Assembly (NCBI RefSeq): GCF_038025025.1 | Contig: NW_027117344.1 | Span: forward strand, 1,922,001 to 1,986,000 | Length of the DNA stretch: 64,000 nucleotides | Reading direction: 5' to 3' | DNA from: Phyllosticta citribraziliensis | Lineage: Eukaryota | Part shown: positions 1-64,000 of the stretch, in pieces | Layout of the letters: the number at the start of each line of letters is the position of its first letter | Position numbering within the stretch: the first letter of the stretch is position 1 | The notes under the pieces: generated by a model | The model's database searches: none | Seen by the model: only the letters and a program-made list of their open reading frames with translations | What the model was told of the DNA's origin: nothing | Translations under genes and position numbers: made by a program

Positions 1-63
1 CGTCAATTATCCCCTCAGCTTTTCAAAAAGACGTGAACAATGAAGTCCTGTGCAACTACCCGG

Positions 64-201
64 CACGCGGAGGTTTACAGAGGATTGTGCCCTACAACGT
101 CTGTGGCTGCAGTGGAAGCTCAAGGAGCATTAATCCCAGCTACAGCTGAGTATCCCTGCTGCGCTGGGGGGGGGCTGCCATATCTTATGACATCCACCAT
201 G
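64..201. mobile_element. Degenerate copy of the CACAGTG-terminus MITE family
   Basis: Internal GGAGCATT motif; right end catatcttatgacatccaccatg resembles the family TIR catttctttcgacacccactgtg. Confidence 0.4.
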
Positions 202-1771
202 AAGGCGAGGGGTTTCGCCGTGTCTGATACCCAGGCCGTGTGCTGTCGCGGCGGCGAAATACCAAGGACTGCGCGCAAAATCTTCGAAGTCTCTGAGTTG
301 GTAGAAAGTGGGTAGAGGAACTTGGTTTCAGCCCTAGAAATCTATACATCCGCGAGCTCAACACATTGGAAAGCTCCACATGAAGTCACATGAAGTGCAG
401 CACAGACGCGAACTAGCCACGAACATGCACACGATCAAGTCTCGAGGCATATACAAAACAAGAGTAAGATATCGAACCGGATCGACAGCGAAACATTGGA
501 TCTCCGGAGATACTTGCTCAAGCAATAGAGAAGCCCAGAGGATGGCAGTTGACAGGTGAAGGAGAAACTGAAAAGTCACGCGTGCACCTACCATTTCCGG
601 CGGACGACTCCCTCACCTCGCGATCGCGAAAGCGAGCAGCGACGGAGATTGGCCTCGGTCCGAACTGGACATTGCAAAAACTCCTCGGAGAATGAAGATT
701 CCGCAACAACTTTCTATAAATGTCCAGCCACAACAGCAGACGGAACCAGCCGGCTGGACTGGGCAGGGCTTGAGTTAGCGAAAAGGGCTATTCGTGTCGG
801 TGAACGAGCAAGCGAGGCCGTCGCCACTCAACGGGTGTTCTCGAAGGACGACGACATCGTTGGACACAACTGTCAGCCTTGAGCTAGAGTAGCCAGCGGC
901 CGAAAGGGTGGCGGAGGCAGGGCAGGCAGAGCAGAAGACGGAGACATTTCCAGGTGGGATCTGATGGGTACTGGTACCGGGACCGCGGCGGGCTGGACCC
1001 AATGGCCAGGTCCAAGGTGCAGGACGTACGTCTGCCGCGCTTGGCATGTCGAGCCGAGCCGGGCCGGCCTGGGCCGGTGCGCATCACTTGACAGATGCTG
1101 ACAATCGCTCTTCTTAGACGTGTTGCGAGGTCCAGAGGGAAAGACTAGACGGTGGCGTTGCGGACTGTGTAACATTGGGTTGATGATGCGATAGGGGTTG
1201 GATGACGGAGGTCGGAGCCAGTTCTTCGGATCCAGAGGGGATAATCTGGTTTGAGGGTGCCTCGTTTGCGCGGCTGCTCTGAAGAGTTGCTCAGGTACGA
1301 GATGTGGAGAAAAACTATTCGGTGTCGCTGGATAGTCGAGCAAGGCGAAGGAGTAGCCTCGCAATGCTGAACTGCTAAGCCACCACCTCGTCTTCAATTG
1401 GACAAGTTGGCGGTGATGAATCCTGATTGTGATCGTGATCTCTTGCCGTTCTCTGGCTCTCGACAGACTATCGATTTGCAGAGCCAGGAACGTTTCTCTC
1501 CGTCAACGAGGTTAACCACCGGATTGGGAATGGTGACGGTCGTCGAGCTAACCCGACAAGGGAGTCGCGCTGATTTCGTCATGTCCATTCGGTAAAGGAC
1601 CAGGTCAGCTCAATTTCGATTGGACGTCGACTCGTGGACGGTGACAGCCTGGAAGCGTGGGCGTGGTAAAGGGTTCCTCCATCCCTGTCTTTGGTACTCA
1701 AGCTTCGTCGTCGTCTCGCAGGTATATGTATATCCCTGGCCCAAGACGGAGGGGTATTTTCGGCAAGCAAA

Positions 1772-2972
1772 ATGGCTACCTTCGACGTCAAACCCTCCAA
1801 CTACGTGTTCGTGGTCGACTCACCGGAGAACAATGCGACTTCGCCAATTACGAGCGCCGGCCATGGACCAACAGGCCCTTTGAGAACGACGCGATGGAAA
1901 GCCGACTGCCATCCCCGAGCGCGTGAAGTGTGCGAGCGTGTGGATCGCTTTTACTACAACTCCTGGCCATTCAAGAGTGTCGATGCAAAGAAAAAGTTTC
2001 TCAAGACCGGGATTCCCAGGTTCGCCTGTCTCAGTCATCCGAGGGCGACAGACGACAGGATTTACTTTGCATGCAGCCTGTACACGCTTTTGTTCCTCAT
2101 CGACGGTAAGGAGCCCACAACCCGAGTTTGATCGAACCAAGCTGACAAAACAAGACTTGCTCGAAGACATGTCTTTGGTAGAAGGCAAGGCCTTCAATCG
2201 CAGCCTAGTCTCTCTGATGCGCGGAGATAGACAACCAGACAGTCGGTACCCCTGTCCTCAATTGTTGCACACGCTCACAGTGCCACAGGAACGATTCCCG
2301 TCGAGTACATAACATACGATTTGTGGAAAGAAATGCGTGCCTGCGACAACAGATTGACAGCCGAAGTGCTCGAAGCAACGGTTGGATTCATGGAGGCGCA
2401 GACTGAGCAGGTCAGAATAGAGATGCAAGACTTTGGACAGTACCTCAGGTACAGGGACAGGGATGTCGGACAAGCGTATGAACTCTCTTTCTGTTGGATT
2501 CCCCAACCTTTCTGACTTGAACAGAGTTATGGCCGCGGTCGGACGTTATACCATTGGAATCCGGTTGACTCCAGACGAATTTCGGCGCGTGTCGCGGATC
2601 GATACAAACAGCGCAAGGCACCTGGGCGTCGTCAACGACATTTGCAGCTGGGATAAAGAGGTCAGCAAAGCGGAACAGTCTACAGAAGAAGGAGCAGTGC
2701 TCTGCTCCGCGGTCAAGACGCTGGCAGACGTGTCCGCACTGAGTCCCGCGGCAGCAAAGCGGCTCCTGTGGACCATGGTGGGGGAATGGGAGCTCCAACA
2801 CGAGGAGCTACACCAGCAACTCATTCGTTCGCCAGAGGGTTACCGCGACGAACTGGGCAAATATGTTTCGGCGCTCGAGGATCTGATGAGCGGCCATTTG
2901 CATTGGAGCATCACAACGCCGCGGTACGGATTTTCGGAGTCGAGCAGCAGTTCGTCCTTTGCCGGCATGTGA
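1772..2972 (+). CDS. Class I sesquiterpene synthase, aristolochene synthase-like (4 exons)
   Basis: Splicing 2106-2154, 2242-2288 and 2476-2524 gives the Asp-rich motif LIDDLLEDM, IPVEYITYDLW, the NSE/DTE motif NDICSWDKE and a C-terminal RY pair. Confidence 0.9.
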
Positions 2973-4288
2973 TTTTGGGGAATTGATCGTTTCGAGCAGA
3001 CCACGCCTCAGCAGGCTTTTCCTGTCAGTCAATAATTGTCAAGCTAAATGCGACGCCGCAGAAATTCGCGTCCGAGTGCTCAAGTGAAAGTGATTTCAGG
3101 GGTAATGGCCCCATCCACCGGCGAGTCCCGTGAAAATGCAACCAGCCTAGAAATAGCGAGGCCACGCAGCATATCGTGTCAGTACCGCCGCATTATCATG
3201 TCCGGGGCGTCGCAAGTGGGGGATCGTGCACGAGTTGAGTCTGTGTGTGTTGCTGATTTTGGGACCTTGGCCAGTGGCCTTCGAGGACAAGACGACGCTG
3301 CAGTCGATATCGTACACATGGCCAGATCAGCGTCCGAGTCTGCGGGGTACTTGCACCAAGGCGTTGGAAATCTCCAATAAGGCCTCGTGGCTGTTGTTGA
3401 TTCTGCCGTGTGACGTTGATTTGGCGGCAGTACATGGCGCCAGCGTCACGTTTAAACTGGAACCGCAGTGATTGCCTTGGAGCTCGTATCAGCCCCTCAG
3501 TGATTGAGATAGGGAGAAAGTGGAGTTCAGGAGAGACAGCATCGCATGTCGGGCGCGAGTCGAGCTTGTTGCAGCAGGTCACGCCGGGGGAGACGTAGAG
3601 GAGTGACGACAGTCGAGGCGGTGCATGAGCCGGGCGCAGGACGGGCTTTGAGCAACGATGAAGATGGACCCAAGTGAAACGACGGGCAGCTCCCGGTGAA
3701 GCGGATTTGGGGATGCCACGGCCGATGGTAGCCGGTTGGGGCACACGCGGCCTGTCCAGGTGAGCATCCCAATTCCCAATAGCCTCGCAGTGGCTCGGCC
3801 GTGAGCAAGTAAAATGGAAACAGGGAAGCCGTGGGTGAAACGACGCGCAACCGGTCATGATGAGGAGTTGCGGCAGAGGCAGCCAATGCGGACGACGTTG
3901 TTAGTCAAGATGCCAGGCGCGATGCGCATCTCTCCCAAAGCGACGGGGCAGTGGAGCAGTCAGGAGAAGCGATGCGACAGCACGGGCAAGCGATGCTTGA
4001 TAAAAGTGGTGGACGGGGCGGCGGGACAGGGAAAGGAGAGCAGAGAGTGTCGTGAGAGTTTGCGGGTTGTCGAATCGCGGTGGTGAGGTGAGGGCGTGAA
4101 GCAGGGCGGGCTGCCGGATCGGGCATGGCGCCAACGCGCACATCAGCCAAGTCGGCGAGCACGTCAGCGCAGCCATTCGCGTCGCCCGGGCGCACTTCCT
4201 ATCTGCATCCCACCAACCTACTCCTGCACGCCCTGCATCCTGTGTGCCAGTCCAGCGCCTGTGCCTCGAGGCCATGACCGTCGCGACC

Positions 4289-5782
4289 ATGTTCCGAATA
4301 AGAGCGCCTGTCCGCCATGCCCGCCGAACGCTGGATTTCGCCATTTTCAGACAGTATAGCACCATCATGTCCCGCCGCGAATCGTATGCCACCACAGCCG
4401 CTGCCCCATATGGAGCCGTCGTAGTCGGTGGAGGTCCTGCTGGCATTACCGTTATTGGCAATCTTCTTGAGCAGCGCCAGCAGAGGCTTCTTTGGGTTGA
4501 TCCGGCCTTCCGTGCTGGCCGGGTCAACGCCGCCTACAGAGAGGTGCCCAGGCATGTCATGATCCTCTCAACTTTTTTTGCCTCCTCTGCTGACCGCCTC
4601 CAGCAACACCGCCGTCGCTCTCTTTCTCCAGTTTGCCCAGGCCGTCGAGCCCTTCCAAAAGATCGTCGACGCCACCCCCGAGCCAAATGCCGTGTCGGTC
4701 CTCCGAAGTCTTCCCCAGGACAAGGGCTGCGATCTGTCCAAGGCCGCCGATATGTGCTTGATGCTGAGCGAAGGCTTGGCCAAGCACGAGCAGGTCCACC
4801 AGCAGCTGGGCAAAGTCACTGCCGCCACATTCGACAAGGTAGCTATCAATCCACCATGTCATGGCTCGTGAAGCGCCACAGTGGCTGACTAGGAACCGGC
4901 GAACAGACTACGAACCAATGGACCGTGTCGCTGGAAAACGCGCCATCACCCGTTGTCGCTTCAAACGTCGTCCTGTGTACCGGCTCGTCGCCCATTTCCT
5001 CGCCGCTGCCAATCATGGACCGCATGCAGCATCTCAAGATGAACGCAATTCACCTTGACACGGCGCTCGCTCCTTCGAAGCTCCAGACCCTGTTTGATCC
5101 GTCGTCTCTTGCCACCGTTGCCGTTATTGGCGCCTCGCACTCTGCCATTCTCGTTCTCCGCAACCTGTACAACATTGCCAACACGTCGCACCCGAATCTG
5201 CGCATCAAGTGGTTCACGCGCAACAAGCTGCGCTATGCTGTCAAGATGGACGGGTGGATACTGCGCGACAACACGGGATTGAAAGGCGAGGCTGCGGAGT
5301 GGGCACGGCAAAATCTCGAGGAGGACGGCGTCTTTGAGAAGAGTCCTGTCTCGAGGCTTGTCAAGAAAATCTGGACAGAAAAGGGTAAAGAAGACGCGAC
5401 CTACAACGCCGAGCTGCCGGGGTGTACGCACGTTGTGCAAGCAATTGGCTACAAGCAAGACCCCACCCCAGACCTGAGCATCACCGAAGGTCCCGGCGCA
5501 CCAGCAGAGCCATTGACCGTTGTATACGAGCCCTTGAGTGGGAGATTCGTAAAGAGCGTTCCGATTGGAAGTGCGGCAGTTAGCACCTCGAGCACCGCCT
5601 CGGCAACGACGGCCCAGAGCGCAGACGACTACATGGAATTCGTGCCAGGACTTTTCGGAGCGGGCATCGCGTACCCTGAGCGGGTCACCGATCCGTATGG
5701 AAACGTCGAGTACGCGGTTGGGTTCTGGAAGTTCATGAGGTTTTTGAAGAGAGCCGTTCCGGAATGGGTAAGCCAGCGTTGA
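4289..5782 (+). CDS. FAD/NAD(P)-binding pyridine nucleotide-disulfide oxidoreductase-like protein, possible mitochondrial presequence
   Basis: VVVGGGPAG Rossmann motif, second motif VAVIGASHS, Arg-rich N-terminus. First intron 4552-4603 is GC-AG and restores YREVPSNT; second intron starts near 4839. Confidence 0.8.
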
Positions 5783-6223
5783 TGAGAAGGCGGAGGAGTG
5801 AGATTGGATTGAAAGTGGAGGAACAACAAACGCCCACATGCACGTCAGATGAACGACACGCGAGCATAGCCGAAGCGGGGGAGGGGCATCATCCAGCCAC
5901 CACCGCCACATTGGATGTGGCGCGTCACGCTGGCAGAAGTCGACCAATGTCGGCGCTTTGGATTTTTTTCAACTTGATCAGGCGACGCATTCGATACCCC
6001 ATGCTGCGACATTGCTTCAGCTGAGCTTTCCGTTGCGCTGATCCTTTGGGGAAGCGGGAGCGGCGTTGAGCAGCATTGGTACCTGCTCCTAGGTTGTTTG
6101 CCAAGGGCTTTCAACAGCCCGCTGGATACAGGACCTGGATATTCATCACCATCACATCTCGATAGACGATAGACGTAGAGAGCAAGGGGCTGGAAAGGCC
6201 GTTTTATTCTTCATTGTCCGTCG

Positions 6224-6409
6224 CACAGTGGGTGTCGAAAGAAATGCGACAGACCTCCTGGCAATATGAGTGCACTTGGGGAGCATTCATCTGCTGTTGT
6301 AGTCGCCCTTTGTGGAGCATTCATTCAACAGTGTAGCCACACTTAGGGAGCATCGGTTCACTGCTGCATCTAGACTTAGGGTGTCTCATTTCTTTCTACA
6401 CCCACTGTG
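6224..6409. mobile_element. MITE (186 bp) with ~23-28 bp TIRs starting CACAGTG
   Basis: Left CACAGTGGGTGTCGAAAGAAATG and right CATTTCTTTCTACACCCACTGTG match 22/23 as inverted repeats; GTCG on both flanks; three internal ~33-bp GGAGCAT units. Confidence 0.85.
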
Positions 6410-8452
6410 GTCGATTCTCCTTCGTTCGTGACTGTGGGACCATTAAGCCTCGGCAGTTTCCCAGACTTCGTGCAGTAGCCGAAAAGTTCAAGTCGACGCG
6501 ATATCCGCTCGATTCGTCCAGTGCGTCCCCGTCGAGCGCCGATTCAACGTCCACAGCATGTGCATCTGGACATGGCGGAGCATTGTCCGTACCGAGTTCA
6601 TGAGAACATCCTGGCCACTTGGAAAAGATGTCTTGCGGGCATGTTTTTACGTCGACAACCTAGCTGCAGTCTCAAAGAGAAAGCAGCAATAGCGCCGTAG
6701 TTCGCGTGAACTTGGGGGTGTCTATTGACAACACCAACCGCCCTGGCATTGGATAAAAGTCACCAAGGCTAGAGAAAACGATGCAGCCCTCTGCAGGTTC
6801 CATCGATTCTGTCGAAACAGAACACCTGCGAGCCTCGCGATCATGGAAACAGGTCCAAGCGGCCGGACGACATTTGACGCCTCGCGCAGCCCTGCAACCA
6901 CCAGCGATAGTAATGACGCCAAAAGCCGCCCGCTGTGACATCACAGCCGACACTCTGTCTGGAAACAGAAGGCGCACACGCCCTGGTGGGCAGAGCAGGA
7001 CTGTCGATGTACATCCTCGGCTCTTGCCCCCACAAGCACGGCGAGGCATGTGGCTGCGAAACGGGACGGTAATCTGGGGACCCCATGGGGTCGCTAGCGC
7101 AGATCGGCCGGCCGGCTTGCATTGGATTGGCAGGCAGGCGTGCAGGATGAAGACAGGCATCTTGTTTACTTCAAACGGCGATGCTCCTCGGCGATTTGCA
7201 TGGCGAGGCTTGATGGTGCCAGTAGGTCGACTTGGGCTGGTGGTGATGTTGTTGGCGTGCACAGCGATTCTCAAACCCAACCAACGACGGTGAAACCAAA
7301 GGAGCAATAGGAACTGCCCTGGCGCTATAGCGAGTCAACAGAAGTGAAAACGAAGAAAATAAGCGTATCCGTGTAGCCACACGTCATCTTATTGTTCAAA
7401 CTCAAAGCCACGCAGACACAAACGGCGTGCGGCGTAAATAATGAAGCGGCGCCTGTCCTGGCCTTAATTGCAACTCAGAGAGCACCTCGCGCCCGTGAAG
7501 AGAAAGGCCGCGACGCAGCCAGAATCCAAAACCGGCAGCGAGATGGTTAGGGACCGGGCTTGATCCAGGGGTGTTTGCGCTAAGCTTTGGGCCCGTGGCT
7601 GAAATTTGGCCAACCTACTCATGACACTGACTGTGCGCGCAAACTCTGTTGGTCGTTGTTGGCTGGGTACTTGGTCATTACAACAGCGCAGAAGAAGAGA
7701 GAGCGCAGAGAGCTTGTAACCCGCCGGTCAGGTCGCATTGCTTTCTTATCGCCCTACCATACTTTTGGACAGTTGCGTAAATCACACGACGTACCCCTTT
7801 CCCGCGCAGGCCGCGAACGATGACGACAGACGACGGCTCCCGCTTCAACAATCCTCCAACCACCAAGCTCATCGCAGGTCGCAAGAGCAGCAGCTGAGAA
7901 AGGCAGGGAACGTGAGGAGAGAGGAGAAACCCCACGGGAAAGTACCGAGGCGGACGCAGGGAGGTCCCCCGACGCAAGCGCAGTCTCGACTCGCAATCTT
8001 GGGTAGAGTTGGTTTCCAAACGCAGCTAAAGCCTCTGGAAATAAATTGAACCAGCCCGAGGTTTGTTGCAGTTGCTCCGCGCGGCGCGTGAGGAACAAGC
8101 TTGTCCTGTGTGTGCGTGCGTCGGTTGTGCTTTTAGCCCTGCTGCGAGGAAAACACTGCTTTCTTCATCTGATCGTGCGGAGGTCGTCGGCTGGGCGCCC
8201 TCCACCCCGGTCTGCCCTGCCGTGTCAGTATTGATATCTGAACGGGCCGCTCTTGCAACTCTGCGAGCGAGTATCTTTTCGAGCCTGAATAGTGTCACGT
8301 TGTGCCCCTCCGCTGGACGATTCAGTCGACCTTCGCATCGGTACAACTGGTGTACGGCATCAAACTTCAACACCAACTTTTCATCACGACCTTGGAATCG
8401 TTAGAGGCTGGATACCTCGACCAATTAGGCAACAGCAAACTCACCGTCCATC

Positions 8453-10306
8453 ATGCCGGACCACTACACGGAGGACTTTAAAGTCCCGCAGACTTTTACG
8501 CGGACTGACAGTTCCAACTCCCAGCCGTCGATGCGCATGGCGCGGTTGGAGCATGTCGACACGGAGGGCGAATCTTTGAACCACGTCGGACTGCTGTACA
8601 AAAATGGGCGCATTGTGTTGCAGCCAGCGCCCTCGGCGGACCCCAAGGACCCGCTCAACTTGCCATTCTGGCGCAAGTTCGTCGCAATCTTCACGCTGTG
8701 CTTCTTTGGCGCCATGGCCGCCGCTGCCGAATTGATCCTCGGCGCGATGTTGCCGATTTTCGTTCTCTACTACGCTGGTAAGCTTTGGAGTCTAGCTGTG
8801 TACAAGCAGAATCCTTACTTTAACAGGCTACGACCCAAAATACATCAAAGTTTTGAGCGATTCGGGTGGACTGCCCAAGGGGACAGATCCGCTCAAGACG
8901 TTGTCGATGCTGCCCGACGCCCCTCCCATCTGGCACGTCTATCTTTTGGCGTCATTGCCGGTGCTCATGATGGGTGTTGCGAACTTGTTCTTGGTGCCGT
9001 TGGCTATTGCTGTGGGTCGGCGAAGTGTCACTCTCGCCACTGGTGTCCTGGCCATCTGTGGAATCATTTGGGCTGGGTTCAGCAAGAGCTTGGCCAGCCA
9101 CATCTGCGGGCGGTGTCTGCAAGCTCTTGGCGCTGGTACGGTGGAGAGCTTGCTGCCGTTTATTGTTCAGGACATGGTGTTCGTCCACCAGAGAAACACC
9201 GCCATCTCAGGAGTCTTTGCCGCTCAGGTATGTCGTGTCGGCAAGTGTTTGGCAGCCCACTGACTTGGACAGGGCGTAATTATCATGACACTCGGTATCG
9301 GAGCGCCATACATCATCATCGATCTTGACTGGCGCTGGGTGTATCACATCACCGCCATCGCCGCAAGTTGCTTCCTGGTCGGCGTCTTCTTCTTCGTCCC
9401 CGAGACCCGCTGGTCTCGCACCAAGGCCGCCATGCGTAAGATCCGTGCACTTCCTTCAAATGGTCGATTCTAACCAAAGTAGGAGGCGAGCTTCCCCCTG
9501 AAGCCAAGGAGCGAGATCCAGACATGCTCCGTGTGCCCATCGACAACATGCGCTACGCGCCGCGCACCTTCCGCTACGATCTTGCTCTCTTCCACGGCAA
9601 TTTCGACTTCCGGGCAGGCTGGGATGCCTTGTACGACACGTTCCGGACCTTCTTCTACCCTCACATTTTCTTCGTGACGATGCTCAACTCGGCCATGATC
9701 GCCACCGCTTTTGCTGCCGGCTATGTTGCTGCGCCCGCGCTGCTCACGGCGCCATACTCGTGGCCTTTCTTGCATCTGGGATTCTCTCTCTTCTCGGTCC
9801 TCATCGCCAGCGTGTTTGCGTATCTCATTACGGGGCCGGTGGCTGACTGGATTGCCAATGCTGTCGCGAAGAAGCGTGGAGTGCGGGTGGCCGAGAACCA
9901 GATCTTCAATCTCATCCTGCCCACCCTCGTTGGCATAATCGGAGCCGTCATCTTCGGTCTCGCGGGCTCGAATCAATCCAAGTACCCGTGGCCCGTCTTC
10001 GTCACGGGACTGGGCTTCATGGCCTTTGGTTTCCTCGCCGCCAATACCGTGGGCGCGGTGTACGTCCTTGAAAGCTACCCGCAGCTGGCCGGTCCGGCGC
10101 TGGTCAACATTGCCAGCTTCAGGTGTCTGATTGCCTTTGTGCTCAGCTTCAAGGTGTCCGAGTGGGTTGCCGACATGGGGTACCTGAAAAGCTTTGGCAT
10201 GTACGCGGGCATCATCGGCGTTTTTGCGCTGCTCCTTCCGGTCGTCTACATCTGGGGCCCGGCATGGCGCAAGAGGTGGCCCGCCAACTGGGAGTGTCGT
10301 TATTGA
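8453..10306 (+). CDS. Major facilitator superfamily transporter (multi-exon)
   Basis: LQPAPSADPKDPLNLPFWRK N-terminal motif, many hydrophobic helices, VPETRW motif; introns near 8778, 9228 and 9436. Confidence 0.9.
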
Positions 10307-11697
10307 TGAAAGCGGGGCTGATCAAAGGACGATGAATCGTCGCAGGGTGCAGGCCATGGCTGGTTGGCAACTGGAGGTCATTGTGCCTCCAAGTGATACT
10401 GACCCGGCTTTAGCAAGATTTTGAGGCGCCATGAGGGAACGGGTTCAAGATGCTGCTCCGCATCAATGAGCTTAGACTTGGCAGTGATGTTGAACGCTGG
10501 AAGTATTCATCCGAGAGCAGCTCTTTCGCTCCTGACGAGGCTGAAGACCGATCAATTCCAAGTAGGGAGCTTGTCTTGGGTCTGTTGGTCATCATGTCGG
10601 CATTTGAGTAGTAGAGGTCTTACAAACTGGATAAAACTGAAGTGGGACTCAAGCGTTAGTCAGTTCGGTCGAAAAGGTTGTCGTAATCGCAATGTGGGTT
10701 GAATGATGGCGAGTAGATGAGTTCAGTTGAAACAAGATTGAACGAAGAACGTACCGTGACCGGTTCAGGGCCAGAGACAGCTGTTGGAAGTGACAGTGGA
10801 AATATGGATGACTCACAGGGCGAGTGAATCACCCTTATACAAACAGCCGCGGCACGGTAATGCGCGGCTTGAACCGAGTCTCGGGCGTAAGACACGAACA
10901 CTCGACAAGCTTCTCAAATTGACTTTGCTCATCAGCAAGTGTTGCTGCCTTGGAGTCAACAAAGACACCTTTGGCGGCAGGGAAATCAGCGTTGCCGAAT
11001 GCGTGTCGCGAAAAATATCTAGCATCGGCCGTATCTGTGGTCGTTGCGCTTCCCTGCTCGTCGTGAGACGACCTGCAGATGGTTCGCATGCACGAACCTC
11101 GCCTCAAAGGGACCGACCTTTGAACCTGTTGGGGTTGTGTTGAAAACTTGAAAGCATGGGAAGCATCTCATGGTGCGGCAATATCTCCGGGCAGAGACAA
11201 CGGCTGCATCCATGGAGCATTCGTCTACTCGTGCGGATGGAGCTAGTCTGAGGAATCAGAAGCCGGGACATTTCAAAACAATGCTGCTTGATTTTGAGTT
11301 CGTAAATGACGCCCACGAACGTTGTGTGGAAGATCCATCATCTGAGGTCTGTGATAAACTGCCAGAAAGGCTCGGGGCGAGCGGAACGAAATGTTCGCCG
11401 AGACGCTTCCGAATTCGGGAATCTTGAGGCGATACCGCATCGGAACCTCCTTTCCCGGGAACCACGAAGTTGATTGTTGGACTTTCAAGCCAGGTACCTG
11501 TAGGCACGTCTTTGGGCGAAAATCATTCCGAGTTGCAAGCCACGTATCCTTTCACCGGACACGGACAAATCTGGGTGATTGTCGACGTTGGAATTCCCGG
11601 AAAACAGTCAATCGAGTGTGCAGATCAATAGCCAAAAGTTTCATCTATTCTTATCGTACAATTGATTGCTCGTACTCATACAGTCGTAGGCATCCGT

Positions 11698-12717
11698 TTA
11701 GAAAGCGGATGCTCCTCCGTCAGCGGTGATGACAGCTCCGTTGACGGGCACAGCGTTGTCCGAAGACAAGAAGACGATAGTCTTGGCAACCTTTTCAACC
11801 TCGGCGTTAGAAGGGCAAGGAATACTCAGGAGTTGCTGGCAAAGCGCAAGACCCTCTTCGTTCGGGACACCATCAAAAGACTTGAAAATGTTCGTGTGCA
11901 GAGGGCCCGGGAGAATGGCGTTGCAGCGGATCTTCTTGTTGGCGTAGCGGGCAGCAGTATTCTTCGTGAGTCCGATCAGCCCTAGGGAATGTAAGTCTAG
12001 GTCGAAAATGGAGGTTTTCCTACGATAATCACTTACCGTGCTTAGAAGCAGTGTAGGCCGCTCCTGAGAAGATGTTAGTTGAAAGCTCGAAGAGGTGCGT
12101 CCTGAGAAGCGCCATGGCGGCACGCCGATTCGAAGGATAAATAGGAACTGACCTGCAAACCCGCCACTGAGAGAAGATACTGAGCCCACGTTGATGATGA
12201 CACCACCAGGGTTCTTCTGGCTCAGGAATTGCTTCACGGCGTACTTGCTCATGAGCGCTGGGCCAGTCAGGTTGGTCGCAATGACCTTGTCCCACACAGT
12301 CTTCTCCAAAGTATCGACCGGGTCGAAGCCGTCAATCACTCCGGCACAGTTGACGAGGACATCGATGCGGCCGAATTTGTGAAGGGCGTACTCGATCGCA
12401 TGCTCAGCGGATGCTTCTATCGTCACGTCGGCGTTCGTCTTGGCGAGGATGTTCTGGCAAAAGTTAGGCACCCTGCCACAGTCCCTTAAATCCGTATCGC
12501 AACTCACCAAGGGTCCAATATTGTACCAGTTCTCCAGCTCCTTCTCCGCCTCTGCGAGACCAACGTCGTTCACGTCGCAGATGCAGACCTTTGCCTTGGC
12601 CTCCAAGGCAGCTTTGGCAATCGCCCTTCCAAGGCCACTGGCGCCACCGGTGACGAGAACAATCTTGTCGTCGAGGAGAGGAGCCATCTTCTTGTTGAGA
12701 ATATCCGAGTTTGGCAT
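11698..12717 (-). CDS. Short-chain dehydrogenase/reductase
   Basis: TGGASGLG, VNCAG, YTASK catalytic motif after splicing, C-terminal ITADGG. Confidence 0.9.
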   Translation of the reverse strand: MPNSDILNKKMAPLLDDKIVLVTGGASGLGRAIAKAALEAKAKVCICDVNDVGLAEAEKELENWYNIGPLVSCDTDLRDCGRVPNFCQNILAKTNADVTIEASAEHAIEYALHKFGRIDVLVNCAGVIDGFDPVDTLEKTVWDKVIATNLTGPALMSKYAVKQFLSQKNPGGVIINVGSVSSLSGGFAGQFLFILRIGVPPWRFSGRTSSSFQLTSSQERPTLLLSTVSDYRRKTSIFDLDLHSLGLIGLTKNTAARYANKKIRCNAILPGPLHTNIFKSFDGVPNEEGLALCQQLLSIPCPSNAEVEKVAKTIVFLSSDNAVPVNGAVITADGGASAF

Positions 12718-13778
12718 TCAGACAGATTTGAGAAGTGTCGTGAATGGTTCGGAAGGGTGTGAGGAGTTGTCCGATTACAAGGGCTCCTCTCGTGCTTTTG
12801 AAGCTGGAACAGCTGGTGCCTCCTGAGGTCGAAGCTCCCCCACTCGTCCAATCTGTGACGTTGGAGTTCGTCGAATAGCGGGCCTGTACGAGCTGGGAAA
12901 CCGTGCAACCGTGCGACGACGCGCCATGATTCGGACCGTAACGACAATCGATCCGCTGTTGAAGGTTGTCACTCTTGTGTCATTGACCAAGCTGTTCGAA
13001 GGTCTCGAAGAACTTGATTAGCTGTCAATGTTGCGGAGGTTGGGCAAACGCCGGCGTCCAAACCATCAATGGTCTGCCAAAAACTCAATGGAGGAGGCGG
13101 TCTCGCCGTCTCCAGTTTGGCCGAAACGTGGCCAGAACAGCGCCCTCAGCCTCCGCCAACACCATGAGGCGGGGAACAGACCCACTTTGTGTGGCTTCGA
13201 GGTTGAACCGTGCTTCTGAGACGTTCACAGCACAGGACTTTCGGGCGTGGCGAGTTGCCTCTTCTGAGGTTGAGTCAGAGGAGCCGGTGATGGCCTGGGA
13301 GTGCATCTGGTAGCCATCGCGGGAAAAGCTGGTCCTGGATCGCCAGGTAAGTAGGTAGGAAGCAGACGAAGAGAGGAATTCAAGCGTGGAGTGATGGAGG
13401 GGCAAGAGGACGCGGCTGATGTCGAGGATAGAAACAAGACGCCGGAAGAGCGGGAAGCGGAACGACGCGCAGCCATGTGCAGATGACGTAATCCAGCCAA
13501 AGCCCTTCCTTGCCCGTTGTCCGCAACATCAACAGAACTCTTCCTTCTATCATGCTGCACGCCATGCTGCACTCCAAGACGCCAAGTGTCCTTCTGCCGA
13601 CTGCAGGGCTATTTTTTGCCAGTCACATGCACACCATCTCCATCACAGTCGGCGTGCGACGGCCAGTGTATTGCCTCAACGCGCGAGTTCCCCAAACCTG
13701 TCGGCCACTTCTCGTCTTTCGCACTGCTACACTGATTCAAATCGCCATACCCGAGTTGACTGAACACAGTTCGGAGAC

Positions 13779-13925
13779 CGCAGCGGAGTCCAAAAGATAT
13801 GCTGACTCCTGAAACTGCGACTGCACCCTAGGAGCATTTGTTGACTGCCAGAGTTGCCCCTCGGGAGCAGTCATTCGCTGCCACAGCTGCGCCTAGGACT
13901 GTCACTCCTTTGAACCCCCGCCGTG
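13779..13925. mobile_element. Degenerate MITE copy
   Basis: cgcagcggagtccaaaagatatg resembles the left TIR; two GGAGCA units 33 bp apart; ends ccccgccgtg. Confidence 0.45.
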
Positions 13926-14634
13926 AGGCCGCCGCAGTGATTTCGATACAAGCGATCAAACCATGAGCCAGCCTCCCGACCTCCTGACCGCGCCGCACAC
14001 TTCCCAGGCTCCGCTGGTGTTGCCATTTTCATACGAAACCGGCGACCGCCGCAGAGTTCCTTGACGCCGTTCATACTTTTGACTCCGGGTTGTTCACACT
14101 GTTTGGGTTGCGAAGCATTGTAAAAGAAGGACTGCTCGCGAGTCGCGGGACAGCACGCTTGTCAGGGCCGGTTTTCGGAGCGATTCAGCCAGGGAAAAAC
14201 CGGGACTCGTGTCCAAGCCGACAGGAGCCGCTGCATCTGCGATATAGCACAACGCGATTGTCAGTTCGCCAACGTCCTTCGGGTCTTGACAGACCAATGG
14301 ATTTCGGCTGAATTCGGCACCCGAGCTCAGTGTTGGTCTTGCGGCATGTTTCCGACTTCAGTTGTTGACGCCACAGACGCCGACTTTGAAAAGGGATCCA
14401 AAATCAGACCACTTTGGTCGAAATTGTGGGTCCAGCTTACTCCTATAGGCAATCTTCGCTATACCCTTGATCACAATTCAGCCTTTCCCCCACTCCCTCT
14501 TTCTCCCGACGCTCCTTAGAAATACCCAGCCCTGTCGCATCCTTCGGCCGGCTTTCCAGTCATTCCTTCAGTCCTTCTTCTCTCCACTGGCTCTCCTGCG
14601 TTTCAATACTTGCCAACCTGCCCTCAAAGCAAAC

Positions 14635-14966
14635 ATGGTTCTCGGTCCGACCCTGCGCCGCTGGCTTCCTTACCTGAACTTCACTGTCGCCATTTCCGCG
14701 CTCGGCTTTCAAACAGGCGTACTTTATCCGTGGCATGAGGAGCTGGACAGAGAGTTCAAAAAGCTCAGAGAAGAAAACAAGGAACAGCTTCAGGTCCTTC
14801 ATGAAGCTAAGCTTCGGAGGCTGGAGGAGTTGGAGAGTCGATTTTCGAACGAAAAAACTCACAAGGCATGCATCTCATTGTTTTGGAAAGTTGCAAAGTC
14901 ATTCCAGGCTGACCTGAACAGCTTTCGTGGTGGCCATGGCACTACAAGTCAACATCACAGTCGTAA
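14635..14966 (+). CDS. Small fungal protein with one TM helix plus coiled coil (uncharacterised)
   Basis: NFTVAISALGFQTGVLYPWHEELDREF resembles a recurrent small fungal family. A probable GC-AG intron 14866-14921 gives C-terminus LSWWPWHYKSTSQS*; unspliced, the ORF ends at 15048. Confidence 0.65.
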
Positions 14967-16998
14967 AGTCTACAAAATGACTCCCCTTCGCATTCTTCTA
15001 TGTGGGGGAGCATCGAGCGAGTCACAGCCGTTAAATGCTTGGAAATAGTCCAAAAAGGCTGCATCAATGTACAGCAACAAGCCCTGCCTTCGTCTTTGGT
15101 TACTAATGTGGACATAGTTCCTTTCAAGTTTGAGCGCATAGATTGAGGACTGGAGTTTTGATTCAACAACGGCCAGCCGAGTGCTTCTCGATACCCTAGA
15201 ATTTCGTGCAAAGTGCACTCGCACTTTGCATTTCTAATATATTGACTTTCTCACCGGATTAGGCGCAAAAAGAGTCGTTATGATGAGGCTAAGCTCGCCC
15301 AGTAGCGCAAGGCGTAAATGCCCGGGCACCAAGGCTGTCGCCAAAGTCGCGACACTCACAAGAAAAAGTAGGGCCGCAGCTGGGAAGCATTCGTTTTCTT
15401 TCATAACCCACTCCTGAGGAACATGCAACTTCATCTAAGCAGTATTCAGAACCACTTGAGCATCTATGACGGGTAGGAACAGGGAGCATTCGAGCGCTAT
15501 GCTACAGGACCTTGGGACTTGTGTGCTACGACTGTTGTCGCCAAGCCTCGCAAACTGACGCGCGCCCTACATCATCGCCCTCTTCATACAACGAAATTCG
15601 CACTCCTCTTTCAAACGCAAGACGGCTGCGCGACGATCCCCTCAAATTCCATGTCCAACAATCGGTGGTGGAATTGATACAATAGAGGTTCGCTGTTTGA
15701 AAGCGACTGACAGCTAGCGACTAATCTCGACAATTGCAGACCAAAATAGCATCGCTCTCCCATACTCAATCATCCATGTTGTTGATCATGGTATGATTCG
15801 CAATCAGAACTAGTTCGCCACGGCTATATCAAATTGCCGAATACACAGCCGTCTCGACTGTCATTTGGTCCTGGTAGTGTTGGTTCCAAACCAATTCTGA
15901 AACATTTCTAGATGCACCTTGATACGATGGCTTCTCAGGCGAGTCTTTGCCCTCCACGCATAGCGTTTTCAGGGCTTCCTCATCAAAGCGAACGGAACGC
16001 GAAAAAGACAGCGCCAAGATAAAGCAGGCAGCTGTCTCACCGCTACAAGGCTTCCGTGGTGCAAGTCAAATTCAGTTCTCTCGCATCTGCTCGCAGCAAA
16101 ACCAAGTTCTCGGCGCGTGCTTTGCAATTGACTTGTTTGAGTTTTGTCGTAGAGAGGCGCGCGGCCCATATCGTTCACTCATCTACTTCATTCGCGGATA
16201 GTGAGCCGCCAGCCGCCGACCGCAACCCGGTTGCACCACTCTCGCCCGCTCACCGCCCGACTTGCACAACTACCCGTCGAGCCAAAATTCATCAAGCAAT
16301 GCGGGGGGCTCTATATGGTCAAAACACGCAAGCCACTTCCCGTGTTATTGGGTCGACAGGAAACTAGGTTAAGCGTACACATACGCTTGAATGCAGCGAC
16401 ACCAAATTTGAAAAAGCGAACACGAGTCCTTTCTGATTCGACGTCACTCAATCCAGTTGACACGAATTCTGGATGCGACAGCCTCGTGCGTAGTGGCACT
16501 TGATCCAAACAGGCATCCCCGCATCAACTTTGTCCTACGGTAGGACGCACGGCTGAGAGCCACAACAGCACGGCTCGCACATCTCAACTTCTTGAGCACT
16601 TGGTTTCTTTTTCTGTGAACCACTCCTGCCATCCGAATAAAGGTCGGCATCTGTCGAGTCAGCCATCCGTTCTTAGACCGGTGTCAACATTCATCTCGGT
16701 GCATGACGAACCGCCAGGACGGCAGCTAACTGGGTCCCTTGTCGATCTTCTTGACATCGATCTGCCTGTACGACAAGCGGAGATGGCATATCTCCTGCTA
16801 GTTGCAGCTAGCTCAGGCATACGATTGCATCACTACCACCCGTCCCGAGATATTGATTGGTGACAGTACTGCACTACGTGGTAGCTCCTGCTGCCCAAAA
16901 ACAATTCCATGGTCGCTCTTAAAGCCGGTCCCGAACCAAACGCCCAACTACCTGTTTACTGTTTCATGCCTCCAGTGCCCTGAGTCCGTCTCGACAGG

Positions 16999-19004
16999 AT
17001 GCAGCATTTTTATGCTCTTGGCTTGCTTTTATCCCTCGTCGCTGCTTCATCCCCTGGCTTGGGCGCGAACAGCGACGCTTTCAAACTCTTCCAGCGCGCC
17101 GAAAGATACAACAAGCCCGTACCTCTTGAAGATGTCCAGGCACCAGCGCAGGTGGACCGCCTTCAAAAGCGACAGTCGCGGTTTCGAACAACCGCTTCAG
17201 AAAGTATGTCTGCTGTTCGCGTCGGATTTTGGCCAAACTGACGAACCCTCCCACAGAATTCGTAGTTGATGGGACTGCTATCCCAGAAGTGCCTTTTGAC
17301 GTTGGAGAATCATACGCTGGATTACTTCCCATATCCGATGATCCAAACGAGACCCGGAAGCTTTTCTTCTGGTACGTGCCTTTTCCGACATCAGCGAAGA
17401 CCGAGGCCGCTGATCAGAACGGGCAGGTTCTTTCCCTCGACAAATCCCGACGCTGGGGCCGACGTCACTGCCTGGTTTAACGGAGGTCCTGGATGCAGTT
17501 CCCTCCTTGGTCTATTAAGAGAGAATGGTCCGTTCACATGGCAAGATGGAACATTTGCGCCGACGCAGAACCCTTACAGCTGGGTGAATCTGACGAATAT
17601 GGTGTGGATCGAGTGAGTCCAAATCGATAGTCAAGCTTGCTTCAGATCCACTGACTGGTGATTCAGACAGCCAGTCGGCGTTGGCTACACGCAAGGCAAG
17701 CCAAATATCACGGACGAGCTAGGCGTAGGTGACCAGTTGGCTGGATTTTGGAAAAACTTTGTCGACACCTTCGATTTGAGGGGCTTCAAGGTCTACCTGA
17801 CTGGAGAGTCGTATGCCGGCTTCTACGTGCCCTACATCGGTATGTTTTTTTCCAAAGAAAAGAGAGGAAAAGGGACAATTTGCTGATCTTGGGTAGCGGA
17901 CGACTTTATAAGTCGTAACGACAAAGATTACTACAACCTGGCCGGAATAGCCATCAATGATCCGATCATCGGAAGCAGCACTGCTCAACAGGCTGGTAAG
18001 TTGGCTCCTCTCTCCTGGGGGAAAATTTGTTCGGTCCCTCTTGAAGCTGACTCGTACCCAGTCCCTGCCGTCCCGTTCGTAAACTATTGGCAGGAGCTTT
18101 TCTATCTCAATGGCTCTACCATGGAAAAGATCAATGCGGATGCCGACCGATGCGGCTTTACCAACTTGTTCGACAAATTCCTCGCTTTCCCTCCACCAGA
18201 CGAGGACTTTCCTGATATCTTCGACCCCGCTGAACAGAAGAACAACTCCTGTGACGTTTTCAGTGCGATTATCGAAGCCGCAAAGGAGGTGAATCCTTGC
18301 TTTGACATCTACCACATCACCACGACCTGTCCTAGTAAGCTATGCCAGGGAGACAACTTTCAGATGTTGGACTGACGACCATTTCTAATACAGCCCCTTA
18401 TTCGATTCTCGGAAAAGTCAACAGAGACGATTACCAACCACCAGGGCTCCAAATCTACTTCAACCGCACCGATGTGCAGCGTGCCATCAATGCCCCCGTG
18501 GGCACCAATTGGACGCAATGCTCGCAGAAACCCGTCTTCGCCGGCAACGGCAGTGACTTGACGCAAAGCCCTGCGCAAGACGGCACGCTCCGTCGCGTCA
18601 TAGAAGCAACGAACAATACCATCATCGGCAGCGGCAACCTCGATTTCATCCTCCCGACCAACGGCACCCTTCTCGCCATTCAAAATACGACCTGGAACGG
18701 CAGACGCGGCTTCCAAGAATACCCTGGCCGGGTCTTCTACTCGCCGTACCATCCAGAGTATAACAAGGGCTGGCTGGCGGGCAGCGGCGAGGTGGGTTTC
18801 TGGGGCCAAGAGAGAGGCTTGACGTTCTACCAAGTGCAATTGGCAGGTCATGAGCTACCTGGCTACGCAGGCGGTGCCGCCTACCGCGTAATTGAGTATA
18901 TGCTGGGTCGGGTCAAGGCTTTGGATGAGCAGTCCAACTTTTCGACGCAGCCAAACGCAAACTTCACCGGACAAAAGGGACCCGGGAAGAGGAATGAGCT
19001 GTGA
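16999..19004 (+). CDS. Secreted serine carboxypeptidase (peptidase S10), multi-exon
   Basis: Signal peptide, [18 protein letters not shown] nucleophile motif, AGHELP His motif. Confidence 0.92.
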
Positions 19005-19226
19005 TTTGAGAGACCATGACGGGGCACTGGGGAGTGGTCCTGCTCAAGACCACGGAGGTGTAATACAGGGAGGCCATTGTGTGAATCGCAAGCGAAGCTG
19101 GAAGGCTTGGGCAGCTGAAAAGAGGGCAGAGTGAGAGCTTTGAGAGCATGATGCATGAAGTAATGAGTTCACAGCATGCAGTATATATTGTGTAGAGTCA
19201 ACATTACTACTATCAAATCACGTGAG

Positions 19227-19321
19227 GACTCCGTGGCGCAATTGGTTAGCGCGTTTGACTGTTAAGGAGAGAAATCTCTGAAGCAATCAGGAGGTTGGCA
19301 GTTCAAGCCTGCCCGGGGTCG
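19227..19321 (+). tRNA. tRNA-Asn(GTT) with ~21-nt intron (19265-19285)
   Basis: GACTCCG/CGGGGTC acceptor stem, TGGCGCAATTGG A-box, GTT anticodon at 19261-19263, GTTCAAGCC B-box, downstream T-tract terminator. Confidence 0.93.
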
Positions 19322-21063
19322 AGTTCTTTTGCTTTTTTTGCTGGCTCCAAGTTCCGATTGCAATTGTTTGCTGTGGAGAAGGAGCATTCCATTTGAATCC
19401 ACGACCCAAAATTTTGCTCGGCTACAGTACGAGTTTCTCCGGGCTATGGCCGAGCGGGCTTTCCTGATCCCGATCTTGCGGAGCGGCGTCGCTCTTTCAA
19501 CGACATCCCATCACCCCAGACAAGGACATGGACGGAACAGCTGCGCGAACAGCTGCGCCTTGAAAGCAAAAGCTGCACCGCGAAGCAATGCCTCGATACC
19601 TTCCGATGGCCCAATCAAAACACGACAAGAGCGAGACGGGCTGCTGCAAGGCAACCGTGTGCTTCGCCTTGACCGCGTAGACCATCCGCCTCACCGAGAG
19701 GCTTTGCCAACCCGCGAGGCTGGCGGTCTACTTCTCAGCCAAACTTGTCAGCCACTGGGACCGAGGTTCTGCAAAAAGCAAACATCTGTGGACTGAGGCC
19801 TGGTAGCAAAAGTCGTTGGTACACAACCTCCCAATGACTGGTACACTCAAGGACGCTTCAATGCTCCCTGTTAGCCGTCGGTTATAGCTTATGGATGCTC
19901 CTCGTCAGTCATTTGTCAGCGCGAATGAATGCTCCCTGAAGGGGGACACTGATCTTCTGTTCTTGATGTGCCACAACCTTTTTAACCAAACCTCGGACGA
20001 AGGTTTGAGGTTCGAGGCTTTTCTGCAGCATGCTGTTTCCACAGTTGGTGCCGCTGCATCCCGCTGCAGGTTTTGCAAAGGGCCAGCAGATCATACAGAT
20101 AACACCGGCTGATGAAAGACGACAAAAATGTCAGGCACTGGACCATTGGGCCTCCCAAGACAACCCTTTCGAAGACGCTGGCGCCAGGATTCTCAGAGCT
20201 GACTTGATGAGTCCGACGAAAGTTCGAAACAGGCCTCGAAATACTGCACATTTCCATGAGGAGAATCGGCGCGGCTCGTCCCACGATGAGTCGGGAATTG
20301 GCATCCATCGAACATTCCCGAGCCATGTGGCATACTCGCATCCCTTCCGCTAGCCTGACTCTTCCTCGCCATGCCAAGTATCATCCTAAGCTCCCAACTG
20401 TGCAGTATTTTCTTCACATGGACCTGCGTCCGCTCGACGTGGCCATCAATTGCCTGATTGTCGCAGATCTGTGATGCCGGCGGGCTTTGACGTGGAGAGA
20501 TGATCATGATGGCTGGGACGGTGTGAGGGTGTCGTTTCCTGTTCCGGTTCGGCAGTGGCCGTGATGCCGGATTCTGAGAAGAGCCCGGGAAAGCATAGAA
20601 CGCGTGGGTTTAGTATGAGATATGAGAGTGGTGGATTGGCTGGAGGGCGGGCTGGAGGGCAGGCGTCGTGTCTTCTTTCGGCTTAAGAGCCTTGAAAGTT
20701 GACTGAGATTGGTGGGCATCTTGCCTTCTTCCAGTTGGGAGAGACCATTATGCCAGATTTTGAGAGGCGCGTTGAAGGAGCTTAACATGAGAAGTGGACC
20801 TGAGGGTGTCAAGTCAGTCTTCTTCATGCTAGAGGGTGGGAGGGTACACAGGCCCGAGCACAGACCGAGAGCAGACAGGACCGAGTCGTCTTGTTTTGTG
20901 GTCTTGAGGACGTAAGTGGGGCGTGGAGGAAGGCGCTGCTGGCGGAAATTGGTTTTGGCGGTGTTGGTCTCTTGTGCCGGGCTGCTGCGTCGCACTCGAC
21001 GCCAACTCCAACTCCAACCCTCAACACCCTACTACAACCAACACCCCAACCAACTCCTCCACA

Positions 21064-21652
21064 ATGGCATCAGCCTTTGTGGCCCCATACACACTCCCTG
21101 GCGGTGGAGGCGACCCGCCCCGTCGCCCAAACAACAACAACAACAACAGAAACGGCCACAGGGTCGAAAAACCAGGGTAAGTCTGCAGTCTTGAGGTCCG
21201 TGGAGGAAGTCAACATCGCTGAACCTCCAACCAGAACAAAACAAACATGCAATCGCTGTGGCCAAGCCATGCACGGCCACTGGAGAGAATGCACAAGAAG
21301 ATGTAGAAGATGCAAGACCAACGAACACGTTGGATTGCCGTGCTCGGTCAAATACCCAGCACCAACTCCCAAAAATACCGGGGCCGTGAACGAACAAGTC
21401 GTCAAACTCAGCACGGACTTATATCAAGAAACTCGCGACCTCAGGAAACAGCTTGAAGAAAGCAGAAACAGGGAATCCAACATGGGCCAACAGGCTGAAA
21501 AAATGCAAAGAGATTTCTCCGTTTTGCAACAAGACCACATCTTTTTGCGGCAACAATACAACGAAATGGCCCAGCGCTATCAACAACAAATCCAGGAGCT
21601 TCAAAGACAACTCCGAGAACGAAATCAAAAAGACGGCCACCAAAAAGGCTAG
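21064..21652 (+). CDS. G0: orphan double zinc-knuckle (Gag/LINE-ORF1-like) plus coiled-coil protein
   Basis: Exon 21064-21176 (MASAFVAPY...NNNNNN), phase-2 intron 21177-21234, then CNRCGQAMHGHWREC-x3-CRRCKTNEHVGLPC and a Q/E/R heptad-rich tail. Confidence 0.75.
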
Positions 21653-21992
21653 TCCAAACGTCAAATTTCAATTGGCACTCAACACCAGACCCTGCCGGTC
21701 AAAAAACAGGCCCAACACTCAAGACCAGGCCTTTTCACAAAACACCAGGCCCTGCCTCTCAAACACCTGACCAAATCATTCAAAATCATGCCTAGTTAAT
21801 CAACACCAGGCCTCGTCAAAAATCAACCTGGCCCCAACACTTAAAACCAGGCCTCAACAAAAAAGAAACATAAAACACAAGACTCTGTCGCTCAAACCAG
21901 GCCTCACATGAAACATCATGCCTCATCAACAAACACAAGGTCTGAACAATCAAAACCAGGCCTCTCAAACAGAATTCAAAATCTCAAGCTTC

Positions 21993-22350
21993 GTTCGCGG
22001 AATCAAGAAGAGCTCGGAGGTCTTGCGTCGCGGGAGCAAGAAGAGCGCGGCTCGCAAACAATCTCGGAGGTCGCTTCGCGGGAGCAAGAAGAGCGCGGCT
22101 CGCAAACAATCTCGGAGGCCGCTTCGCGGGAGCAAGAAGAGCGCGGCTCGCAAACAATCTCGGAGGCCGCTTCGCGGGAGCAAGAAGAGCGCGGCTCGCA
22201 AACAATCTAGGAGGCCGCTTCACGGAAGCAAGAAGAGCTCGGCTCGCAAACAATCTCGGTGTTCTTGCTTCGCGGAAGCAGGAAGAGCTCGGCTCGCAAA
22301 CAATCTCGGAGCCTTGCTTCGCGGAAGCAAGAAGAGCTAGGATCGCAAAC
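21993..22350. repeat. 48-bp tandem minisatellite (~7 copies)
   Basis: Unit gcttcgcgggagcaagaagagcgcggctcgcaaacaatctcggaggcc; central copies near-identical, outer copies degraded. Confidence 0.95.
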
Positions 22351-23000
22351 AACATCCCAAACATCCAAACAACACCACAAAACATTCAAAATCTGTCGAA
22401 CGGCGGTGGCGTGTGTGGGGAGGGTGGGAGGACAAGAATTGCGAAACAGGACTACGCCAACAATTTGCGAACAACAATGCCCTCGGGCAAAATTTCAGTC
22501 CAAATTCAACAAGAAGCGAGCTCCAGCAAACGTGCTCTCAAACAAAACGAAAGGACCGCGGAGGAAACAGAGTCTTCAATCAACGCAAGCAATGGGCAAC
22601 AGTCAAAATATGCGGGGGGGAAACAATTGCCGAGAAGGATGTTGCGGAAGGGGTAAAATGGGGCTAAGGCCTCTGAATATGAAGACAATTCAATCCAATG
22701 AAAATCCTCGTGCTACACGAATCATCGAGAAGCCAGCTGAAAGTGACCACTGACCATCATTCGTAGCAGAGGCATTCAATCTTGAGTTTTACTGGGCATG
22801 CGGTCATGTTCTCATTGAGCATCAAGATTCGGGAGCAGAAGGCGGTAAGCCATACATTCAGTCTTGCGAGATGATTATGATTGCATGTTTTTGAAGCTGC
22901 GTGGATATCGTTGTCGCTATTGCGTCTCCCTCCCCACTCCCTCCTCCCAACTCGTTGCGCCATTGCTCAGCGCTGCTGTACCCTCTTGCCGATGTTTGCT

Positions 23001-24546
23001 TCACTCAATTCTTTCCTCCTGTCTTTGCCTTCTTTGCCGCGTTTGGTTGTTGAGCTCCATGTCGCCGACCCAGTAGGGATTGCTGACGCGATAGGCGTCG
23101 AGTTGCCATTGCGGAATGTCGTGCTGGAAAGGACAATTTGCGACGCGGCATTCGAGTGGCCGGCAGTTGTACCAAAAGCAGCACAAGGGTATTCTTTTGT
23201 AATAACAATGTTTCCATGGGTTTGCAATTGTCGGGTCATGTATTCTTCGGGCCCCGCGTAGACCTTGCCGGTCAAGGACTTCCAAGATCTCGGGGAGACC
23301 TTGCGCTATGATCGTGGTGCCACCTGCAATGTCATATTTCAGTGATCGAGGACGTCGGGTTGCAAATCTAAGCGAGTTCGGGGTGAAAACATACTCAAAA
23401 GCCTCAATTGCGGTTGCGGCGATGTCCCAGGAGACGTTGGTTGCTGTTGAGCGTCTAGAGATGTCAAACTTTAGTACAGATCCTTAGAGAGCGAACTCAT
23501 GAAACTTCGCACCTTGAGTCTCTTGCGGCAGCTCAGGGACGGGCAGCAAAGTTGGAGCCGGATCTACGTTGCATGTAAGCATATTGATCATCAGGAAGTG
23601 CGTCGGGACAGATCAATTCCGTACATTGCGGCTGCTGGCCCCCAGGATTCTGCGGCTGAATATCTGGAAAATTTGGTTTCAGTCTACAGCAATCACAACG
23701 CAAGATTTGGTGTGTATGGATATTCGGGAATTGTGGAATCCTCAAAACGAGCGGAGCCGGTCTGTAAAGGAGGCTGTCTGGAGATAACATACCTTGTTGC
23801 GCAGCATATTGAGGCGTGGGTACTAGCACCAGAAGTCAGCTCACAAAGTTTCTGGCGAAGACGATCATGGAAAGACGTACGTGGAGGTGCGTATTGCGCT
23901 GGTGCTTCTTGCGCTGGTGGTGCTTCTTGCACTGGTGGTGCTTCTTGCGCTGGTGGTGCGTCTTGCACTGGTGGTGCGTATTGCACTGGCGGTGCGTATT
24001 GCACTGGGGGTGCGTATTGCACTGGTGGTGCGTATTGCGCTGGTGGTGCGTATTGCGCTGGTGGTGCGTATTGCGCTGGTGGTGCGTATTGCGCTGGTGC
24101 GTATTGCGCTGGTGCGTATTGCGCTGGCGCATATTGCGCTGGTGGATGTTGCGGAGTTCGCGCTGGGGCTATGGATATGAGTGGACGAGGTTGGAGGTAC
24201 AGCCTTGAAAGAAAACTTACTCGTTTGCTGCCATGTTTGCGAATGAGCTGGAGATCCCGGCGTCAGCTCACGAAGATATCAACAGGGCAAGTGCTTTGGA
24301 AATGTCTCACCGATTTGCGGAGGCTGCCATTGTTGCGGTGGGGCCCTGGAGGTAGCGATGTCCTCGTGGATTTGCTGATGGCGGACTTGCGGCAAGTATT
24401 CTTGCGGGTGATAGCCTTGCGGTAGTTGGTAATTTTGCGTTGGTTGGTAGTCTTGCTTCCGGTCAGTGAGATTCGAGGCAGACTCCCAACGGTGCGCGCT
24501 CACAGGCGTGGTGGCCGTTTGGCCAGGAAGATTGATTTTGTGACAT
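23001..24546 (-). CDS. G1: micro-exon gene, Q/Y/P-rich low-complexity domain plus CCCH zinc finger
   Basis: Exons 24546-24504, 24451-24311, 24247-24221, 24168-23881, 23822-23793, 23663-23625, 23563-23513, 23454-23395, 23323-23001. All 8 introns are GT-AG and phase 1; the frame stays open to DPTIANPW...CFWYNCRPLECRVANCPFQH. Confidence 0.8.
23885..24145 (-). repeat. 15/18-bp coding tandem repeat encoding (QYAP[P][AV])n in G1 exon 4
   Basis: Repeated gcgtattgcgctggt(ggt) on the + strand. Confidence 0.95.
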
Positions 24547-25664
24547 CTGTTCAGAATGATATCAATAATTGGTTGACGGCGAGGGCCTTCGGTGAGCTTT
24601 ACCGTTGTGGGCTGTCGCAAAAGTTTGGTGTAGAGGAGAAGATGGTGGGCGTGCGAGATGGGAAGATGTTGCTTCGCAAGAGGCCGCCGCGGTGCCGACG
24701 ATTTGGCTGGCGGCGCCTTCCACACTCACTCCACCTCAGCGAGAACTGGCACCCACCCACTTCGGGGTTCGGCCGCCGTGTAGGAGAAAGCGAACCGGAA
24801 AATTGGCCCTGTGCCTTTGGCATTCTCTCCGTCATCGCAGACCAAATCCCTTTGCATCAACTTGTGCGCTCCTACTCCTCCGGCTCAGATGCGCTCTCTA
24901 CGTCGTCTCTTGAACAGCTCAAATGCTTCGTGTCCAACTTCGACCAAATGGTACGAATGCTTCTGATCTCTGGCAAAATCCTCCATGGCGCATGCGGAAG
25001 TTGTGTTCATCGGTCCGGATAAAAGGCTCCACGCTGACCATGTGCTTCACAGCTAAGGCACGATTCATACTCCCCTCCAGTCCCCAAACCCCTCGCCGTC
25101 ACTTGGGACTTCATACTCCTCATTCCACGAAAACCAAGTAGCACCATGGGATACAACTAGCAAAATTCGGCTTGGACAAAGAAGAATGCCGGAGAGACCT
25201 TGACATAGGCGGGATTTCTGAGCCAGAAGGGTTACTTTTGCACCTGTGGTATGTCTCCTTTCTTGCAGTGGCCGACAGATATTTTGAAATTGCTGTGAAG
25301 CATCGGATGGACACATCAGACTCCGACGTATGGAACGCCAGAGACTACTTCGGAACCAGGTTCTGATTCGACCGAAAACAATGAACGGGTGTTCTAGAAG
25401 GTCATCGAGAATTTTCCGATTTGTCGAACCACCTGGTGATTGCCAGTATGCCATTTGACGAGGCACAGAGGGTATCAAACTGCAACAGCCGCCAAGATAC
25501 AGTAGAAGGTCAAGATGAAATCTTTCATCATCAGCGAGTACTTGCTATATCCATGGAAGCTGACAGAGTGACAATCAGCTTCACAACATGCTCGAGACAA
25601 ACGTCTGCCACATCCGTGAAGTAAACCAGGCCGGCTTTGTTGACATTCGCAATCGAAGCGAAGA

Positions 25665-25800
25665 TGGACGGATGCTCCCTAAGTGTGGTTGTAGTAGTAA
25701 ATGAATGCTCCTTAAGCATGACTAAAGTAGCAGATGAATGCTCCCCAAGTGCACTCATATTGCCAGGAGGTCTGTCGCATTTCTTTCGACACCCACTGTG
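25665..25800 (-). mobile_element. MITE copy in reverse orientation (one end intact)
   Basis: About 25729-25800 is essentially the reverse complement of about 6224-6295; three GGAGCAT units follow. Confidence 0.85.
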
Positions 25801-26781
25801 GCGGGGTGGAGGAGGCGACCTGAGTGTGGGGAAGTTATGTCTGACGTCATATCATGCAGCCCCCGCCAGGAACACTTGGTCCGTCACCCACTTTCCGTAG
25901 TCAAACTCCTCTCGATCATTTCTTCATCCCCAGAGTCAGCAGTGGCGGTCTTGTTGATAAAGGCGTGTGTACTTACAGAATACCATAGAATGCGTATCTT
26001 ATCTTCCGCGAGATAGACGCTGTTCAATGTCCCAAATGCAGCAATCCACGCTGTTTGACCCACAGCCCCAAAGACCTGCATAGCCGAGGATCAAACATCG
26101 TGTACAAAAGCCAAGCATCTGCAATGATAGACACGGATATTGAAGTCGCCGTATCCGAGTCCCAATCTGCCTGGATCTCAGAACTTCTTCCGGTGAGGAT
26201 GCTTGAACTGCTGTCGACCCACATCGACTTGCCGAAAGTTGAACGGCCGTGTGTTGAATTCAAGATCCGGACCATGTTTCTGAGGCCCCTCATTGGACCA
26301 TCTTGGTTCCTAAACTGGTCCTCATCCGCTCCTTCTGCAAGCCGGCATCGACGTCGTATCTTTTGTGGAACGCCCCCAGGACTTGAAATCTGGAACTTGG
26401 TATCAAAGTTCTGGCGCACGCAAACAAAATGAAGACGTGAAATGATCAAGGAGCATTCAAGCGCTTGAGTGGTGGTGATTCAAGAGACAGAGACCGAGTG
26501 TTCTTTCTCGTCCAGAACTAGGACAGGAAGATTCAAACCGCCTGCCTAGTTGGGGATACTGCCTTTTGAGGTACCACGGCTTTTTGGACCAGACCTAGAT
26601 TCTTGGCCCGGATCTAGTTGATCAACAGTATGATGCACAATGCTTCCCAACCCCTCAGATGACGTGTTCCAGCTCGTGATTGATAATTGAACTCATGATT
26701 ATGGATAGCAGACTGCTGTGCCACTTAAACTGCGGAGCTAGCAACATCAGCAGTGTTCCCCGTCAACTCGCTCAGACAAAA

Positions 26782-28832
26782 ATGACTGACCACGACGCAA
26801 AAGAGGCGCTGAGAGACGACATTCGATGGGAAAACCCAATCCATCATGAGCGCCGTATCAGGGTCATTTGCATCGGCGCTGGAGCCTCTGGACTTCTCTT
26901 CGCCTACAAGCTCCAACGCTCTTTCCGCAACTTCTCCCTGACGGTCTACGACAAGAACCCAGACGTCTCTGGCACGTGGACTGAGAATCGCTATCCGGGC
27001 TGCGCGTGCGACATTCCCGCGCACAGTTACACTTACACCTTCTTCCCGAACCCCAATTACACGCACTCGTACTCCGGCTCGGAAGAGATTCGCAAATACT
27101 TTCAAAGATTTGCATCGACTCATGGGTTGGATCGCTACATCAAGACGGAGCATGAAGTCCAGGCGGCGACCTGGGACGATGCTCAGGGCAAGTGGGTCGT
27201 CAAGGTAAAGGACTCCAAGAGTGGGGAGGTGATTACGGACACTGGAGATTTTCTCATCAACGCCACTGGCTTCTTGAACAATTGGAAGTGGCCCGACGTA
27301 CCGGGTCTCGACAACTTCGAGGGAGATTTGGCCCACACAGCAGCCTGGCCTGAGGGTCTTGACCTCCACGGCAAACGCGTCGGACTCATTGGCAATGGGT
27401 GAGTTTCCCCTTATCTGGACTGCAACACCGTGGTCAGCGGACTCACAATCGAGAAAGATCCTCTGGCATCCAAGTCCTCCCAGCGATCCAGCCTGAGGTT
27501 CGCAGTCTGACTACCTTTATCCGCCACAACACCTGGATCACGAAGCCTTTTGGTAAGGATGGGCCGCGTGAATATACCGAAGACGAAATGGAGGAGTTCA
27601 AGGACCCGAATGTACTTCTTGGACATCGAAAGGAAGCCGAATCAGGCATGAACAGCATGTTCGGTAAGTCTCTCCTCCTGGTTTTGACGTCCGCTCGCAG
27701 TGAGTGTCCAATGGAAGTTCCCTGAGCGCAGTCGTCTTGGCGAATGACAGATTCAAGATTACACGCCTAGAATGTGACGTCCCTTGTCCCACTGTGGATT
27801 CAGGATGGGCTCCAAACCTAGCTCTTGTGGTCAACAACACTCGAACTCTGACTGACTAGTGTACCAGGAGTTTTCCTCAGAGACCACCCCGTCCAACAGG
27901 AAGCTCGCAAGATAATGGCCGAGGAGATGGAGGCCCGCCTGGACGGCGACAAAGCCCTCTCTACGCGCCTGATTCCCACCTGGAGCGTGGGCTGCCGGCG
28001 ATACACTCCAGGACCAGGTTATCTGGAAGCCCTGCGTGCTCCCAACGTCCACGTCGTGTACGGCGGCGTCACAGAAGTCCTGCCCAATGGGTGCAGGACA
28101 TCCACCGGCGAGACCGTCGAACTCGACACGCTCATCTGCGCCACGGGCTTTGACGTATCGCACCGCCCACGCTTCCCCCTGATCGGCCGCGGCGGTGTGA
28201 ACCTGCAAGACGCGTGGGCTGAGTCTCCGCGGAGCTACATGTCTCTTGGGGCCCCCGATATGCCGAACTACATCATGGTGATGGGGCCTAACTCACCGGC
28301 CGGCAACGGCCCCGTCCTGCTGGCCATCGAGGCGCAGGTCGCGTACGCCTTGCGCATGCTCGATCGCTTGCAGACGGAGAACATCCGCAGCTTTGTCCCC
28401 AAGGCCTCGGCGATTGAGGAATTCAACGAGTACGTAGACGCCTTCATGGAGAAGACTGTGTGGAAGGACGCGTGCAAGAGTTGGTATAAGAACGGCACGA
28501 CGGACGGACGCGTGACGGGGCTGTGGCCGGGCAGCGCGCTGCATTTCACCGAGGCGATACGCGAGCCGCGTTGGGACGATTGGGACGTGACGTACCAGGG
28601 CAATCGCTTCTCGTGGTTGGGTGACGGGTACAGCCAGACTGAGACGACGCCCGGAGCGGACCTGGCGTGGTATTTAAGCAACGAGGATCGGACTGAATGG
28701 GGGAGCAGGTGGAAGAGGAGGGAGGCGGAGATTTTGCCGACTGAGGAAACGGAGGAGGAAGACAAGTTTGTGCAAGGAAAGCTTGTTGATGACGGCGTCA
28801 GGAGAGATTCTGCTGCAGCAGTTGCTGCTTGA
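26782..28832 (+). CDS. Flavin-binding monooxygenase (Baeyer-Villiger type)
   Basis: IGAGASG, GTWxENRYPG, fingerprint FEGDLAHTAAWP, IGNGSSG, ICATGFD; introns near 27399 and at 27664-27867. Confidence 0.92.
27696..27796. mobile_element. Degenerate MITE remnant inside a monooxygenase intron
   Basis: Starts cgcagtgagtgtc and ends gtcccactgtg; the host intron is 204 nt against the usual ~55 nt. Confidence 0.45.
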
Positions 28833-29586
28833 GAGTAGGAGAGAAGCGCCAAATGTCTGTGCTGATGATTAAAAGAACTCATCCCACCTTCTGTGGCGTC
28901 AGTCAGCATAAAGCTCTGTCAGAAAGACCGCACTTGCCATATCCCAGAAGGATCATCATGACCACTCCATGCTTGTCTATCTTTTGTCTTTCCGCTTGCT
29001 AAGACACTTTCAATCCGCCGACTCGACTATTTATTCAATCAATAAGAAGTCAAAACGTTGCCACGCTCAATCCACGTCATCGTCCAGAGTACTGCGACCC
29101 TTTTCGATCTGGTGACCAGAGTCCGATCCGCCAGCACTGTCACTGACAGTGAATAAGGCCCTTGCTGGAAGGCTAGACGACACGCTCCCAATCGGCCCCC
29201 GGCTCCACTCTATCACATCTGCTTCTCCGTCCCTCGAATCCTGGATGCGATTAAGCCTGTCGAACTGATTGTTGTAATAGAGCAAAGAAAGCAAAATGGG
29301 CTGACCAAGAACAGCAGTAGAACAAACACCATTGCCAAAACCACCCGTGTCTTTCCCATAGTCATCACTTTCATTATCTCTCCCGATCCCGGTTGCAATC
29401 CCGTCCCCATTTGCCTTGGTCGCCGACGTCGTTGATGGGTATTCCGATGAAGAATCATGTTGATGTTTTGATGCGTCAAACCAGGGTATAGGTGAACGTG
29501 TTCCAGGGACAGCCGCAAAAGGAGCTTCGGTGGTGGTGGCAGTGGAGGTGATCTATTTCACAAAAGAAAATGCAAAGACGAGGGTC

Positions 29587-30970
29587 TCAGAGTTCTACAT
29601 CTTGGAAGGAACCCTGGCTGGGGCTAACATCACCATCTTTGTCCGGCTCGCCGGCCTCGAGGCGCTTGTCGGCTGCCGAATCAACCTCTTCTTCAGACTT
29701 CTTCGACTTGGAATCCGGGTCCTCTGATCCTTTCGCAGCTTCCTCCGCGCGCGGTGTGTCATCCGGATCGACTTGCTCGGTTTCCTTGGCTTCGTCTTTT
29801 GCGTCGTCTGCAGACGTTGTGGTTTCGGCGGCACTTTCGTCTTTCGGTGGTGGGGCTGGAGGTTCGCCTTCAGATGCCTCGGCAGCATCTTTCTCTGCCA
29901 CCGTGACCATGTCCGTAGCAGACGTGTTGCCATTTGGTGGTTCTTTCCGCACCTGTTCTGGGGTTGGAGGTGTGATGCCCAGCTGTGGGCTTGGCATCGG
30001 TGGACTCTTCTGATTTTGCTGTTGCATACTCTGGCTTCTTCCATGTGTTGCCTGGTTCTGCTGCTGCTGCTGCTGCTGTTGCTGACCCGCCGGCGGGCCA
30101 ATCTGCCTCAGACGCGGATCGGCATTGATGTAGTACTGCCTGACACCAACTATTCTGCCCTCGCGCTCACAAGCCTTGACCCAGTCAGGAACAACGACGG
30201 GAATGTTCATCTCCACGGCTTTTTCCCACAGAGGGCCGCGACCTTCTGTGCACACGAAATGTGTAGTGTCGATGCGAACTTGGTCAATCAGCTTGGCGCC
30301 TATGCCTGTGACGGTATTGACGAGGCTCTCCTTGAGCTGCGCGGGCATGAGGCCGGGTGTCACGGTGATGCCACCCAGCTCGGTCATCTTGTGCGTCCGG
30401 ACGACCAGCCTCTCGCTGCTGTAGGTCCCCGCGCTTGTCCTCAACACTAGGTGGAACTGGTATTCTGTGTCAAGCGCCAGGCCGGAAATTTTGGTGCAAT
30501 GTTGCTCGAGGGGTCTGGGAATGCTGCCGGCCTTGCTGCCATTGCGGTACAGAGAGAGGCTGCGCAGCTCGGCCGTCGCCAGCTCGATGGGGTCCCATTC
30601 AAGGACGACAGAGGTTTGGGTGGTGTTGCGACAGCGAAGGACGGGGGCCGAGGGGGAGCGCGTGCCAAAGGTTTGGTAGATTTTGGTCTGCAATTGTTGA
30701 AATGCCTGCTGGGCCGCGCTTTCGGTCTGGTGGTTGCGCGAGACTGTAATGTCGACGATGCTGCCAGAGGAGATGTCGGGGGGCAGGAGAATGGACGGGA
30801 ATTCAATCTGTCTTGGTGGTCAAAGGTGTGGATCTTCACAATTGCGGCGACGTAGCAAGGATGGAGCTCGGCGAGGGATTTGGAAAGCGAGAGCATACCA
30901 GACGCTTGTCTTCGGTGAGGAGGACGGCAACGCCGGCGTCGACTTTGCCGACGGTCAGGGAGACCAGCAT
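29587..30970 (-). CDS. CHS5: Chitin biosynthesis protein Chs5 (exomer subunit; FN3 + BRCT)
   Basis: MLVSLTVGKVDAGVAVLLTEDKRL/IEFPSILLP N-terminus, FN3 and BRCT (THFVCTEG...VVVPDW), acidic tail. Confidence 0.95.
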
Positions 30971-31382
30971 ATCGGCAGCGAGGAGGTCAAGGCGGTCTTT
31001 GTGGTGTTGTTGTGGAGATGTTGCGGAGTCGTCGCGGAAGACGGAGACGGTGACGAAGCAGGGTCGGGCTGGCTGGCCGATTCGCCGGCCTCCCTCCTTC
31101 GACCCACGACCTCACGTGCAAGTCGTATTCACTGCTGCTATCCCAAACGCGCATCGTTTCCGCCTGTATCGACGTGAAGTAAAAAGGACTCCAGCTTACT
31201 TCCCGCCTCATTGGGCGCACAATTGTATCATACACATGGCCATTCCAAGCTCCAGTTGACGCCGTTACAACAAATCGTCCCCCTCTACCGTACGTCATCC
31301 ACGTAGTTCGATGCAATGCTCTCATCTCGGAGAGGTATGCACGCGCAAACTAATTCTGTACATTCACGCCCTCCGCCCCCGC

Positions 31383-32186
31383 TCAGTCTCTGAACCTGCG
31401 GTTTTCGTTTGCGCCAAAGAGCGTCACCCTAATCGACGGCAAGGCCTCGTGCTCCAGCAACCGTAGCCGTTCGTCGAAAGTGTTGTTGATTTCAATCTTG
31501 CCATTGCTGCCCACGACAGAGACGCCTCCGGAGCTTTGATCAAAAGTCAGCGCAGCTCATGCTCTTCGATAAAAAGTACTTACGATCCATCTGGCAGCGG
31601 GTTCTTCTCGTCCAGCTCCACCTTGGTGTCCTTGCCCACCTTGTCCTTGTACTCCTTCTCGGCCTCGGGGATCGCCTTCCTGACCGTGTCGTAATCGGCC
31701 TTGCGTGCACGGACCTGGACCTTGGGCTCGTTCATCGAGTACAGTCCCTCAAGAAGTAGACCCTTCAGCGCGGCCTGGTACTTGCCCTTGTCCTTGGAAA
31801 CGTCGGTGAGCCTCTTGCGAGTCTGCTCGAACAAGTCGTCGAGCAGCTCCTGACGAGCACCCAGGACGCGCAGTCTAGTCTTGTTGGCGAGGGTAGAGCG
31901 TGTGATCTGCTGGGACATGGCGGCCTGCTTGAACTTCTTCTCGTAGGCGGCGTCGATTGCGGCGGTCTCTTGACGGACGAGCTTCGACTTCTCAATGGCA
32001 AACTCCTCGTCGGCCTTGATCTGGATCTCCTTGGCCTTCTCCAGAGCCTCCTGACGGATGAAGGCCGTCATCTTCTTGAGCTCGCCGGCGACCTGCATTG
32101 AAGGAGGGAGTCAGCGGTAGCTGTCGGCGGTGTGCGGGGAGCAGCGGGTGTACCTGGTCGTCGGACATGGCGTGGATTTGCGACAT
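31383..32186 (-). CDS. VMA4: V-type ATPase subunit E
   Basis: ELKKMTAFIRQEALEKAKEIQIKADEEFAIEKSKLVRQE; C-terminal INNTFDERL. Confidence 0.96.
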
Positions 32187-32739
32187 GGTTGCGGACGAAG
32201 AGTTCAAGACGAGTCGGTTGCTCAGGGCGTCGGGTACGGTAGGAAGAGGGCGCGGTGGGCAAAGTCGTCGACGGTGGTGGTGATGGTCGAGGTGGAGGTG
32301 ATGTTGCGGCAGCTCGAAGCTCGGGCGCCCAGAGGCCAGACCTGACGGGAGCCCCAGCCAGGTGCCCGAGCCCAGAGATGCGGCTGCCCATGCAACTAAC
32401 AACAACCACCACCACCCTTGCTGCCTCTCTTTCTTTTCTCCAACCCTTTTCTTCTCCCATTCTCCTCTCCCCACGCTATTCTTCGCGCGCGCTCTCCTTC
32501 GCCCCCGTTTCCGCCCGCCACACCCCGACCTCCGCAGGCGATTCGGCCTGCGTCTCGTGAGCGTCGTCGCGCATCATCATCATCCGCACCGTTTCACCTT
32601 GTCCCATCCTCGAGGCTTGCGCCCCTCGCTCCTTTTTGCGCCTCCTGCGGGCGCACCCGCTCTGGTATCTTCTTGTATGCGGCAGCATGTCTGTACTCTT
32701 CAGGTAGCATCTCGCCTTACCTGAGTAGCACCACAAGTC

Positions 32740-34670
32740 ATGGTTGAGCTTTCCCCCGGCGGCAGCGTCGCAGTGAGTATCCCGCCACTTGCGTACCACC
32801 AGGACTTGCTGACTCTGTATTCGTAGCTTGGAGTCTTTGTCGGGCTGCTTTCGACCAGCATACAGAGCCTCGGCCTGACGTTGCAACGCAAATCGCATCT
32901 TCTCGAGGAAGAGAAACATGAGACCGACGACCGGCGCCCGCCGTACCGACGACGGAGGTGGCAGGTAGATACACCAACCACGAGAAAGCCGGGCAGCACT
33001 AATACTCGCAGGTGGGCATGCTCATGTTCATCGTGGCCAACCTCGTCGGGAGCACCATACAAATCACAACCCTTCCTCTCCCTGTGCTCTCAACGCTGCA
33101 AGCGGTACGGACCTCTCCCAACAGACTTGCGGCCATGTCATACTGACGTTAGCAGTCTGGCCTGGTCTTCAACTCAATATGCGCAACTCTCATCCTCAGC
33201 GAACCCTTTACTCGCTTCTCTCTTGTTGGCACGATCCTCGTCGCTGCTGGAGCCGTCTTGATCGGCATATTTGGCGCTCTGACGGAACCTTCGCACACGC
33301 TGACCCAACTTTTGGCCCTCCTTGCTCGCACACAATTCCTGATCTGGCTCGTCGCGACATTTTTAATTTGCGCAGGGCTCTTTGCAGCACAATGGTTCCT
33401 CAAAAGACTAGCCCCCAGGCCTACTCCACTAGTTCGACTCCTTCGCGGCATGTCCTTTGGGGCTATCAGTGGCATCCTGTCTGCCCATTCGCTGCTGCTG
33501 GCCAAATCCGCCGTCGAACTGCTGGTACGAACAATCGTTGACAGGCAAAACCAGTTCAACCGGTGGCAGTCTTATATCATTCTGATCGGGCTGGTGTTTC
33601 TTGCCCTCACTCAGCTCTATTACCTCCACCGCGGTCTTAAGCTCTGTTCTACCAGCGTGCTTTATCCGTTTGTCTTCTGCATTTACAACATCATCGCCAT
33701 ACTCGACGGGCTCATCTACTTTCGCCAAGTCTCTCGACTCCCGGTCAAAGACTCGATTCTCATTGCCATTGGCACCGTCATCCTTCTTGCCGGTGTGGCC
33801 GCGCTTAGCTGGCGCCTCGAAGACAAGGACCCGATTGCCAGTGCCCACCAGAGGAAGCTCTCTCGACACTCATTCACTGGCGTACCACCTCCCCGGAACG
33901 CCCTCAGCCCTGGTCTTGGTTTTATCAATGCTGGAGGATCTGATTCCGAAGAGGATCCTTTCTATGGCGCAACGCCCTACGATGAAGAAGCGCCTCTTGG
34001 GATCGCAAGCAGCAGCAGGAAACGAAAGGGCAGTCATGCAGCTGGAGCCGCCTCGGATGAGAGGACACCTCTCCTGATCCGCACCAACACAGCCCCTTCA
34101 GCGGCCGCGAGAAACGCCGCATCCAGTCAAAGCCCCACCCAAAAGGAGAGCCCGCACAGGCCAGCCCCCTTGGGCCGCATGCGCCGGATGACCATTGCAG
34201 AAGAAGCGGGCGAGGTATGGGATGAGTTGAATGACCGGGAAAGGAGGGGGAGCGACGTGCATTCACCAGTCGATGCGCGTGGTCGGGGAAGAGGCAGGGG
34301 TCATGCAAGGATACGGTCCGGGACGCTTCCTCTATCAAGTCAGAAGGGCATTCAAAGAAAGCGAAGATGGTGGGAGAGCATCGTGTACGGAGGAACCAGC
34401 AATAGACCTGCTGCATCACCTACACCACAGCCACCACTGGAGCGATCAGCTACGGATAGGGACAACGACGAGCCCGACGCCACTCTCCTCAGCCCGAGCC
34501 CAGAGAGATCCAGCTTCTGGCAAATTCGTAATCCGCGTACACAAATTTCTCGACAAGCAAGTGGGGGACCTTTTAGGCTGAATTGGTGGAGGGGCAGGGG
34601 CAATGCCGATGAAGAAAGAGAAAGAAACGAGCAAAGAGGATCTGGCAGAGGGGATCGAGACAACCTTTGA
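32740..34670 (+). CDS. NIPA/DUF803-family (Mg2+ transporter-like) membrane protein
   Basis: SLGLTLQRKSH, RRRRWQ, GLVFNSICATLILSEPFT, STSVLYPFVFCIYN; long disordered C-tail. Confidence 0.85.
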
Positions 34671-36711
34671 TACGCAAGCTTGCTTGCGCTTAATTTTCTT
34701 TGCATCAGCTCGGGAGCCTTGTGGAGACTTGGATGGAACCCAGATGGATTCTGGGTGCAACTATCCAGCAGTTTCACAGATTGGAAACATTATACCCCAT
34801 TCTTTGGTTACACTTCTGGCGCTTTGCAGAGCGTTTCTCCTTACGCTTCTGGATTCTCAAATCTGGAGTCAATCTTTTGGTCCGTTTCGTTTACCCCTTT
34901 CCATGATCATTTAAATGCTGTTTGGAGGATACGTCAGCCTCGACCAGCGCTTTCCCCGTGTGGAGTTTTGCATCTCGAAGCGGAAATGGCATAAAGAGCG
35001 GGAATCTAGGAGTTTCTGCCGTCTGTTCCTTGGGAGCATTCATTCATCTGCACACTACCGCAGTCCGCAATCTTGCTCAGTAAACTCGAGCCTTCGCTTT
35101 TGCGACTCTCAGAACCTCTGTATCTTTACTTTCTGGCACTCGGAGCTTTCCTTCTCTGTCGTTCGAAGAACGACGTTTTGCATTCTCTTTTGGATTGACG
35201 TTGGATTACAGTGTTCCCGTGTCACGACACAACGTTGAGTGAATGTTGTCAAGCCCCCCGGGTATAGGGATCATGCTTGCTCGAACAGAGCTAATGCAAA
35301 CAACACACGTCTTGGCACGACTCCGCCCTGCCACTCGACCGTTTCAAACAGTTTACCGCTTAGGGTGAAGCGGGAATGATTTTGAGAGGGCAAAGAATCC
35401 CGCTAACGGCACAAGTCGGTGTGCGACGGACGGCAACTGCGAGTATGCGCCATGCTCGGTGATCAACCCTATTCCGTGGTGGATGCACCCAATGCGTGAT
35501 AAAACTGACGTGGATGCAGATGCCTGTGCTTTAGTTGATGAAGTTTATACAGGCCGTTCGCTCTGGCACAACCGAGACGGAAGGCCTCATTTCCTCAACC
35601 ACAGATTGCCATGTCCAGAAGCTGAACGACTTCCGTTTTTGACTTGAAAGTCTCGCAAGAGATTCCCACGCCTTGGATCCCGCATCTTCGGCGCATTCGT
35701 GGCCGCGAACACTGGAGTTGTACCACAATACTGCCACCTCGAGCGTTCTCATCAAGTCTATCCCAGTCAGATGATGTAAGTTTATGTCCATGTTCCTGGT
35801 CGAAATGCAGACCGGCCTTGCCGTTGTTGACAAAACCGCAGGAAAGGCACAGTACAAGCAACCCAGTGCGATTGTTGAACGCGGGATTGGTTCAACAAAG
35901 ACGGATACCGCATGCACGGACGTTGCTTTTGGGCATCTGGACGGGTGGGACAAAAGAAATGTATCTCGGATCCTCGGGCCTTGTCGCTCTTGTAAACAGA
36001 GCCAAGTTGTTCAACAGGGACCAAGGATGGCTCAGCAACGCAAAAAGATTCGATGACGTACTGATACCCATCCCCGCCTCGCACCCGAGGAACTAGATGC
36101 CTGCCTGGATTGAAAGCACCTACACGTCTGGACCTCATTGACCCATGTTGTTCGCATCGGACGAGCCGTCGGCTTCCGCTGAAAGACAGACCCTATCCAG
36201 CAGACACGGCTACGGTCAGCGAGGCTTTGCGACAAGCTCCACCTGCGGCAGCAACGTCCAAGCCAACCGCATTGGCAGCACCAAGGCTCGAAAAGACGAG
36301 ATAAAGTATGAAAATCACGGCAATTAGGCACTGATCTACCGAGCTTGGCTTGCTTACCTTACCTCTCGATGTAGATTTGCTCTACTTGGCCTTGCGTCGG
36401 ACAGACTGATATTGCTCCATGGGGAAGGTATGACCCTGAACATGGTTTGCCAAGCGCGGTTGGCTGCGTGGTGGACATCTTAACCGCGCCACCTACCTTG
36501 TTTTATGGTTAAAATATTCCAGGGAAGCGCACAGGAAGAAGAGGTAGTGGCTGAGTTTGTGCGTCTGAGCTCGATGGTGACGGTAGTATTTGGAAGGAGC
36601 GTTCGTCGCTTTGGCCATGGCGAGTGCGGTGCGCTGGACATTGGATGCTCCCAAGGCCAGTCAAAACTAATCTCTTAATCCACATTCCATTGGCGCACGG
36701 GACCAACCATT

Positions 36712-39358
36712 ATGGCACTCTATTCGGCTCTTGCGCAAAGTGGAGTTCGGTCCAGAAGCACTGCGCGGAGGGGCGCCGCGGCTTTGCGGCTCATGATTGG
36801 ACTGAGCACTTTGCTCATGTTCGTTGGCTTTTTTCTCGGGTCGCCGCTACTTGGTAATTTCCTTCCCGAGAATTTGCGCTCAGACAAGAGATGTCAGCTA
36901 ATTGGAGAACCTCCAGGAGCCACAAGACAGCGTCAACAACCAATCGACCATGGCAACCAGCGCCTCGTCAAGCGTCAAAATGTTCCTTCACCCGAGGGAG
37001 ATATTTGCCAGACTCAGGAGTGCAAGGACTACTCGTCGTACATCAAGCGGTCCCTTGGCGTGAATTACACCCAGATCGATCCTTGCACGGACTTTTGGAA
37101 ATTTGCTGTGGGCAACTGGCAAAGCTTCAACGACTATCGACCAGACCAGTCTTGTGAGTATCTACAAAGGTGATAACAGCACGCAGGGAAGCTGACTGAG
37201 CCACCACAGCCGTCAACTCTTTCAGCGTGTTGGATGACAAAAATCGCGACCTGCTGCGAAAGGTCTTGGAGAGTCCATACAACGAAGCCACGATGATGAG
37301 CGACCAAGATCGCCCAATCGACCGCGACAACTTCAACAAGATGAAGACAGCGTACGACGCCTGTCTGAATGAGGACCTGCTCAAAGAAGTTGGCGTCAAG
37401 CCTGTGAAAGACATCCTCGACGCCGTCCCAAAGCCGGATTCCGGGAAATACGAAACTACTGGCGGGCTGACCGACATTCTCATCACGCTCCACCGATTGG
37501 GCGTCTACCCGCTCGTAGCGACGGATACGGGCTCAGACCGCAAGACACCTGACGTTGTGACCATCTACATAAACCACGGCGGCAAGGGATTGCCTTCGAA
37601 GGAGTACTACAACAAGACCGACGTGCAGGCCAACTACACTCGGACGATTGCCGAAATGTTTGACATCTTTCTCGGGGACAGCGGTACGCACGGGGAAACG
37701 TCAAAGCAGGTGTTTGAGTTGGAGCGCCGCATCGCACTCGCACAGTTGGACCCAGAACAGGAGAGAAATGTCGACTTGACGTACAACCCCTACAAGCTGG
37801 AAGACGTAGACAAGCTGGTCCCAGATATTTCCGTCACGCAACTGATCGACGCATTCACCCCGCCGGGATTCGACGCCGAAAACGTAGTGCTCCAGCCTGT
37901 AGAGTACTTCCGCCAGCTATCCCAACTCATAAAGAGCGTTCCGACCGAAGTTCTCTACGCATACTTCCAATGGACCATCATCAACGGATGGGCCGATTCG
38001 GTCTACCGCGACCTCCGAGCACCGTTGCGGCGATTCAGGAACCAGCTTGCCGGTAGACCTGACGATGCCATTCAAGACCGCTGGCGTACCTGTCAAGAAG
38101 AGGTAGATGAGAACATGCCGTGGATCCTGTCCGGCGCCTACGTCCAAGCCCGCGCCTTTGGTCAGGACTCCAAGACCTTGGGTGAGCAGATCATCGACGA
38201 TATTCGGCTCATATACGAAGAGAGGTTTCCAAATTACGACTGGATGGCGAAAGAGGTCCAAGAGAGGTCCAAGAACAAGGGTAAGCTAAGCAACTTTGGT
38301 ACCCTTGACACATTGGGAGTCGAGACAAATGAAGCCTCCTGGCAGTACAGGTGTGCTTAGAGAGCATTCATTCACTGCTACAGTTGCGCATCCATCCACT
38401 ACTGCCCCACGCTCAGGAATTAGTCCTGCCTTGCTGCAGCCAGACGCAGGGGGTCTCATTTTTTCGACACCCACCGTGGTGGTTGAGATGTTCAACAGGC
38501 GCTAACGGAAACACAGTTACCTTGATTGGCAAAAAGATCGGCTATCCAGACAAATCGCCCAACGTGCTCGACCCCGGCTCTGTGCAGGAATACTACGCCA
38601 ACCTCACCGTCAGCAGTACCAAGTACTTTGAGAACAAGCTGAACATCACGTTTTTCAGCGCTAACAAGAGCTGGGATGATTTGCTGCGGCCGACAGACAA
38701 AGACCGCTGGAGCGCAAGCGCAAACACCATCAACGCCTTTTATTTTCCCAACTACAACCAAATCGTCTTCCCGGCCGGTATAATGCAGACGCCCTTCTTC
38801 AACCGCGAGCTTCCCGAGTATGTTTCGTACGGAGGCTTCGGCATGCTGGCCGGGCACGAAATTACGCATGGGTTCGATGACCAAGGCTCCAAGTTCGACG
38901 AGCGCGGCAACTTTGCTACATGGTGGGACAAAGGGACGCGCGACAATTTCACGGAGCGCACCAAATGCTTCGTGCAACAATACGCCAAGTTCAGCATCCC
39001 AGGCCTCGATGACAAGCCGCTGCCCATCAATGGCGAGCTGACGCAGGGCGAGAACATTGCCGACGCTGGCGGCGTCTCGTCGAGCTACGAGGCCTGGCGA
39101 CGCAGAAACGAACGAAAGCGCAACCAGATGCTGCCGGATTTGCCGGCTGACGCAAACTTCACGCCCGAGAAGCTATTCTTCGTCAGCTTTGCCAATATTT
39201 GGGCGCAGAAGGCGAGGCAGCGGGCTCTGGTTCAGCAAGTGTTGAGCGACGTCCATACGCCCAATGAGCAGCGCGTCTTGGGGGTATTGGAAAATTCGAA
39301 GCCGTTCAAGGAGGCGTTCGGTTGCAAGGATACAAAGCCGGCTTGCGAGTTGTGGTAG
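36712..39358 (+). CDS. Peptidase M13 (neprilysin/endothelin-converting enzyme-like)
   Basis: N-terminal TM, DPCTDFW, INAFY, HEITH zinc motif, GENIAD, C-terminal CELW; introns near 37154 and at 38281-38516. Confidence 0.93.
38309..38478. mobile_element. Diverged full-length MITE copy inside the M13 peptidase intron
   Basis: Left cacattgggagtcgagacaaatg...cctcctggca...gagcattcattc; right ctcattttttcgacacccaccgtg; collinear with the 6224-6409 copy. Confidence 0.75.
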
Positions 39359-40071
39359 GGCGGTCGTTGGTGCTCTGATGGTCCTGTGCTCCGCTTACAC
39401 GGCCTGGCGTGTTGTCCCTATTATTGCTTAGCATCCGTGTATTCGATCACCTGTCAATACATGACTTTCTTCCAAGCGCGTCGTGAGCGACTTGTTAAGG
39501 GGCCCCGGAATTCGATTGTTTGCCTGCAGATTATCCACGGAAGATCTCTGTTTCTTTGCGGGTCGGGGAGCAAAGGCACTGGAAATGACGACATGGGGTG
39601 TCAGTGGCGCGACAAACGGAAGGCTTCGGTGGTGATTGCTCCCAAATACCTGACAAGTTCTCTAGTACAGCGGAGCCAGAGCACGGCTGGCGCGAATCTG
39701 TTGAAGAAAGCGGCTCTGTGGGCTGTTGCCCTCGCGGTCGTTTCGAAGAGGGCTTGAGAGACTGCCTGGGTGTCGGCATAGAGGTGCGGGTGATGGGTCG
39801 GCGCAGAGGCGCGCAAGCAAAATACGCACCCAGACTGATGCCGGCCTAGCCAGGCAGCAAAAATAGGCGACGGCAAAACGATATTGCTGGTGAGGCAGTT
39901 GGGAGAGAAAGGAAGGCGCGTCGGGGCCCGCGCACTCGCCGGTCTAGATATTCCCTCCTCCCACGAAGACCGTTTCTTTCTCTCCACCTATTATCCGACA
40001 ACGCGCACACGGTAAAGCTCACGCGAATCAATCTTGCTGCCGTGCCTGTACTGACTCCATTGCGTGAAAAG

Positions 40072-41225
40072 ATGTCCGACAATCGGTTCTCCTCCTCTCG
40101 GCCACCCGGCCACTACTGTGAGTGCCTGCGTTGGAGGCTTGTCTTGAACCCCAATGTACTAACTGGAACTCCAGACGACAACCGCGCAACGCAAGATCGC
40201 CGGTCTCCACGCCACAGATCGCAAAGTGAGTCTGACTCTTGAATGCTCCCACTTACGGTTCCGTTGACTGACAGCGCTGTCTTCAGGATCTCGGTCGCCC
40301 GCATCTCGCGAATCGCAATACACTTCGCAACGGCGAGGTAAAAGAAGCGCGAAGTGTTTCCCTCCCGAATTTCCGCTGACATCAAGCTCCAGAACGTTCG
40401 CCTCATTCTCGACGACAAAGGAGTAAGTCATAGATCAAGCCTTTGTCTCTGAATACGGGAACTGACCTGAATGCTCCAGCGCCTTCGCAACACGCGCACT
40501 CTTCGCGACGCACACACTCTTCGCAACGCGCGCGCTCTCCGCAACGCGCACACTCTTCGCAACTCGCACACTCTTCGCAACGTAAGTTTCCCATTTGAGT
40601 CATTCCGTCCAAGATAAGGTCATTGACATGTGCTGTAGAGTCTACAGCGGCGCAATTGACTGCAGCCAAAGCTGAAGTCAAGGACTTGAAAAGGGAGATA
40701 GAATTCCTGAAACTCCAACATCAAATGGAGGTGCAACAGCTGAAGCATGAAAAGGAAATGCTACAGCTGCAACATTATAAGGAAGCGCGAGAGCCGAAGC
40801 AAAAGCTCGAGCAATCCACGCGGCAGCGCACGCAGCCCCCGGAAAGACTCCTTGATTCCACCGCGCAACACCCGGTGCCCAAACGGGAAAGCCCGGAGCC
40901 CTCGCCGCAAAACTACCCGCTACCTCCGCAGCAAAAGTCTGCCTCCGAAAGACCGCGGGAAGCGCAAACAGCGGAAGAGAAGAAAGACCCGCGCATCGCA
41001 AACCCATGGGTGTACGATGAGCGGCACCATTCAATTATCAGATGTTGTTTCCACTACAACGTGTATGGCAACTGTCAGGTGCCGGGGAACTGTCATCTCC
41101 TGCACGCAATTCCTGAAAAAGAGTTGGAGCGATGTGAAAATCAGCAATGGGTGACGGAATACCGGGGCAAATATCGCATCCAGCGGGAATGGGGCCTGGC
41201 CAAAGGCAACCAGCGAAGGCAATGA
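40072..41225 (+). CDS. G2: micro-exon gene, RS/SP-rich domain plus coiled coil plus CCCH zinc finger
   Basis: Exons 40072-40117, 40175-40225, 40287-40337, 40393-40422, 40480-40581, 40639-41225; 5 of 5 introns phase 1. Encodes RRSPRHRSQRSRSPASRESQ and canonical C-x8-C-x5-C-x3-H (CFHYNVYGNCQVPGNCHLLH). Confidence 0.85.
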
Positions 41226-42219
41226 ATAGGGAGGGAGGGTCTTTAGGTCGATTGCCAGGGGAAGTTTGCAAGGAAACGATCGCAAAAGATCGCAATCAAC
41301 ACGTCGCAAACATTGCGCAATAATCTACGCCTTCTCTTGTCAATTGACACATATGTTCTGTGAAACTGCTTCTCCGCCGTAATTTTGAAGGTTATAAAAC
41401 ATAAAATAAGCCTCGAATGCTCCAAATGTACGCCCTCACGGGTATCCAAAGTTTCCCCAATGCTTCAAATCCGAGAGACTTGAATGTGGTCTGATAGTCA
41501 ACGTGTAGTCTCCTTGTACCTACAAGGCTCGCACACTGGAAGTCGACAGGTATGGCTACACTTGAGGGGAGACTTTCTGCAGTGAGTGGTCAAGGAGAGG
41601 ATGGAATTGTTCTGTGTGCAGCACAGCAGTCCCAAAGTCTACTGTGTGTGTTCGCGACAAGACGCGTAGAAAGAGGGAGAATCTCACACAGCCAAAAGGG
41701 CGCAGGTTTGCCTGTTTAAACAAAGGCTGGTGGGAACGTTTCAACGATAGGCTGACTTGGAGAAAGGGAACAAGACGAGGAACGAATGGAAGCTTGAGGC
41801 TCCACGCGGAAGTACACCAGGGACGTTCAAATGCGTTGTTTGTGAGAAGGCAGACAAGCAGCCTTCATCGGCGCCCCAGATCTTTCTACAAGTCGATGCC
41901 TTGTTGCGGCAATCCCTTGCAATGACTGTCGCTGAAACTATCTTGAATCTTTGGCTGATCACAAAGCAGACACAGCAAACAGGACCTTCACAAACGATGG
42001 AACTTCTTCGCCGTTGAATGCTGACCTTTTGCTGTCGCTGTAGCTTGCTTTTTCCCCGTTGCTCCCTGTCTTTCTATCTCTGCCTACTCCATTGTTCAAC
42101 TCTTGCCGTCTCCAACCGTATCACAAAGCTCCTCACTCTTCCCCGGATTCGACTGCTCCTGGTGCTCTTTTCTCCTTCATTGGAACCTTCCGCCCGTTCC
42201 TTCCCAAAACAATACCTCC

Positions 42220-44241
42220 TCAACGAGACTGGTCCGAACGATTCAGAACATCCAGTGCTTTTCCTACCACGTTCTCGAACTCGGACAATTGTCGATTTTT
42301 CGCGTCCCAAATCTCTCTCAAGTGCTCTTCATGCTCAACTCTTTCCTGCGCCAACACACATTCCGCTTCGAACAGAAGGTGCTCAGCATCGTCCCGCTGT
42401 TCGTTGGACCTCAGGAGGTCGGCTTCAGCTCGGTCGGCACGGTCTTGCTGTATCCTCAGCTGGGCACAGACATAGAGATAATCCTCCCTCTTGATGTGGT
42501 CTCCACCTGCTCCATTGTCGACGTCTTGAGCTTGGATGCCGTTGTCCTGGTTCTCGCCCGCATTACCCGCCCTTTGTTCTTGCGAACTAGGCCCCTGGAA
42601 CTCGGCCGCTCGGTCGCTAGGGAAGTATTCTGAAAGTTCCACTGTGCGCCGACCATACTCTGGCGAAGAGCTAGAACCCGCCCATCCGCGGCGGCCTGTG
42701 TGAATGTCGTAAAATTTGGCGGGAATCTTGGAGCAAGGGCGATGGAAATGCTCGCGTTTGTCGCACCACTGACAGGTATCTGAGCACTGTGTCCAGTGTC
42801 CGTGGATTTGTGATCCGCAACGGAGGCATATGCCTTTCCAGGTAAATCTGTCGAGAAAACAGTCAGTCCAGAAGACATTGAGATATTTCCGTCCTGGGAG
42901 TTACTCACGTTCCATCAAGGTCCGATTGGGAGATAACGCGGCCACCTTAAAGTTCTCAAGTGTCAGTAGAACCAATCGTCGAAACACATCCGTCCGGGAA
43001 CCTCAGGCGAAACACGTGCCTGGAGGATTTGTTTGCGGCTCCAAGGCCTGCTCCTGTTGTAGATCCTCTTGCTGCTGCCTCGGATCCACCACCACCAGCT
43101 GGCCGTCTTGAGATGTCGGTCTGGGAACGCTTCCCAAGAGCGTCTGAAACGACTGCGCGTTCGTCTGCTCATCCGTCTGCGCACCATTCTCTTGCGGCTC
43201 GTCGGGATTGGGTCAAGAAGCCGAAGCCGGGGCTACAAGGAAACATCAGCAGACTGGCCACGACGATGAGGATTAATATCAGCTTTGTACCTTGTCCTTT
43301 CTGGCCATGGGAATGCTGTGCCTGAAGGTCTACGCAATTTAGTGTCATTACGCAGTAATATCCGAGAAACCCTTTGCCCGTATCGGCTCTTTCGTATCGC
43401 AAAGGCCTCGCAAAAACGGGTATCGGAGGGTGACATACATTGAGGTGCGTAGTGTGGTGTTGTTGCTGGAGCACCATATCAGCTGTTGTATTTCCAAGGG
43501 AGGTATGATTGGACGACTTACAATGGGGCGGAAATTGGCATGACGCTGTCTCTGAAGCTGAATTGTCAGCCAACGAAGACTTGTTCGAGGGACTACGTAC
43601 GCTGCGGTGGTGCATGCTGAGGCGCATGATGAGGCGCATGCTGAGGTGCATACTGAGGTGCATACTGAGGCGCATACGGAGGCGCATACGGAGGCGCATA
43701 CTGAGGCGCATGCTCTGAAATACCAGATGTCAACCGAAAGGTTCTCCATAGGGACAAGATCGCGGAAGGGCATACGTGGTTGTGCAAACGGCTGCGTCAA
43801 CTGAGGAGTAAACTCTGGAGCATCGTGAGTCGAGACAACCCCAAAGACACATATTTGAGGGATAACCAACGCTGCTGCCACTGGGCCGGTGGTGGTGCTA
43901 GATTCCGGTGTCAGCATGTGGAGATTCCCAGGCAAATTCCACTGCCCTTTCGTTCCTTGCGGTTGCTGCTGCAGAGGCGGCGGCAGCGGCTGCGGGGGCG
44001 GCGCTGGAGACATAGGCGTCAACTCTCAAAGGCAGCGGGAGGATATTGAGACGCTCTGGGATTCCTTACCTTGCTGAGGGTAGCCTTGAGGCTGGTAGCC
44101 TTGAGGCTGGTAGCCTTGAGGCTGGTAGCCTTGCAGCTGCTGGTTGTCTTTTGTTGTTCAGTGAGATTCGAAGCAGAAATAGAGCAGTGTGCACTCACGG
44201 CCGTGTTGGCCATTGGGCCAGGAAGACTGATTCGGCCACAT
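42220..44241 (-). pseudogene. G3: micro-exon gene, Q/Y/P low-complexity domain plus double zinc knuckle plus coiled coil; two lesions (pseudogene or rescued by exon skipping)
   Basis: Exons 44241-44199, 44147-44070, 44003-43956, 43897-43871, 43814-43776, 43714-43601, 43557(or 43545)-43522, 43465-43439, 43329-43291, 43232-43020, 42945-42909, 42847-42220. Encodes CLRCGSQIHGHWTQC-x3-CQWCDKREHFHRPC. Lesions: GA donor at 43955 and in-frame TGA at 43215-43213. Confidence 0.7.
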
Positions 44242-44570
44242 GTCTTGACACAATGGAGTCAGTACAGAGCGGATGGGGCAGTTTTTTCTCGAGCTTACCG
44301 TTTAAATTTCGCTCTCGAAAGGTGTGTACGGTAGGGTAGCGGAGTGGTGCGCGCAGGCGAGGCGACCTGAATGGGCACCTTCCTCGCACCGCCTGCGGAC
44401 GCGGTGCCGGATTAATTCGCCCACTGGCTCCGGCTGCGTTGTCATTATTCGCGGCTCTTCCGCTCCAGATCCTCTTCCAAACACCAACACCACTGCGAGC
44501 GTTGACAAAAGTAATTGTCACCCGGGGCAGAACTCCACCGTTGATCTTGTGCTGATCCCTTCATGCGAAG

Positions 44571-46099
44571 ATGTCGAACGCTCCGAACCCTTACGCCTGG
44601 CCTCAGGGCCACCCAAACCGCCGTCAGTAAATCTTGCAGCGCGCTTGAGCCTCTCTGACAGAAACAGCTCCTCAAGAATACGGCTACGCGCCGCAACAAG
44701 GTGAGCTCGCGAGGGAATTGCTGCTTATGACTTCATCGACTAACAGCATCATCTCCAGGGCCGCCTCCGCCGGCTCCTCAACCACAATGTCGGTCACGTT
44801 TTTGTTGGCTTTTTGCGAACTTTTGGACTCACAATGCTCAATTCAGACAACGATTTTCAAAATTGGGCTCCACCCCGTAAGTTAACTTCCGAGTCTGGTC
44901 TGAGGTGGTCCTTGTCGACTAACAGAAGGGACTGTAGGACAATGGACACCAGGTCCACCTCAAAACTGGCAATACCACCAGCGTTGGTCATCTCTTGGGG
45001 GCCCAAGGTTTCTTCCAGCTAACACAAAAGAAGCCCAACAAAACTATCAAGGGTCTGCCCGTTCGTCGCTCCCCCAAGCCCTTTTCTGGCAAATTGATTC
45101 ACTGACACTGGATGCAAAGGACCTCAAGTAGGAGCGCCGCCTCCTTCAAATTACTGGTCACAAGGTATGGTGTTCCCAGACATTGTCAAAAAACTCTTTG
45201 GAGGTCGTTGAACATTTGAGAAGGGTACAACTATGGGCCAGAACCTCCACGTATGTCGTACCTTGGTGTCTTGTTTCCTATTTGAAGTCCTTTGCTGACA
45301 TGACGTCGTCCAGGGCTGGCCCCGCCTGAAAGTATGTTCAATTTTCATTGTTGCATCAATATTCTCGTAGTATACTGACAGGAATTAGATATCAACAACT
45401 CCTACGGGGTTGAAAATGAATGGCGGATGGCTCCTCCAGCGGCAGCAATATTGCCCGTAAATCGTAACTTGCTTATCAACTCCCGCTTTCTCACGATCCC
45501 GTCCGCTGATTGAGAACCCACAGAAAACAGTCAAGCAACTCATAACAATCAAGGTACTTACTCCTCAGATTCGTGCAGCCTTTTACTGATATTAGCTTGT
45601 GTAGATGATCGAACATGTAAGAAGTTGACTTTGAGAAGCATCTCCACGCCTCGTTACTGACCTAACATGTAGCTCGGACTACCGCCCCTCCGCCGGTTGC
45701 CCAAGAATCACCGGAAACAAAGGAGAGATATGGTAAGTTTACCGTGAGTCGCCCCTGGGTCTCCTAGGCCCGAGCTGACGTTGCACAACAGAACTCTATC
45801 GAGATTTATTCAAAATGGCAATCGAAATGATCGAAACCCTCCAAAGACAAAACAGCGAATGTCGACAAGAAAAGGAACAACTTCAACATAAATTAATTGA
45901 AGAGCGTAGACTCCATCGTCTAACGGAAGAAGCGAGTTTCGAAGCCATCAGAATTGCCACCAGAAACGCCACCAGTAACGCCACCAAATCCAAGAAGCAA
46001 TACCGCAATCTGCGAGAATTGTATTACAAGCCGTTTGAAATGCCCAACGAGTCACAAAATGATTCAAGGATTGGGCGGATCAGAAGCAAAACACTCTAA
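44571..46099 (+). CDS. G4: 14-exon micro-exon gene, P/Q/Y/G-rich low-complexity domain plus coiled coil (3' end uncertain)
   Basis: Exons 44571-44622, 44668-44700, 44747-44788, 44847-44876, 44938-44982, 45034-45060, 45120-45164, 45224-45250, 45314-45331, 45389-45463, 45524-45553, 45605-45616, 45673-45732, 45792-46099. All 13 introns are GT-AG and phase 1, with no in-frame stop. Confidence 0.8.
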
Positions 46100-46494
46100 A
46101 GAACACTGGAATAAACAGTAAGTAAGCCTGCAAGCGCTTTACCATTGATATTTGGCTGACCAAAGAGGCAGAAAAACATGATCAAACATAACGACCAACT
46201 TCAATCAAAATTTGGTCCAAAATCACCCTCAAAAGCTCGCTTAAACCTCCCAAACCGCGCCCGAAAAGCTCGCCTCAAAACGCTTTTAACAACCAGGCTC
46301 AACAAACCATCCAAACCCCGGCCCAACAGGTCCTTCAAAACCCGGCTTCAAACGCCACTCCAAACTGCGGCGATATCGCCCAAAGCATGGCTCTGGGGAA
46401 TGGCAGAATCGCCACAAAGGCCACGGGTCTTGGAACCAGCATGTCTGCTGCTTGGTTCCCCGCGCTGGGCGCTTCGCTGGGCGATTATTTTGGT

Positions 46495-46612
46495 ACGCAA
46501 GGCGTATCTGCGCAAGGCGCTTTGGATGCGCGTGGCGTATCTACGCAAGGCGTATCTGCGCAAGGCGCTTTTGATGCGCGTGGCGTATCTATGCAGGGCG
46601 CATCTGGGCCTT
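46495..46612. repeat. Tandem repeat (about 2.5 x 48 bp, built from 15-18-bp subunits)
   Basis: caaggcgtatctgcgcaaggcgctttggatgcgcgtggcgtatctacg is repeated; reads QGVSAQGALDARGVST on the + strand. Confidence 0.85.
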
Positions 46613-47201
46613 CGCGCGGCGTTAAGATCGTCATGAAATCCAAAAATTTTGCTGCACGAAACTACCTGAAAAGTCAAGCAGGCAAAATTGAAACAAGGCC
46701 CTCAAATTTCGAGGCCGCACTCAAATCGGGCTAGTACGTTCAAAAGGCGGAGAATCATGGGTCGGATCGGGCAAAGAAATACGCAAACCAAACGAATGAA
46801 AGCAGGCATAAACATTCCGCCTTGTTGGTTTCGGAATCAAAACTTTCACAATGAACCTTGGGCGGGTCCAAAACTGTCCACACAAACATCAAATCACCGA
46901 AGGAGACCTTGTTGGGTTGCAATGGGGGAAGAGAAAAAGGGCAACAATAAGACACAAACATGAAGCAATGAAAAACCTCGTTCTCGTACAATTTGCCCTA
47001 CGTTTACTGACTGTGATCGACATGAGATAACAATGCCTCGTCTCCCCAGACTTCTCTCGCAAAACTGAAAACTTCAATCGAGCAGTTCTCATGAAGGAAC
47101 CGGAACAAGGAAAGAAGAGAGAGCGGTCAAGGTCGCTTGCGGCATGAAAGGTTGGATCATGGGAATCCCATGAACGCTCCTTAAAGACAACCGGCAGCGC
47201 T

Positions 47202-50200
47202 TCAGAAGTCAAACTTGACGTGCTGCTCCTCGACCTCTTCGAAGATGTTGGCCCACTTGCGCTCCTTGGGCGGCGTCTTCCTCAGCCTCTGAATTTCATT
47301 CAAGAACTTGTCGACGACCTCCTTTCTTTCGCGGGCGAGCTGTCGGCGACTTTCGGCGTCTGGGAGTAGCTCTGCGAGGCCTTCGTAGTCGTGGCCGCAG
47401 GTGTCCATGTAAGCGTCAAGGTATATTTCGAGTCGAAAGGGGCGTATGGGATCCACTGGGTCCGGTAGGTACCGCAAGGGAATATATGTACATGTATGGG
47501 AATAGGTTTCGTGGGGTGTCGGAATCCACAAAGGGATTGATTCCTGAAGCGCATTAGGTTCAAATACAACGATGTTTGGGAGCAACACCAGACGAAGTCA
47601 ACGGGCGGCGAGACATACCGAAATGATGACAATATTCTTTTCCTCCTGCTTTCGGTAAGCTCAAATTTCAAATTGGGCTGGGAACAAAATACCTTGAGTC
47701 TTTGAAGCCTCGATGAGGAATCCGAGAACCAGCCTTGCGCAGGTTTGATTACGGATTTCGCAACGTCCTCCCTTGCAAGTGCTCTTTGGGCAAGAATCTG
47801 GATCCAAGTATCTTTTTGATGGTTTTCGACGCACTGGGAAAACTCGACGCACTTCCATTCCAACTGAACGGCAAGTTCGTGCTCCTCCTCTTCTACCTCT
47901 TTCATGTCTCTCTCCACATCGGCGAGGTCTGGCTGTTGTGCTGAACACCGGTTCCGCAGTTCTGCGACGCTCAAGCTCGAGCCTGGAGATTTAGTGCGTT
48001 CGATATCTGCAAAGTTATCGCCACAACATGTGTGCGTCATTTCAAGCGCCTCAAAAGCGGATAGTCGATAGATGACCTTCGCTAGTTCGTGCTCATCAAT
48101 CGCACATCCCAACTGTCTCAAGAGCAGAAAAAGCTCAATGTGCCACGGCAACGCATGAAATTCTTCCGCATACGAGTGACAGCCTCTGATTCGATGGCCA
48201 CGATAGCCACCCGAAAGGTCTTCGATGGGTATGTTGTTGTAAAGGAAACGTCGGAAGATGGAGCATCCGTCAGGACAACAGTGGCAGGTACAAGCATCGG
48301 CTTGAGACATCTCTGCGCCCATGTGTAACAGCAAGGCGGCTTTTAAGATCGACTTTCTTGCGATTATGGGGTTCGTGAACGTCGGATTCAGCCTCCCTCT
48401 CATGACGACTGAACCGTTGAGCAAGTCCAAAAGATGATGTATAGCCGTCTTTCCACACTTATCAGGTATTCCAAGAGATGCACCTTTCGAAACTGCTTTC
48501 CGAATCGCCTGAAGCATCGTTGAAGCGTCTGTATCCATGGCTGTGGCCAGTGACATTGTCATGGTCCATCCAAAGTCGTCCTGATGATTGATCGAATACT
48601 CGCTAGCGTCCAGGAGGATCGAGGCCTCCTCAGGTAGCATTATTCGGTGGAGCAGTGTTCTTCCGTGGTTGCAAATCTGCCCCATATCGGCCCCAATATC
48701 TACCAGGTACCGGAGCATGTTCAACTCATTCTCGTGTGGAGTACGAGTTCTGAATCTGAAGTCCATTCTGAGACAGTCTCTGGCGGAACGATTGATTACA
48801 TCTCTCAGCTTTTCATAAGAGACTCGCGGGGTACACCACTCCAGAAGTTGAGCGAAAGATTCAGTGCTTCCGCTCATGGCTGCGTAGGTCCAGGAATCAA
48901 AATTTTGATCTTCGAGTCTTCGATCATGGTATGGCGATCTGTGTGTTCGAAAAGGGTCCGCTCCATGATGAAGGAGGGATCGTACAGAGGTTGCCTGCCC
49001 ATACGCTGCCGCATACATCAGTGGTGTGATCCCGAAGAAGTCTTCGATATCTACTCTGGTAATGTTGACGATTGAATGCTCCAAGATCTCAGGATGCAGG
49101 ACAGCCAAGTGAATCACAGAGTGGCCCCATACATCGGTTTGCCGCAATGAAATCTCTTCCAAGTCATCTGCTGGTAGGATTGCCGTGTCAAGCTTTCCAC
49201 TTATTACAGCGCAATGCAACGGCGGAAGACAACCGGAGACTGCTTAGAATGAGTGCTTGGACACAATGAGGCGTTGGTGCTGAAGAAGGAAATTCATGCA
49301 GGGAGCTTACCACTCTCGTACTCAAGTATGCTTGTGATAGTGTCCAGATAGAAAGGATCCCACGGTTCCTGGTCACCCTGTGACTTAAGATTAAGCCAGT
49401 TTCCAACGAGGCTCTTTGATGCAGCGCTGAGCTGTCCGACTTCAATGTCCAAAGATGGTGCATGTCGTAGAAAAATTTTCAATTTCGACCTCGAATGTTT
49501 GGAAGCGGCGCGGGCCATTAAGTCATTCAGTACGTCGATTGGTCTAGAGATTGATTCGTGAACGAAGTTTCATATGTTATGGAGATAACTCACCTGGGTG
49601 TTTTCCAGCTGACTCCTTGTTTTACAAGTAGAAGCGAGAGCTGGATTGCGTAATCTTGGGCTTCTTCGCTGGGTTCATGGGTAAACCCATCCAATGCAGC
49701 CTACTGATGTCAATCGATAGACTAGAATGGTTTAGGAAGTAATCACCTCGAGGTATCCGCCATGGATGCCTAACCCCAAAATTAAGGTGTTGTCATCCAG
49801 GTCAATATGGCCTGAACTACAAAGTCGCATGAGATCCGATCGTGTTGAGTCAAAAGATGGATACGGATCTCCCATAGATGGGAACATTCGACACAGGACC
49901 ATGCCTGGGCTTCCCTCTGTCACAAAGCGTTGGTACTTCAATGAAATGCCAACATTCAGGCTTTTGTACCATGACAACATGATGTTGAATCTCAGCAGCC
50001 TTTGTAGAGCCGAGATATCAAGAGAAATGTCGGCCTGGGTGCAGCGGCACTGCAAAACATGCAAAGACGGAGCAGCGAAGCCTAGTAACCGAAGTCGAGT
50101 CGTTTCGTTGTGGCAAGGACAACCGCAGGTTCCCAGCGCACACAGTGGTTGTCGAGAGGATTTACGAGGAGTGGGAGAAGAAGGGAATTCGTTGATGGCG

Positions 50201-50724
50201 AATTGTTTAGCTGAAGTCAAAGACGGCGTTGGTTGGTGAACGTTGGATGTAGCTCTTTCCAGGGAAGACAGAACTTGCAGTATGTCCTGTTGATTTTTCC
50301 ATGTTGCCCGCGCCAGATGAAGTGTCACGATGCGCTGGTAGATGGCCAGCTCGTCCAGGATTTCTTTCAGTTTCCTATCTTTTGCAAGCGAGCGAACGGC
50401 ATTTGCCACCCGCTTGAAGCTGCTTGAGTCGGGATTAGGAATCTGTGCTTCGATAAGGGTTTCCAATTCTTGAATCCTCTTCCTGCAACCTTTGAGCAGG
50501 TCGATAACATCGGCTTCCAGGTCTGGGTCCAGCGCGGCAAGTGCTCTTGGATCCTGAAGAGCTTCGACGTCTTTGGAGAAAAGGCGAATCTGTGACGCGA
50601 GCTCCAGGAAGGCACTGTGCCCACGATATTGTCTGATGCGAACAAGGACTTTGTGACAAGCATCCGAAAGTTGGATTATCGAAGCACCAATACCGATAAC
50701 AGCGATGAATTCGGCGCCCGACAT
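47202..50724 (-). CDS. Ankyrin-repeat protein with a fungal STAND N-terminal (SesA/HeLo-like) helical domain, multi-exon
   Basis: MSGAEFIAVIGIGASIIQL-type N-terminus; ankyrin motifs GITPLMYAAAYG, GRTLLH, GKTAIHHL; Cys motifs CTCHCCPDGC and THTCC; no P-loop seen. Confidence 0.8.
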
Positions 50725-51608
50725 GGTAAGACAAGGTCGCTGGACATGTGCGAGGTAGACTGGAGACAGGCGGGACACGAAGTTATTGAAATTTTCTGAG
50801 AACCTTTGAACTTCAAAAGCTGATCAGGCTGTGCTGACAGCTCAACAGTGGGGCAAAATGGCTAGGCAGCACCGGGCTTAGGCATGAGCAGTAAGCGAAG
50901 GTGCAGAGAACATTCATTGGACAGGATTGAAGCTTTTCAGAAGAGTCAAACCGGCCAATACATTCAAGGAAGAGGACCGAGGTCAGTGTCGGCCAATCCG
51001 TCAGCGAAGGATACATGCAGGCGGCGTCGAATGCTCCTGTTGCGATTCGAATGTGTATTGCTCGAAAAGCATGAATGCTCCCTGACTGCTGACAGTGAAA
51101 AGGCAAGGGTAGCCAATCGTGATGGTTCGGATTGAGTACAAATGTCGGCGAAGGAGAAATGTTGTGTAGTGGATGCCAGGTAACGCGTCGACGGGTTGAG
51201 GTCGTCCTGATTTCGGCGAACGCAGGCACCAGCCACCCGATTACCCCGGATTTTCATCGGACGTTGCACAGCCACGTGAATATAGAGTGGCTTAGCACCC
51301 AACCAAGAACGACGCGAACGCGTCAGGCACGACCTGACTGGACTGGAACACCAAAATCATGACGTACCTGTCCATGCGCTGCACGTCGAGCGTCTACAAG
51401 CCATCACTGGCTTCTGCTTGATCGCATGGCCATCGCCCGGACTGCGGCCCATGTCAGAGGTTCCACAGAGTCAGGCGTTCTCCTGTGCCTCAATTCTATT
51501 TCCAGCTTCAAACTTCTTTCCACCAGGTTTTCTTCAATCAACGTCCGTCAACCGTGTCTTTCATTTTCTTGGACGTCATCTCCTCCACTTTCAATACCAG
51601 CTTGCGAC

Positions 51609-53417
51609 ATGAGTTCGACAAGCACTTCCACGGTGCTGTCAACCGCAGCCTGTGTGCTAGTGGCCCTGGTTGCCATCTTGGCCTTACGACAACCTGAAGC
51701 CCTCCAATCCACGATACCCGACGAGGACATTAACGCCTTTACACCGTCTCGCTACTACTTGGCCCACCCTTACTCGTCAAGCTGGAAAACTTGGTGGAGC
51801 CACAATGCGCTAACGCCCAACCCCGAGAATCCGACGACTCAACGCCCCAGGCAAGGTGGTGGTAATATCGACCGGGATTGGAACATCTTCTATCATCTTG
51901 GTGGCAACGGACCTTGGGTGGAGAAGGTTGATGGCGTCGTGCAAGGCGCCGTCGTCGTCCCTGACGGGTGCGAGGTGGAGCAGGTGCACATGGTAAGATA
52001 TGGCCTTCTGGACTGCACACGCGCGCTGACTCGGGCCAGATGTCTCGCCACGCAGAGAGATATCCAACCTTCAAGGCTGGTGATAGTGAGTAGCCTCAAC
52101 GCGCTTTACCAGCCGCTCCGAACGCCTCGTCAGAAAGCCATGGACTGAGCTCACAAACAAATGACAGGGATGCTGCAAATGTTGAACCGAATTGCGGAGG
52201 CCAACATTACCCTCCGTGGCGATCTTCAATTTGTCAATGATTGGCAATTCATTTCTCCGGGTCACCGCCCTCACAGAGAACCCTTGACGTCAAAAGCTAA
52301 TGCTCAACAGAGCCTTCATCCCATTTCGAGCAACTTACCACCACCGGTCCCTTTGCTGGAACATTAGGCGCTTTCACGACTGGTGTCAGGCTCCGCACTC
52401 GGTACAGTCATCTTTTCCCGCCCGCATCTTCAGGCAAAAAGACAAACTTCTGGGCCGGCGACTCCGAAAGGGTGATTGATACTGCGCGATACTTTGCGGC
52501 GGGATTCTTTGGCTTGGACTGGAAAGAACACGCACAACTGCACGTTATTCCAGAGACCGCAGAGCTCGGCGCTGACACGCTCACGCCTGGAGATACGTGT
52601 GTTGCGTACATCAATGACACGGTAAATGGCCACGACAAAGGGGCGCGCATGTTGGCAGAGTACCGCGCCACGTATCTCAAACATATCCGCCAGCGTCTTT
52701 TGGCAGAGAATCCTAGCATCGAGTTCAGCGATGCCGAGCTGTACTCCATGCAAGAATTGTGCGGCTTCGAGACCACTGTTCGCGGGCGCAGTGCTTGGTG
52801 TGATGTGTTCACCCAGGATGAATGGCGCAGCTTTGAGTACGCGCGGGACGTTATCCACTACTACCGGGCGGGCCCAGGGAACCGTTTCGGGCCGCTGATG
52901 GGTTGGCTGTGGCTGAACGCCACAACAAATCTCCTGGATCAAGGGCCGGCAGCTGGGCCGTTTTTCATTAGTTTGTAAGTACTCCGACGTCACCAAAGTC
53001 TAAATACTCACCAGGTCCCCGAACAGCGTCCACGACGGGGACATAATTCCAATGCTGGCTGCCTTGGACCTCTTTCACGACGACGAAGAACTGCCCGTCA
53101 CTCGCCGGGCCGACGACCGCGCGTGGAAGACTTCGCAGTTGACTCCTATGGGAGGCCGCACAATCTTCGAGAGGCTGGCCTGCAAGTCTCGCTCCTCGGA
53201 AACCGGAGGCAATCCCGCCGTTGATGCATTCGTTCGCATTAACATCAACGACGGCGTAGTCGCAATCCCTGGTTGTGCCAACGGTCCGGGCGGGAGCTGT
53301 CCTCTTTCGGATTTTGCAAACAGAGTCAAGGATAGAGGGGCAGCTCTGGGCAATTTCAACGAGCTGTGCGGTCTGGCTCCAGCGATGCCCAGCCAAATCA
53401 CGTTTCTGCGCCAGTGA
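51609..53417 (+). CDS. Histidine acid phosphatase / phytase-like
   Basis: N-terminal anchor, RHAERYP active-site motif after splicing, HD motif, VRINING-like segment. Confidence 0.92.
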
Positions 53418-54287
53418 AGTTTGTCAGTAATACGCATCACCACGCAGCCACTTGGACCCTCGCTGCCTGAGTGGGGCGCAAGTAAGCCTTCCGAAAGCTT
53501 CCGCGCCCTCAGTTTGGCTTCGAGATCGATCGCCATGGTCTGAGCATCCGTCGTCTTCTTCTGAGCGACAAGCTACCGTATCTCTCAAGGCTAATCAACT
53601 GCTTAAACAGCCAGAGGGAATTGGAGCGTGTTTAAGCAAGAGGTTGGTGGTGGGAAGTCGCAAATACCCGCTCGTCGTCTCAGTGGGAAATCTAGACCGC
53701 CACCGTTACAGGCACCCCTCGGCAAGTCTCACAACACGAATAACCTTGGCCAGCTGAGCGAAGTGACCTCATGGCTTATACAACGGAGTCATGGACGAAG
53801 TCTCTACGAGGTCGGCTTTCAGTATTTTCGTCAACAGCAGCAGTTGAGTGGAGACTTTACTGTACTCGTTCCTTGACTTTTGTTACGCATAAATTAAAGG
53901 AGGCGCTATGATCCCTCTCTGCTTCAGGAACCGGTCCAAAACCCGGGGCTCCATCCATAACCTTATTCCTCGCTACCGAAACGAACGCCGCTGACTGGCC
54001 AGAAGCCCACTTGGCAGCCAGGGTGCTGGCCAATGCGGTTGGTAGCAGAGATGAATGGCGTTGTACCGGCTATGGAATACTTCCCTATCGAGCAAGCGCC
54101 ATTTCCCTGGACTCATCCAGGTCTGCCCACTGTCGGTTCAATGCCACCCGGCAGTGCAAATGCGGATGTCTAGGACCTTCTTTTAAAAACCTTGCCCTCC
54201 ACATTCCTTTGCGCGCTCAACAGTGCTAGGCTGGTCCACAAAGCAGACATTCCTTGGCCGACAGTTGCCATTACACACTCTTTCAAT

Positions 54288-55321
54288 ATGTTATTTTTCG
54301 TTGTTTTGCTTGTACTGGCGTTGACGAGCGCGTCACTCGCTGCACCACCCTCCAATCGCTTTGTCTACCCTCATTTTCCTCGGCAAGTCGGGCAGGAAGG
54401 CTCCCCTCGTCCAGGCGGTACGATCCGCATAGGAGATCGCAAGACGCAGCGCGTCAAGCAATATCAAACTCAGGCTCGGGTCACTTGTCCCATCCTTCTG
54501 GACGGACGTGTTCCCAAGAACTTTTCCCTCGAAGCTTTCGACCGTCCCAACGGAATCTTCAACCCCGACTTTGTTCGCGCTGAAGACGTGCCTTGGTCTC
54601 AAATTCTCGAATTCCCCGACGGTCCTGCTTCCAAGTTCGACGTCCCTCTCTACAGGCCTGTCGAGGGTACGATTGACGACCGCTCCATTTTCCAGAATCA
54701 AGTCGGGTTCCGCCGCTATGGCCTGCAGTTCGCCAATGACAAGGCCAATGACACCACCGACTCGGGAGTTGTGACGCTGCACTGGAGCATCAAGCTTGAC
54801 GAGGAGAAGAAGTTGGACTTGAGCCACGAGTACCTGATGGTCTGGCACGAGGCGGCCGATTTCAGCACCAATCAATTCAACTTCAACACCGGCACGAGGA
54901 TTGGCACCAACGGCACGGACAGGAGAACCTGGCAGTTGCTCGATCGCAATTCGAAGCTGCTCTGGAGCGTCCCCCACGACAAGAACTGCGGCTGGCAAAA
55001 CTTTGCATTGACCCTGGATTACGTCCGCAAGTATGTTGGCATTTAGCCCCGAAATTGGCATCACGTGCTAACGAGTTGTACAGCACCTTGACCATTTACT
55101 ACTCCAAGGGAACTTCTCCTCTGAAAAAGGCTGCTGGCCCGTTCTCGAACAACAACTCTGGCGGCGGCCAGTTCCAGATGGGCATGCTCAAGAAACCTAC
55201 CGGTGTCACTGGCTCGGCAGACATCTCCAAGAATGGCTTCCAGCCGACGGGTATCAAGGAAGCTGTGGCTTATGGTGGTCTCTTCGTCGAGAGCAGTGCC
55301 GGAGGCTGCGTATCGAAATAA
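54288..55321 (+). CDS. Secreted glycoside hydrolase family 131-like protein
   Basis: Signal peptide; LDGRVP, SIFQNQVGFRR, TLHWSIK, LDLSHEY, WQNFALTLDY motifs. Confidence 0.85.
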
Positions 55322-55763
55322 GGGTCGTCATCGTGGGCATGCATTTGGTGTATTTCTTCGCACTACCTGTATTTTAACACAAGAGTGTACAGTTGCCTTG
55401 CACAAATTAGCGGTGGCGAAAATTGGCTGAGCAATTGCTGAATGATCGTCTCAACGCATTGTTCAAGAGGCTTTTGTTCACTGGCGCTATGAAGGTTAAG
55501 GCATCATTTGAGCGAGATAGAGTTTGATGTGCGGGAGGTAGTTTGTTTTCTGAGTTGTCTTGGGGGATCAGAGGCGACAAAGCCTATACGACAATAGCAT
55601 ATCTTGAAACTGAAGTTTGGTACTTGAGCTTCTGTGTCTTGTCGTCCTCGGTTGACCTGTACAGAGCTCTCACTGGCCCGTGACCACATAGACCCCAATT
55701 TGACACAACCGCAGCCAAGAAGCTCGTGCTTTTGAGGCGTTTCCAGCATTTTGGCGTCCATCT

Positions 55764-56426
55764 TCAGTCAAACTGGGCAATGGTCAGCATTCGTCGATAG
55801 CAACTCCCCAATTCACGTACAGGCGTCAAGAAGGACTCGGCCACAAAACGAGCCCTGGCGTTCAAGAAGAGCTTCATCTCAGAAATCTCCTTGTCCACCT
55901 CCTCCATAAACTGGATAATGAAGTCCACCAGCTTATGCTTCAGCATCTCCTCGGTGTGGAAATTGGTGATGAGGAAGGAAATATCATAGCCCTGCTAACA
56001 TCAGCCACACTGTCTTTTCCCGGGAATAAATACCCACGTTGATGGGCTTCCTCCGCAGAATGAAGAAAGACTCCGCCCGCTGTGTCAAGAACCGAGTAAA
56101 CTTGTGGACAAGGATGTGCTCGATTTCGTCTGCCTGCTTGATCTTGATGCTTATCCGAACGCTGTTGATACTTGGCTCGATGAACACCCGCTCGTTCTCG
56201 TTGCGGGATACCGTCAAGGGGTTCAGGAGGACTTCCGGGGAGGTGCGCGCTTCGACTTCAGGGACATTGTGTCTTTCGGATGCTTGGGAAGCAAAGTTGG
56301 ACAGCGAGAGGGCGGCGGTGAGGGAGGAGCGGACGCATTGGAGGTAGGGACGAAGTGATTGCGACTGTGCTAGGCGTCAGCGCGATGCTCTGAGCTTGGG
56401 CGGTCGGAAGGGTGAGACTCGACCAT
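55764..56426 (-). CDS. ARC19: Arp2/3 complex subunit 4 (ARPC4)
   Basis: [60 protein letters not shown]; first exon is the ATG only. Confidence 0.96.
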
Positions 56427-56829
56427 TGTGGGCGAAGGATCCGGGGCTGCGGCAGGAGAGTAGATAGAAGAGCACCGGCAATGCAAAGGCCCCTGAAGAC
56501 GTCCGGACACTGGATCGCGGGAACGGTATGATGTGAGGTGGTGGGGGATGATGCGCAGCGGGTAGGGAGGGCAGCTGGGGAAGCTCCCGCCAAGTGAAGT
56601 CATGGCCGCGTCGCCTCCCGTCTGCTGCGATACAGCGGCAATGACTAAGACGGGCCTGGAAACTCGGCGAATCGGAGGTAACAGGCCGCGTGCCTTGGCG
56701 TCGACGGCGGCAAGTCGTCAACACTCCACCAACAGTCATTCCTTGCTTCAGCTTGCATCATACCCGGTCCGCTGAAGACGAAATTTTGCATCGCTGTCGA
56801 CTCCATCTTCACTCCCTCACTCTGCAAAG

Positions 56830-58743
56830 ATGGAGCCGATTCCAGGTACGCGCCATCCCGGTTCAAGCTCCGCGAGCTACGGTCAAGCTGACCTCCGCCA
56901 CAGTTGTCGTGAAGCATCAGGGAAAGAAGTACGATGTCGAACTCGACCCTTCTTCGACCGGCGAGACGTTCAAGTTTCAGCTGTACTCTCTGACCGGTGT
57001 CGAGCCCGAACGGCAAAAGATCCTCGTCAAGGGTGGACAACTCAAGGACGACACCGACCTCTCCAAGCTCAATGTCAAGCCCGGACACACCTTTATGATG
57101 ATGGGCACACCGTCAAACGATAGCAAGGCCAAGATCGAGCGTCCAAAGGAGCAGATCAAGTTCTTGGAGGACATGACGGAGGCTGAGGCGGCGCAAGCTG
57201 CTGGCGCTATTCCCGCTGGCCTGCAGAACCTGGGCAATACCTGTTACATGAACTCGACGCTGCAGACATTGAAGGCGATCCCAGAGCTTCAGGCCGAGCT
57301 TGCGCGCTACAAGGCTAGGTATTCAAGTTGAACGATGGTAAATCATCACGCGCTGACTCTTTCCAGTGGTTCAGGCTCCGCAGGGCCCAGCGACCTTAGG
57401 TCATTTGGTCTTGGGGGTCTTGGAGCGTCTTCAGACCTTACGGAAGCCCTCCGCGATCTCTTCAAGCAAATGTCCGAGACCCAGCAAGGATTCCCTCCCA
57501 TGATGTTCCTCAACGCCCTCCGGACGGCATTCCCCCAGTTTGCGCAACTTGCTCGAGAAGGCCGCGGATACGCACAACAGGATGCAGAGGAGGCATGGTC
57601 GCAGATTGTCACTCAGCTTCGCCAGAAGCTCAAGATCAAGGAGGGCGACTCTGGTGATGTCTCCTTCGTTGACAAGTACCTGTCGGGCAAGTTCGAGTCA
57701 CGCATGGAATGCGACGAGCAGGCCGCAAAGGATGCTGGAGAGCAGGCCATTGAAAGCCAAGACACCTTTTTCAAGCTCAACTGCCACATCACGGGCGAGG
57801 TCAACCACCTGCGCGAGGGCTTGGCTGCCGGCATGGTCGAGAAGATCGAAAAGAATTCCGAGGTGCTGGGGCGCAACGCCGTCTACACCAAGACGTCGCG
57901 CATCGCCAGACTACCCAAATACCTGCCTATCCACTTTATGCGCTTCGACTGGCGCCGCGACACTGGCAAGAAGGCCAAGATCATGAGGAAGGTCACCTTT
58001 CCCCAGGAACTCGACATTGTCGAATTTTGCAGCGAAGACCTGAAGAAGCTTCTCATTCCGGTCAGGGACAAGATTCGGGAAATCAGAAAGGACGAAGAGG
58101 ACGTCGAGCGTGCAAGGAAGAGGCAAAAGCGCAACCACCATGAGCAACAAGAGAAGGAGGAACTCTACAAGGGCAAGGGTCCAGCAGGCGAGAAGCAGCT
58201 TGCCAAGGAGAAAGAAGCAGAGAAAAAGGCGTCTGGAAGCAGTGGCGACGTTGAGATGCAAGACGCATCCTTCAAGACGGACGCGGAATTCGAGGCAGAG
58301 CGTGCCAACGCGATAGTGCAGGCAAAGAAGGAGCTCTTGGCTCTGGTCGATGGCAAGCTTAAGGAGGACGAGGCTTGCAACAGGACCGGACTTTACGAAC
58401 TTCGTGGTGTCATCACCCACCAGGGCGCCACTGCGGACAGCGGTCACTACACCTCGTTCGTCAAGAAGGAAGGACAGAAGGACCCGAGCACCGGCAAGAG
58501 GAAGGCCGAGGATGGGAAGTGGTGGTGGTTCAACGACGACAAGGTGTCGGAGGTCGAAGAGGACCGGATCGAGAGTCTGTCGGGAGGAGGTAAGCTGGAT
58601 CCGAAGCCGCTCAAGCTAATGAAGTGCTAACCCCACGCCCAGGTCAAAGCCATTCTGCGCTGATTTTGCTCTACCGGGCAGTCCCAATCCCCACAACAGA
58701 AGAGATTGCAGAGGCGGAGGAAAAGGCAAAGAGTCTCGCCTGA
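56830..58743 (+). CDS. UBP6: Proteasome-associated deubiquitinase with a UBL domain (USP14 ortholog)
   Basis: N-terminal UBL, GLQNLGNTCYMNS Cys box, QQDAEE, HQGATADSGHY His box. Confidence 0.96.
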
Positions 58744-59377
58744 TCGCCTCCATTCTTTGGATGCAGCCATGGGGAACCATAGACGCAAGTTTGAACGAGG
58801 TATGAGCATAGCGAGGATTGGTCAAAGGTAGACTTTTACTTTCTCCGGCATGCAAGCGGCACTGAGTAAGGTTGCAAGCGCTGAGATGCTTGGACAAATC
58901 CAGACCACTAATTTTCTCAAATTTGCCGACAATTGATCCAAAAGTGACGCGCGCTGCAACGCGCAGAAGTCGACCTTGCCTATGAAATCTCTCCGCCCGC
59001 GGAACTTGGCCATGTCGAGACAAGCTACAGTCCGCTTGATGCTGAAGACCCTTGACGGAAGCGCGCAGGCGGCCAACGACTACGATACGCCACTCGTGCA
59101 CAACTACTCGCGCGTATGCATGAAAAACACTTCGTCCGCTGGCTGCCGAAAATACGAATACGCGCGAGGTCCGAAAGGTGCAAACGGAGCCAACGGCAAG
59201 CGCCCATACCTGAGTCCTCTCAACAACGATTATTGCGTGTCGAGACTTGACCATGCCCCGGACCCGCACCTGGGGATACCCCTGGACAGCTAGCTTCTCG
59301 CCGAGAGGTCTACAACAACGTCAACCCACCCCTTCTACATATTCCATTCTCTGCACATATCATATCAACATCGGCTT

Positions 59378-59404
59378 CAAAAAAAAAAAAAAAGAAAAAA
59401 AAAA
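59378..59404 (+). repeat. Poly(A) tract
   Basis: About 26 A with one G interruption. Confidence 0.9.
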
Positions 59405-59904
59405 GCAAATTTTGAATTACATGCAATAAGCTCATGTGTCCCCAAGTGCACAAATCAAGTATGCGGAGGCGCTTTTGTCTTGACCGGTCTGTTATGGTGC
59501 GCGGCTTGGGGGTATAATCTCACTCAAGGCTGCAGACAGGAAGCACCCAAATCCCTGGCCACAAGGAGTATTCAAGCACTGGGGAAAGCTGGATACAGGG
59601 AGCAATCAATTGGTTGTTTGTGCTACGGCTTTTACTATCACTCCTATGAGTGCTGAAAACCCAAAGCACTCTCGAGCCTTGACATTGCCCAAATCTATCC
59701 CTGTGTGCCCACCCTTCAAGGAAGCCTAGCTTGCTTGCATCTTTCCGTCTTGACTGTTGTTGTTTTGAAAGGCTTGGTCGGTGTTGGGTTGCGCTGTTGA
59801 TACTATGCTGTTTCCGTTACACAGGTGCTATTGCGCTCTTGCTATCGCTGTTGCACTTTTGCACTTTTGTTGATGTTGCTGCCGTGGAGTCGACGAGGTA
59901 TTCA

Positions 59905-60867
59905 TTATTGCCTGGGCGGTAGAAAGATAAGCTCGTTGCATTCTTCGTTAAGAATCAGGCAAGGCGTGTTCCTTTCTTTGCAGGCCTCGCATTCGACCTT
60001 ATGCGGGTGTTGGTCTTGCCACTTGACATCTTTTACGCCAGTATGGACCGTTACGTACGCGTGCATGCATTGCTTGCTCTTGTTGCGGATCCACATATTG
60101 ACCCGACGTCCATTTTTTCTTTCCGAGCGTTTGACCTTGCTCGTTACCTTTGCCCATAATCCGGGATGTTGCCGACTAAACTCTTGGTCCTCGAGCTTAC
60201 TTCCGTCTGATTTTTGCATGGAAACGCGCAATTCCGTTCCATATTCCGTTCTCCTTGCTCCTTGGGTCTGGCTTGCTGTTTGGTTTGGCACTTGGCTTGG
60301 GCCTGCGCCGACTTGTGGTGTGGCGCTTGGGCTTTGATCTCCGTTGGATGAACCAGGGATATCTATTCTTGGCCTTTTCCGTGCGGGTTCGTCTTCGTTG
60401 CTGTCTTCTGATGTGTTGCTATCGAGCGAGATGATTGAAACTGGGCGATTTGACGTCGATCCCGTCTGATGTTGCTCGTGAGGTCCCGTCTCGTCTTGAA
60501 GCACGTCTGTCAAAGTGAGCGTCAGGAGCACTTGTTCCTTCGCAAAGGGCACTCACCTTGCGAGCCATTGCTTTGTGTACCTGCGCCTTGGAGACTCGCT
60601 TCGATTTCTTCTTTCATTACCTGCATTTCTTCGACGTTTTGTTGCATCTGCTTGACGTTCTCTTGCATTTGCTCAATGTTCTTTTGCATCAATTGAGTGC
60701 AGGAATCGATATTTCGGACCATATTTCTGCAACTAGTGGCTCAGCTTCTGGTCTCCAGATAGCCTGCAAAGTAAGCGGAGAGTGGACAATTACCTTGCTG
60801 TTGCTTGGTCCATCATGATATTCTGATGAGGATTGCTGCTGGGAGTATTTGATGGATTTGGAGTCAT
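59905..60867 (-). CDS. Orphan coiled-coil protein with a C-terminal CxxC-x5-C motif, divergent from REC8
   Basis: Two predicted introns; QLMQKNIEQMQENVKQMQQNVEEMQ heptads, PARKRPR NLS-like motif, CEACKERNTPC. Confidence 0.65.
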
Positions 60868-61097
60868 TTTGGAGATTGAGGGGATGCTGGTTTGGTGGGG
60901 AGACGTTGTGAGTGGGAGATCTCTTGTTACCTGCTACGGTCAACCGAAGGCAAGTGTGAACATGACCCAGATTTCCATTTTGGGCAAGCGCCATTTGGAC
61001 ACTCGAGAGTCTCCACTTCACCTTCCCTCTACGCTTCCACTTCCAAATCTCTCAGCATCGCACACAAAACCTCCTCAACCTCTGTCTCGTGGCCAAA

Positions 61098-63437
61098 ATG
61101 TTCTACAGCCATGAAGGTGGGTCAATTGAGCCCTCGATCTAATTGTCTGCTGATTGCATCCTCCAGTCCTCACGTCTCGAAAGCATGGCGTGGCTACAGT
61201 CTGGTAAGCTCCGAGGCGATCAATCGCTTCGCATCACAACTCACGTACTCGCAGGCTCGTCGCGACGCTTGGCTCCAGGTCGTCGTTGAAAAAGGTCAAT
61301 CGCAAGGCCATCCTTGACGTCAATGTGCCCAAGGCATGCGAGACCATCCTGGCCCCAGAAGCGCCAATGGCCTTGCGCCTCCAGAGCAACCTCCTGTAAG
61401 CAATTCCAGCGTCCGTTATTCAAGGCCCTGTCACTCACTCTTGACACTCAGGTACGGCGTGACGCGTGTCTATCTCCAGCAGTGTACATATGTCCTTGCG
61501 GACTGCCAAAACGCGCAAAACAGCATCCGTGCAAGCCTCCATGTCATAAGGGCCGCAGCGCTCGACCCCGAAGCCGGACGTTCAAGGTCAGTCTTGCGCG
61601 AAGTAGCAGTCAAATCTTACTCATGTTTTTTCCTCAGGCCAGACCAGCTTCTCCTTGAAGATGATCCCAGCTTTCTTCCACAATTTGCCCTTGAGCCGCT
61701 CGATCTTGAAGCGGACGTCTCAGCCCCCAACGCCTCCTTTGCGTTGAGCTCAAATACTCTTTCCCCCCACGGCTCGCGTCGGAGCAGGAGCATAACGTTG
61801 GACGAACATATCGCAGGGCCCATTCGCGGCCTCGACATACCCACGTCAGACACTGGAGCAGGAGATTTCGGTGGCTTTGTCGTCCCCAGCGAAGATGGAG
61901 CTGACGTTGGCATTCAAGGCCGGAGCAGCCACCTTGAGGATGACGGCTTCGACCCCGATGCAGATTTTGGGTTTGATGCTGATGGAAACCTCATTGAACA
62001 TGGGATCCCAAATCAGACCCATCAGACGCCTCGCGTTGGTCCAGCTTTTCGGTCAATCGCTAGTGGATCAGTCGGACCAGAACGTGAAGGCACTGAGCAG
62101 CAGGGGCACACTCACGTAAGTCTCTTTCCCCGTGTAGAAGATGTCATTACTGAAGAGTCTAGGTTGATGATCGCATGGACATCGACCTGCCTGAGTATGG
62201 CGACGAGATGATCATCCCCGACGGCGAACCTCTCTCCTCCGTCCGCGAACACCGAAGTTCCCCTGCCGCAGAACAGTCCATTCAAGACGTGGCTGTACAG
62301 TCGTCCTCACCAGTCCAGGTTGCACCTCAGCGTCAGCGCAAGTCGCGCGCAATTCCTCTTGACACGACGATGGAATTGCGAAATACCGAATTAGTCGGCT
62401 GGCAAAGAAACTACCTTCAGGACATGGCACAAGCAGCGCAGCACAAGCACAATCTTCGAGCGGCTGCCCAGGCAAAGAAGAACGCTGAATACTGGGTCTT
62501 GGGACTTGGAATCGGCGGAATCGGCGCCATTACTGGTTCCACTGGCATCCCAGGTCCACTGGACATGTTCAAAGGTGAAGCGCTCCTTCGTACATTGGGT
62601 ATACGGAGCGAACCTCCTGCCTCGAAGAAACGTGGGCACCCAATGTCGACGATAGAAGAGGAACCCCAGGGCCGTCGTGTTCGTCAACGCTCGGAAGAGG
62701 ATGAACTTGGCCGCGGCAATGAAGACGATGTGGTCTTTCATGGAGACGAGGACATCGAAGTGGGTCGAGAGGCAGCAGAAGAGATCCAGTCTCAGTTATC
62801 TCAACACTTCCCGTGGAGTGTTACTGCCTCAGCTCGCGCATCTTCCGTTGCTGCCAGCGCCCGCAATGCTCTTGGTTTCGGCGGACACGGCCTTCCTTCA
62901 TCTGCCGCAGGTCCCAGCTCCATAGGGGTCGCTGGATCCCTTGGTCGCAGAGGTAGGCGCATGATAAGCGCCAGTCCACTTCATGGTCGCGGACCACGCG
63001 GCCTGGAAAATGCAGAGAATGAACAAGAGCCGGAAGAAGTCCTCGAAGAGACTCTGGGAGCATTCGATTCCGACATGGCAATCGACAATGACGAATTCGA
63101 GCTCTATGGAGCCGCAGCTGGCGTCGACACCCAAACCGCCAACCAGTCACAATTTGCTCACGCACAATTTGACCATCAAATGGTTCAATTTGGCGAATTC
63201 ATCTTCGAAACCATGCAGAAGAAGAAGGCCGGCGATGATGACGAAGCCGGCGAGGTCGACAAGCATGACGAGGTTCTGTTTGGAGAGCTCATTCGCCCGG
63301 AGTCAAACACCAAGACGGTAGCTGCTCAAGGCTTCATGCATCTACTGGGCCTCGCAACCCAGGGCCGCATCACCGTTCAACAAGACGAGCCATATTCGGA
63401 CATTGCCATCAGCCTTCCCTTTGCCGGTTCGCTCTAA
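61098..63437 (+). CDS. REC8: Rad21/Rec8-family kleisin, most like meiotic cohesin Rec8
   Basis: MFYSHEVLTSRKHGVATVWLVATLG, APMALRLQSNLLYGVTRVY, C-terminal winged-helix AAQGFMHLLGLAT...QDEPYSDI. Confidence 0.9.
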
Positions 63438-64000
63438 TTGCCGATGTCCATCCCAGACAGTCAGACTGTCCTGTATTCACCTGCCCGGCCAAATTTGCTT
63501 CTGCAACTGTTTTCGACACTCCGGGACTTGCTTTTGTTTCTTTTTCCAATTTACCTTTGACTCGCGTGGCTTTTCCAAGGGCCAATACTGGAATCAGCTT
63601 TGCTACAGCTGCTTCGACATCATGGATTCGTAAAGACGTTTTTATCCGGGGTGCATGTCCAGCGCAAGGACCATACAACTACTGCAGGAGTTGCTTTCGG
63701 ATTCGCGGGGATGCGGTACGCCTCGCTGAGAGATTTTCGCTATTCGAGGTCATTGTGGCTAGCACAAGGACTACTACTAAAGTTGTTTCCGAGTTCGCGA
63801 GGGTTATGGGTCATGTCGGTGCCGATTCGAGGGCACGGTTTACTAAGGAGTTAGCTTTGCTGTAGCTACTTCAAGAATGATAAGCAGATTCATTTTCGGA
63901 TCGTGCATAGGCCTCTTGCTCTTCCCAAATCTAATTTGCAAAGGCTTCGTCCTCGACCTCTTCCAACTCGACCTGTTTCAACTCCCTCTCAAACCGTTCC

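Follow-up and report, generated by a model that had tools for sequence, protein, structure and literature searches.

The citrus-leaf fungus Phyllosticta citribraziliensis probably possesses a small, genus-restricted cluster of five related mosaic genes (G0 to G4) composed of three kinds of modules. The layout of this cluster, in which short frame-keeping exons are combined with varying zinc-finger ends, appears unusual in a fungus, and we consider it likely that this family of disordered zinc-finger proteins was made via duplication, codon-period repeats, and exon shuffling. Module (a) would consist of a putative 5′ UTR intron ending at the ATG, followed by a first exon of 14 to 17 codons that ends in phase 1. 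Module (b) would be a disordered low-complexity part, rich in R and S in G2 and in Q, P, Y, and A in the three other genes that have it (G1, G3, and G4). Short 3n exons in series, separated by phase-1 introns throughout, would encode this part, along with tandem repeats with units of 12, 15, or 18 nt. Module (c), the last exon, would supply a CCCH finger (G1 and G2), twin CCHC knuckles with a coiled coil (G0 and G3), or, in G4, nothing but a coiled coil. The observations below establish how G2 and the 3′ half of G4 are built, that the modules are paralogous and restricted in distribution, and which frame is read. All coordinates refer to the window, i.e., the whole 64,000-nt stretch of DNA that was analyzed. 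The starts and stops proposed in an initial annotation for G1 (24546-23001), G2 (40072-41225), G3 (44241-42220), and G4 (44571-46099) are correct, while G0 is a fifth member absent from that four-gene list.

G2 (40012 to 41225, plus strand) has a putative 5′ UTR intron (40012-40071) and a coding sequence (40072-41225) of six exons, whose five introns (40118-40174, 40226-40286, 40338-40392, 40423-40479, and 40582-40638) are all in phase 1. This model is letter-identical to the NCBI protein J3D65DRAFT_628469 (P0001). Transcript-like contigs from two runs, X1 and X2, aligned with zero mismatches and were spliced at GT..AG introns at 10 neighboring-gene sites; intron support from contigs refers to the 15 joints listed of 53. 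An X2 contig covers 40662-41329 of G2 without a joint, and an X1 contig (38516-40081) passes unspliced through the putative 5′ UTR intron of G2, which argues against that intron.

G4 (44511 to 46171, plus strand) has a putative 5′ UTR intron (44511-44570), a coding sequence (44571-46099) of 14 exons with 13 introns, all in phase 1, and a 3′ UTR intron (46118-46171) seen as a contig joint. Its internal exons measure 33, 30, 30, 45, 30, 45, 27, 18, 75, 30, 12, and 60 nt. Six coding introns are contig supported (45251-45313, 45332-45388, 45464-45523, 45554-45604, 45617-45672, and 45733-45791), and all six are in phase 1 relative to the open reading frame of the last exon. The exons of 18, 75, 30, 12, and 60 nt are seen in contigs, those of 18 and 12 nt lying between joints. 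The 31-letter left side of the joint at 45251 fits the exon at 45224-45250, and 195 nt of exon sequence (31 + 75 + 30 + 59) accounts for the bin depth of 792. The other seven introns were placed by splice signals and open frame. The same basis was used for G1 (23001 to 24602, minus strand), which lay outside the contig comparison: a putative 5′ UTR intron (24602-24547) precedes a coding sequence (24546-23001) of nine exons with eight introns, all in phase 1, and the internal exons of this signal-based model are 141, 27, 282, 30, 39, 51, and 60 nt long. G0 (21064 to 21652, plus strand), a small gene, is modeled with a single phase-2 intron (21177-21234).

The initial annotation had counted 36 phase-1 introns among 37 coding introns. 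That uniformity holds in G1 (8/8), G2 (5/5), and G4 (13/13), while the part of the count that presupposed an intact G3 with 10 or 11 such introns was not confirmed (see below). Its statement that most internal exons are 12 to 78 nt long and multiples of 3 agrees with our models, in which 26 of about 32 modeled internal exons fall within this range and 29 of the 30 in full models are multiples of 3. Restricted to junctions backed by contigs or NCBI models, 15 of 16 internal exons follow the rule (binomial P = 7.7e-7, a value that overstates independence, since a handful of ancestral events, multiplied by gene duplication, could account for the phase uniformity). Nine contig-supported introns of neighboring genes display an ordinary mix of phases (0, 0, 0, 0, 1, 1, 1, 2, 2); two more were dropped for want of an open frame, and among the nine with an assignable phase, two had two open phases, settled by eye, and one phase-0 call came from a poor-looking translation. 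Introns in the cluster are 43 to 172 nt long (median, 58), with densities of 5.8 to 16.4 per kb of coding sequence. To look for introner-like elements, the introns (37 coding, 4 putative 5′ UTR) were compared with one another by blastn; only two pairs matched, both at paralogous positions, so the introns are not mutual copies.

Could the phase-1 pattern be an artifact of hand-chosen splice sites in repetitive sequence that is open in several frames? In the low-complexity parts, the other frames contain only 0 to 5 stops, so that openness of a frame says little by itself; further paths of similar score emerge when a dynamic-programming model is run unconstrained, and the G3 model required a forced weak acceptor. 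However, the G2 model equals an independent NCBI model, six G4 introns and two micro-exons are present in contigs of two runs, and the exon-length rule, which does not depend on frame, holds for 15 of the 16 supported exons. The artifact reading is largely refuted where G2 and the 3′ half of G4 are concerned, and we regard it as very improbable for the cluster as a whole.

The first exons of G1 to G3, previously described as homologous, are indeed so, and the homology reaches G4 as well as the putative 5′ UTR intron, both elements being shared by G1 to G4. The pattern TGGCCNMANGGCCA occurs three times, exclusively in G1, G3, and G4. When the upstream regions of the four genes are aligned, the mean column identity is 68%, and the donor, a branch-like ACTGA, and the ATG are conserved. 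The exon-1 peptides, inspected by eye, are polar and free of hydrophobic stretches.

Behind this front lie the low-complexity parts: Q/P/A/Y-rich in the N-part of G1, P/Q/N/Y-rich in that of G4, and R/S-rich in that of G2 (25% S and 23% R over 93 aa). The last of these was considered as the mark of an SR protein, a candidate identity that was rejected, as the Pfam search found neither an RRM nor another domain in G2. In G1, G3, and G4, glutamine makes up 13 to 23% and proline 17 to 23%. Yeast-type prion-like domains are high in Q/N with few prolines and charges, and a proline content of 17 to 23% would argue against amyloid. As the initial annotation had indicated, codon-period tandem repeats (12, 15, and 18 nt; TRF) occur within the low-complexity exons; one of them, an 18-nt unit repeated 15.3 times in exon 4 of G1 (23882 to 24145, minus strand), encodes a P-A/V-Q-Y-A-P peptide repeat. 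The codons used in the repeat exons differ between G1 and G3: glutamine is CAA in 16/16 cases versus CAG in 6/6, tyrosine TAC in 10/11 versus TAT in 5/5, and proline CCA in 25/29 versus CCT in 8/12. Judged by these codons, the Q/Y/A/P frame is the selected frame, with the QYAP peptide repeat kept by differing synonymous codons in the two genes.

The C-terminal modules proved to be interchangeable, as had been proposed: a CCCH finger in G1 (in the C-terminal exon) and in G2 (behind the R/S-rich part and a coiled-coil-like stretch), twin CCHC knuckles in G3 and, ahead of a coiled-coil-like tail, in G0, and in G4 only a coiled-coil-like last exon without a zinc finger. CCCH fingers follow the spacing Cys-x(4-15)-Cys-x(4-6)-Cys-x3-His, and CCHC knuckles follow C-x2-C-x4-H-x4-C. 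Between G1 and G2, the fingers share 41% identity across 68 aa, and the G1 finger matches the P. capitalensis proteins P0003 (53% over 92 aa) and P0004 (52%); C24/C25, C35, C40, and H44 are invariant in the alignment of G1, G2, and P. capitalensis, and their spacing conforms to the CCCH rule. The second knuckle of G3, G0, and the distant protein P0005 conforms to the CCHC rule, while the first unit reads C-x2-C-x4-H-x5-C. Profile searches returned no Pfam family above cut-off for any cluster module: the G1 tail had no family, zf-CCCH included, at E ≤ 1, the G2 tail, P0001, and P0004 gave noise alone, and the knuckle modules had no match to PF00098 at E ≤ 1. Matches of PDB profiles were nonsignificant (best, a CPSF30 finger, E = 0.12; Lin28, E = 0.62), and AlphaFold modeled the CCCH tail with low confidence (pLDDT 62). 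UniRef names P0001 and P0004 “C3H1-type domain,” and knuckle look-alikes in Atlas that carry PF00098 (scores of 0.81 to 0.86) serve as leads only.

G3 (42220 to 44298, minus strand; putative 5′ UTR intron 44298-44244, ATG 44241, stop 42220) seems to combine a G1-like, Q/P/Y-rich front with a G0-like knuckle exon. In tblastn, its last exon matches 21239-21361 of G0 (49% identity over 41 aa, E = 9.5e-5), and in both genes a phase-2 intron precedes the knuckles; in G3, this last intron (42908-42848) follows a 37-nt adaptor exon (42945-42909) and leads to the twin-knuckle and coiled-coil exon. Upstream of the adaptor, we infer a 74-nt GC..AG intron (42946 to 43019, minus strand) from the length of X2 contig record 8 (1071 = 22 + 829 + 37 + 159 + 24) and a bin depth of 24.9, corresponding to 532 nt; the NCBI model of G3, P0002, uses the same exon edges.

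The frame of G3 is interrupted by a single TGA (next base C; 43213 to 43215, minus strand) upstream of the zinc knuckles. It arises with the acceptor at 43233, and its sole bypass is a weak in-frame acceptor at 43191, which lies 42 nt downstream of 43233. P0002 and depth arithmetic favor 43233 (the X1 depth of 112.2 fits 367 nt, with acceptors 43233 and 43552, and not 331 nt), whereas a frame-keeping model requires 43191. With the P0002 junctions, the stop falls at codon 116 and the remaining 286 codons are open in the same frame, i.e., one stop in 403 codons; at the best-supported junctions, the TGA is present in the sequence of two strains. Farther upstream, the region 43776 to 44003 (minus strand) can be read as one 228-nt exon, as exons of 61, 27, and 39 nt with a broken frame, or as skipped, as in P0002, which omits 44069-43715 in frame. 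Because the exon at 44003-43943 is 61 nt long, the introns 43942-43898 and 43870-43815 are not both in phase 1. An intact G3 with all introns in phase 1 was not confirmed, given the in-frame TGA left by the best-supported junctions and the phase-breaking 61-nt exon. G3 would be either decaying or dependent on a minor acceptor or stop read-through.

Relatives were found only in Phyllosticta, apart from P0005, a weak match (E = 1.7e-4) and the sole relative outside the genus (word-indexed searches plus one exhaustive HMMER search). The earlier view of a real, uncharacterized, and lineage-restricted family is borne out. Its description as hidden needs qualification: NCBI already lists G2 and the relatives of G1 in P. 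capitalensis as hypothetical proteins and annotates G3 in a wrong-looking frame, and G1 itself did not turn up among the proteins of 187 to 2000 aa searched. Judged by titles and abstract openings, no publication on such a fungal family was found.

The narrow distribution and the state of G3 invite a bleaker reading: young, fast-decaying orphan genes, transcribed, low in complexity, recently duplicated, chimeric, and under little or no selection, with at least G3 a transcribed pseudogene. The TGA in two strains, the frame-breaking exon region, the single weak match outside the genus, and the failure to find a Pfam family fit such decay, but selection is suggested by the peptide repeat, which G1 and G3 preserve with different synonymous codons, and by fingers that, 52 to 53% identical between P. 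citribraziliensis and P. capitalensis, keep every Cys and His. In addition, G1, G2, and G4 hold 8, 5, and 13 introns in frame and stop-free, and even G3 shows a single stop per 403 codons. We consider this reading unlikely.

The family resembles schistosome micro-exon genes, which are lineage-restricted, fast-evolving, largely disordered in their products, and mostly built of very short symmetric exons, according to two accounts (PMC10526429, PMC10399815). In the cluster, too, the bulk of the coding sequence lies in short symmetric exons: all 12 internal exons of G4 are 12 to 75 nt long and 3n, and 5/7 in G1 and 3/4 in G2 are ≤78 nt. In those accounts, however, the schistosome introns reach 5 kb and the products are secreted, in contrast to the 58-nt median intron and the lack of a hydrophobic leader here; the cluster tails, moreover, are zinc fingers or coiled coils.

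A fungal counterpart in which symmetric micro-exons are used combinatorially, by skipping or alternative acceptors, so that condensate-forming RNA-binding proteins would differ in their low-complexity domains, is nevertheless unlikely. All internal exons but one could be removed without a frameshift, and tandem acceptors lie 3n apart (40638/40647, 43558/43552/43546, 43233/43191, 44928/44937, and 24169/24163). The X1 depth in the bin concerned (~355 nt after subtraction of a foreign 32-nt match) calls for more exon sequence than the P0002 skip of 44069-43715 would leave, which hints at more than one form, and the abundant G4 contig begins at 45221, where spliced and unspliced upstream forms would diverge. 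Against this, no junction with two isoforms appears among the joints listed (15 of 53; contigs drop rare variants), and filamentous fungi mostly use intron retention, not exon skipping. The cluster proteins also have no signal peptide, judging by eye from the exon-1 peptides, and introns of ~58 nt stand against the kilobase introns described for schistosomes (PMC10526429). The roles in sexual development, non-self recognition, or meiotic drive put forward in the initial annotation are speculative.

Other known systems share single traits with the cluster. In human disordered proteins, phase-symmetric exons, often arising by internal tandem duplication, permit module exchange (Schad, Kalmar and Tompa 2013, PMC3632108); disorder is encoded by symmetric exons in both cases, although the human result is a genome-wide statistic and ours concerns one compact cluster in a filamentous ascomycete. 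The CCCH modules resemble CPSF30/Yth1-type fingers in spacing (C-x9/10-C-x4/5-C-x3-H), in aromatics after the first Cys, and in a finger-to-finger best PDB match (E = 0.12), but they comprise one finger, preceded by a conserved DP-x-I/L-x-N-x-W stretch and followed by a basic tail. Like Lin28 (no other zinc-knuckle protein appears in the weak PDB matches) and retroviral Gag nucleocapsid, the knuckle modules have two adjacent Cys-Cys-His-Cys units, the second canonical; they differ in the x5 before the last Cys of the first unit, an invariant H-G-x-W, and the coiled coil after the knuckles. FET proteins (FUS/EWS/TAF15) and SR-like proteins likewise join a Q/Y- or R/S-rich low-complexity region to a zinc-finger-type nucleic-acid-binding module, whereas the cluster proteins lack an RRM or RGG, display no sequence similarity to them in the searches run, and contain 17 to 23% proline.

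We favor exon shuffling: uniform phase would both permit exon units to be duplicated and recombined in frame and be the mark left by such events, and it need not be a splice-variant device. G3 may represent one such event, a G1-like front being coupled through the 37-nt phase-adapting exon to the G0-like phase-2 knuckle exon. On the strength of finger spacing, the RS-like tract, and the coiled-coil-like stretches, the products may be nucleic-acid-binding, self-associating scaffold proteins. It is tempting, if rather improbable, to go further and picture a fungal micro-exon system in which the choice of symmetric exons and tandem acceptors tunes how long and how multivalent the disordered domain of zinc-finger RNP proteins is, with the 43233/43191 choice or UGA-C read-through in G3 as a switch. 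If true, this switch would decide whether the protein is disordered and tail-less or full length with its knuckles.

The initial annotation described four genes in which 36 of 37 coding introns lie in phase 1: G1 (24546-23001, minus strand), G2 (40072-41225, plus strand), G3 (44241-42220, minus strand), and G4 (44571-46099, plus strand). The core of this observation is real. Where contig or NCBI-model junctions fix both ends of an exon, its length is divisible by 3 in 15 of 16 cases (P = 7.7e-7 under independence), and phase 1 accounts for 35 of 36 family introns versus 3 of 9 contig-supported control introns of neighboring genes (Fisher P = 6.7e-5), although independence is overstated in both P values because paralogues inherit intron positions. 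The control phases are 0, 0, 0, 0, 1, 1, 1, 2, and 2, with two further introns dropped for want of an open frame, two with two open phases resolved by eye, and one phase-0 assignment resting on a poor-looking translation. The phase-1 pattern is borne out by the NCBI protein that equals the G2 model and by six G4 introns in contigs; the count of 36 of 37 itself depends on unconfirmed choices in G3.

The window comes from Phyllosticta citribraziliensis, a non-pathogenic endophyte (Dothideomycetes, order Botryosphaeriales). Its G+C content is 50-58%, and its introns are short (about 50-60 nt), with CTRAC-like sequences at the branch sites. Three public sequencing runs (X1, X2, and X3), none recorded as RNA, contain 30-38% of the words sampled from 39900-46300. 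Their contigs were mapped on 26401-46400 (20 kb; G1 and the added fifth gene, G0, lie outside that stretch), where the listing gave 15 of the 53 joints and 24 of the 303 pieces. The X1 and X2 contigs (organism A) match the window almost without mismatch and behave as transcript assemblies, because they skip GT..AG or CT..AC introns at no fewer than 10 places in neighboring genes; the label of RNA for these two runs is itself a guess. The X3 contigs (organism B) are DNA-like, being contiguous across introns and diverged from the window. Among the neighbors, a minus-strand gene at 31070-32400 with one 50-nt intron (31534-31583) reaches an X1 contig depth of 10,833-23,969 versus about 900 in the genes around it. 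A neighboring plus-strand gene has an unusually long intron of 236 nt (38281-38516), in which many X3 contigs break, with loose ends between 38310 and 38431; these breaks suggest a polymorphic or repetitive insert.

Among the joints listed, six fit G4 introns (45251-45313, 45332-45388, 45464-45523, 45554-45604, 45617-45672, and 45733-45791), and all six are in phase 1 relative to the long open reading frame of the last exon. The 18-nt exon appears as 17 letters between two contig joints and the 12-nt exon as 12 letters, the latter in X1 and X2 alike. Since the 31 letters on the left of joint 45251 are accounted for by a 27-nt exon (45224-45250) and 3+1 ambiguous letters, an intron at 45165-45223 was adopted; the candidate 45165-45241, with a 9-nt exon, was dropped. 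As a check of the depth arithmetic, which uses mean depths in bins of 667 nt, an X1 bin depth of 792 at a contig depth of 2709 gives 195 nt, or 31+75+30+59. The full model, including seven upstream introns that are predicted only, has 13 of 13 introns in phase 1; its internal exons span 12-75 nt, and its intron density is 16.4 per kb of coding sequence. X1 and X2 cover is absent over the bin 44410-45076 and, by depth arithmetic, over 45077-45220, leaving the 5' half of G4 uncovered; this gap is uninformative, as chains of exons of ≤45 nt may escape contig mapping. One X1 contig also joins across an intron that lies 18 nt beyond the G4 stop codon (46118-46171); the 3' untranslated region (UTR) of G4 is thus spliced, besides a putative 5'UTR intron. 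Reading through 46100-49000 revealed no further family member near 47652 despite a donor-like motif there.

For G2, a splice-signal model restricted by the open frame places all five introns in phase 1 and gives internal exon lengths of 51, 51, 30, and 102 nt. Its translation is identical to J3D65DRAFT_628469, an NCBI protein of P. citribraziliensis, with 100% identity in the last exon. The front of 93 residues is 25% Ser and 23% Arg, and the last exon encodes a coiled-coil-like stretch and a CCCH finger. The G1 model, built from splice signals and open frame alone, has eight introns, every one of them phase 1; its internal exons measure 141, 27, 282, 30, 39, 51, and 60 nt. Its chosen frame is stop-free, while the other two hold 2 and 1 stops. 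Earlier dynamic-programming gene models, the any-phase version included, were over-spliced and gave frames without coding sense. Repeat exons of both G1 and G3 encode Q-Y-A-P-type repeats with different synonymous codons: for Q, CAA in G1 (16/16) and CAG in G3 (6/6); for Y, TAC (10/11) and TAT (5/5); for P, CCA (25/29) and CCT (8/12). The conservation thus lies at the peptide level, and hence the Q/Y/A/P frame is the one selected in these exons.

The sole longer relative of the G3 last exon is BC567DRAFT_250049, an NCBI model from another strain. Its residues 1-212 are exactly the +1 frame of the mRNA produced by eight minus-strand introns: 44198-44148, 44069-43715, 43600-43552, 43521-43466, 43438-43330, 43290-43233, 43019-42946 (GC..AG), and 42908-42848. 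After residue 212, one extra intron in the last exon jumps to the true frame and removes the zinc knuckles. This extra intron is unsupported, because one X2 contig (record 8) is contiguous over 42019-42847; the other junctions agree with the contigs. The same contig has a depth of 31.2 and a length of 1071 (22 adapter + 829 + 37 + 159 + 24 adapter), and the bin depths predicted from it (18.24, 24.89, and 4.82) compare with 18.3, 24.9, and 4.82 observed, which places an exon edge at 43020. In the bin 43076-43742, an X1 depth of 112.2 corresponds to 367 nt, matching acceptors 43233 and 43552, whereas a frame-keeping G3 model has 331 nt there and does not match. The bin 43743-44409 was left unused, several models fitting its depth.

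These junctions put the Q/P/Y frame and the knuckle frame of G3 in one frame, with a single stop in 403 codons (TGA then C, 43215-43213) that only splicing to the weak acceptor 43191, which lies 42 nt downstream, would remove. The frame and the knuckle deletion of the NCBI model are an annotation artefact, with this one TGA as the likely cause. Decay of G3 is one possibility; regulation through an alternative acceptor or the stop codon is another. Independently of frame, six of the exons bounded by these junctions have lengths divisible by 3 (78, 114, 30, 27, 39, and 213 nt), and a further one is 37 nt long. The exon 44003-43943 is 61 nt long, so the well-shaped introns 43942-43898 and 43870-43815 cannot both keep the frame; the region 44003-43776 could instead stay unspliced as one exon of 228 nt, lose the 61-nt exon by skipping, or be skipped entirely, as the NCBI model has it. 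A 32-nt stretch of G3 (43971-44002), a Pro/Gln-coding low-complexity run, is also present within other contigs of X1 and X2, flanked on either side by loose ends of 255 letters. The X2 depth derived from it (4.88 x 667/32 = 101.7) is the same as the depth of the contig for a neighboring gene (33155-35061), with which the 32-mer may be shared.

The upstream regions of G1 to G4 align, with a common donor (CGGTAAAGCTCAC-like), a common exon 1, and, some 15 nt ahead of the ATG, a branch-like ACTGA. From these signals they are read as having a common putative 5'UTR intron; an X1 contig crosses that of G2 unspliced. The proposed homology of the first exons of G1 to G3 is confirmed and extends to G4 and to the putative 5'UTR intron. 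The window has three copies of the pattern TGGCCNMANGGCCA, confined to the first exons of G1, G3, and G4. The tails of G1 and G2, both with CCCH fingers, are 41% identical over 68 aa. G0 (21064-21652, plus strand) carries the same twin CCHC knuckle as G3 has in its last exon, the two being 49% identical across 41 aa (E 9.5e-5). The sole intron of G0 and the last intron of G3 are both in phase 2, 4 and 6 codons before the first Cys, respectively, and the 37-nt exon of G3 converts phase 1 to phase 2. Exon for exon, the gene models of G1 and G3 run collinear, and G3 has in common with G0 both the knuckle and the phase-2 intron; G3 thus resembles a front of the G1 type to which this phase-adapting exon has linked an exon of the G0 type. 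The spacer between the G0 stop and the G1 3' end holds 7.0 copies of a 48-nt unit that match at 91% (22013-22352), with no evident open reading frame or function; its flank (21650-22000) is rich in CAGGCC-type short repeats.

Similarity between introns was found at only two paralogous positions, and the family introns are thus neither introner-like copies nor recent unit duplications. Low-complexity exons contain tandem repeats of 12, 15, and 18 nt, and 30 letters are gapped in the X3 contig that spans 43653-44234, compatible with a repeat-number difference between organisms. We consider it rather probable that these genes form a family confined to the genus, whose disordered zinc-finger proteins were built by duplication, codon-period repeats, and exon shuffling.

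Protein databases were queried with the G2 tail, the G3 last exon, and a G1+G2 tail profile. The G2 tail (proteins of 105-335 aa) matched only J3D65DRAFT_628469 itself, and the G3 last exon (365-2000 aa) only BC567DRAFT_250049; an exhaustive HMMER search of 1.84 billion representatives with the latter exon added one distant protein (P0005; E 1.7e-4), which combines twin knuckles with a P-rich part and a long coiled coil. The profile (187-2000 aa) matched J3D65DRAFT_628469 and two P. capitalensis proteins (P0003 and P0004) with Q/P-rich fronts and the same finger as G1, 52-53% identical over 92 aa; G1 itself was absent from these matches. Nothing in Pfam exceeded threshold for the family modules, and relatives in the finger and knuckle searches were almost confined to Phyllosticta. 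The family is uncharacterized and lineage-restricted. The finger spacing fits CCCH (best PDB profile match, a CPSF30 finger, E 0.12) and the knuckles fit CCHC (Lin28, E 0.62). An AlphaFold model of the CCCH tail is poor (pLDDT 62), and the best ESM Atlas scores, 0.88 (zf-CCCH clusters) and 0.86 (zf-CCHC clusters), are below 0.9 and serve as leads only.

Exon shuffling and micro-exon architectures are textbook matter for animals. Schistosome micro-exon genes resemble the cluster in exon size and symmetry and differ from it in intron length, secretion, and shown splice variation. Titles and abstract openings of the literature on fungal micro-exon, symmetric-exon, or exon-shuffled families, P. 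citribraziliensis included, yielded nothing relevant, and the layout is unusual for a fungus. It fits the principle, described in one study, that human disordered proteins are assembled from symmetric exons, often via internal duplication (PMC3632108). For annotation the cluster is a warning: G2 is correct, G3 has a wrong-looking frame with the knuckles spliced out, and G1 was not found in the 187-2000 aa range. Its wider importance will stay limited pending data on expression, isoforms, and phenotype. Three different tails follow one common front (the CCCH finger, the twin knuckles, and in G4 a coiled coil alone), with the phase-adapting exon visible, and such a compact, transcribed fungal cluster with module exchange is a tractable natural example of disordered-protein assembly.

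Follow-up and report, generated by a model that had tools for sequence, protein, structure and literature searches.

A gene cluster in Phyllosticta citribraziliensis that probably combines a common 5' cassette with differing 3' modules

Results

Five small genes in two islands

We analysed a 64-kb stretch of P. citribraziliensis DNA (the window) and found five small, intron-rich family genes, G0 to G4, clustered in it. A sequence-only reading had described two convergent gene pairs, and the positions of both were confirmed: in island A, G0 (plus strand, double CCHC knuckle) faces G1 (minus strand, CCCH finger), and in island B, G2 (plus, CCCH) faces G3 (minus, double CCHC). Island B holds three family genes, the third being G4. 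A six-frame scan of the window with regular expressions gave two double-knuckle genes and two family fingers, all within G0-G3. It also returned two CCCH-spaced strings unrelated to them, at 8975 and 9599. The 1.35-kb gap separating the stop codons of G0 and G1 contains a 48-nt tandem repeat (22013..22352; 7 copies, 91% match; Tandem Repeats Finder), the longest frame of which gave nothing in Pfam.

Introns are in phase 1 throughout, except that the intron preceding the knuckle exon, in G0 as in G3, is in phase 2. Contigs of two runs, X1 and X2, were transcript-like, skipping at least 15 stretches bounded by GT..AG or CT..AC in nearby genes. Pieces of these contigs were present on G1, G2 and G3, and a piece end coincides with a predicted splice site in G1 (24603) and in G3 (42847).

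Gene structures

G0 (21064..21652, plus strand) was delineated by reading the sequence, spliced translation and a knuckle regular expression. Its two exons (21064-21176 and 21235-21652) are separated by a single phase-2 intron of 58 nt, and the 176-aa product has an N-rich start, two CCHC-spaced knuckles (21248 and 21302) and a charged helical tail.

For G1 (23001..24546, minus strand, ATG at 24546) we built a model of nine exons (43/141/27/288/30/39/51/60/323 nt) encoding 333 aa, in which all introns are canonical GT..AG, 52-129 nt long and in phase 1. Q, P, Y and A make up 70% of residues 1-200, with 18-nt repeats encoding PAQYAP-type units, and a C-terminal CCCH finger at about 23183 is flanked by DPxIANPW and WV motifs. 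A 56-nt 5'UTR intron (24547..24602, minus strand; GTAAAG...CAG) has its acceptor abutting the ATG; the X1 contig piece stops exactly at 24603, and 282 more letters of its record were placed elsewhere. A MITE-like repeat lies close to G1.

The P. citribraziliensis protein P0001, named 'C3H1-type domain-containing protein' in UniRef, maps to G2 (40072..41225, plus strand) with 0 mismatches. G2 has six exons (46/51/51/30/102/584 nt plus stop), phase-1 introns only and a product of 288 aa, in which an N-terminal region of 93 aa (R+S = 47%) is followed by a helical segment and the CCCH finger (41043). Homology of an 18-nt repeat exon in G2 with the YAP repeat of G1 and G3 is only suggestive, as 13 of 300 codon shuffles reached its score.

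G3 (42220..44241, minus strand, ATG at 44241) was read in the Q/P/Y frame with the junctions of the database model P0004, giving ten exons (43/78/228/114/30/27/39/213/37/628 nt). The front is a G1-like low-complexity array with QGYQP repeats; the 213-nt exon has a GC donor and the 37-nt exon then shifts phase 1 to phase 2. The terminal exon, starting at 42847 where the X2 contig piece ends, encodes the double knuckle (42828 and 42774) and an 88-residue helix (residues 120-207 of the exon, predicted with pLDDT 92-99). In this frame 478 codons are open save for one TGA, at codon 193 (43213..43215, minus strand; next base C), which aligns to a Leu codon of G1. Exon 3 (228 nt) is open in one of three frames only, the Q/P/Y one. 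In the public model of G3 a different frame is used and a knuckle is cut through. A 5'UTR intron of 55 nt (44244..44298, minus strand) is predicted by homology with G1.

G4 (44511..46099, plus strand) is a predicted fifth member, recognised by an nhmmer match to the cassette described below, sequence reading and an exon chain. It stands head-to-head with G3, just beyond the coordinates given in the sequence-only reading, which missed it. A 5'UTR intron (44511-44570) precedes the ATG at 44571 and a phase-1 exon 1 of 52 nt; the interior consists of Q/P/Y-rich mini-exons, several of them 30 nt, and the terminal exon (about 45792-46099) is predicted to be helical. No zinc finger was found in G4. 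An open GT..AG exon chain runs from ATG to stop, of which the internal exons are one heuristic path whose choice is uncertain.

A 5' cassette is common to four of the genes

G1, G2, G3 and G4 have a common 5' cassette, consisting of a 5'UTR intron of 55-60 nt, a 43-52 nt exon 1 encoding M-x...[W/R]-P-x-G-[HQ], and intron 1. In each of the four genes the 5'UTR intron begins with GTAA and ends at the ATG or 2 nt before it. The G2 copy (39997..40201, plus strand) comprises the end of the 5'UTR exon, a 60-nt 5'UTR intron (40012-40071), the 46-nt exon 1 and intron 1; its nhmmer E value of 6.8e-46 was obtained with the copy itself in the profile, while the pairwise alignments are independent of it. 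With the profile built from the G1, G2 and G3 copies, G4 matched at 44523-44696 (E 6.1e-6). Behind the cassette follow small low-complexity exons with phase-1 introns; in G2 they are rich in R/S, in the other three genes in Q/P/Y. We propose G1-G4 as one paralogous family, defined by the 5'UTR intron together with the homologous exon 1 and intron 1. Only G0 lacks the cassette: its 5' region scored 10-12 against G1-G3, which is shuffle level (z -0.2 to 1.5).

Local DNA scores for the cassette were 50 (G1-G3), 36 (G1-G2) and 25 (G2-G3), against about 9.3 +/- 1.3 for shuffles (z = 29.6, 20.4 and 12.8 among the three genes); for G1-G3 the shuffles gave 9.4 +/- 1.4. Under identical scoring the finger-coding DNA of G1 and G2 reached 17 and the knuckle-coding DNA of G0 and G3 reached 15. 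Among 87 informative sites a run of 8 G2=G3 sites was reached in 0 of 20,000 permutations and a run of 9 G1=G2 sites had P 0.025, and labels changed 44 times where 55.2 +/- 4.2 changes were expected (P 0.008). Cassette DNA that is better kept than the finger-coding exons, together with this patchy mosaic, points to gene conversion or constraint. Gene conversion in short, patchy tracts among the three paralogs is plausible from these alignments, and the mosaic sites could alternatively reflect local replacement in one copy.

G1 groups with different partners along its length

The detail on which the sequence-only reading rested was borne out. G1 and G3 each have a 43-nt exon 1 that encodes the QSSWPNG peptide; their intron 1 (52 and 51 nt) contains the quoted common text; and a YAP-repeat exon ending in C before the donor GTACGT is followed by a 30-nt and a 39-nt exon in both genes. 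In the P0004 model of G3 an extra 27-nt exon falls within the long intron that the reading placed before the 39-nt exon. Blastn of the N-terminal parts of G1 and G3 gave 78.7% identity over 75 nt and 71% over 166 nt, and the homology extends beyond the 39-nt exon into the following exon (score 66 vs 38 +/- 6.5; 2 of 500 shuffles). The G1 finger matches that of G2, as proposed (28/68 identical, 41%; pairwise E 1e-8), and the knuckles of G0 and G3 are 20/41 identical (49%; E 1e-11). G1 groups with G2 by its finger and with G3 by the YAP, 30-nt and 39-nt exons.

This mosaic is real, but the accompanying claim that N-termini had been swapped between the pairs did not hold. G2 and the fingerless G4 also carry the cassette, which makes it a family character, and no swap between two pairs is needed. 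Inversion of a central block, one of the mechanisms put forward, would by logic leave the combinations of finger type and N-terminus unchanged. A dot-plot of the two islands showed no long DNA similarity, with 4 short matches, the longest 166 nt. Gene conversion, the other mechanism, is plausible in the form of short tracts in the cassette; an exchange of terminal exons is not.

G3 is best read, on its exon structure, as a chimera in which a G1-like array was joined via the 37-nt phase-shifting exon to a G0-type terminal exon, which retains its own phase-2 intron. The helices of G0 and G3 and the surroundings of the phase-2 intron showed no similarity above shuffles. As the likeness is limited to 41 residues, the direction may be either way, a fusion giving G3 or a truncation giving G0.

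Finger and knuckle class

The regular-expression hits at 23183 (G1) and 41043 (G2) fit C-x7-9-C-x4-6-C-x3-H. In the family alignment the spacing is C-x8/9-C-x4/5-C-x3-H, 5/5 sequences agree at every Cys and His position, and 18 columns in all are invariant across the five. Neither zf-CCCH (PF00642) nor its relatives appeared among Pfam matches for the G1 and G2 exons at E <= 1, and no zf-CCCH was found in P0001, P0002, P0005 or P0006 at E <= 10; the C3H1-type label on P0001 and P0006 was assigned by UniRef and found no counterpart in Pfam. When the finger profile was compared with PDB sequences, 5 of 9 matches at E <= 10 were CCCH fingers (CPSF30/CPSF4 twice, tristetraprolin, one 'cytoplasmic zinc-finger protein' and KIAA1064), the best being CPSF30 (E 0.045), followed by tristetraprolin (0.11) and CPSF4 (0.15), all above usual thresholds. 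The AlphaFold model of the finger has pLDDT 53 overall and is unreliable.

C-x2-C-x4-H-x4-C spacing is seen in the second knuckles, at 21302 in G0 and 42774 in G3, and the first knuckles (21248 in G0, 42828 in G3) have x5 ahead of the last Cys. The G0 and G3 exons did not match zf-CCHC (PF00098) in Pfam at E <= 1, a knuckle profile found no relative among PDB sequences, and the knuckle region of the structure model is unreliable (pLDDT under 50). Profile-profile comparison of the CCCH and CCHC modules detected no homology (hhalign probability 0.2%).

Relatives in Phyllosticta

A search with the last exon of G2 against 1.84 billion representatives gave 3 matches at E <= 0.001, two from Phyllosticta and one an unrelated repeat protein. 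Among longer proteins the finger profile gave 4 matches, all from Phyllosticta (P. citribraziliensis, P. citriasiana and two from P. capitalensis). The two P. capitalensis proteins, P0005 and P0006 (386 and 410 aa), have the architecture of G1, with 60% Q+P+Y+A in residues 1-170 of P0006, and over 73 aa of the finger they share 59-60% identity with G1. By comparison, finger identity is 40-41% between G1 and G2 and 35-37% between G2 and P. capitalensis. According to PMC9073689, P. capitalensis is phylogenetically the most distant of the citrus species. The presence in it of G1-type proteins with the same architecture indicates that G1 is old.

The proteins retrieved from P. capitalensis and P. 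citriasiana were CCCH-type members only, and the G3 knuckle exon, used as query, retrieved nothing but the gene model of G3 itself. Metagenome scans yielded nothing bearing on co-occurrence of CCCH and CCHC partners.

Discussion

We consider it probable that the locus is a genus-restricted cluster built from interchangeable parts, in which a common 5' cassette is combined with differing 3' modules, and that its pattern is a mosaic and not the product of swapped pairs. The back ends would be a C3H1-type CCCH finger in G1 and G2, a double knuckle with a long helix in G3 and a helix only in G4, with G0 representing the knuckle-plus-helix exon devoid of the cassette. A single pair that underwent an inverted duplication long ago would be the simplest source of the two convergent CCHC/CCCH pairs. 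Similarity of the cassette among the paralogs may have been kept by short-tract gene conversion, by regulatory constraint or by both.

The cluster might instead be mostly debris, that is, young and poorly constrained orphans or pseudogenes with frames open by composition and Cys/His patterns that have no function. The absence of Pfam family matches, the nonsense codon in G3, its public model in another frame that cuts a knuckle, the failure of the searches made to yield a public protein model for either G0 or G1 and the distribution confined to one genus all fit this explanation. We nevertheless regard it as unlikely. Fingers of the G1 type share 59-60% identity between species regarded in the literature as distant within the group, with 18 columns invariant in five sequences, exon phases are maintained in all members, exon 3 of G3 is open in a single frame, and contig pieces occur on three of the genes, ending at predicted splice sites in two of them.

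It is very unlikely that the convergent CCHC/CCCH pairs are a toxin/antidote system or an obligate heteromer under selection whose N-termini were exchanged by inversion or conversion. The same convergent combination does occur in both islands, G1 does change partner between its finger and its low-complexity exons, and the 5' cassette does bear signs of conversion-like mosaicism. Against this, the cassette in G2 and in fingerless G4 dispenses with a swap, inverting the block between the pairs would not alter the present pairing of finger types, the two islands have no long stretch of similar DNA, and the retrieved relatives are of the CCCH type only. The proposed two-component module is also unsupported by island B itself, which has three family genes and not two, and by G3, in which the TGA lies upstream of the knuckles, so that one of the two 'pairs' may make no finger protein at all. 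Fungal toxin-antidote or meiotic-drive genes such as wtf and Spok are clustered, fast-evolving and lineage-restricted, and likeness in these respects goes no further than the toxin/antidote analogy of the sequence-only reading. Nothing in the gene anatomy of the cluster suggests such a system: no overlapping dual transcripts or membrane segments were noticed, and there is no enzyme domain.

An origin of G0 and G3 from retroelement Gag or nucleocapsid, with the cluster domesticated or active in defence against mobile elements, is extremely unlikely: two adjacent C-x2-C-x4-H-x4/5-C knuckles recall nucleocapsid proteins, and the MITE-like repeat is nearby, but there was no Pfam zf-CCHC, Gag or other retroelement match, the knuckle profile had no PDB sequence relative, the genes are intron-rich, and scans of surrounding ORFs and repeats gave no LTRs or pol.

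In the mosaic family that we favour, the modules resemble known classes in part. The finger of G2 and P0002 has the C-x8-C-x5-C-x3-H spacing of the C3H1 proteins CPSF30/Yth1 and tristetraprolin, whereas those of G1 and P. capitalensis have x9/x4/x3 spacing. Unlike in C3H1 proteins, the family finger is single, unrecognised by Pfam, known only from Phyllosticta, preceded by D-P-x-[IL]-x-N-[PL]-[WY], followed by N-x-x-W-V and attached to a front end rich in Q/P/Y or R/S. CCHC zinc knuckles are found in retroviral nucleocapsid, CNBP/Gis2, Air1/2 and Lin28; in both G0 and G3 the second knuckle shows this classical C-x2-C-x4-H-x4-C spacing, but the first has x5, the linker is 3 residues, PF00098 is not matched and in G3 an 88-residue predicted helix follows. 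Low-complexity RNA-binding proteins include those with Sup35-type Q/Y repeats and splicing factors with RS domains. In composition, G1 (Q/P/Y/A-rich), G3 (QGYQP) and G2 (R+S-rich) are similar to them, but in the family these regions are split into many small exons with phase-1 introns behind a shared 5' cassette.

Nothing indicates that the neighbours within a pair need each other. As for function, the proteins, with their low-complexity regions, would probably bind RNA. Their disordered, prion-like or RS-like regions and their helices would drive self-association, and the common 5' cassette may co-regulate the genes of the family.

Gene models and their setting

All four genes that a sequence-only reading had placed in two convergent islands were found at those positions. 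In island A, G0 (plus strand, ATG at 21064) encodes 176 aa with one phase-2 intron, two CCHC-spaced knuckles and then a charged tail. It faces the CCCH-finger gene G1 (minus strand), for which our nine-exon model gives 333 aa and canonical introns of 52-129 nt. In island B, the CCCH gene G2 (plus strand) has six exons, identical to the database protein P0001, and faces the CCHC gene G3 (minus strand), which has ten. P0001 (288 aa) and P0004, the database model of G3, are both P. citribraziliensis proteins and mapped onto the window with 0 mismatches, so that the window belongs to this species or to one that cannot be told from it here. G0, G1 and a fifth gene, G4, were not found among the public proteins searched.

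Contigs of X1, one of two sequencing runs with transcript-like contigs, were without cover in stretches lying within predicted G1 introns, and the predicted donor of the G1 5'UTR intron (24603) was the exact end of an X1 contig piece. One X1 contig (24603-25697) reached 1.1 kb upstream of this donor; no convincing ORF was seen in it, and it is either a very long G1 leader or an overlapping other transcript. Contigs of X1 and of the second run, X2, also look spliced across neighbouring genes.

The window has a base composition of about 53% G+C, and its introns are short and GT..AG, with CTRAY-type branch sites. From ORF translations named by eye, we take the neighbours to be a flavin monooxygenase, a V-ATPase subunit E-like protein, a NIPA-type transporter and an M13 peptidase. 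Together these features mark the DNA as that of a filamentous ascomycete. A tRNA-Asn (GTT) gene (19227-19321, plus strand) lies 1.7 kb upstream of G0. MITE-like repeats of about 140 nt were seen at 25665-25800, 6224-6410 and 38309-38482 (copies 87% and 74% identical), and one copy sits in the M13 peptidase gene, within its 236-nt intron. This element is multi-copy in these genomes, because 25751-25802 had many differing flanks in all four runs compared. Downstream of G0 there is a 48 nt x 7 tandem repeat (22013-22352), and downstream of G4 a long tandem repeat (46160-46740) whose frames give repeated GVSAQGA.../AYLRKA... peptides; neither matched Pfam. No Rfam family was found within 20000-47500.

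Mosaic structure of the genes

The proposed N-terminal likeness of G1 and G3 was borne out. Both have a 43-nt exon 1 encoding QSSWPNG and a nearly identical intron 1, and the match continues through a YAP-repeat exon ending C|GTACGT and then 30-nt and 39-nt exons. By blastn, their DNA was 78.7% identical over 75 nt and 71% over 166 nt. Protein similarity extended past the 39-nt exon into the next one (score 66 vs 38 +/- 6.5, reached by 2 of 500 shuffles). An alignment of G3 GGRVISQSDLDG with G1 GARRIHDPTIAN just before the fingers was tempting; it fell outside the significant local alignment and was set aside. No similarity was found between the G2 and G3 repeats.

The C-terminal matches held as well, with the fingers of G1 and G2 41% identical over 68 aa and the knuckles of G0 and G3 49% identical over 41 aa. 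A six-frame regular-expression search over the 64 kb found finger and knuckle motifs confined to these genes, except for two unrelated CCCH-spaced strings. The CCCH and CCHC modules had no detectable relation to each other (hhalign probability 0.2%).

All introns are phase 1 in G1 and G2, and in G3 all but the last, where a 37-nt exon turns phase 1 into phase 2. G0 and G3 each have a phase-2 intron directly 5' of the knuckle exon. Judged from exon structure and sequence, we read G3 as a probable chimera in which a terminal exon of G0 type follows a G1-like array. The history may also have run in reverse, with G0 a truncated G3-type gene, since neither the G0 and G3 helices nor their DNA in the region of the phase-2 intron (score 7 vs 7.5 +/- 1.2) were more alike than shuffles. 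For the helices of G0, G2, G3 and G4 this was true of all six pairs (34-405 of 500 shuffles reached the score). The G0 N-terminus compared with the G3 pre-finger region likewise gave a score reached by 166 of 500 shuffles.

A shared 5' cassette

We found that the N-terminal likeness is not confined to G1 and G3. The region aligned in G1, G2 and G3 runs from upstream of the ATG through intron 1, and includes a 5'UTR intron of 55-60 nt, with GTAA at its start and its end either abutting the ATG or 2 nt short of it. Local DNA scores for this cassette were 50 (G1-G3), 36 (G1-G2) and 25 (G2-G3), with shuffles at about 9.3 +/- 1.3; the 5' region of G0 gave a score equal to shuffles. A profile of the three cassettes detected a fourth copy on the plus strand (44523-44696, E 6.1e-6) at the start of G4. 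The copies occupy 24427-24618 (G1), 39997-40201 (G2), 44123-44314 (G3) and 44510-44700 (G4).

G4 (44511-46099, plus strand) lies head-to-head with G3, with a 5'UTR intron at 44511-44570 and an ATG at 44571; its terminal exon ends at 46099. Its 52-nt, phase-1 exon 1 has the family W-P-x-G-H core and is followed by mini-exons rich in Q/P/Y, of which several are 30 nt long, and by a terminal exon predicted to be helical; no zinc finger was seen in the G4 sequence read. In all four copies exon 1 carries an invariant GGCC-N4-GGCC that encodes a P-x-G-[HQ] core. This motif could form a 4-bp hairpin, for which covariation was absent. Folding the four cassettes to a consensus gave 9 pairs with essentially no covariation, so no conserved RNA fold was evident.

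Because G2 and G4 also carry the cassette, the N-terminal module is what one family has in common, and island B contains three of its members instead of a pair. The mosaic proposed by the sequence-only reading stands, while its swapped N-termini give way to a module common to G1-G4, and its two-component module to the three members of island B. The two convergent pairs would most simply go back to a single pair duplicated long ago in inverted orientation; the DNA of the two islands shares only short similarities. Inversion of the central block cannot account for a swap, since it would leave the combinations of finger type and N-terminus unchanged, and the toxin/antidote idea remains without support. 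The literature searches listed no paper on such a CCCH/CCHC pair or on such a Phyllosticta zinc-finger family.

The reading frame of G3

The database model P0004 reads G3 in a different frame, giving SMRLSMRL- and WWWW-type runs, omits the 228-nt exon 3 and cuts the second knuckle with an additional intron. When G3 was translated from the ATG at 44241 with the P0004 junctions, the Q/P/Y frame was open for 478 codons except for one TGA (43215-43213, minus strand; next base C); G1 has a Leu codon at the aligned position. Exon 3 is open solely in this frame. P0004 avoids the TGA by its other frame and its knuckle intron, an arrangement that looks like an annotation artefact. A GC..AG intron with a perfect TACTGAC branch site (43019-42946, minus strand) is also present in P0004. 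A candidate 51-nt in-frame intron inside exon 3, first placed with the intron at 44069-44004, was rejected as it had no in-phase AG acceptor.

From this single TGA in an otherwise open Q/P/Y frame, it follows that G3 must here be in one of three states: it is a nonsense allele whose product is a 192-aa low-complexity protein, it is read through, or a weaker acceptor rescues it. A model with the acceptor at 43190 instead of 43232 avoids the TGA, yet this acceptor is weaker than that of P0004, and a minor isoform made in this way is possible.

Relatives, age and concerted evolution

When the last exon of G2 was compared with 1.84 billion representative proteins, only three matches reached E <= 0.001: P0001 itself, P0002 from P. 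citriasiana (217 aa; 53% over 78 aa) and one unrelated repeat protein. All four matches of a finger profile search were Phyllosticta proteins. The G3 knuckle exon had no homolog among longer proteins and, among proteins of near length, matched only its own model P0004. Neither this exon nor P0006, a P. capitalensis protein, had a match reaching 0.9 in the ESM Atlas, and no relatives came from metagenome scans that used the profiles of finger and knuckles.

The P. capitalensis proteins (386 and 410 aa) start MSHPQGNW..., and residues 1-170 of P0006 are 60% Q+P+Y+A. Their finger was 59-60% identical to that of G1 and only 35-37% to that of G2, while P0002 was 54% identical to G2 and 40% to G1. 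In the part of PMC9073689 consulted, P. citrichinaensis is the closest relative of P. citribraziliensis, and P. capitalensis appears phylogenetically the most distant species of the set. On these comparisons, both the architecture of G1 and its divergence from G2 look old, assuming roughly clock-like change.

Two comparisons stand against this age. With the same scoring, finger-coding DNA of G1/G2 scored 17 and knuckle-coding DNA of G0/G3 scored 15, against 25-50 for the mostly non-coding cassette, and the G1 exon-1 peptide (counted by hand) shares 10 of 14 positions with G3 and 6 of 14 with its P. capitalensis counterpart. In a three-way alignment of the G1, G2 and G3 cassettes, site patterns were clustered, with 44 label changes observed against 55.2 +/- 4.2 expected (P 0.008). 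A run of 8 G2=G3 sites was reached in 0 of 20,000 permutations, and a run of 9 G1=G2 sites had P 0.025. These patterns would fit short-tract gene conversion among the cassettes, to which regulatory constraint or local replacement in G1 could contribute.

Possible function and significance

The C3H1 spacing of the finger was invariant in 5/5 sequences, and UniRef labels P0001 and P0006 as C3H1-type. Pfam gave no match for finger or knuckles. Five of the nine PDB sequences that matched the finger profile at E <= 10 are CCCH fingers, none significant (best E 0.045); the knuckles fit CCHC spacing, but no PDB entry matched them. In predicted structures the G3 tail formed an 88-residue helix (pLDDT 92-99), with the finger at pLDDT 53 and the knuckles below 50. 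N-terminal regions are 56-70% Q+P+Y+A in G1, G3 and G4, and 47% R+S in G2.

Our best guess is that these are RNA-binding proteins that self-associate via disordered regions and helices and are co-regulated through the cassette. A bolder proposal makes the putatively homogenised cassette a docking unit: a Phyllosticta-specific family would swap nucleic-acid-binding heads (CCCH, double CCHC, helix only) on a disordered phase-1-intron scaffold, giving a fast-evolving, defence- or drive-like RNA-targeting system with neighbouring convergent CCHC and CCCH genes working jointly. We consider this very improbable.

The locus holds a modular gene family that is restricted to the genus and partly decaying, and it opens no new kind of system. 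Public gene models are corrected here: G3 is annotated in a wrong-looking frame, and G0, G1 and G4 were missing from the public proteins searched. If our reading is right, this is a compact natural case of new fungal genes arising by exon shuffling, in which one regulatory and N-terminal cassette sits on three kinds of C-terminal module and intron phases mark the joints. Among paralogs the non-coding cassette would then have stayed closer than the coding fingers, and the family would lend itself to work on how dispersed paralogs convert one another and how orphan RNA-binding proteins arise and decay.

Follow-up and report, generated by a model that had tools for sequence, protein, structure and literature searches.

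What is the origin, and what the use, of a gene in which thirteen consecutive introns all interrupt the reading frame in phase 1? The question is raised by a locus, here called G4, in the 64,000-nucleotide stretch of DNA that we analysed from Phyllosticta citribraziliensis, a fungus associated with citrus (the window; contig NW_027117344.1, positions 1,922,001 to 1,986,000). An earlier note on this DNA had proposed the thirteen introns from the letters alone, together with serial exon duplication as their source and a large potential for combinatorial splicing. Rebuilding the gene from its coordinates upheld the first of these proposals. Once 13 GT-AG introns are removed between the ATG at 44571 and the TAA at 46097-46099 (+ strand), a single open frame of 263 codons is obtained, neither of the remaining frames of the spliced RNA is open, and an in-frame stop lies five codons before the ATG. 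The 14 coding exons measure 52, 33, 30, 30, 45, 27, 45, 27, 18, 75, 30, 12, 60 and 308 nt. All 12 internal exons (12-75 nt) have lengths divisible by three (3n), and the introns, which are 45-63 nt long, are in phase 1 in 13/13 cases, introns 8-13 being confirmed by RNA (6/13) and introns 1-7 predicted. The exon lengths given earlier agreed with ours for 11 of the 12 internal exons; exon 3 had been read as 42 nt and measures 30 nt in our model. The 42-nt version would use the acceptor AG at 44745-46, only 2-3 nt past the branch A of CTAAC, and the 30-nt version uses the AG at 44757-58, both being in frame. The G4 peptides quoted in support of the original model (PPQEYGYAPQQ, YNDFQNWAPP, PQQNYQGSA and GYNYGPEPP) were found in the translation.

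The 5' half of the gene, all on the + strand, starts with exon 1 (44571-44622, 52 nt), which begins at the ATG and ends in phase 1. It is followed by six predicted exons: exon 2 (44668-44700, 33 nt, with the sole donor found under strict signals), exon 3 (44759-44788, 30 nt), exon 4 (44847-44876, 30 nt, predicted from splice signals), exon 5 (44938-44982, 45 nt), exon 6 (45034-45060, 27 nt) and exon 7 (45120-45164, 45 nt). The predicted phase-1, GT..AG introns 1-7 would occupy 44623-44667, 44701-44758, 44789-44846, 44877-44937, 44983-45033, 45061-45119 and 45165-45223 (span 44623-45223). A putative intron in the 5'UTR (44511-44570, +, GTAATT...AG) would end directly before the ATG.

Evidence from RNA covers the 3' half. 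Exact junctions of introns 8, 9, 10, 11, 12 and 13 (45251-45313, 45332-45388, 45464-45523, 45554-45604, 45617-45672 and 45733-45791; span 45251-45791, +, all phase 1) were present in spliced contigs of two public runs, X1 and X2. Introns 8-13 were all removed in X1, with the 18-nt and 12-nt exons kept, and introns 11-13 were also removed in X2. Exon 8 (45224-45250, 27 nt) lies within the X1 contig piece 45221-45251 and is joined to exon 9 (45314-45331), an 18-nt micro-exon whose letters are present inside the X1 joint 45251>45389. Exon 10 (45389-45463, 75 nt) forms an X1 contig piece, and the joint 45463>45524 behind it drops 60 nt with GT..AG ends; pieces of exon 11 (45524-45553, 30 nt) occur in the contigs of both runs. 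In X1 as well as X2, the joint 45553>45673 contains all 12 letters of exon 12 (45605-45616), the smallest micro-exon. Exon 13 (45673-45732, 60 nt) is represented in both runs, the following joint dropping 59 nt with GT..AG ends, and so is exon 14 (45792-46117), which holds the coding part of a coiled coil up to the TAA and then 18 nt of 3'UTR. A 54-nt GT..AG intron in the 3'UTR (46118-46171, +) was removed at the X1 joint 46117>46172. The share of G4 proven by RNA amounts to 6/13 introns and 5/12 internal exons, contig cover beginning at 45221. The X2 contig itself starts 5 nt within intron 10, a stretch too short for any reading. No run found to carry this DNA is catalogued as RNA. Contigs reached a depth of 2709 in one run (95 million letters) and about 21 in the other (25 million letters). 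Given that these depths lie far beyond the expectation for genomic DNA, the X1 and X2 contigs are taken to derive from RNA. G4 is a real, expressed protein-coding gene of P. citribraziliensis, and its confirmed introns were spliced constitutively in the runs examined.

The phase-1 and 3n pattern of G4 exceeds chance expectation. With strict signals, the densest run of intron-like sites in the window is G4 itself, with 11 sites in 1.3 kb; the next two places hold 7 and 6, and 40 dinucleotide shuffles gave 4-7. In the accessible text of a study of Fusarium core genes, phase 1 accounts for about 32% of introns (172/534; PMC5677156). At this rate, the chance of 13/13 introns in phase 1 is about 4e-7 if independence is assumed, and that of 6/6 among the RNA-confirmed introns is about 1e-3. 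A further test is independent of the reading frame: all five RNA-confirmed internal exons are 3n, with a chance of (1/3)^5 = 0.004.

Three further genes of the window share this architecture with G4 in models built by hand from sequence; no spliced contig of the runs compared covers any of them. G3 (42220-44241, -) is a divergent paralogue arranged head-to-head with G4, with 12 exons, 10 introns in phase 1 and the last in phase 2. Its 428-aa product would consist of a Q/Y/A/P-rich arm, two CCHC knuckles and a coiled coil. Gx (23001-24546, -) has 9 exons, 8/8 introns in phase 1 and a predicted product of 333 aa with QYAPP repeats followed by a CCCH-like finger. G2 (40072-41225, +) has 6 exons and 5/5 introns in phase 1, its 288 aa comprising an R/S/H/Q-rich arm, a coiled coil and a CCCH-like finger. 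The hand model of G3 contains two non-canonical donors, GA and GC. Its public model, P0002, has most junctions in common with ours but follows another frame and leaves out the zinc knuckles; word searches with the zinc-knuckle open reading frame found no relative in the wider search and only the gene's own public model in the close search. Taken over these models of G2, G3, Gx and G4, 36/37 coding introns are in phase 1 (5/5, 10/11, 8/8 and 13/13).

The relationship of G4 to this local family is most visible at its 5' head. A nhmmer profile made from the heads of G2, G3 and Gx matched G4 at 44523-44624, across the putative leader intron and exon 1, with E = 1.7e-4, the next match in the window having E = 1.6. 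The head features tested in G4 were all present, namely the 3' part of the leader intron, which aligns with the leader introns of the three paralogues, the ATG, the first exon and the first donor. Pairwise, the G4 head resembled each paralogue head weakly (z about 2.1, P about 0.04), and the heads of Gx and G3 were homologous at z = 23.8. First exons measure 52 nt in G4, 46 nt in G2 and 43 nt in G3 and Gx, and the first coding intron is in phase 1 in 4/4 genes. At the other end, the C-terminal module starts at a phase-1 intron in 3/4 genes. Homology links the modules of G2 and Gx (E = 2e-08); in G4, the C-terminal exon shows no relationship to its counterparts in G3 (E = 1.5) and G2 (E = 2.7). 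Unlike G2, G3 and Gx, the 263-aa product of G4 contains no CCCH-like or CCHC zinc-binding Cys/His pattern.

Between head and C-terminus, junction-straddling matches of G4 units with G3 and Gx were marginal one by one (E = 0.03-1.1); the comparison of G4 with Gx gave 5 hits, where 100 shuffles gave 0.9 on average. The junction before exon 3 resembles that of G3 intron 2 and exon 3 (89% of 19 nt, E = 0.03), the donor region of exon 5 resembles that of G3 (85% of 20 nt), and the donor region of exon 7 resembles the border of Gx exon 5 and intron 5 (83% of 23 nt, E = 0.04). The arm of G4 was not significantly similar to that of G3 over its full length (P = 0.11), and its N-terminal part gave P = 0.011. 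The AP[PQ] motif of the G4 arm also occurs in G3 and Gx, there as tandem repeats. Together, the junction-level matches and the common 5' head suggest that the array is older than G4.

We consider the following account to be the best supported, with somewhat better than even confidence: G4 is a real coding gene with constitutive confirmed introns and a divergent member of the local family, whose array arose by old duplication or exchange of 3n units and then drifted. In the family plan, the head would comprise a leader intron that runs up to the ATG, a 43-52-nt first exon and, as the first coding intron, one in phase 1; a low-complexity arm made of short 3n exons and a C-terminal module would follow. 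With phase 1 set by the head, exon units would have to be 3n to be added, copied, lost or exchanged in frame. G4 would be the extreme case of the family, with 12 such units, and its array may have originated by old duplication or exchange of exon-plus-intron units among family members, their sequences drifting afterwards. The phase-1 array thus probably reflects how the family was assembled, and a device for producing thousands of protein variants is unlikely.

The product comprises a P/Q/N/Y/W-rich low-complexity arm and then a helix encoded by the last exon, for which AlphaFold2 predicted a single helix over residues 2-78 (mean pLDDT 82.7). The predicted helix begins at residue 2 of the last exon, right behind intron 13, so that the module border coincides with an intron. 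A two-copy model of the last-exon product scored 0.65, compared with 0.00 for the best control. This mark was reached by 21/30 proteins solved as same-chain pairs and by 0/23 solved as single chains; among eukaryotic proteins that had no older solved relative, only 1/7 reached it. Three runs agreed in at least 66% of contacts, with a partner pLDDT of at least 74; these contacts are in register, with heptad periodicity. The predicted state of the last-exon helix is a parallel dimeric coiled coil. Searches with the last exon gave little else: no protein in the public sets searched contains it, a word search found no relatives, and Pfam returned just two sub-threshold matches, YabA and CENPU (bit scores 18.4 and 16.4; cut-offs 30 and 27.8). 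In the language-model atlas, its recognition value of 1609 was below the mark of 2300, and only unnamed bacterial or coiled-coil clusters were returned. A phmmer search of 1.84 billion representatives matched 21 stretches of one repetitive 1259-aa coiled-coil protein, a hit that we judged non-specific and set aside. No signal peptide was evident by inspection, the first 30 residues being P/Q/N/G/Y-rich and without a hydrophobic stretch. The zinc-finger relatives probably bind RNA. Most likely, G4 encodes a multivalent scaffold or partner in assemblies of these relatives, with a disordered arm mounted on a parallel dimeric coiled coil.

The main alternative to assembly within an old family, and the one originally put forward for this gene, is that the array goes back to a single exon-plus-intron unit of G4 that was recently copied in tandem, again and again. 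At the protein level, the underlying observation stands, as the arm is internally repetitive. The AP[PQ] motif occurs 7 times compared with 1.1 expected, a count reached by 0/20,000 composition shuffles, and the 7 copies sit once apiece in 7 different exons, although such a spread has a chance probability of P = 0.096. Units 2-8, each counted as exon plus intron, are also of like length (86-104 nt), and fungal same-gene intron duplication is on record (PMC3609843). The DNA, however, bears no trace of duplication inside the gene. Tandem Repeats Finder reported no repeat within G4, and the best match in a self-comparison was 18 nt at 83% identity (E about 1), located across an acceptor and the beginning of the next exon. 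Moreover, the introns were compared with one another and gave a mean local score of 6.67, against 6.94 +/- 0.46 for unrelated intron-like sites of the window, 71% of the control intron sets scoring at least as high as the G4 introns. Since the introns resemble one another no more than unrelated introns do, recent serial duplication within the gene is unsupported. In addition, several junctions of G4 are closer to junctions of G3 or Gx than to other junctions of G4, which points to older units. We regard this explanation as unlikely, if slightly less so than those that follow. Rfam, searched over 42000-48000 with E up to 1, gave no match, so the introns of G4 would host no known small RNAs.

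Slightly less probable is that the introns were gained singly, by insertion or intronization, with phase 1 set by the codon bias of P/Q/G-rich sequence. An intron inserted in phase 1 at AG|G splits a glycine codon, and a skewed composition skews the phase, as discussed in the accessible text of PMC8001218; introns 2 and 7 of G4 indeed lie at CAAG|GG, and intron 11 lies at CAAG|AT. However, glycine accounts for only 2/13 split codons, the rest coding for 9 different residues, and a site preference alone fails to yield 13/13, or 36/37 over four genes that differ in arm composition, the arm of G2 being R/S/H-rich.

A third concern, which we consider unlikely, is that the 5' half is partly misbuilt, such that some of introns 1-7 are unreal or have different borders and the phase-1 run is shorter. 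The spliced RNA contigs of G4 start only at 45221, 3' of 44571-45220, and permissive signals leave more than 1000 frame-keeping paths through the region of introns 1-7, some with just 4 introns. The branch motif [CT]T[AG]A[CT] is found in 5/7 of these introns, introns 3 and 7 having the looser CTCAC and TTGAA in place of a CTRAY motif, and the public model of the neighbouring G3 exemplifies how such loci are misread. On the other side, with strict signals the seven modelled donors are the sole donors of the region and the alternatives are limited to in-frame acceptors, and the RNA-proven introns, at 51-63 nt, are similar in length to the modelled ones. The comparison with a relative, organism B, also favours the model. 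There, the splice sites of introns 1-8 are all kept with zero substitutions in them, and the sole indel, a 1-nt insertion, falls within intron 6; exon 9 appears as a 33-nt variant, still 3n, followed by GTACGT. The exons differ at 12/299 nt, including 7 substitutions in exon 6, and the introns at 13/454 nt; of the codon changes, 6 are non-synonymous and 3 synonymous. Because the exons diverge from organism B at least as much as the introns do, constraint on the G4 peptide is weak.

The proposal that the symmetric exons permit extensive splice variation found no support. All internal exons being 3n, any skip keeps the frame, and the 2^12 in-frame combinations mentioned previously follow by mere arithmetic. 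Exons 8-14, however, were found only in the fully included form in the contigs of the two runs, which drop rare variants and minor isoforms. Two pairs of alternative acceptors had been suggested, which in G4 are known as AG dinucleotides only. At 44925 the AG follows the branch A by 3 nt and could hardly serve as an acceptor; 45030/45033 is plausible as a predicted tandem acceptor that would give exon 6 an alternative start at 45031. The least probable explanation, that the symmetric exons serve programmed combinatorial splicing into many in-frame variants in the style of schistosome micro-exon genes, can draw on the 3n length of 12/12 internal exons, on introns 5 and 11 (the only G4 introns tested whose retention would be in frame and stop-free) and on the end of the X1 contig at the exon 7/8 border as a possible branch point of the assembly graph, but it is very improbable in view of the fully included form of exons 8-14 in both runs (rare forms may escape contigs), the small share of skipped exons among fungal alternative splicing events (3%, compared with 61% for intron retention) and the prevalence of intron definition in fungi (both from the accessible text of PMC3925392), the minimal length of the G4 introns and the lack of a signal peptide by inspection.

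To place the family assembly among known systems, we compared G4 with four of them as described in the accessible parts of their sources; the literature searched, which excluded subscription journals, held no description of a fungal micro-exon or phase-1 gene family. Schistosoma micro-exon genes (MEGs; 10.1101/2023.06.21.545858, PMC10399815) share with G4 runs of short symmetric exons (3-81 bp in MEGs, 12-75 nt in G4), lineage-restricted disordered products and poor automatic annotation. They differ in their long introns (up to 5 kb, compared with 45-63 nt in G4), and in having secreted products and documented splice isoforms, whereas G4 shows no signal peptide by inspection and was seen in one form. 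The symmetric exons that encode disordered regions in human proteins (Schad et al. 2013, PMC3632108) likewise form a run over a motif-bearing, mostly disordered region, and often stem from internal tandem duplication; G4 is fungal, far smaller in scale and without a DNA trace of such duplication. The same-gene intron duplications of fungi (Collemare, van der Burgt and de Wit 2013, PMC3609843) also involve several introns at equivalent positions in a repetitive coding region, with segmental duplication, flanking exon sequence included, behind half of the cases described. However, this class is defined by near-identical introns, and the introns of G4 are dissimilar.

The class 1-1 symmetric modules of metazoan exon shuffling (Patthy; PMC8001218) resemble the family in the phase-1 flanks and 3n length of each unit, in a C-terminal module that starts exactly at a phase-1 intron, and in the combination of one head with differing C-terminal modules. 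In contrast to these, the host of G4 is a filamentous ascomycete, its units are low-complexity exons of 12-75 nt rather than folded extracellular domains, its introns are minimal (45-63 nt), and the exchange of units between family genes is only inferred. A bolder and at present tentative extension of the favoured account, to which we give a low probability, would be that this ascomycete family is built like the metazoan class 1-1 mosaics, a conserved head setting phase 1 and low-complexity 3n micro-exon units and C-terminal modules (CCCH finger, CCHC knuckles, coiled coils) having been copied and exchanged among members by recombination within minimal introns, and that selection preserved the donor-side junctions and not the peptides.

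That the last exon of G4 is absent from the public proteins searched, and that the public model of its neighbour follows another frame, implies that intron-dense micro-exon genes of fungi are being missed or misread. With 12- and 18-nt exons placed between introns of 51-63 nt and included in the sole form seen, G4 also offers a natural test of how micro-exons are recognized under intron definition. Furthermore, four neighbouring genes with 36/37 coding introns in one phase provide a compact fungal system for studying the origin of same-phase arrays, for which unit duplication, exchange between paralogues and biased insertion are candidate routes. Finally, the accessible text of PMC8001218 asks why exon shuffling is restricted to Metazoa, and the G4 family bears on whether it is truly confined to animals. 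If the likeness to class 1-1 mosaics reflects a common way of assembly, exon shuffling would be at work outside animals, and G4 would be its most extreme product.

The composition of the window resembles that of a filamentous ascomycete (~53% G+C, introns of 45-65 nt, CTRAC branch sites). On its forward strand, the gene under study (G4, 44571-46099) has a reading frame from the ATG at 44571 to the TAA at 46097-46099 that is open only after removal of 13 GT-AG introns. The model built from these coordinates contains coding exons of 52, 33, 30, 30, 45, 27, 45, 27, 18, 75, 30, 12, 60, and 308 nt, separated by introns of 45-63 nt, all 13 of which are in phase 1 (i.e., after the first base of a codon). 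A branch motif, [CT]T[AG]A[CT], is located 7-22 nt from the acceptor in 11 of these introns; introns 3 and 7 carry only the looser forms CTCAC and TTGAA. One frame of the spliced RNA is open and the two others are stop-rich, and an in-frame stop lies 5 codons upstream of the ATG. The internal exon lengths listed in an earlier note were reproduced except for exon 3, given there as 42 nt. That length needs an AG only 2-3 nt past the branch A, and the next AG yields 30 nt; both versions keep the frame.

Three public sequencing runs cover part of the stretch, two of which (X1 and X2) are from the same organism A and gave intron-less contigs. Their RNA nature was a guess; contig depth reached 2709 (run size 95 million letters) and ~21 (run size 25 million letters), values that a fungal genome cannot yield at that coverage, and we therefore take both runs to be RNA. 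In the X1 contig, the sequence of the 18-nt exon 9 links exons 8 and 10, intron 10 is removed (60 nt skipped, GT..AG), exon 11 is joined to exon 13 via the 12 letters of exon 12, and 59 nt are skipped at intron 13. X2 contains the same exon 11/12/13/14 junctions. Spliced contigs confirmed six coding introns out of 13, as well as the two micro-exons (18 and 12 nt). Furthermore, an extra 54-nt GT..AG intron at 46118-46171, 18 nt past the stop codon, is spliced out in X1. As the X1 contig ends at the exon 7/8 border, spliced cover starts only at intron 8. The run of thirteen phase-1 introns described in the earlier note was confirmed, half of it by RNA contigs.

Downstream, the X1 contig continues for >2.5 kb past the 3'UTR intron, toward a convergent ankyrin-repeat gene. 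In the stretch at 46172-46734 (+), 180 codons can be read without a stop, and a 48-nt unit is repeated in tandem (2.4 copies, 46494-46606); this stretch may represent an extended 3'UTR, another reading frame, or two transcripts that overlap. The region at 47300-50823 (reverse strand) contains a large ankyrin-repeat ORF and, upstream of it, a frame encoding SesA, a domain found at the N-terminus of NACHT-type NTPases; it resembles a fungal NLR-like locus and is oriented convergently to G4.

The array is beyond chance by several measures. With strict intron signals (G at donor +5, a branch motif, length 44-66 nt), the densest non-overlapping chain of the window is G4 itself with 11 in 1.3 kb, followed by chains of 7 (on the opposite strand, over the neighboring gene G3) and 6, whereas the maximal chains in 40 dinucleotide shuffles reached 4-7. 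In Fusarium, phase 1 accounts for ~32% of core-gene introns (172/534; PMC5677156). At this rate, the probability of 13 independent phase-1 introns is ~4e-7, and that of the six RNA-proven ones ~1e-3. All five RNA-proven internal exons are multiples of three in length (P = 0.004 in any frame). In an unverified control gene near 17200-18400, the gaps between intron-like sites (106, 175, 173, 99, and 273 nt) are mixed modulo 3. Regarding introns 1-7, no donors other than the seven of the model pass the strict rules, and 12 paths result, which differ only by in-frame acceptors or retention of intron 5. Permissive rules give >1000 frame-keeping paths, and hence the 5' half of G4, with introns 1-7 at the modelled sites, stays a prediction from sequence.

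The third run (X3) is unspliced DNA of a relative, organism B. Over 44571-45323, substitutions separate it from the window at 12 of the 299 exon positions and 13 of the 454 intron positions. Six codon changes are non-synonymous and 3 synonymous, donor hexamers and acceptor triplets are unchanged, and the single indel is a 1-nt insertion in intron 6. The contig diverges from the window at 45323 and shows 30 letters beyond; in our reading, exon 9 would be 33 nt in organism B compared to 18 nt here, still a multiple of three, and followed by GTACGT. The peptide can thus vary, with frame, phase, and splice sites being conserved. Across the organism B contigs, matching is lost at 45323 and resumes only from 46186; the 3' half of the gene (45323-46185) is either replaced or >10% diverged. 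In the putative leader intron, position 44554 is A instead of G in organism B (CTGAT to CTAAT), which keeps the branch consensus.

A scan of the window for P/Q/aromatic-rich frames revealed two further clusters (44133-43667 and 24449-23998, both on the reverse strand). By reading these two loci and a fourth one, we built hand models of three genes, G2, G3, and Gx, predicted from sequence alone. G2 (40072-41225, forward strand; exons of 46, 51, 51, 30, 102, and 587 nt, phase 1 in 5/5 coding introns) would encode an R/S/H/Q-rich arm of four exons that are multiples of three, a coiled coil, and a CCCH-like finger. Gx (24546-23001, reverse strand; exons of 43, 141, 27, 288, 30, 39, 51, 60, and 323 nt, 8/8 introns in phase 1) would combine QYAPP repeats with a CCCH-like finger; ~20 tandem Gln-Tyr-Ala-Pro-type repeats lie inside its single 288-nt exon. 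G3 (44241-42220, reverse strand, head to head with G4; exons of 43, 78, 48, 27, 39, 114, 36, 27, 39, 171, 37, and 628 nt) has 10 of 11 coding introns in phase 1, the last being in phase 2, and a predicted product of 428 aa with a Q/Y/A/P-rich arm, two CCHC knuckles, and a coiled coil. Its model requires two non-canonical donors, GA (43955) and GC (43019); the frame survives omission of the 48-nt exon with the GA donor. Only one protein match carries a name: a Phyllosticta citribraziliensis hypothetical protein, which shares 99% identity with the G3 ORF. The public model of G3, P0002 (369 aa), agrees with the hand model in the junctions of five exons. However, it starts at the ATG at 44213 instead of 44241, uses a different frame for the repeat exons of the arm, and removes both CCHC knuckles as intron sequence; its internal exons (78, 114, 30, 27, 39, and 213 nt) are likewise all multiples of three. 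With G4 (13/13; 263 aa, a P/Q/N/Y/W-rich arm and a coiled coil), phase 1 occurs in 36 of 37 coding introns of the four genes, three of them predicted by hand.

The heads of G2, G3, and Gx (leader intron ending at the ATG, first exon, and first phase-1 intron) are clearly homologous (z 11-24), and the first exon and intron of Gx are close to those of G3. Pairwise, the G4 head matches weakly (z about 2.1), while a profile of the three other heads matches it at 44523-44624 with E = 1.7e-4, the next match in 128 kb of sequence (both strands) having E = 1.6. The fingers of G2 and Gx are related (E = 2e-08, 41% identity over 68 aa); a Pfam search with G2 gave nothing significant (best E = 0.37). The strongest similarities between G4 and either G3 or Gx cross exon-intron junctions, chiefly donors, where they span the last 4-8 exon and first 13-18 intron bases (e.g., 44976-44995, 45160-45182, and 45243-45265); one acceptor example comprises the intron 2 acceptor and the start of exon 3. 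These matches are individually marginal (E = 0.03-1.1); G4 and Gx share 5 of them, whereas 100 shuffles yielded 0.9 on average and at most 6. Junction types common to G3, G4, and Gx are Gln-Gln then G|GT, Pro-Pro then C|GT, and Pro-Gln then T|GT, the last completing a tyrosine codon downstream of the intron.

Exons 1-13 of G4 encode 161 residues (including 35 P, 20 Q, 17 N, 15 A, 12 Y, and 6 W) with no hydrophobic stretch. AP[PQ] occurs 7 times compared to 1.1 expected, a count reached in 0 of 20,000 shuffles; its spread, a single copy in each of seven exons, is compatible with chance (P = 0.096). Alignment-free folding predicted a single helix for the last exon (residues 2-78, mean pLDDT 82.7) and, with two copies, a parallel in-register pair with heptad-spaced contacts (contact agreement between runs at least 66%, pLDDT at least 74). 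The two-copy model scored 0.65 against 0.00 for the best control. Of proteins solved as same-chain pairs, 21 of 30 attained the score mark, compared to 0 of 23 solved as single chains; among eukaryotic cases without an older solved relative, only 1 of 7 did so, and high scores of coiled coils may reflect memorization. Protein, Pfam-type, and language-model searches with the last exon found no family. Since the neighbor P0002 from the same genome is present in the searched collection and no protein there holds this exon, the search suggests that the public annotation lacks G4.

How could such an array arise? Most likely, the family head sets phase 1, and past the head the frame survives only if added, copied, deleted, or swapped units are multiples of three. 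The arms vary in length and composition, the C-terminal modules differ between members, and in G2, Gx, and G4 this module begins at a phase-1 intron; the pattern is exactly that expected of gain, loss, or exchange of such units. The same logic applies to class 1-1 modules of animal mosaic genes (PMC8001218) and symmetric exons of disordered human proteins (PMC3632108). As to serial exon duplication within G4, as first proposed, repeat, self-match, and intron-likeness tests showed no trace of recent copying, and any copying would therefore be old or between paralogues. Biased intron insertion at AG|G sites would account for at most two or three G4 introns, those at CAAG|G. Combinatorial exon skipping is without positive evidence, and fungal splicing habits (PMC3925392) speak against it.

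Two features might bear on individual exons. A 20-nt inverted repeat (45114-45133/45276-45295, 90% complementary) has one arm on the intron 6 acceptor and exon 7 start and the other within intron 8, immediately ahead of the branch site. Pairing of the arms might place exons 7-8 in a loop of the pre-mRNA, or the match may be due to chance. The 12-nt exon with its first donor bases (45606-45619) resembles the 3' end of the following intron (45658-45671, 86% of 14 nt), which would fit a micro-exon born from a copied intron end, a match short enough for chance.

Together, we infer that G4 comes from a family of zinc-finger proteins that probably bind nucleic acids, and that its product, judging from the models, would be a dimeric scaffold with two sticky low-complexity arms and no finger. 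The interpretation in the earlier note is partly supported; added here are the RNA proof of 12-nt and 18-nt exons and, in the gene models, a phase-1 rule throughout a whole family with putatively exchangeable parts.
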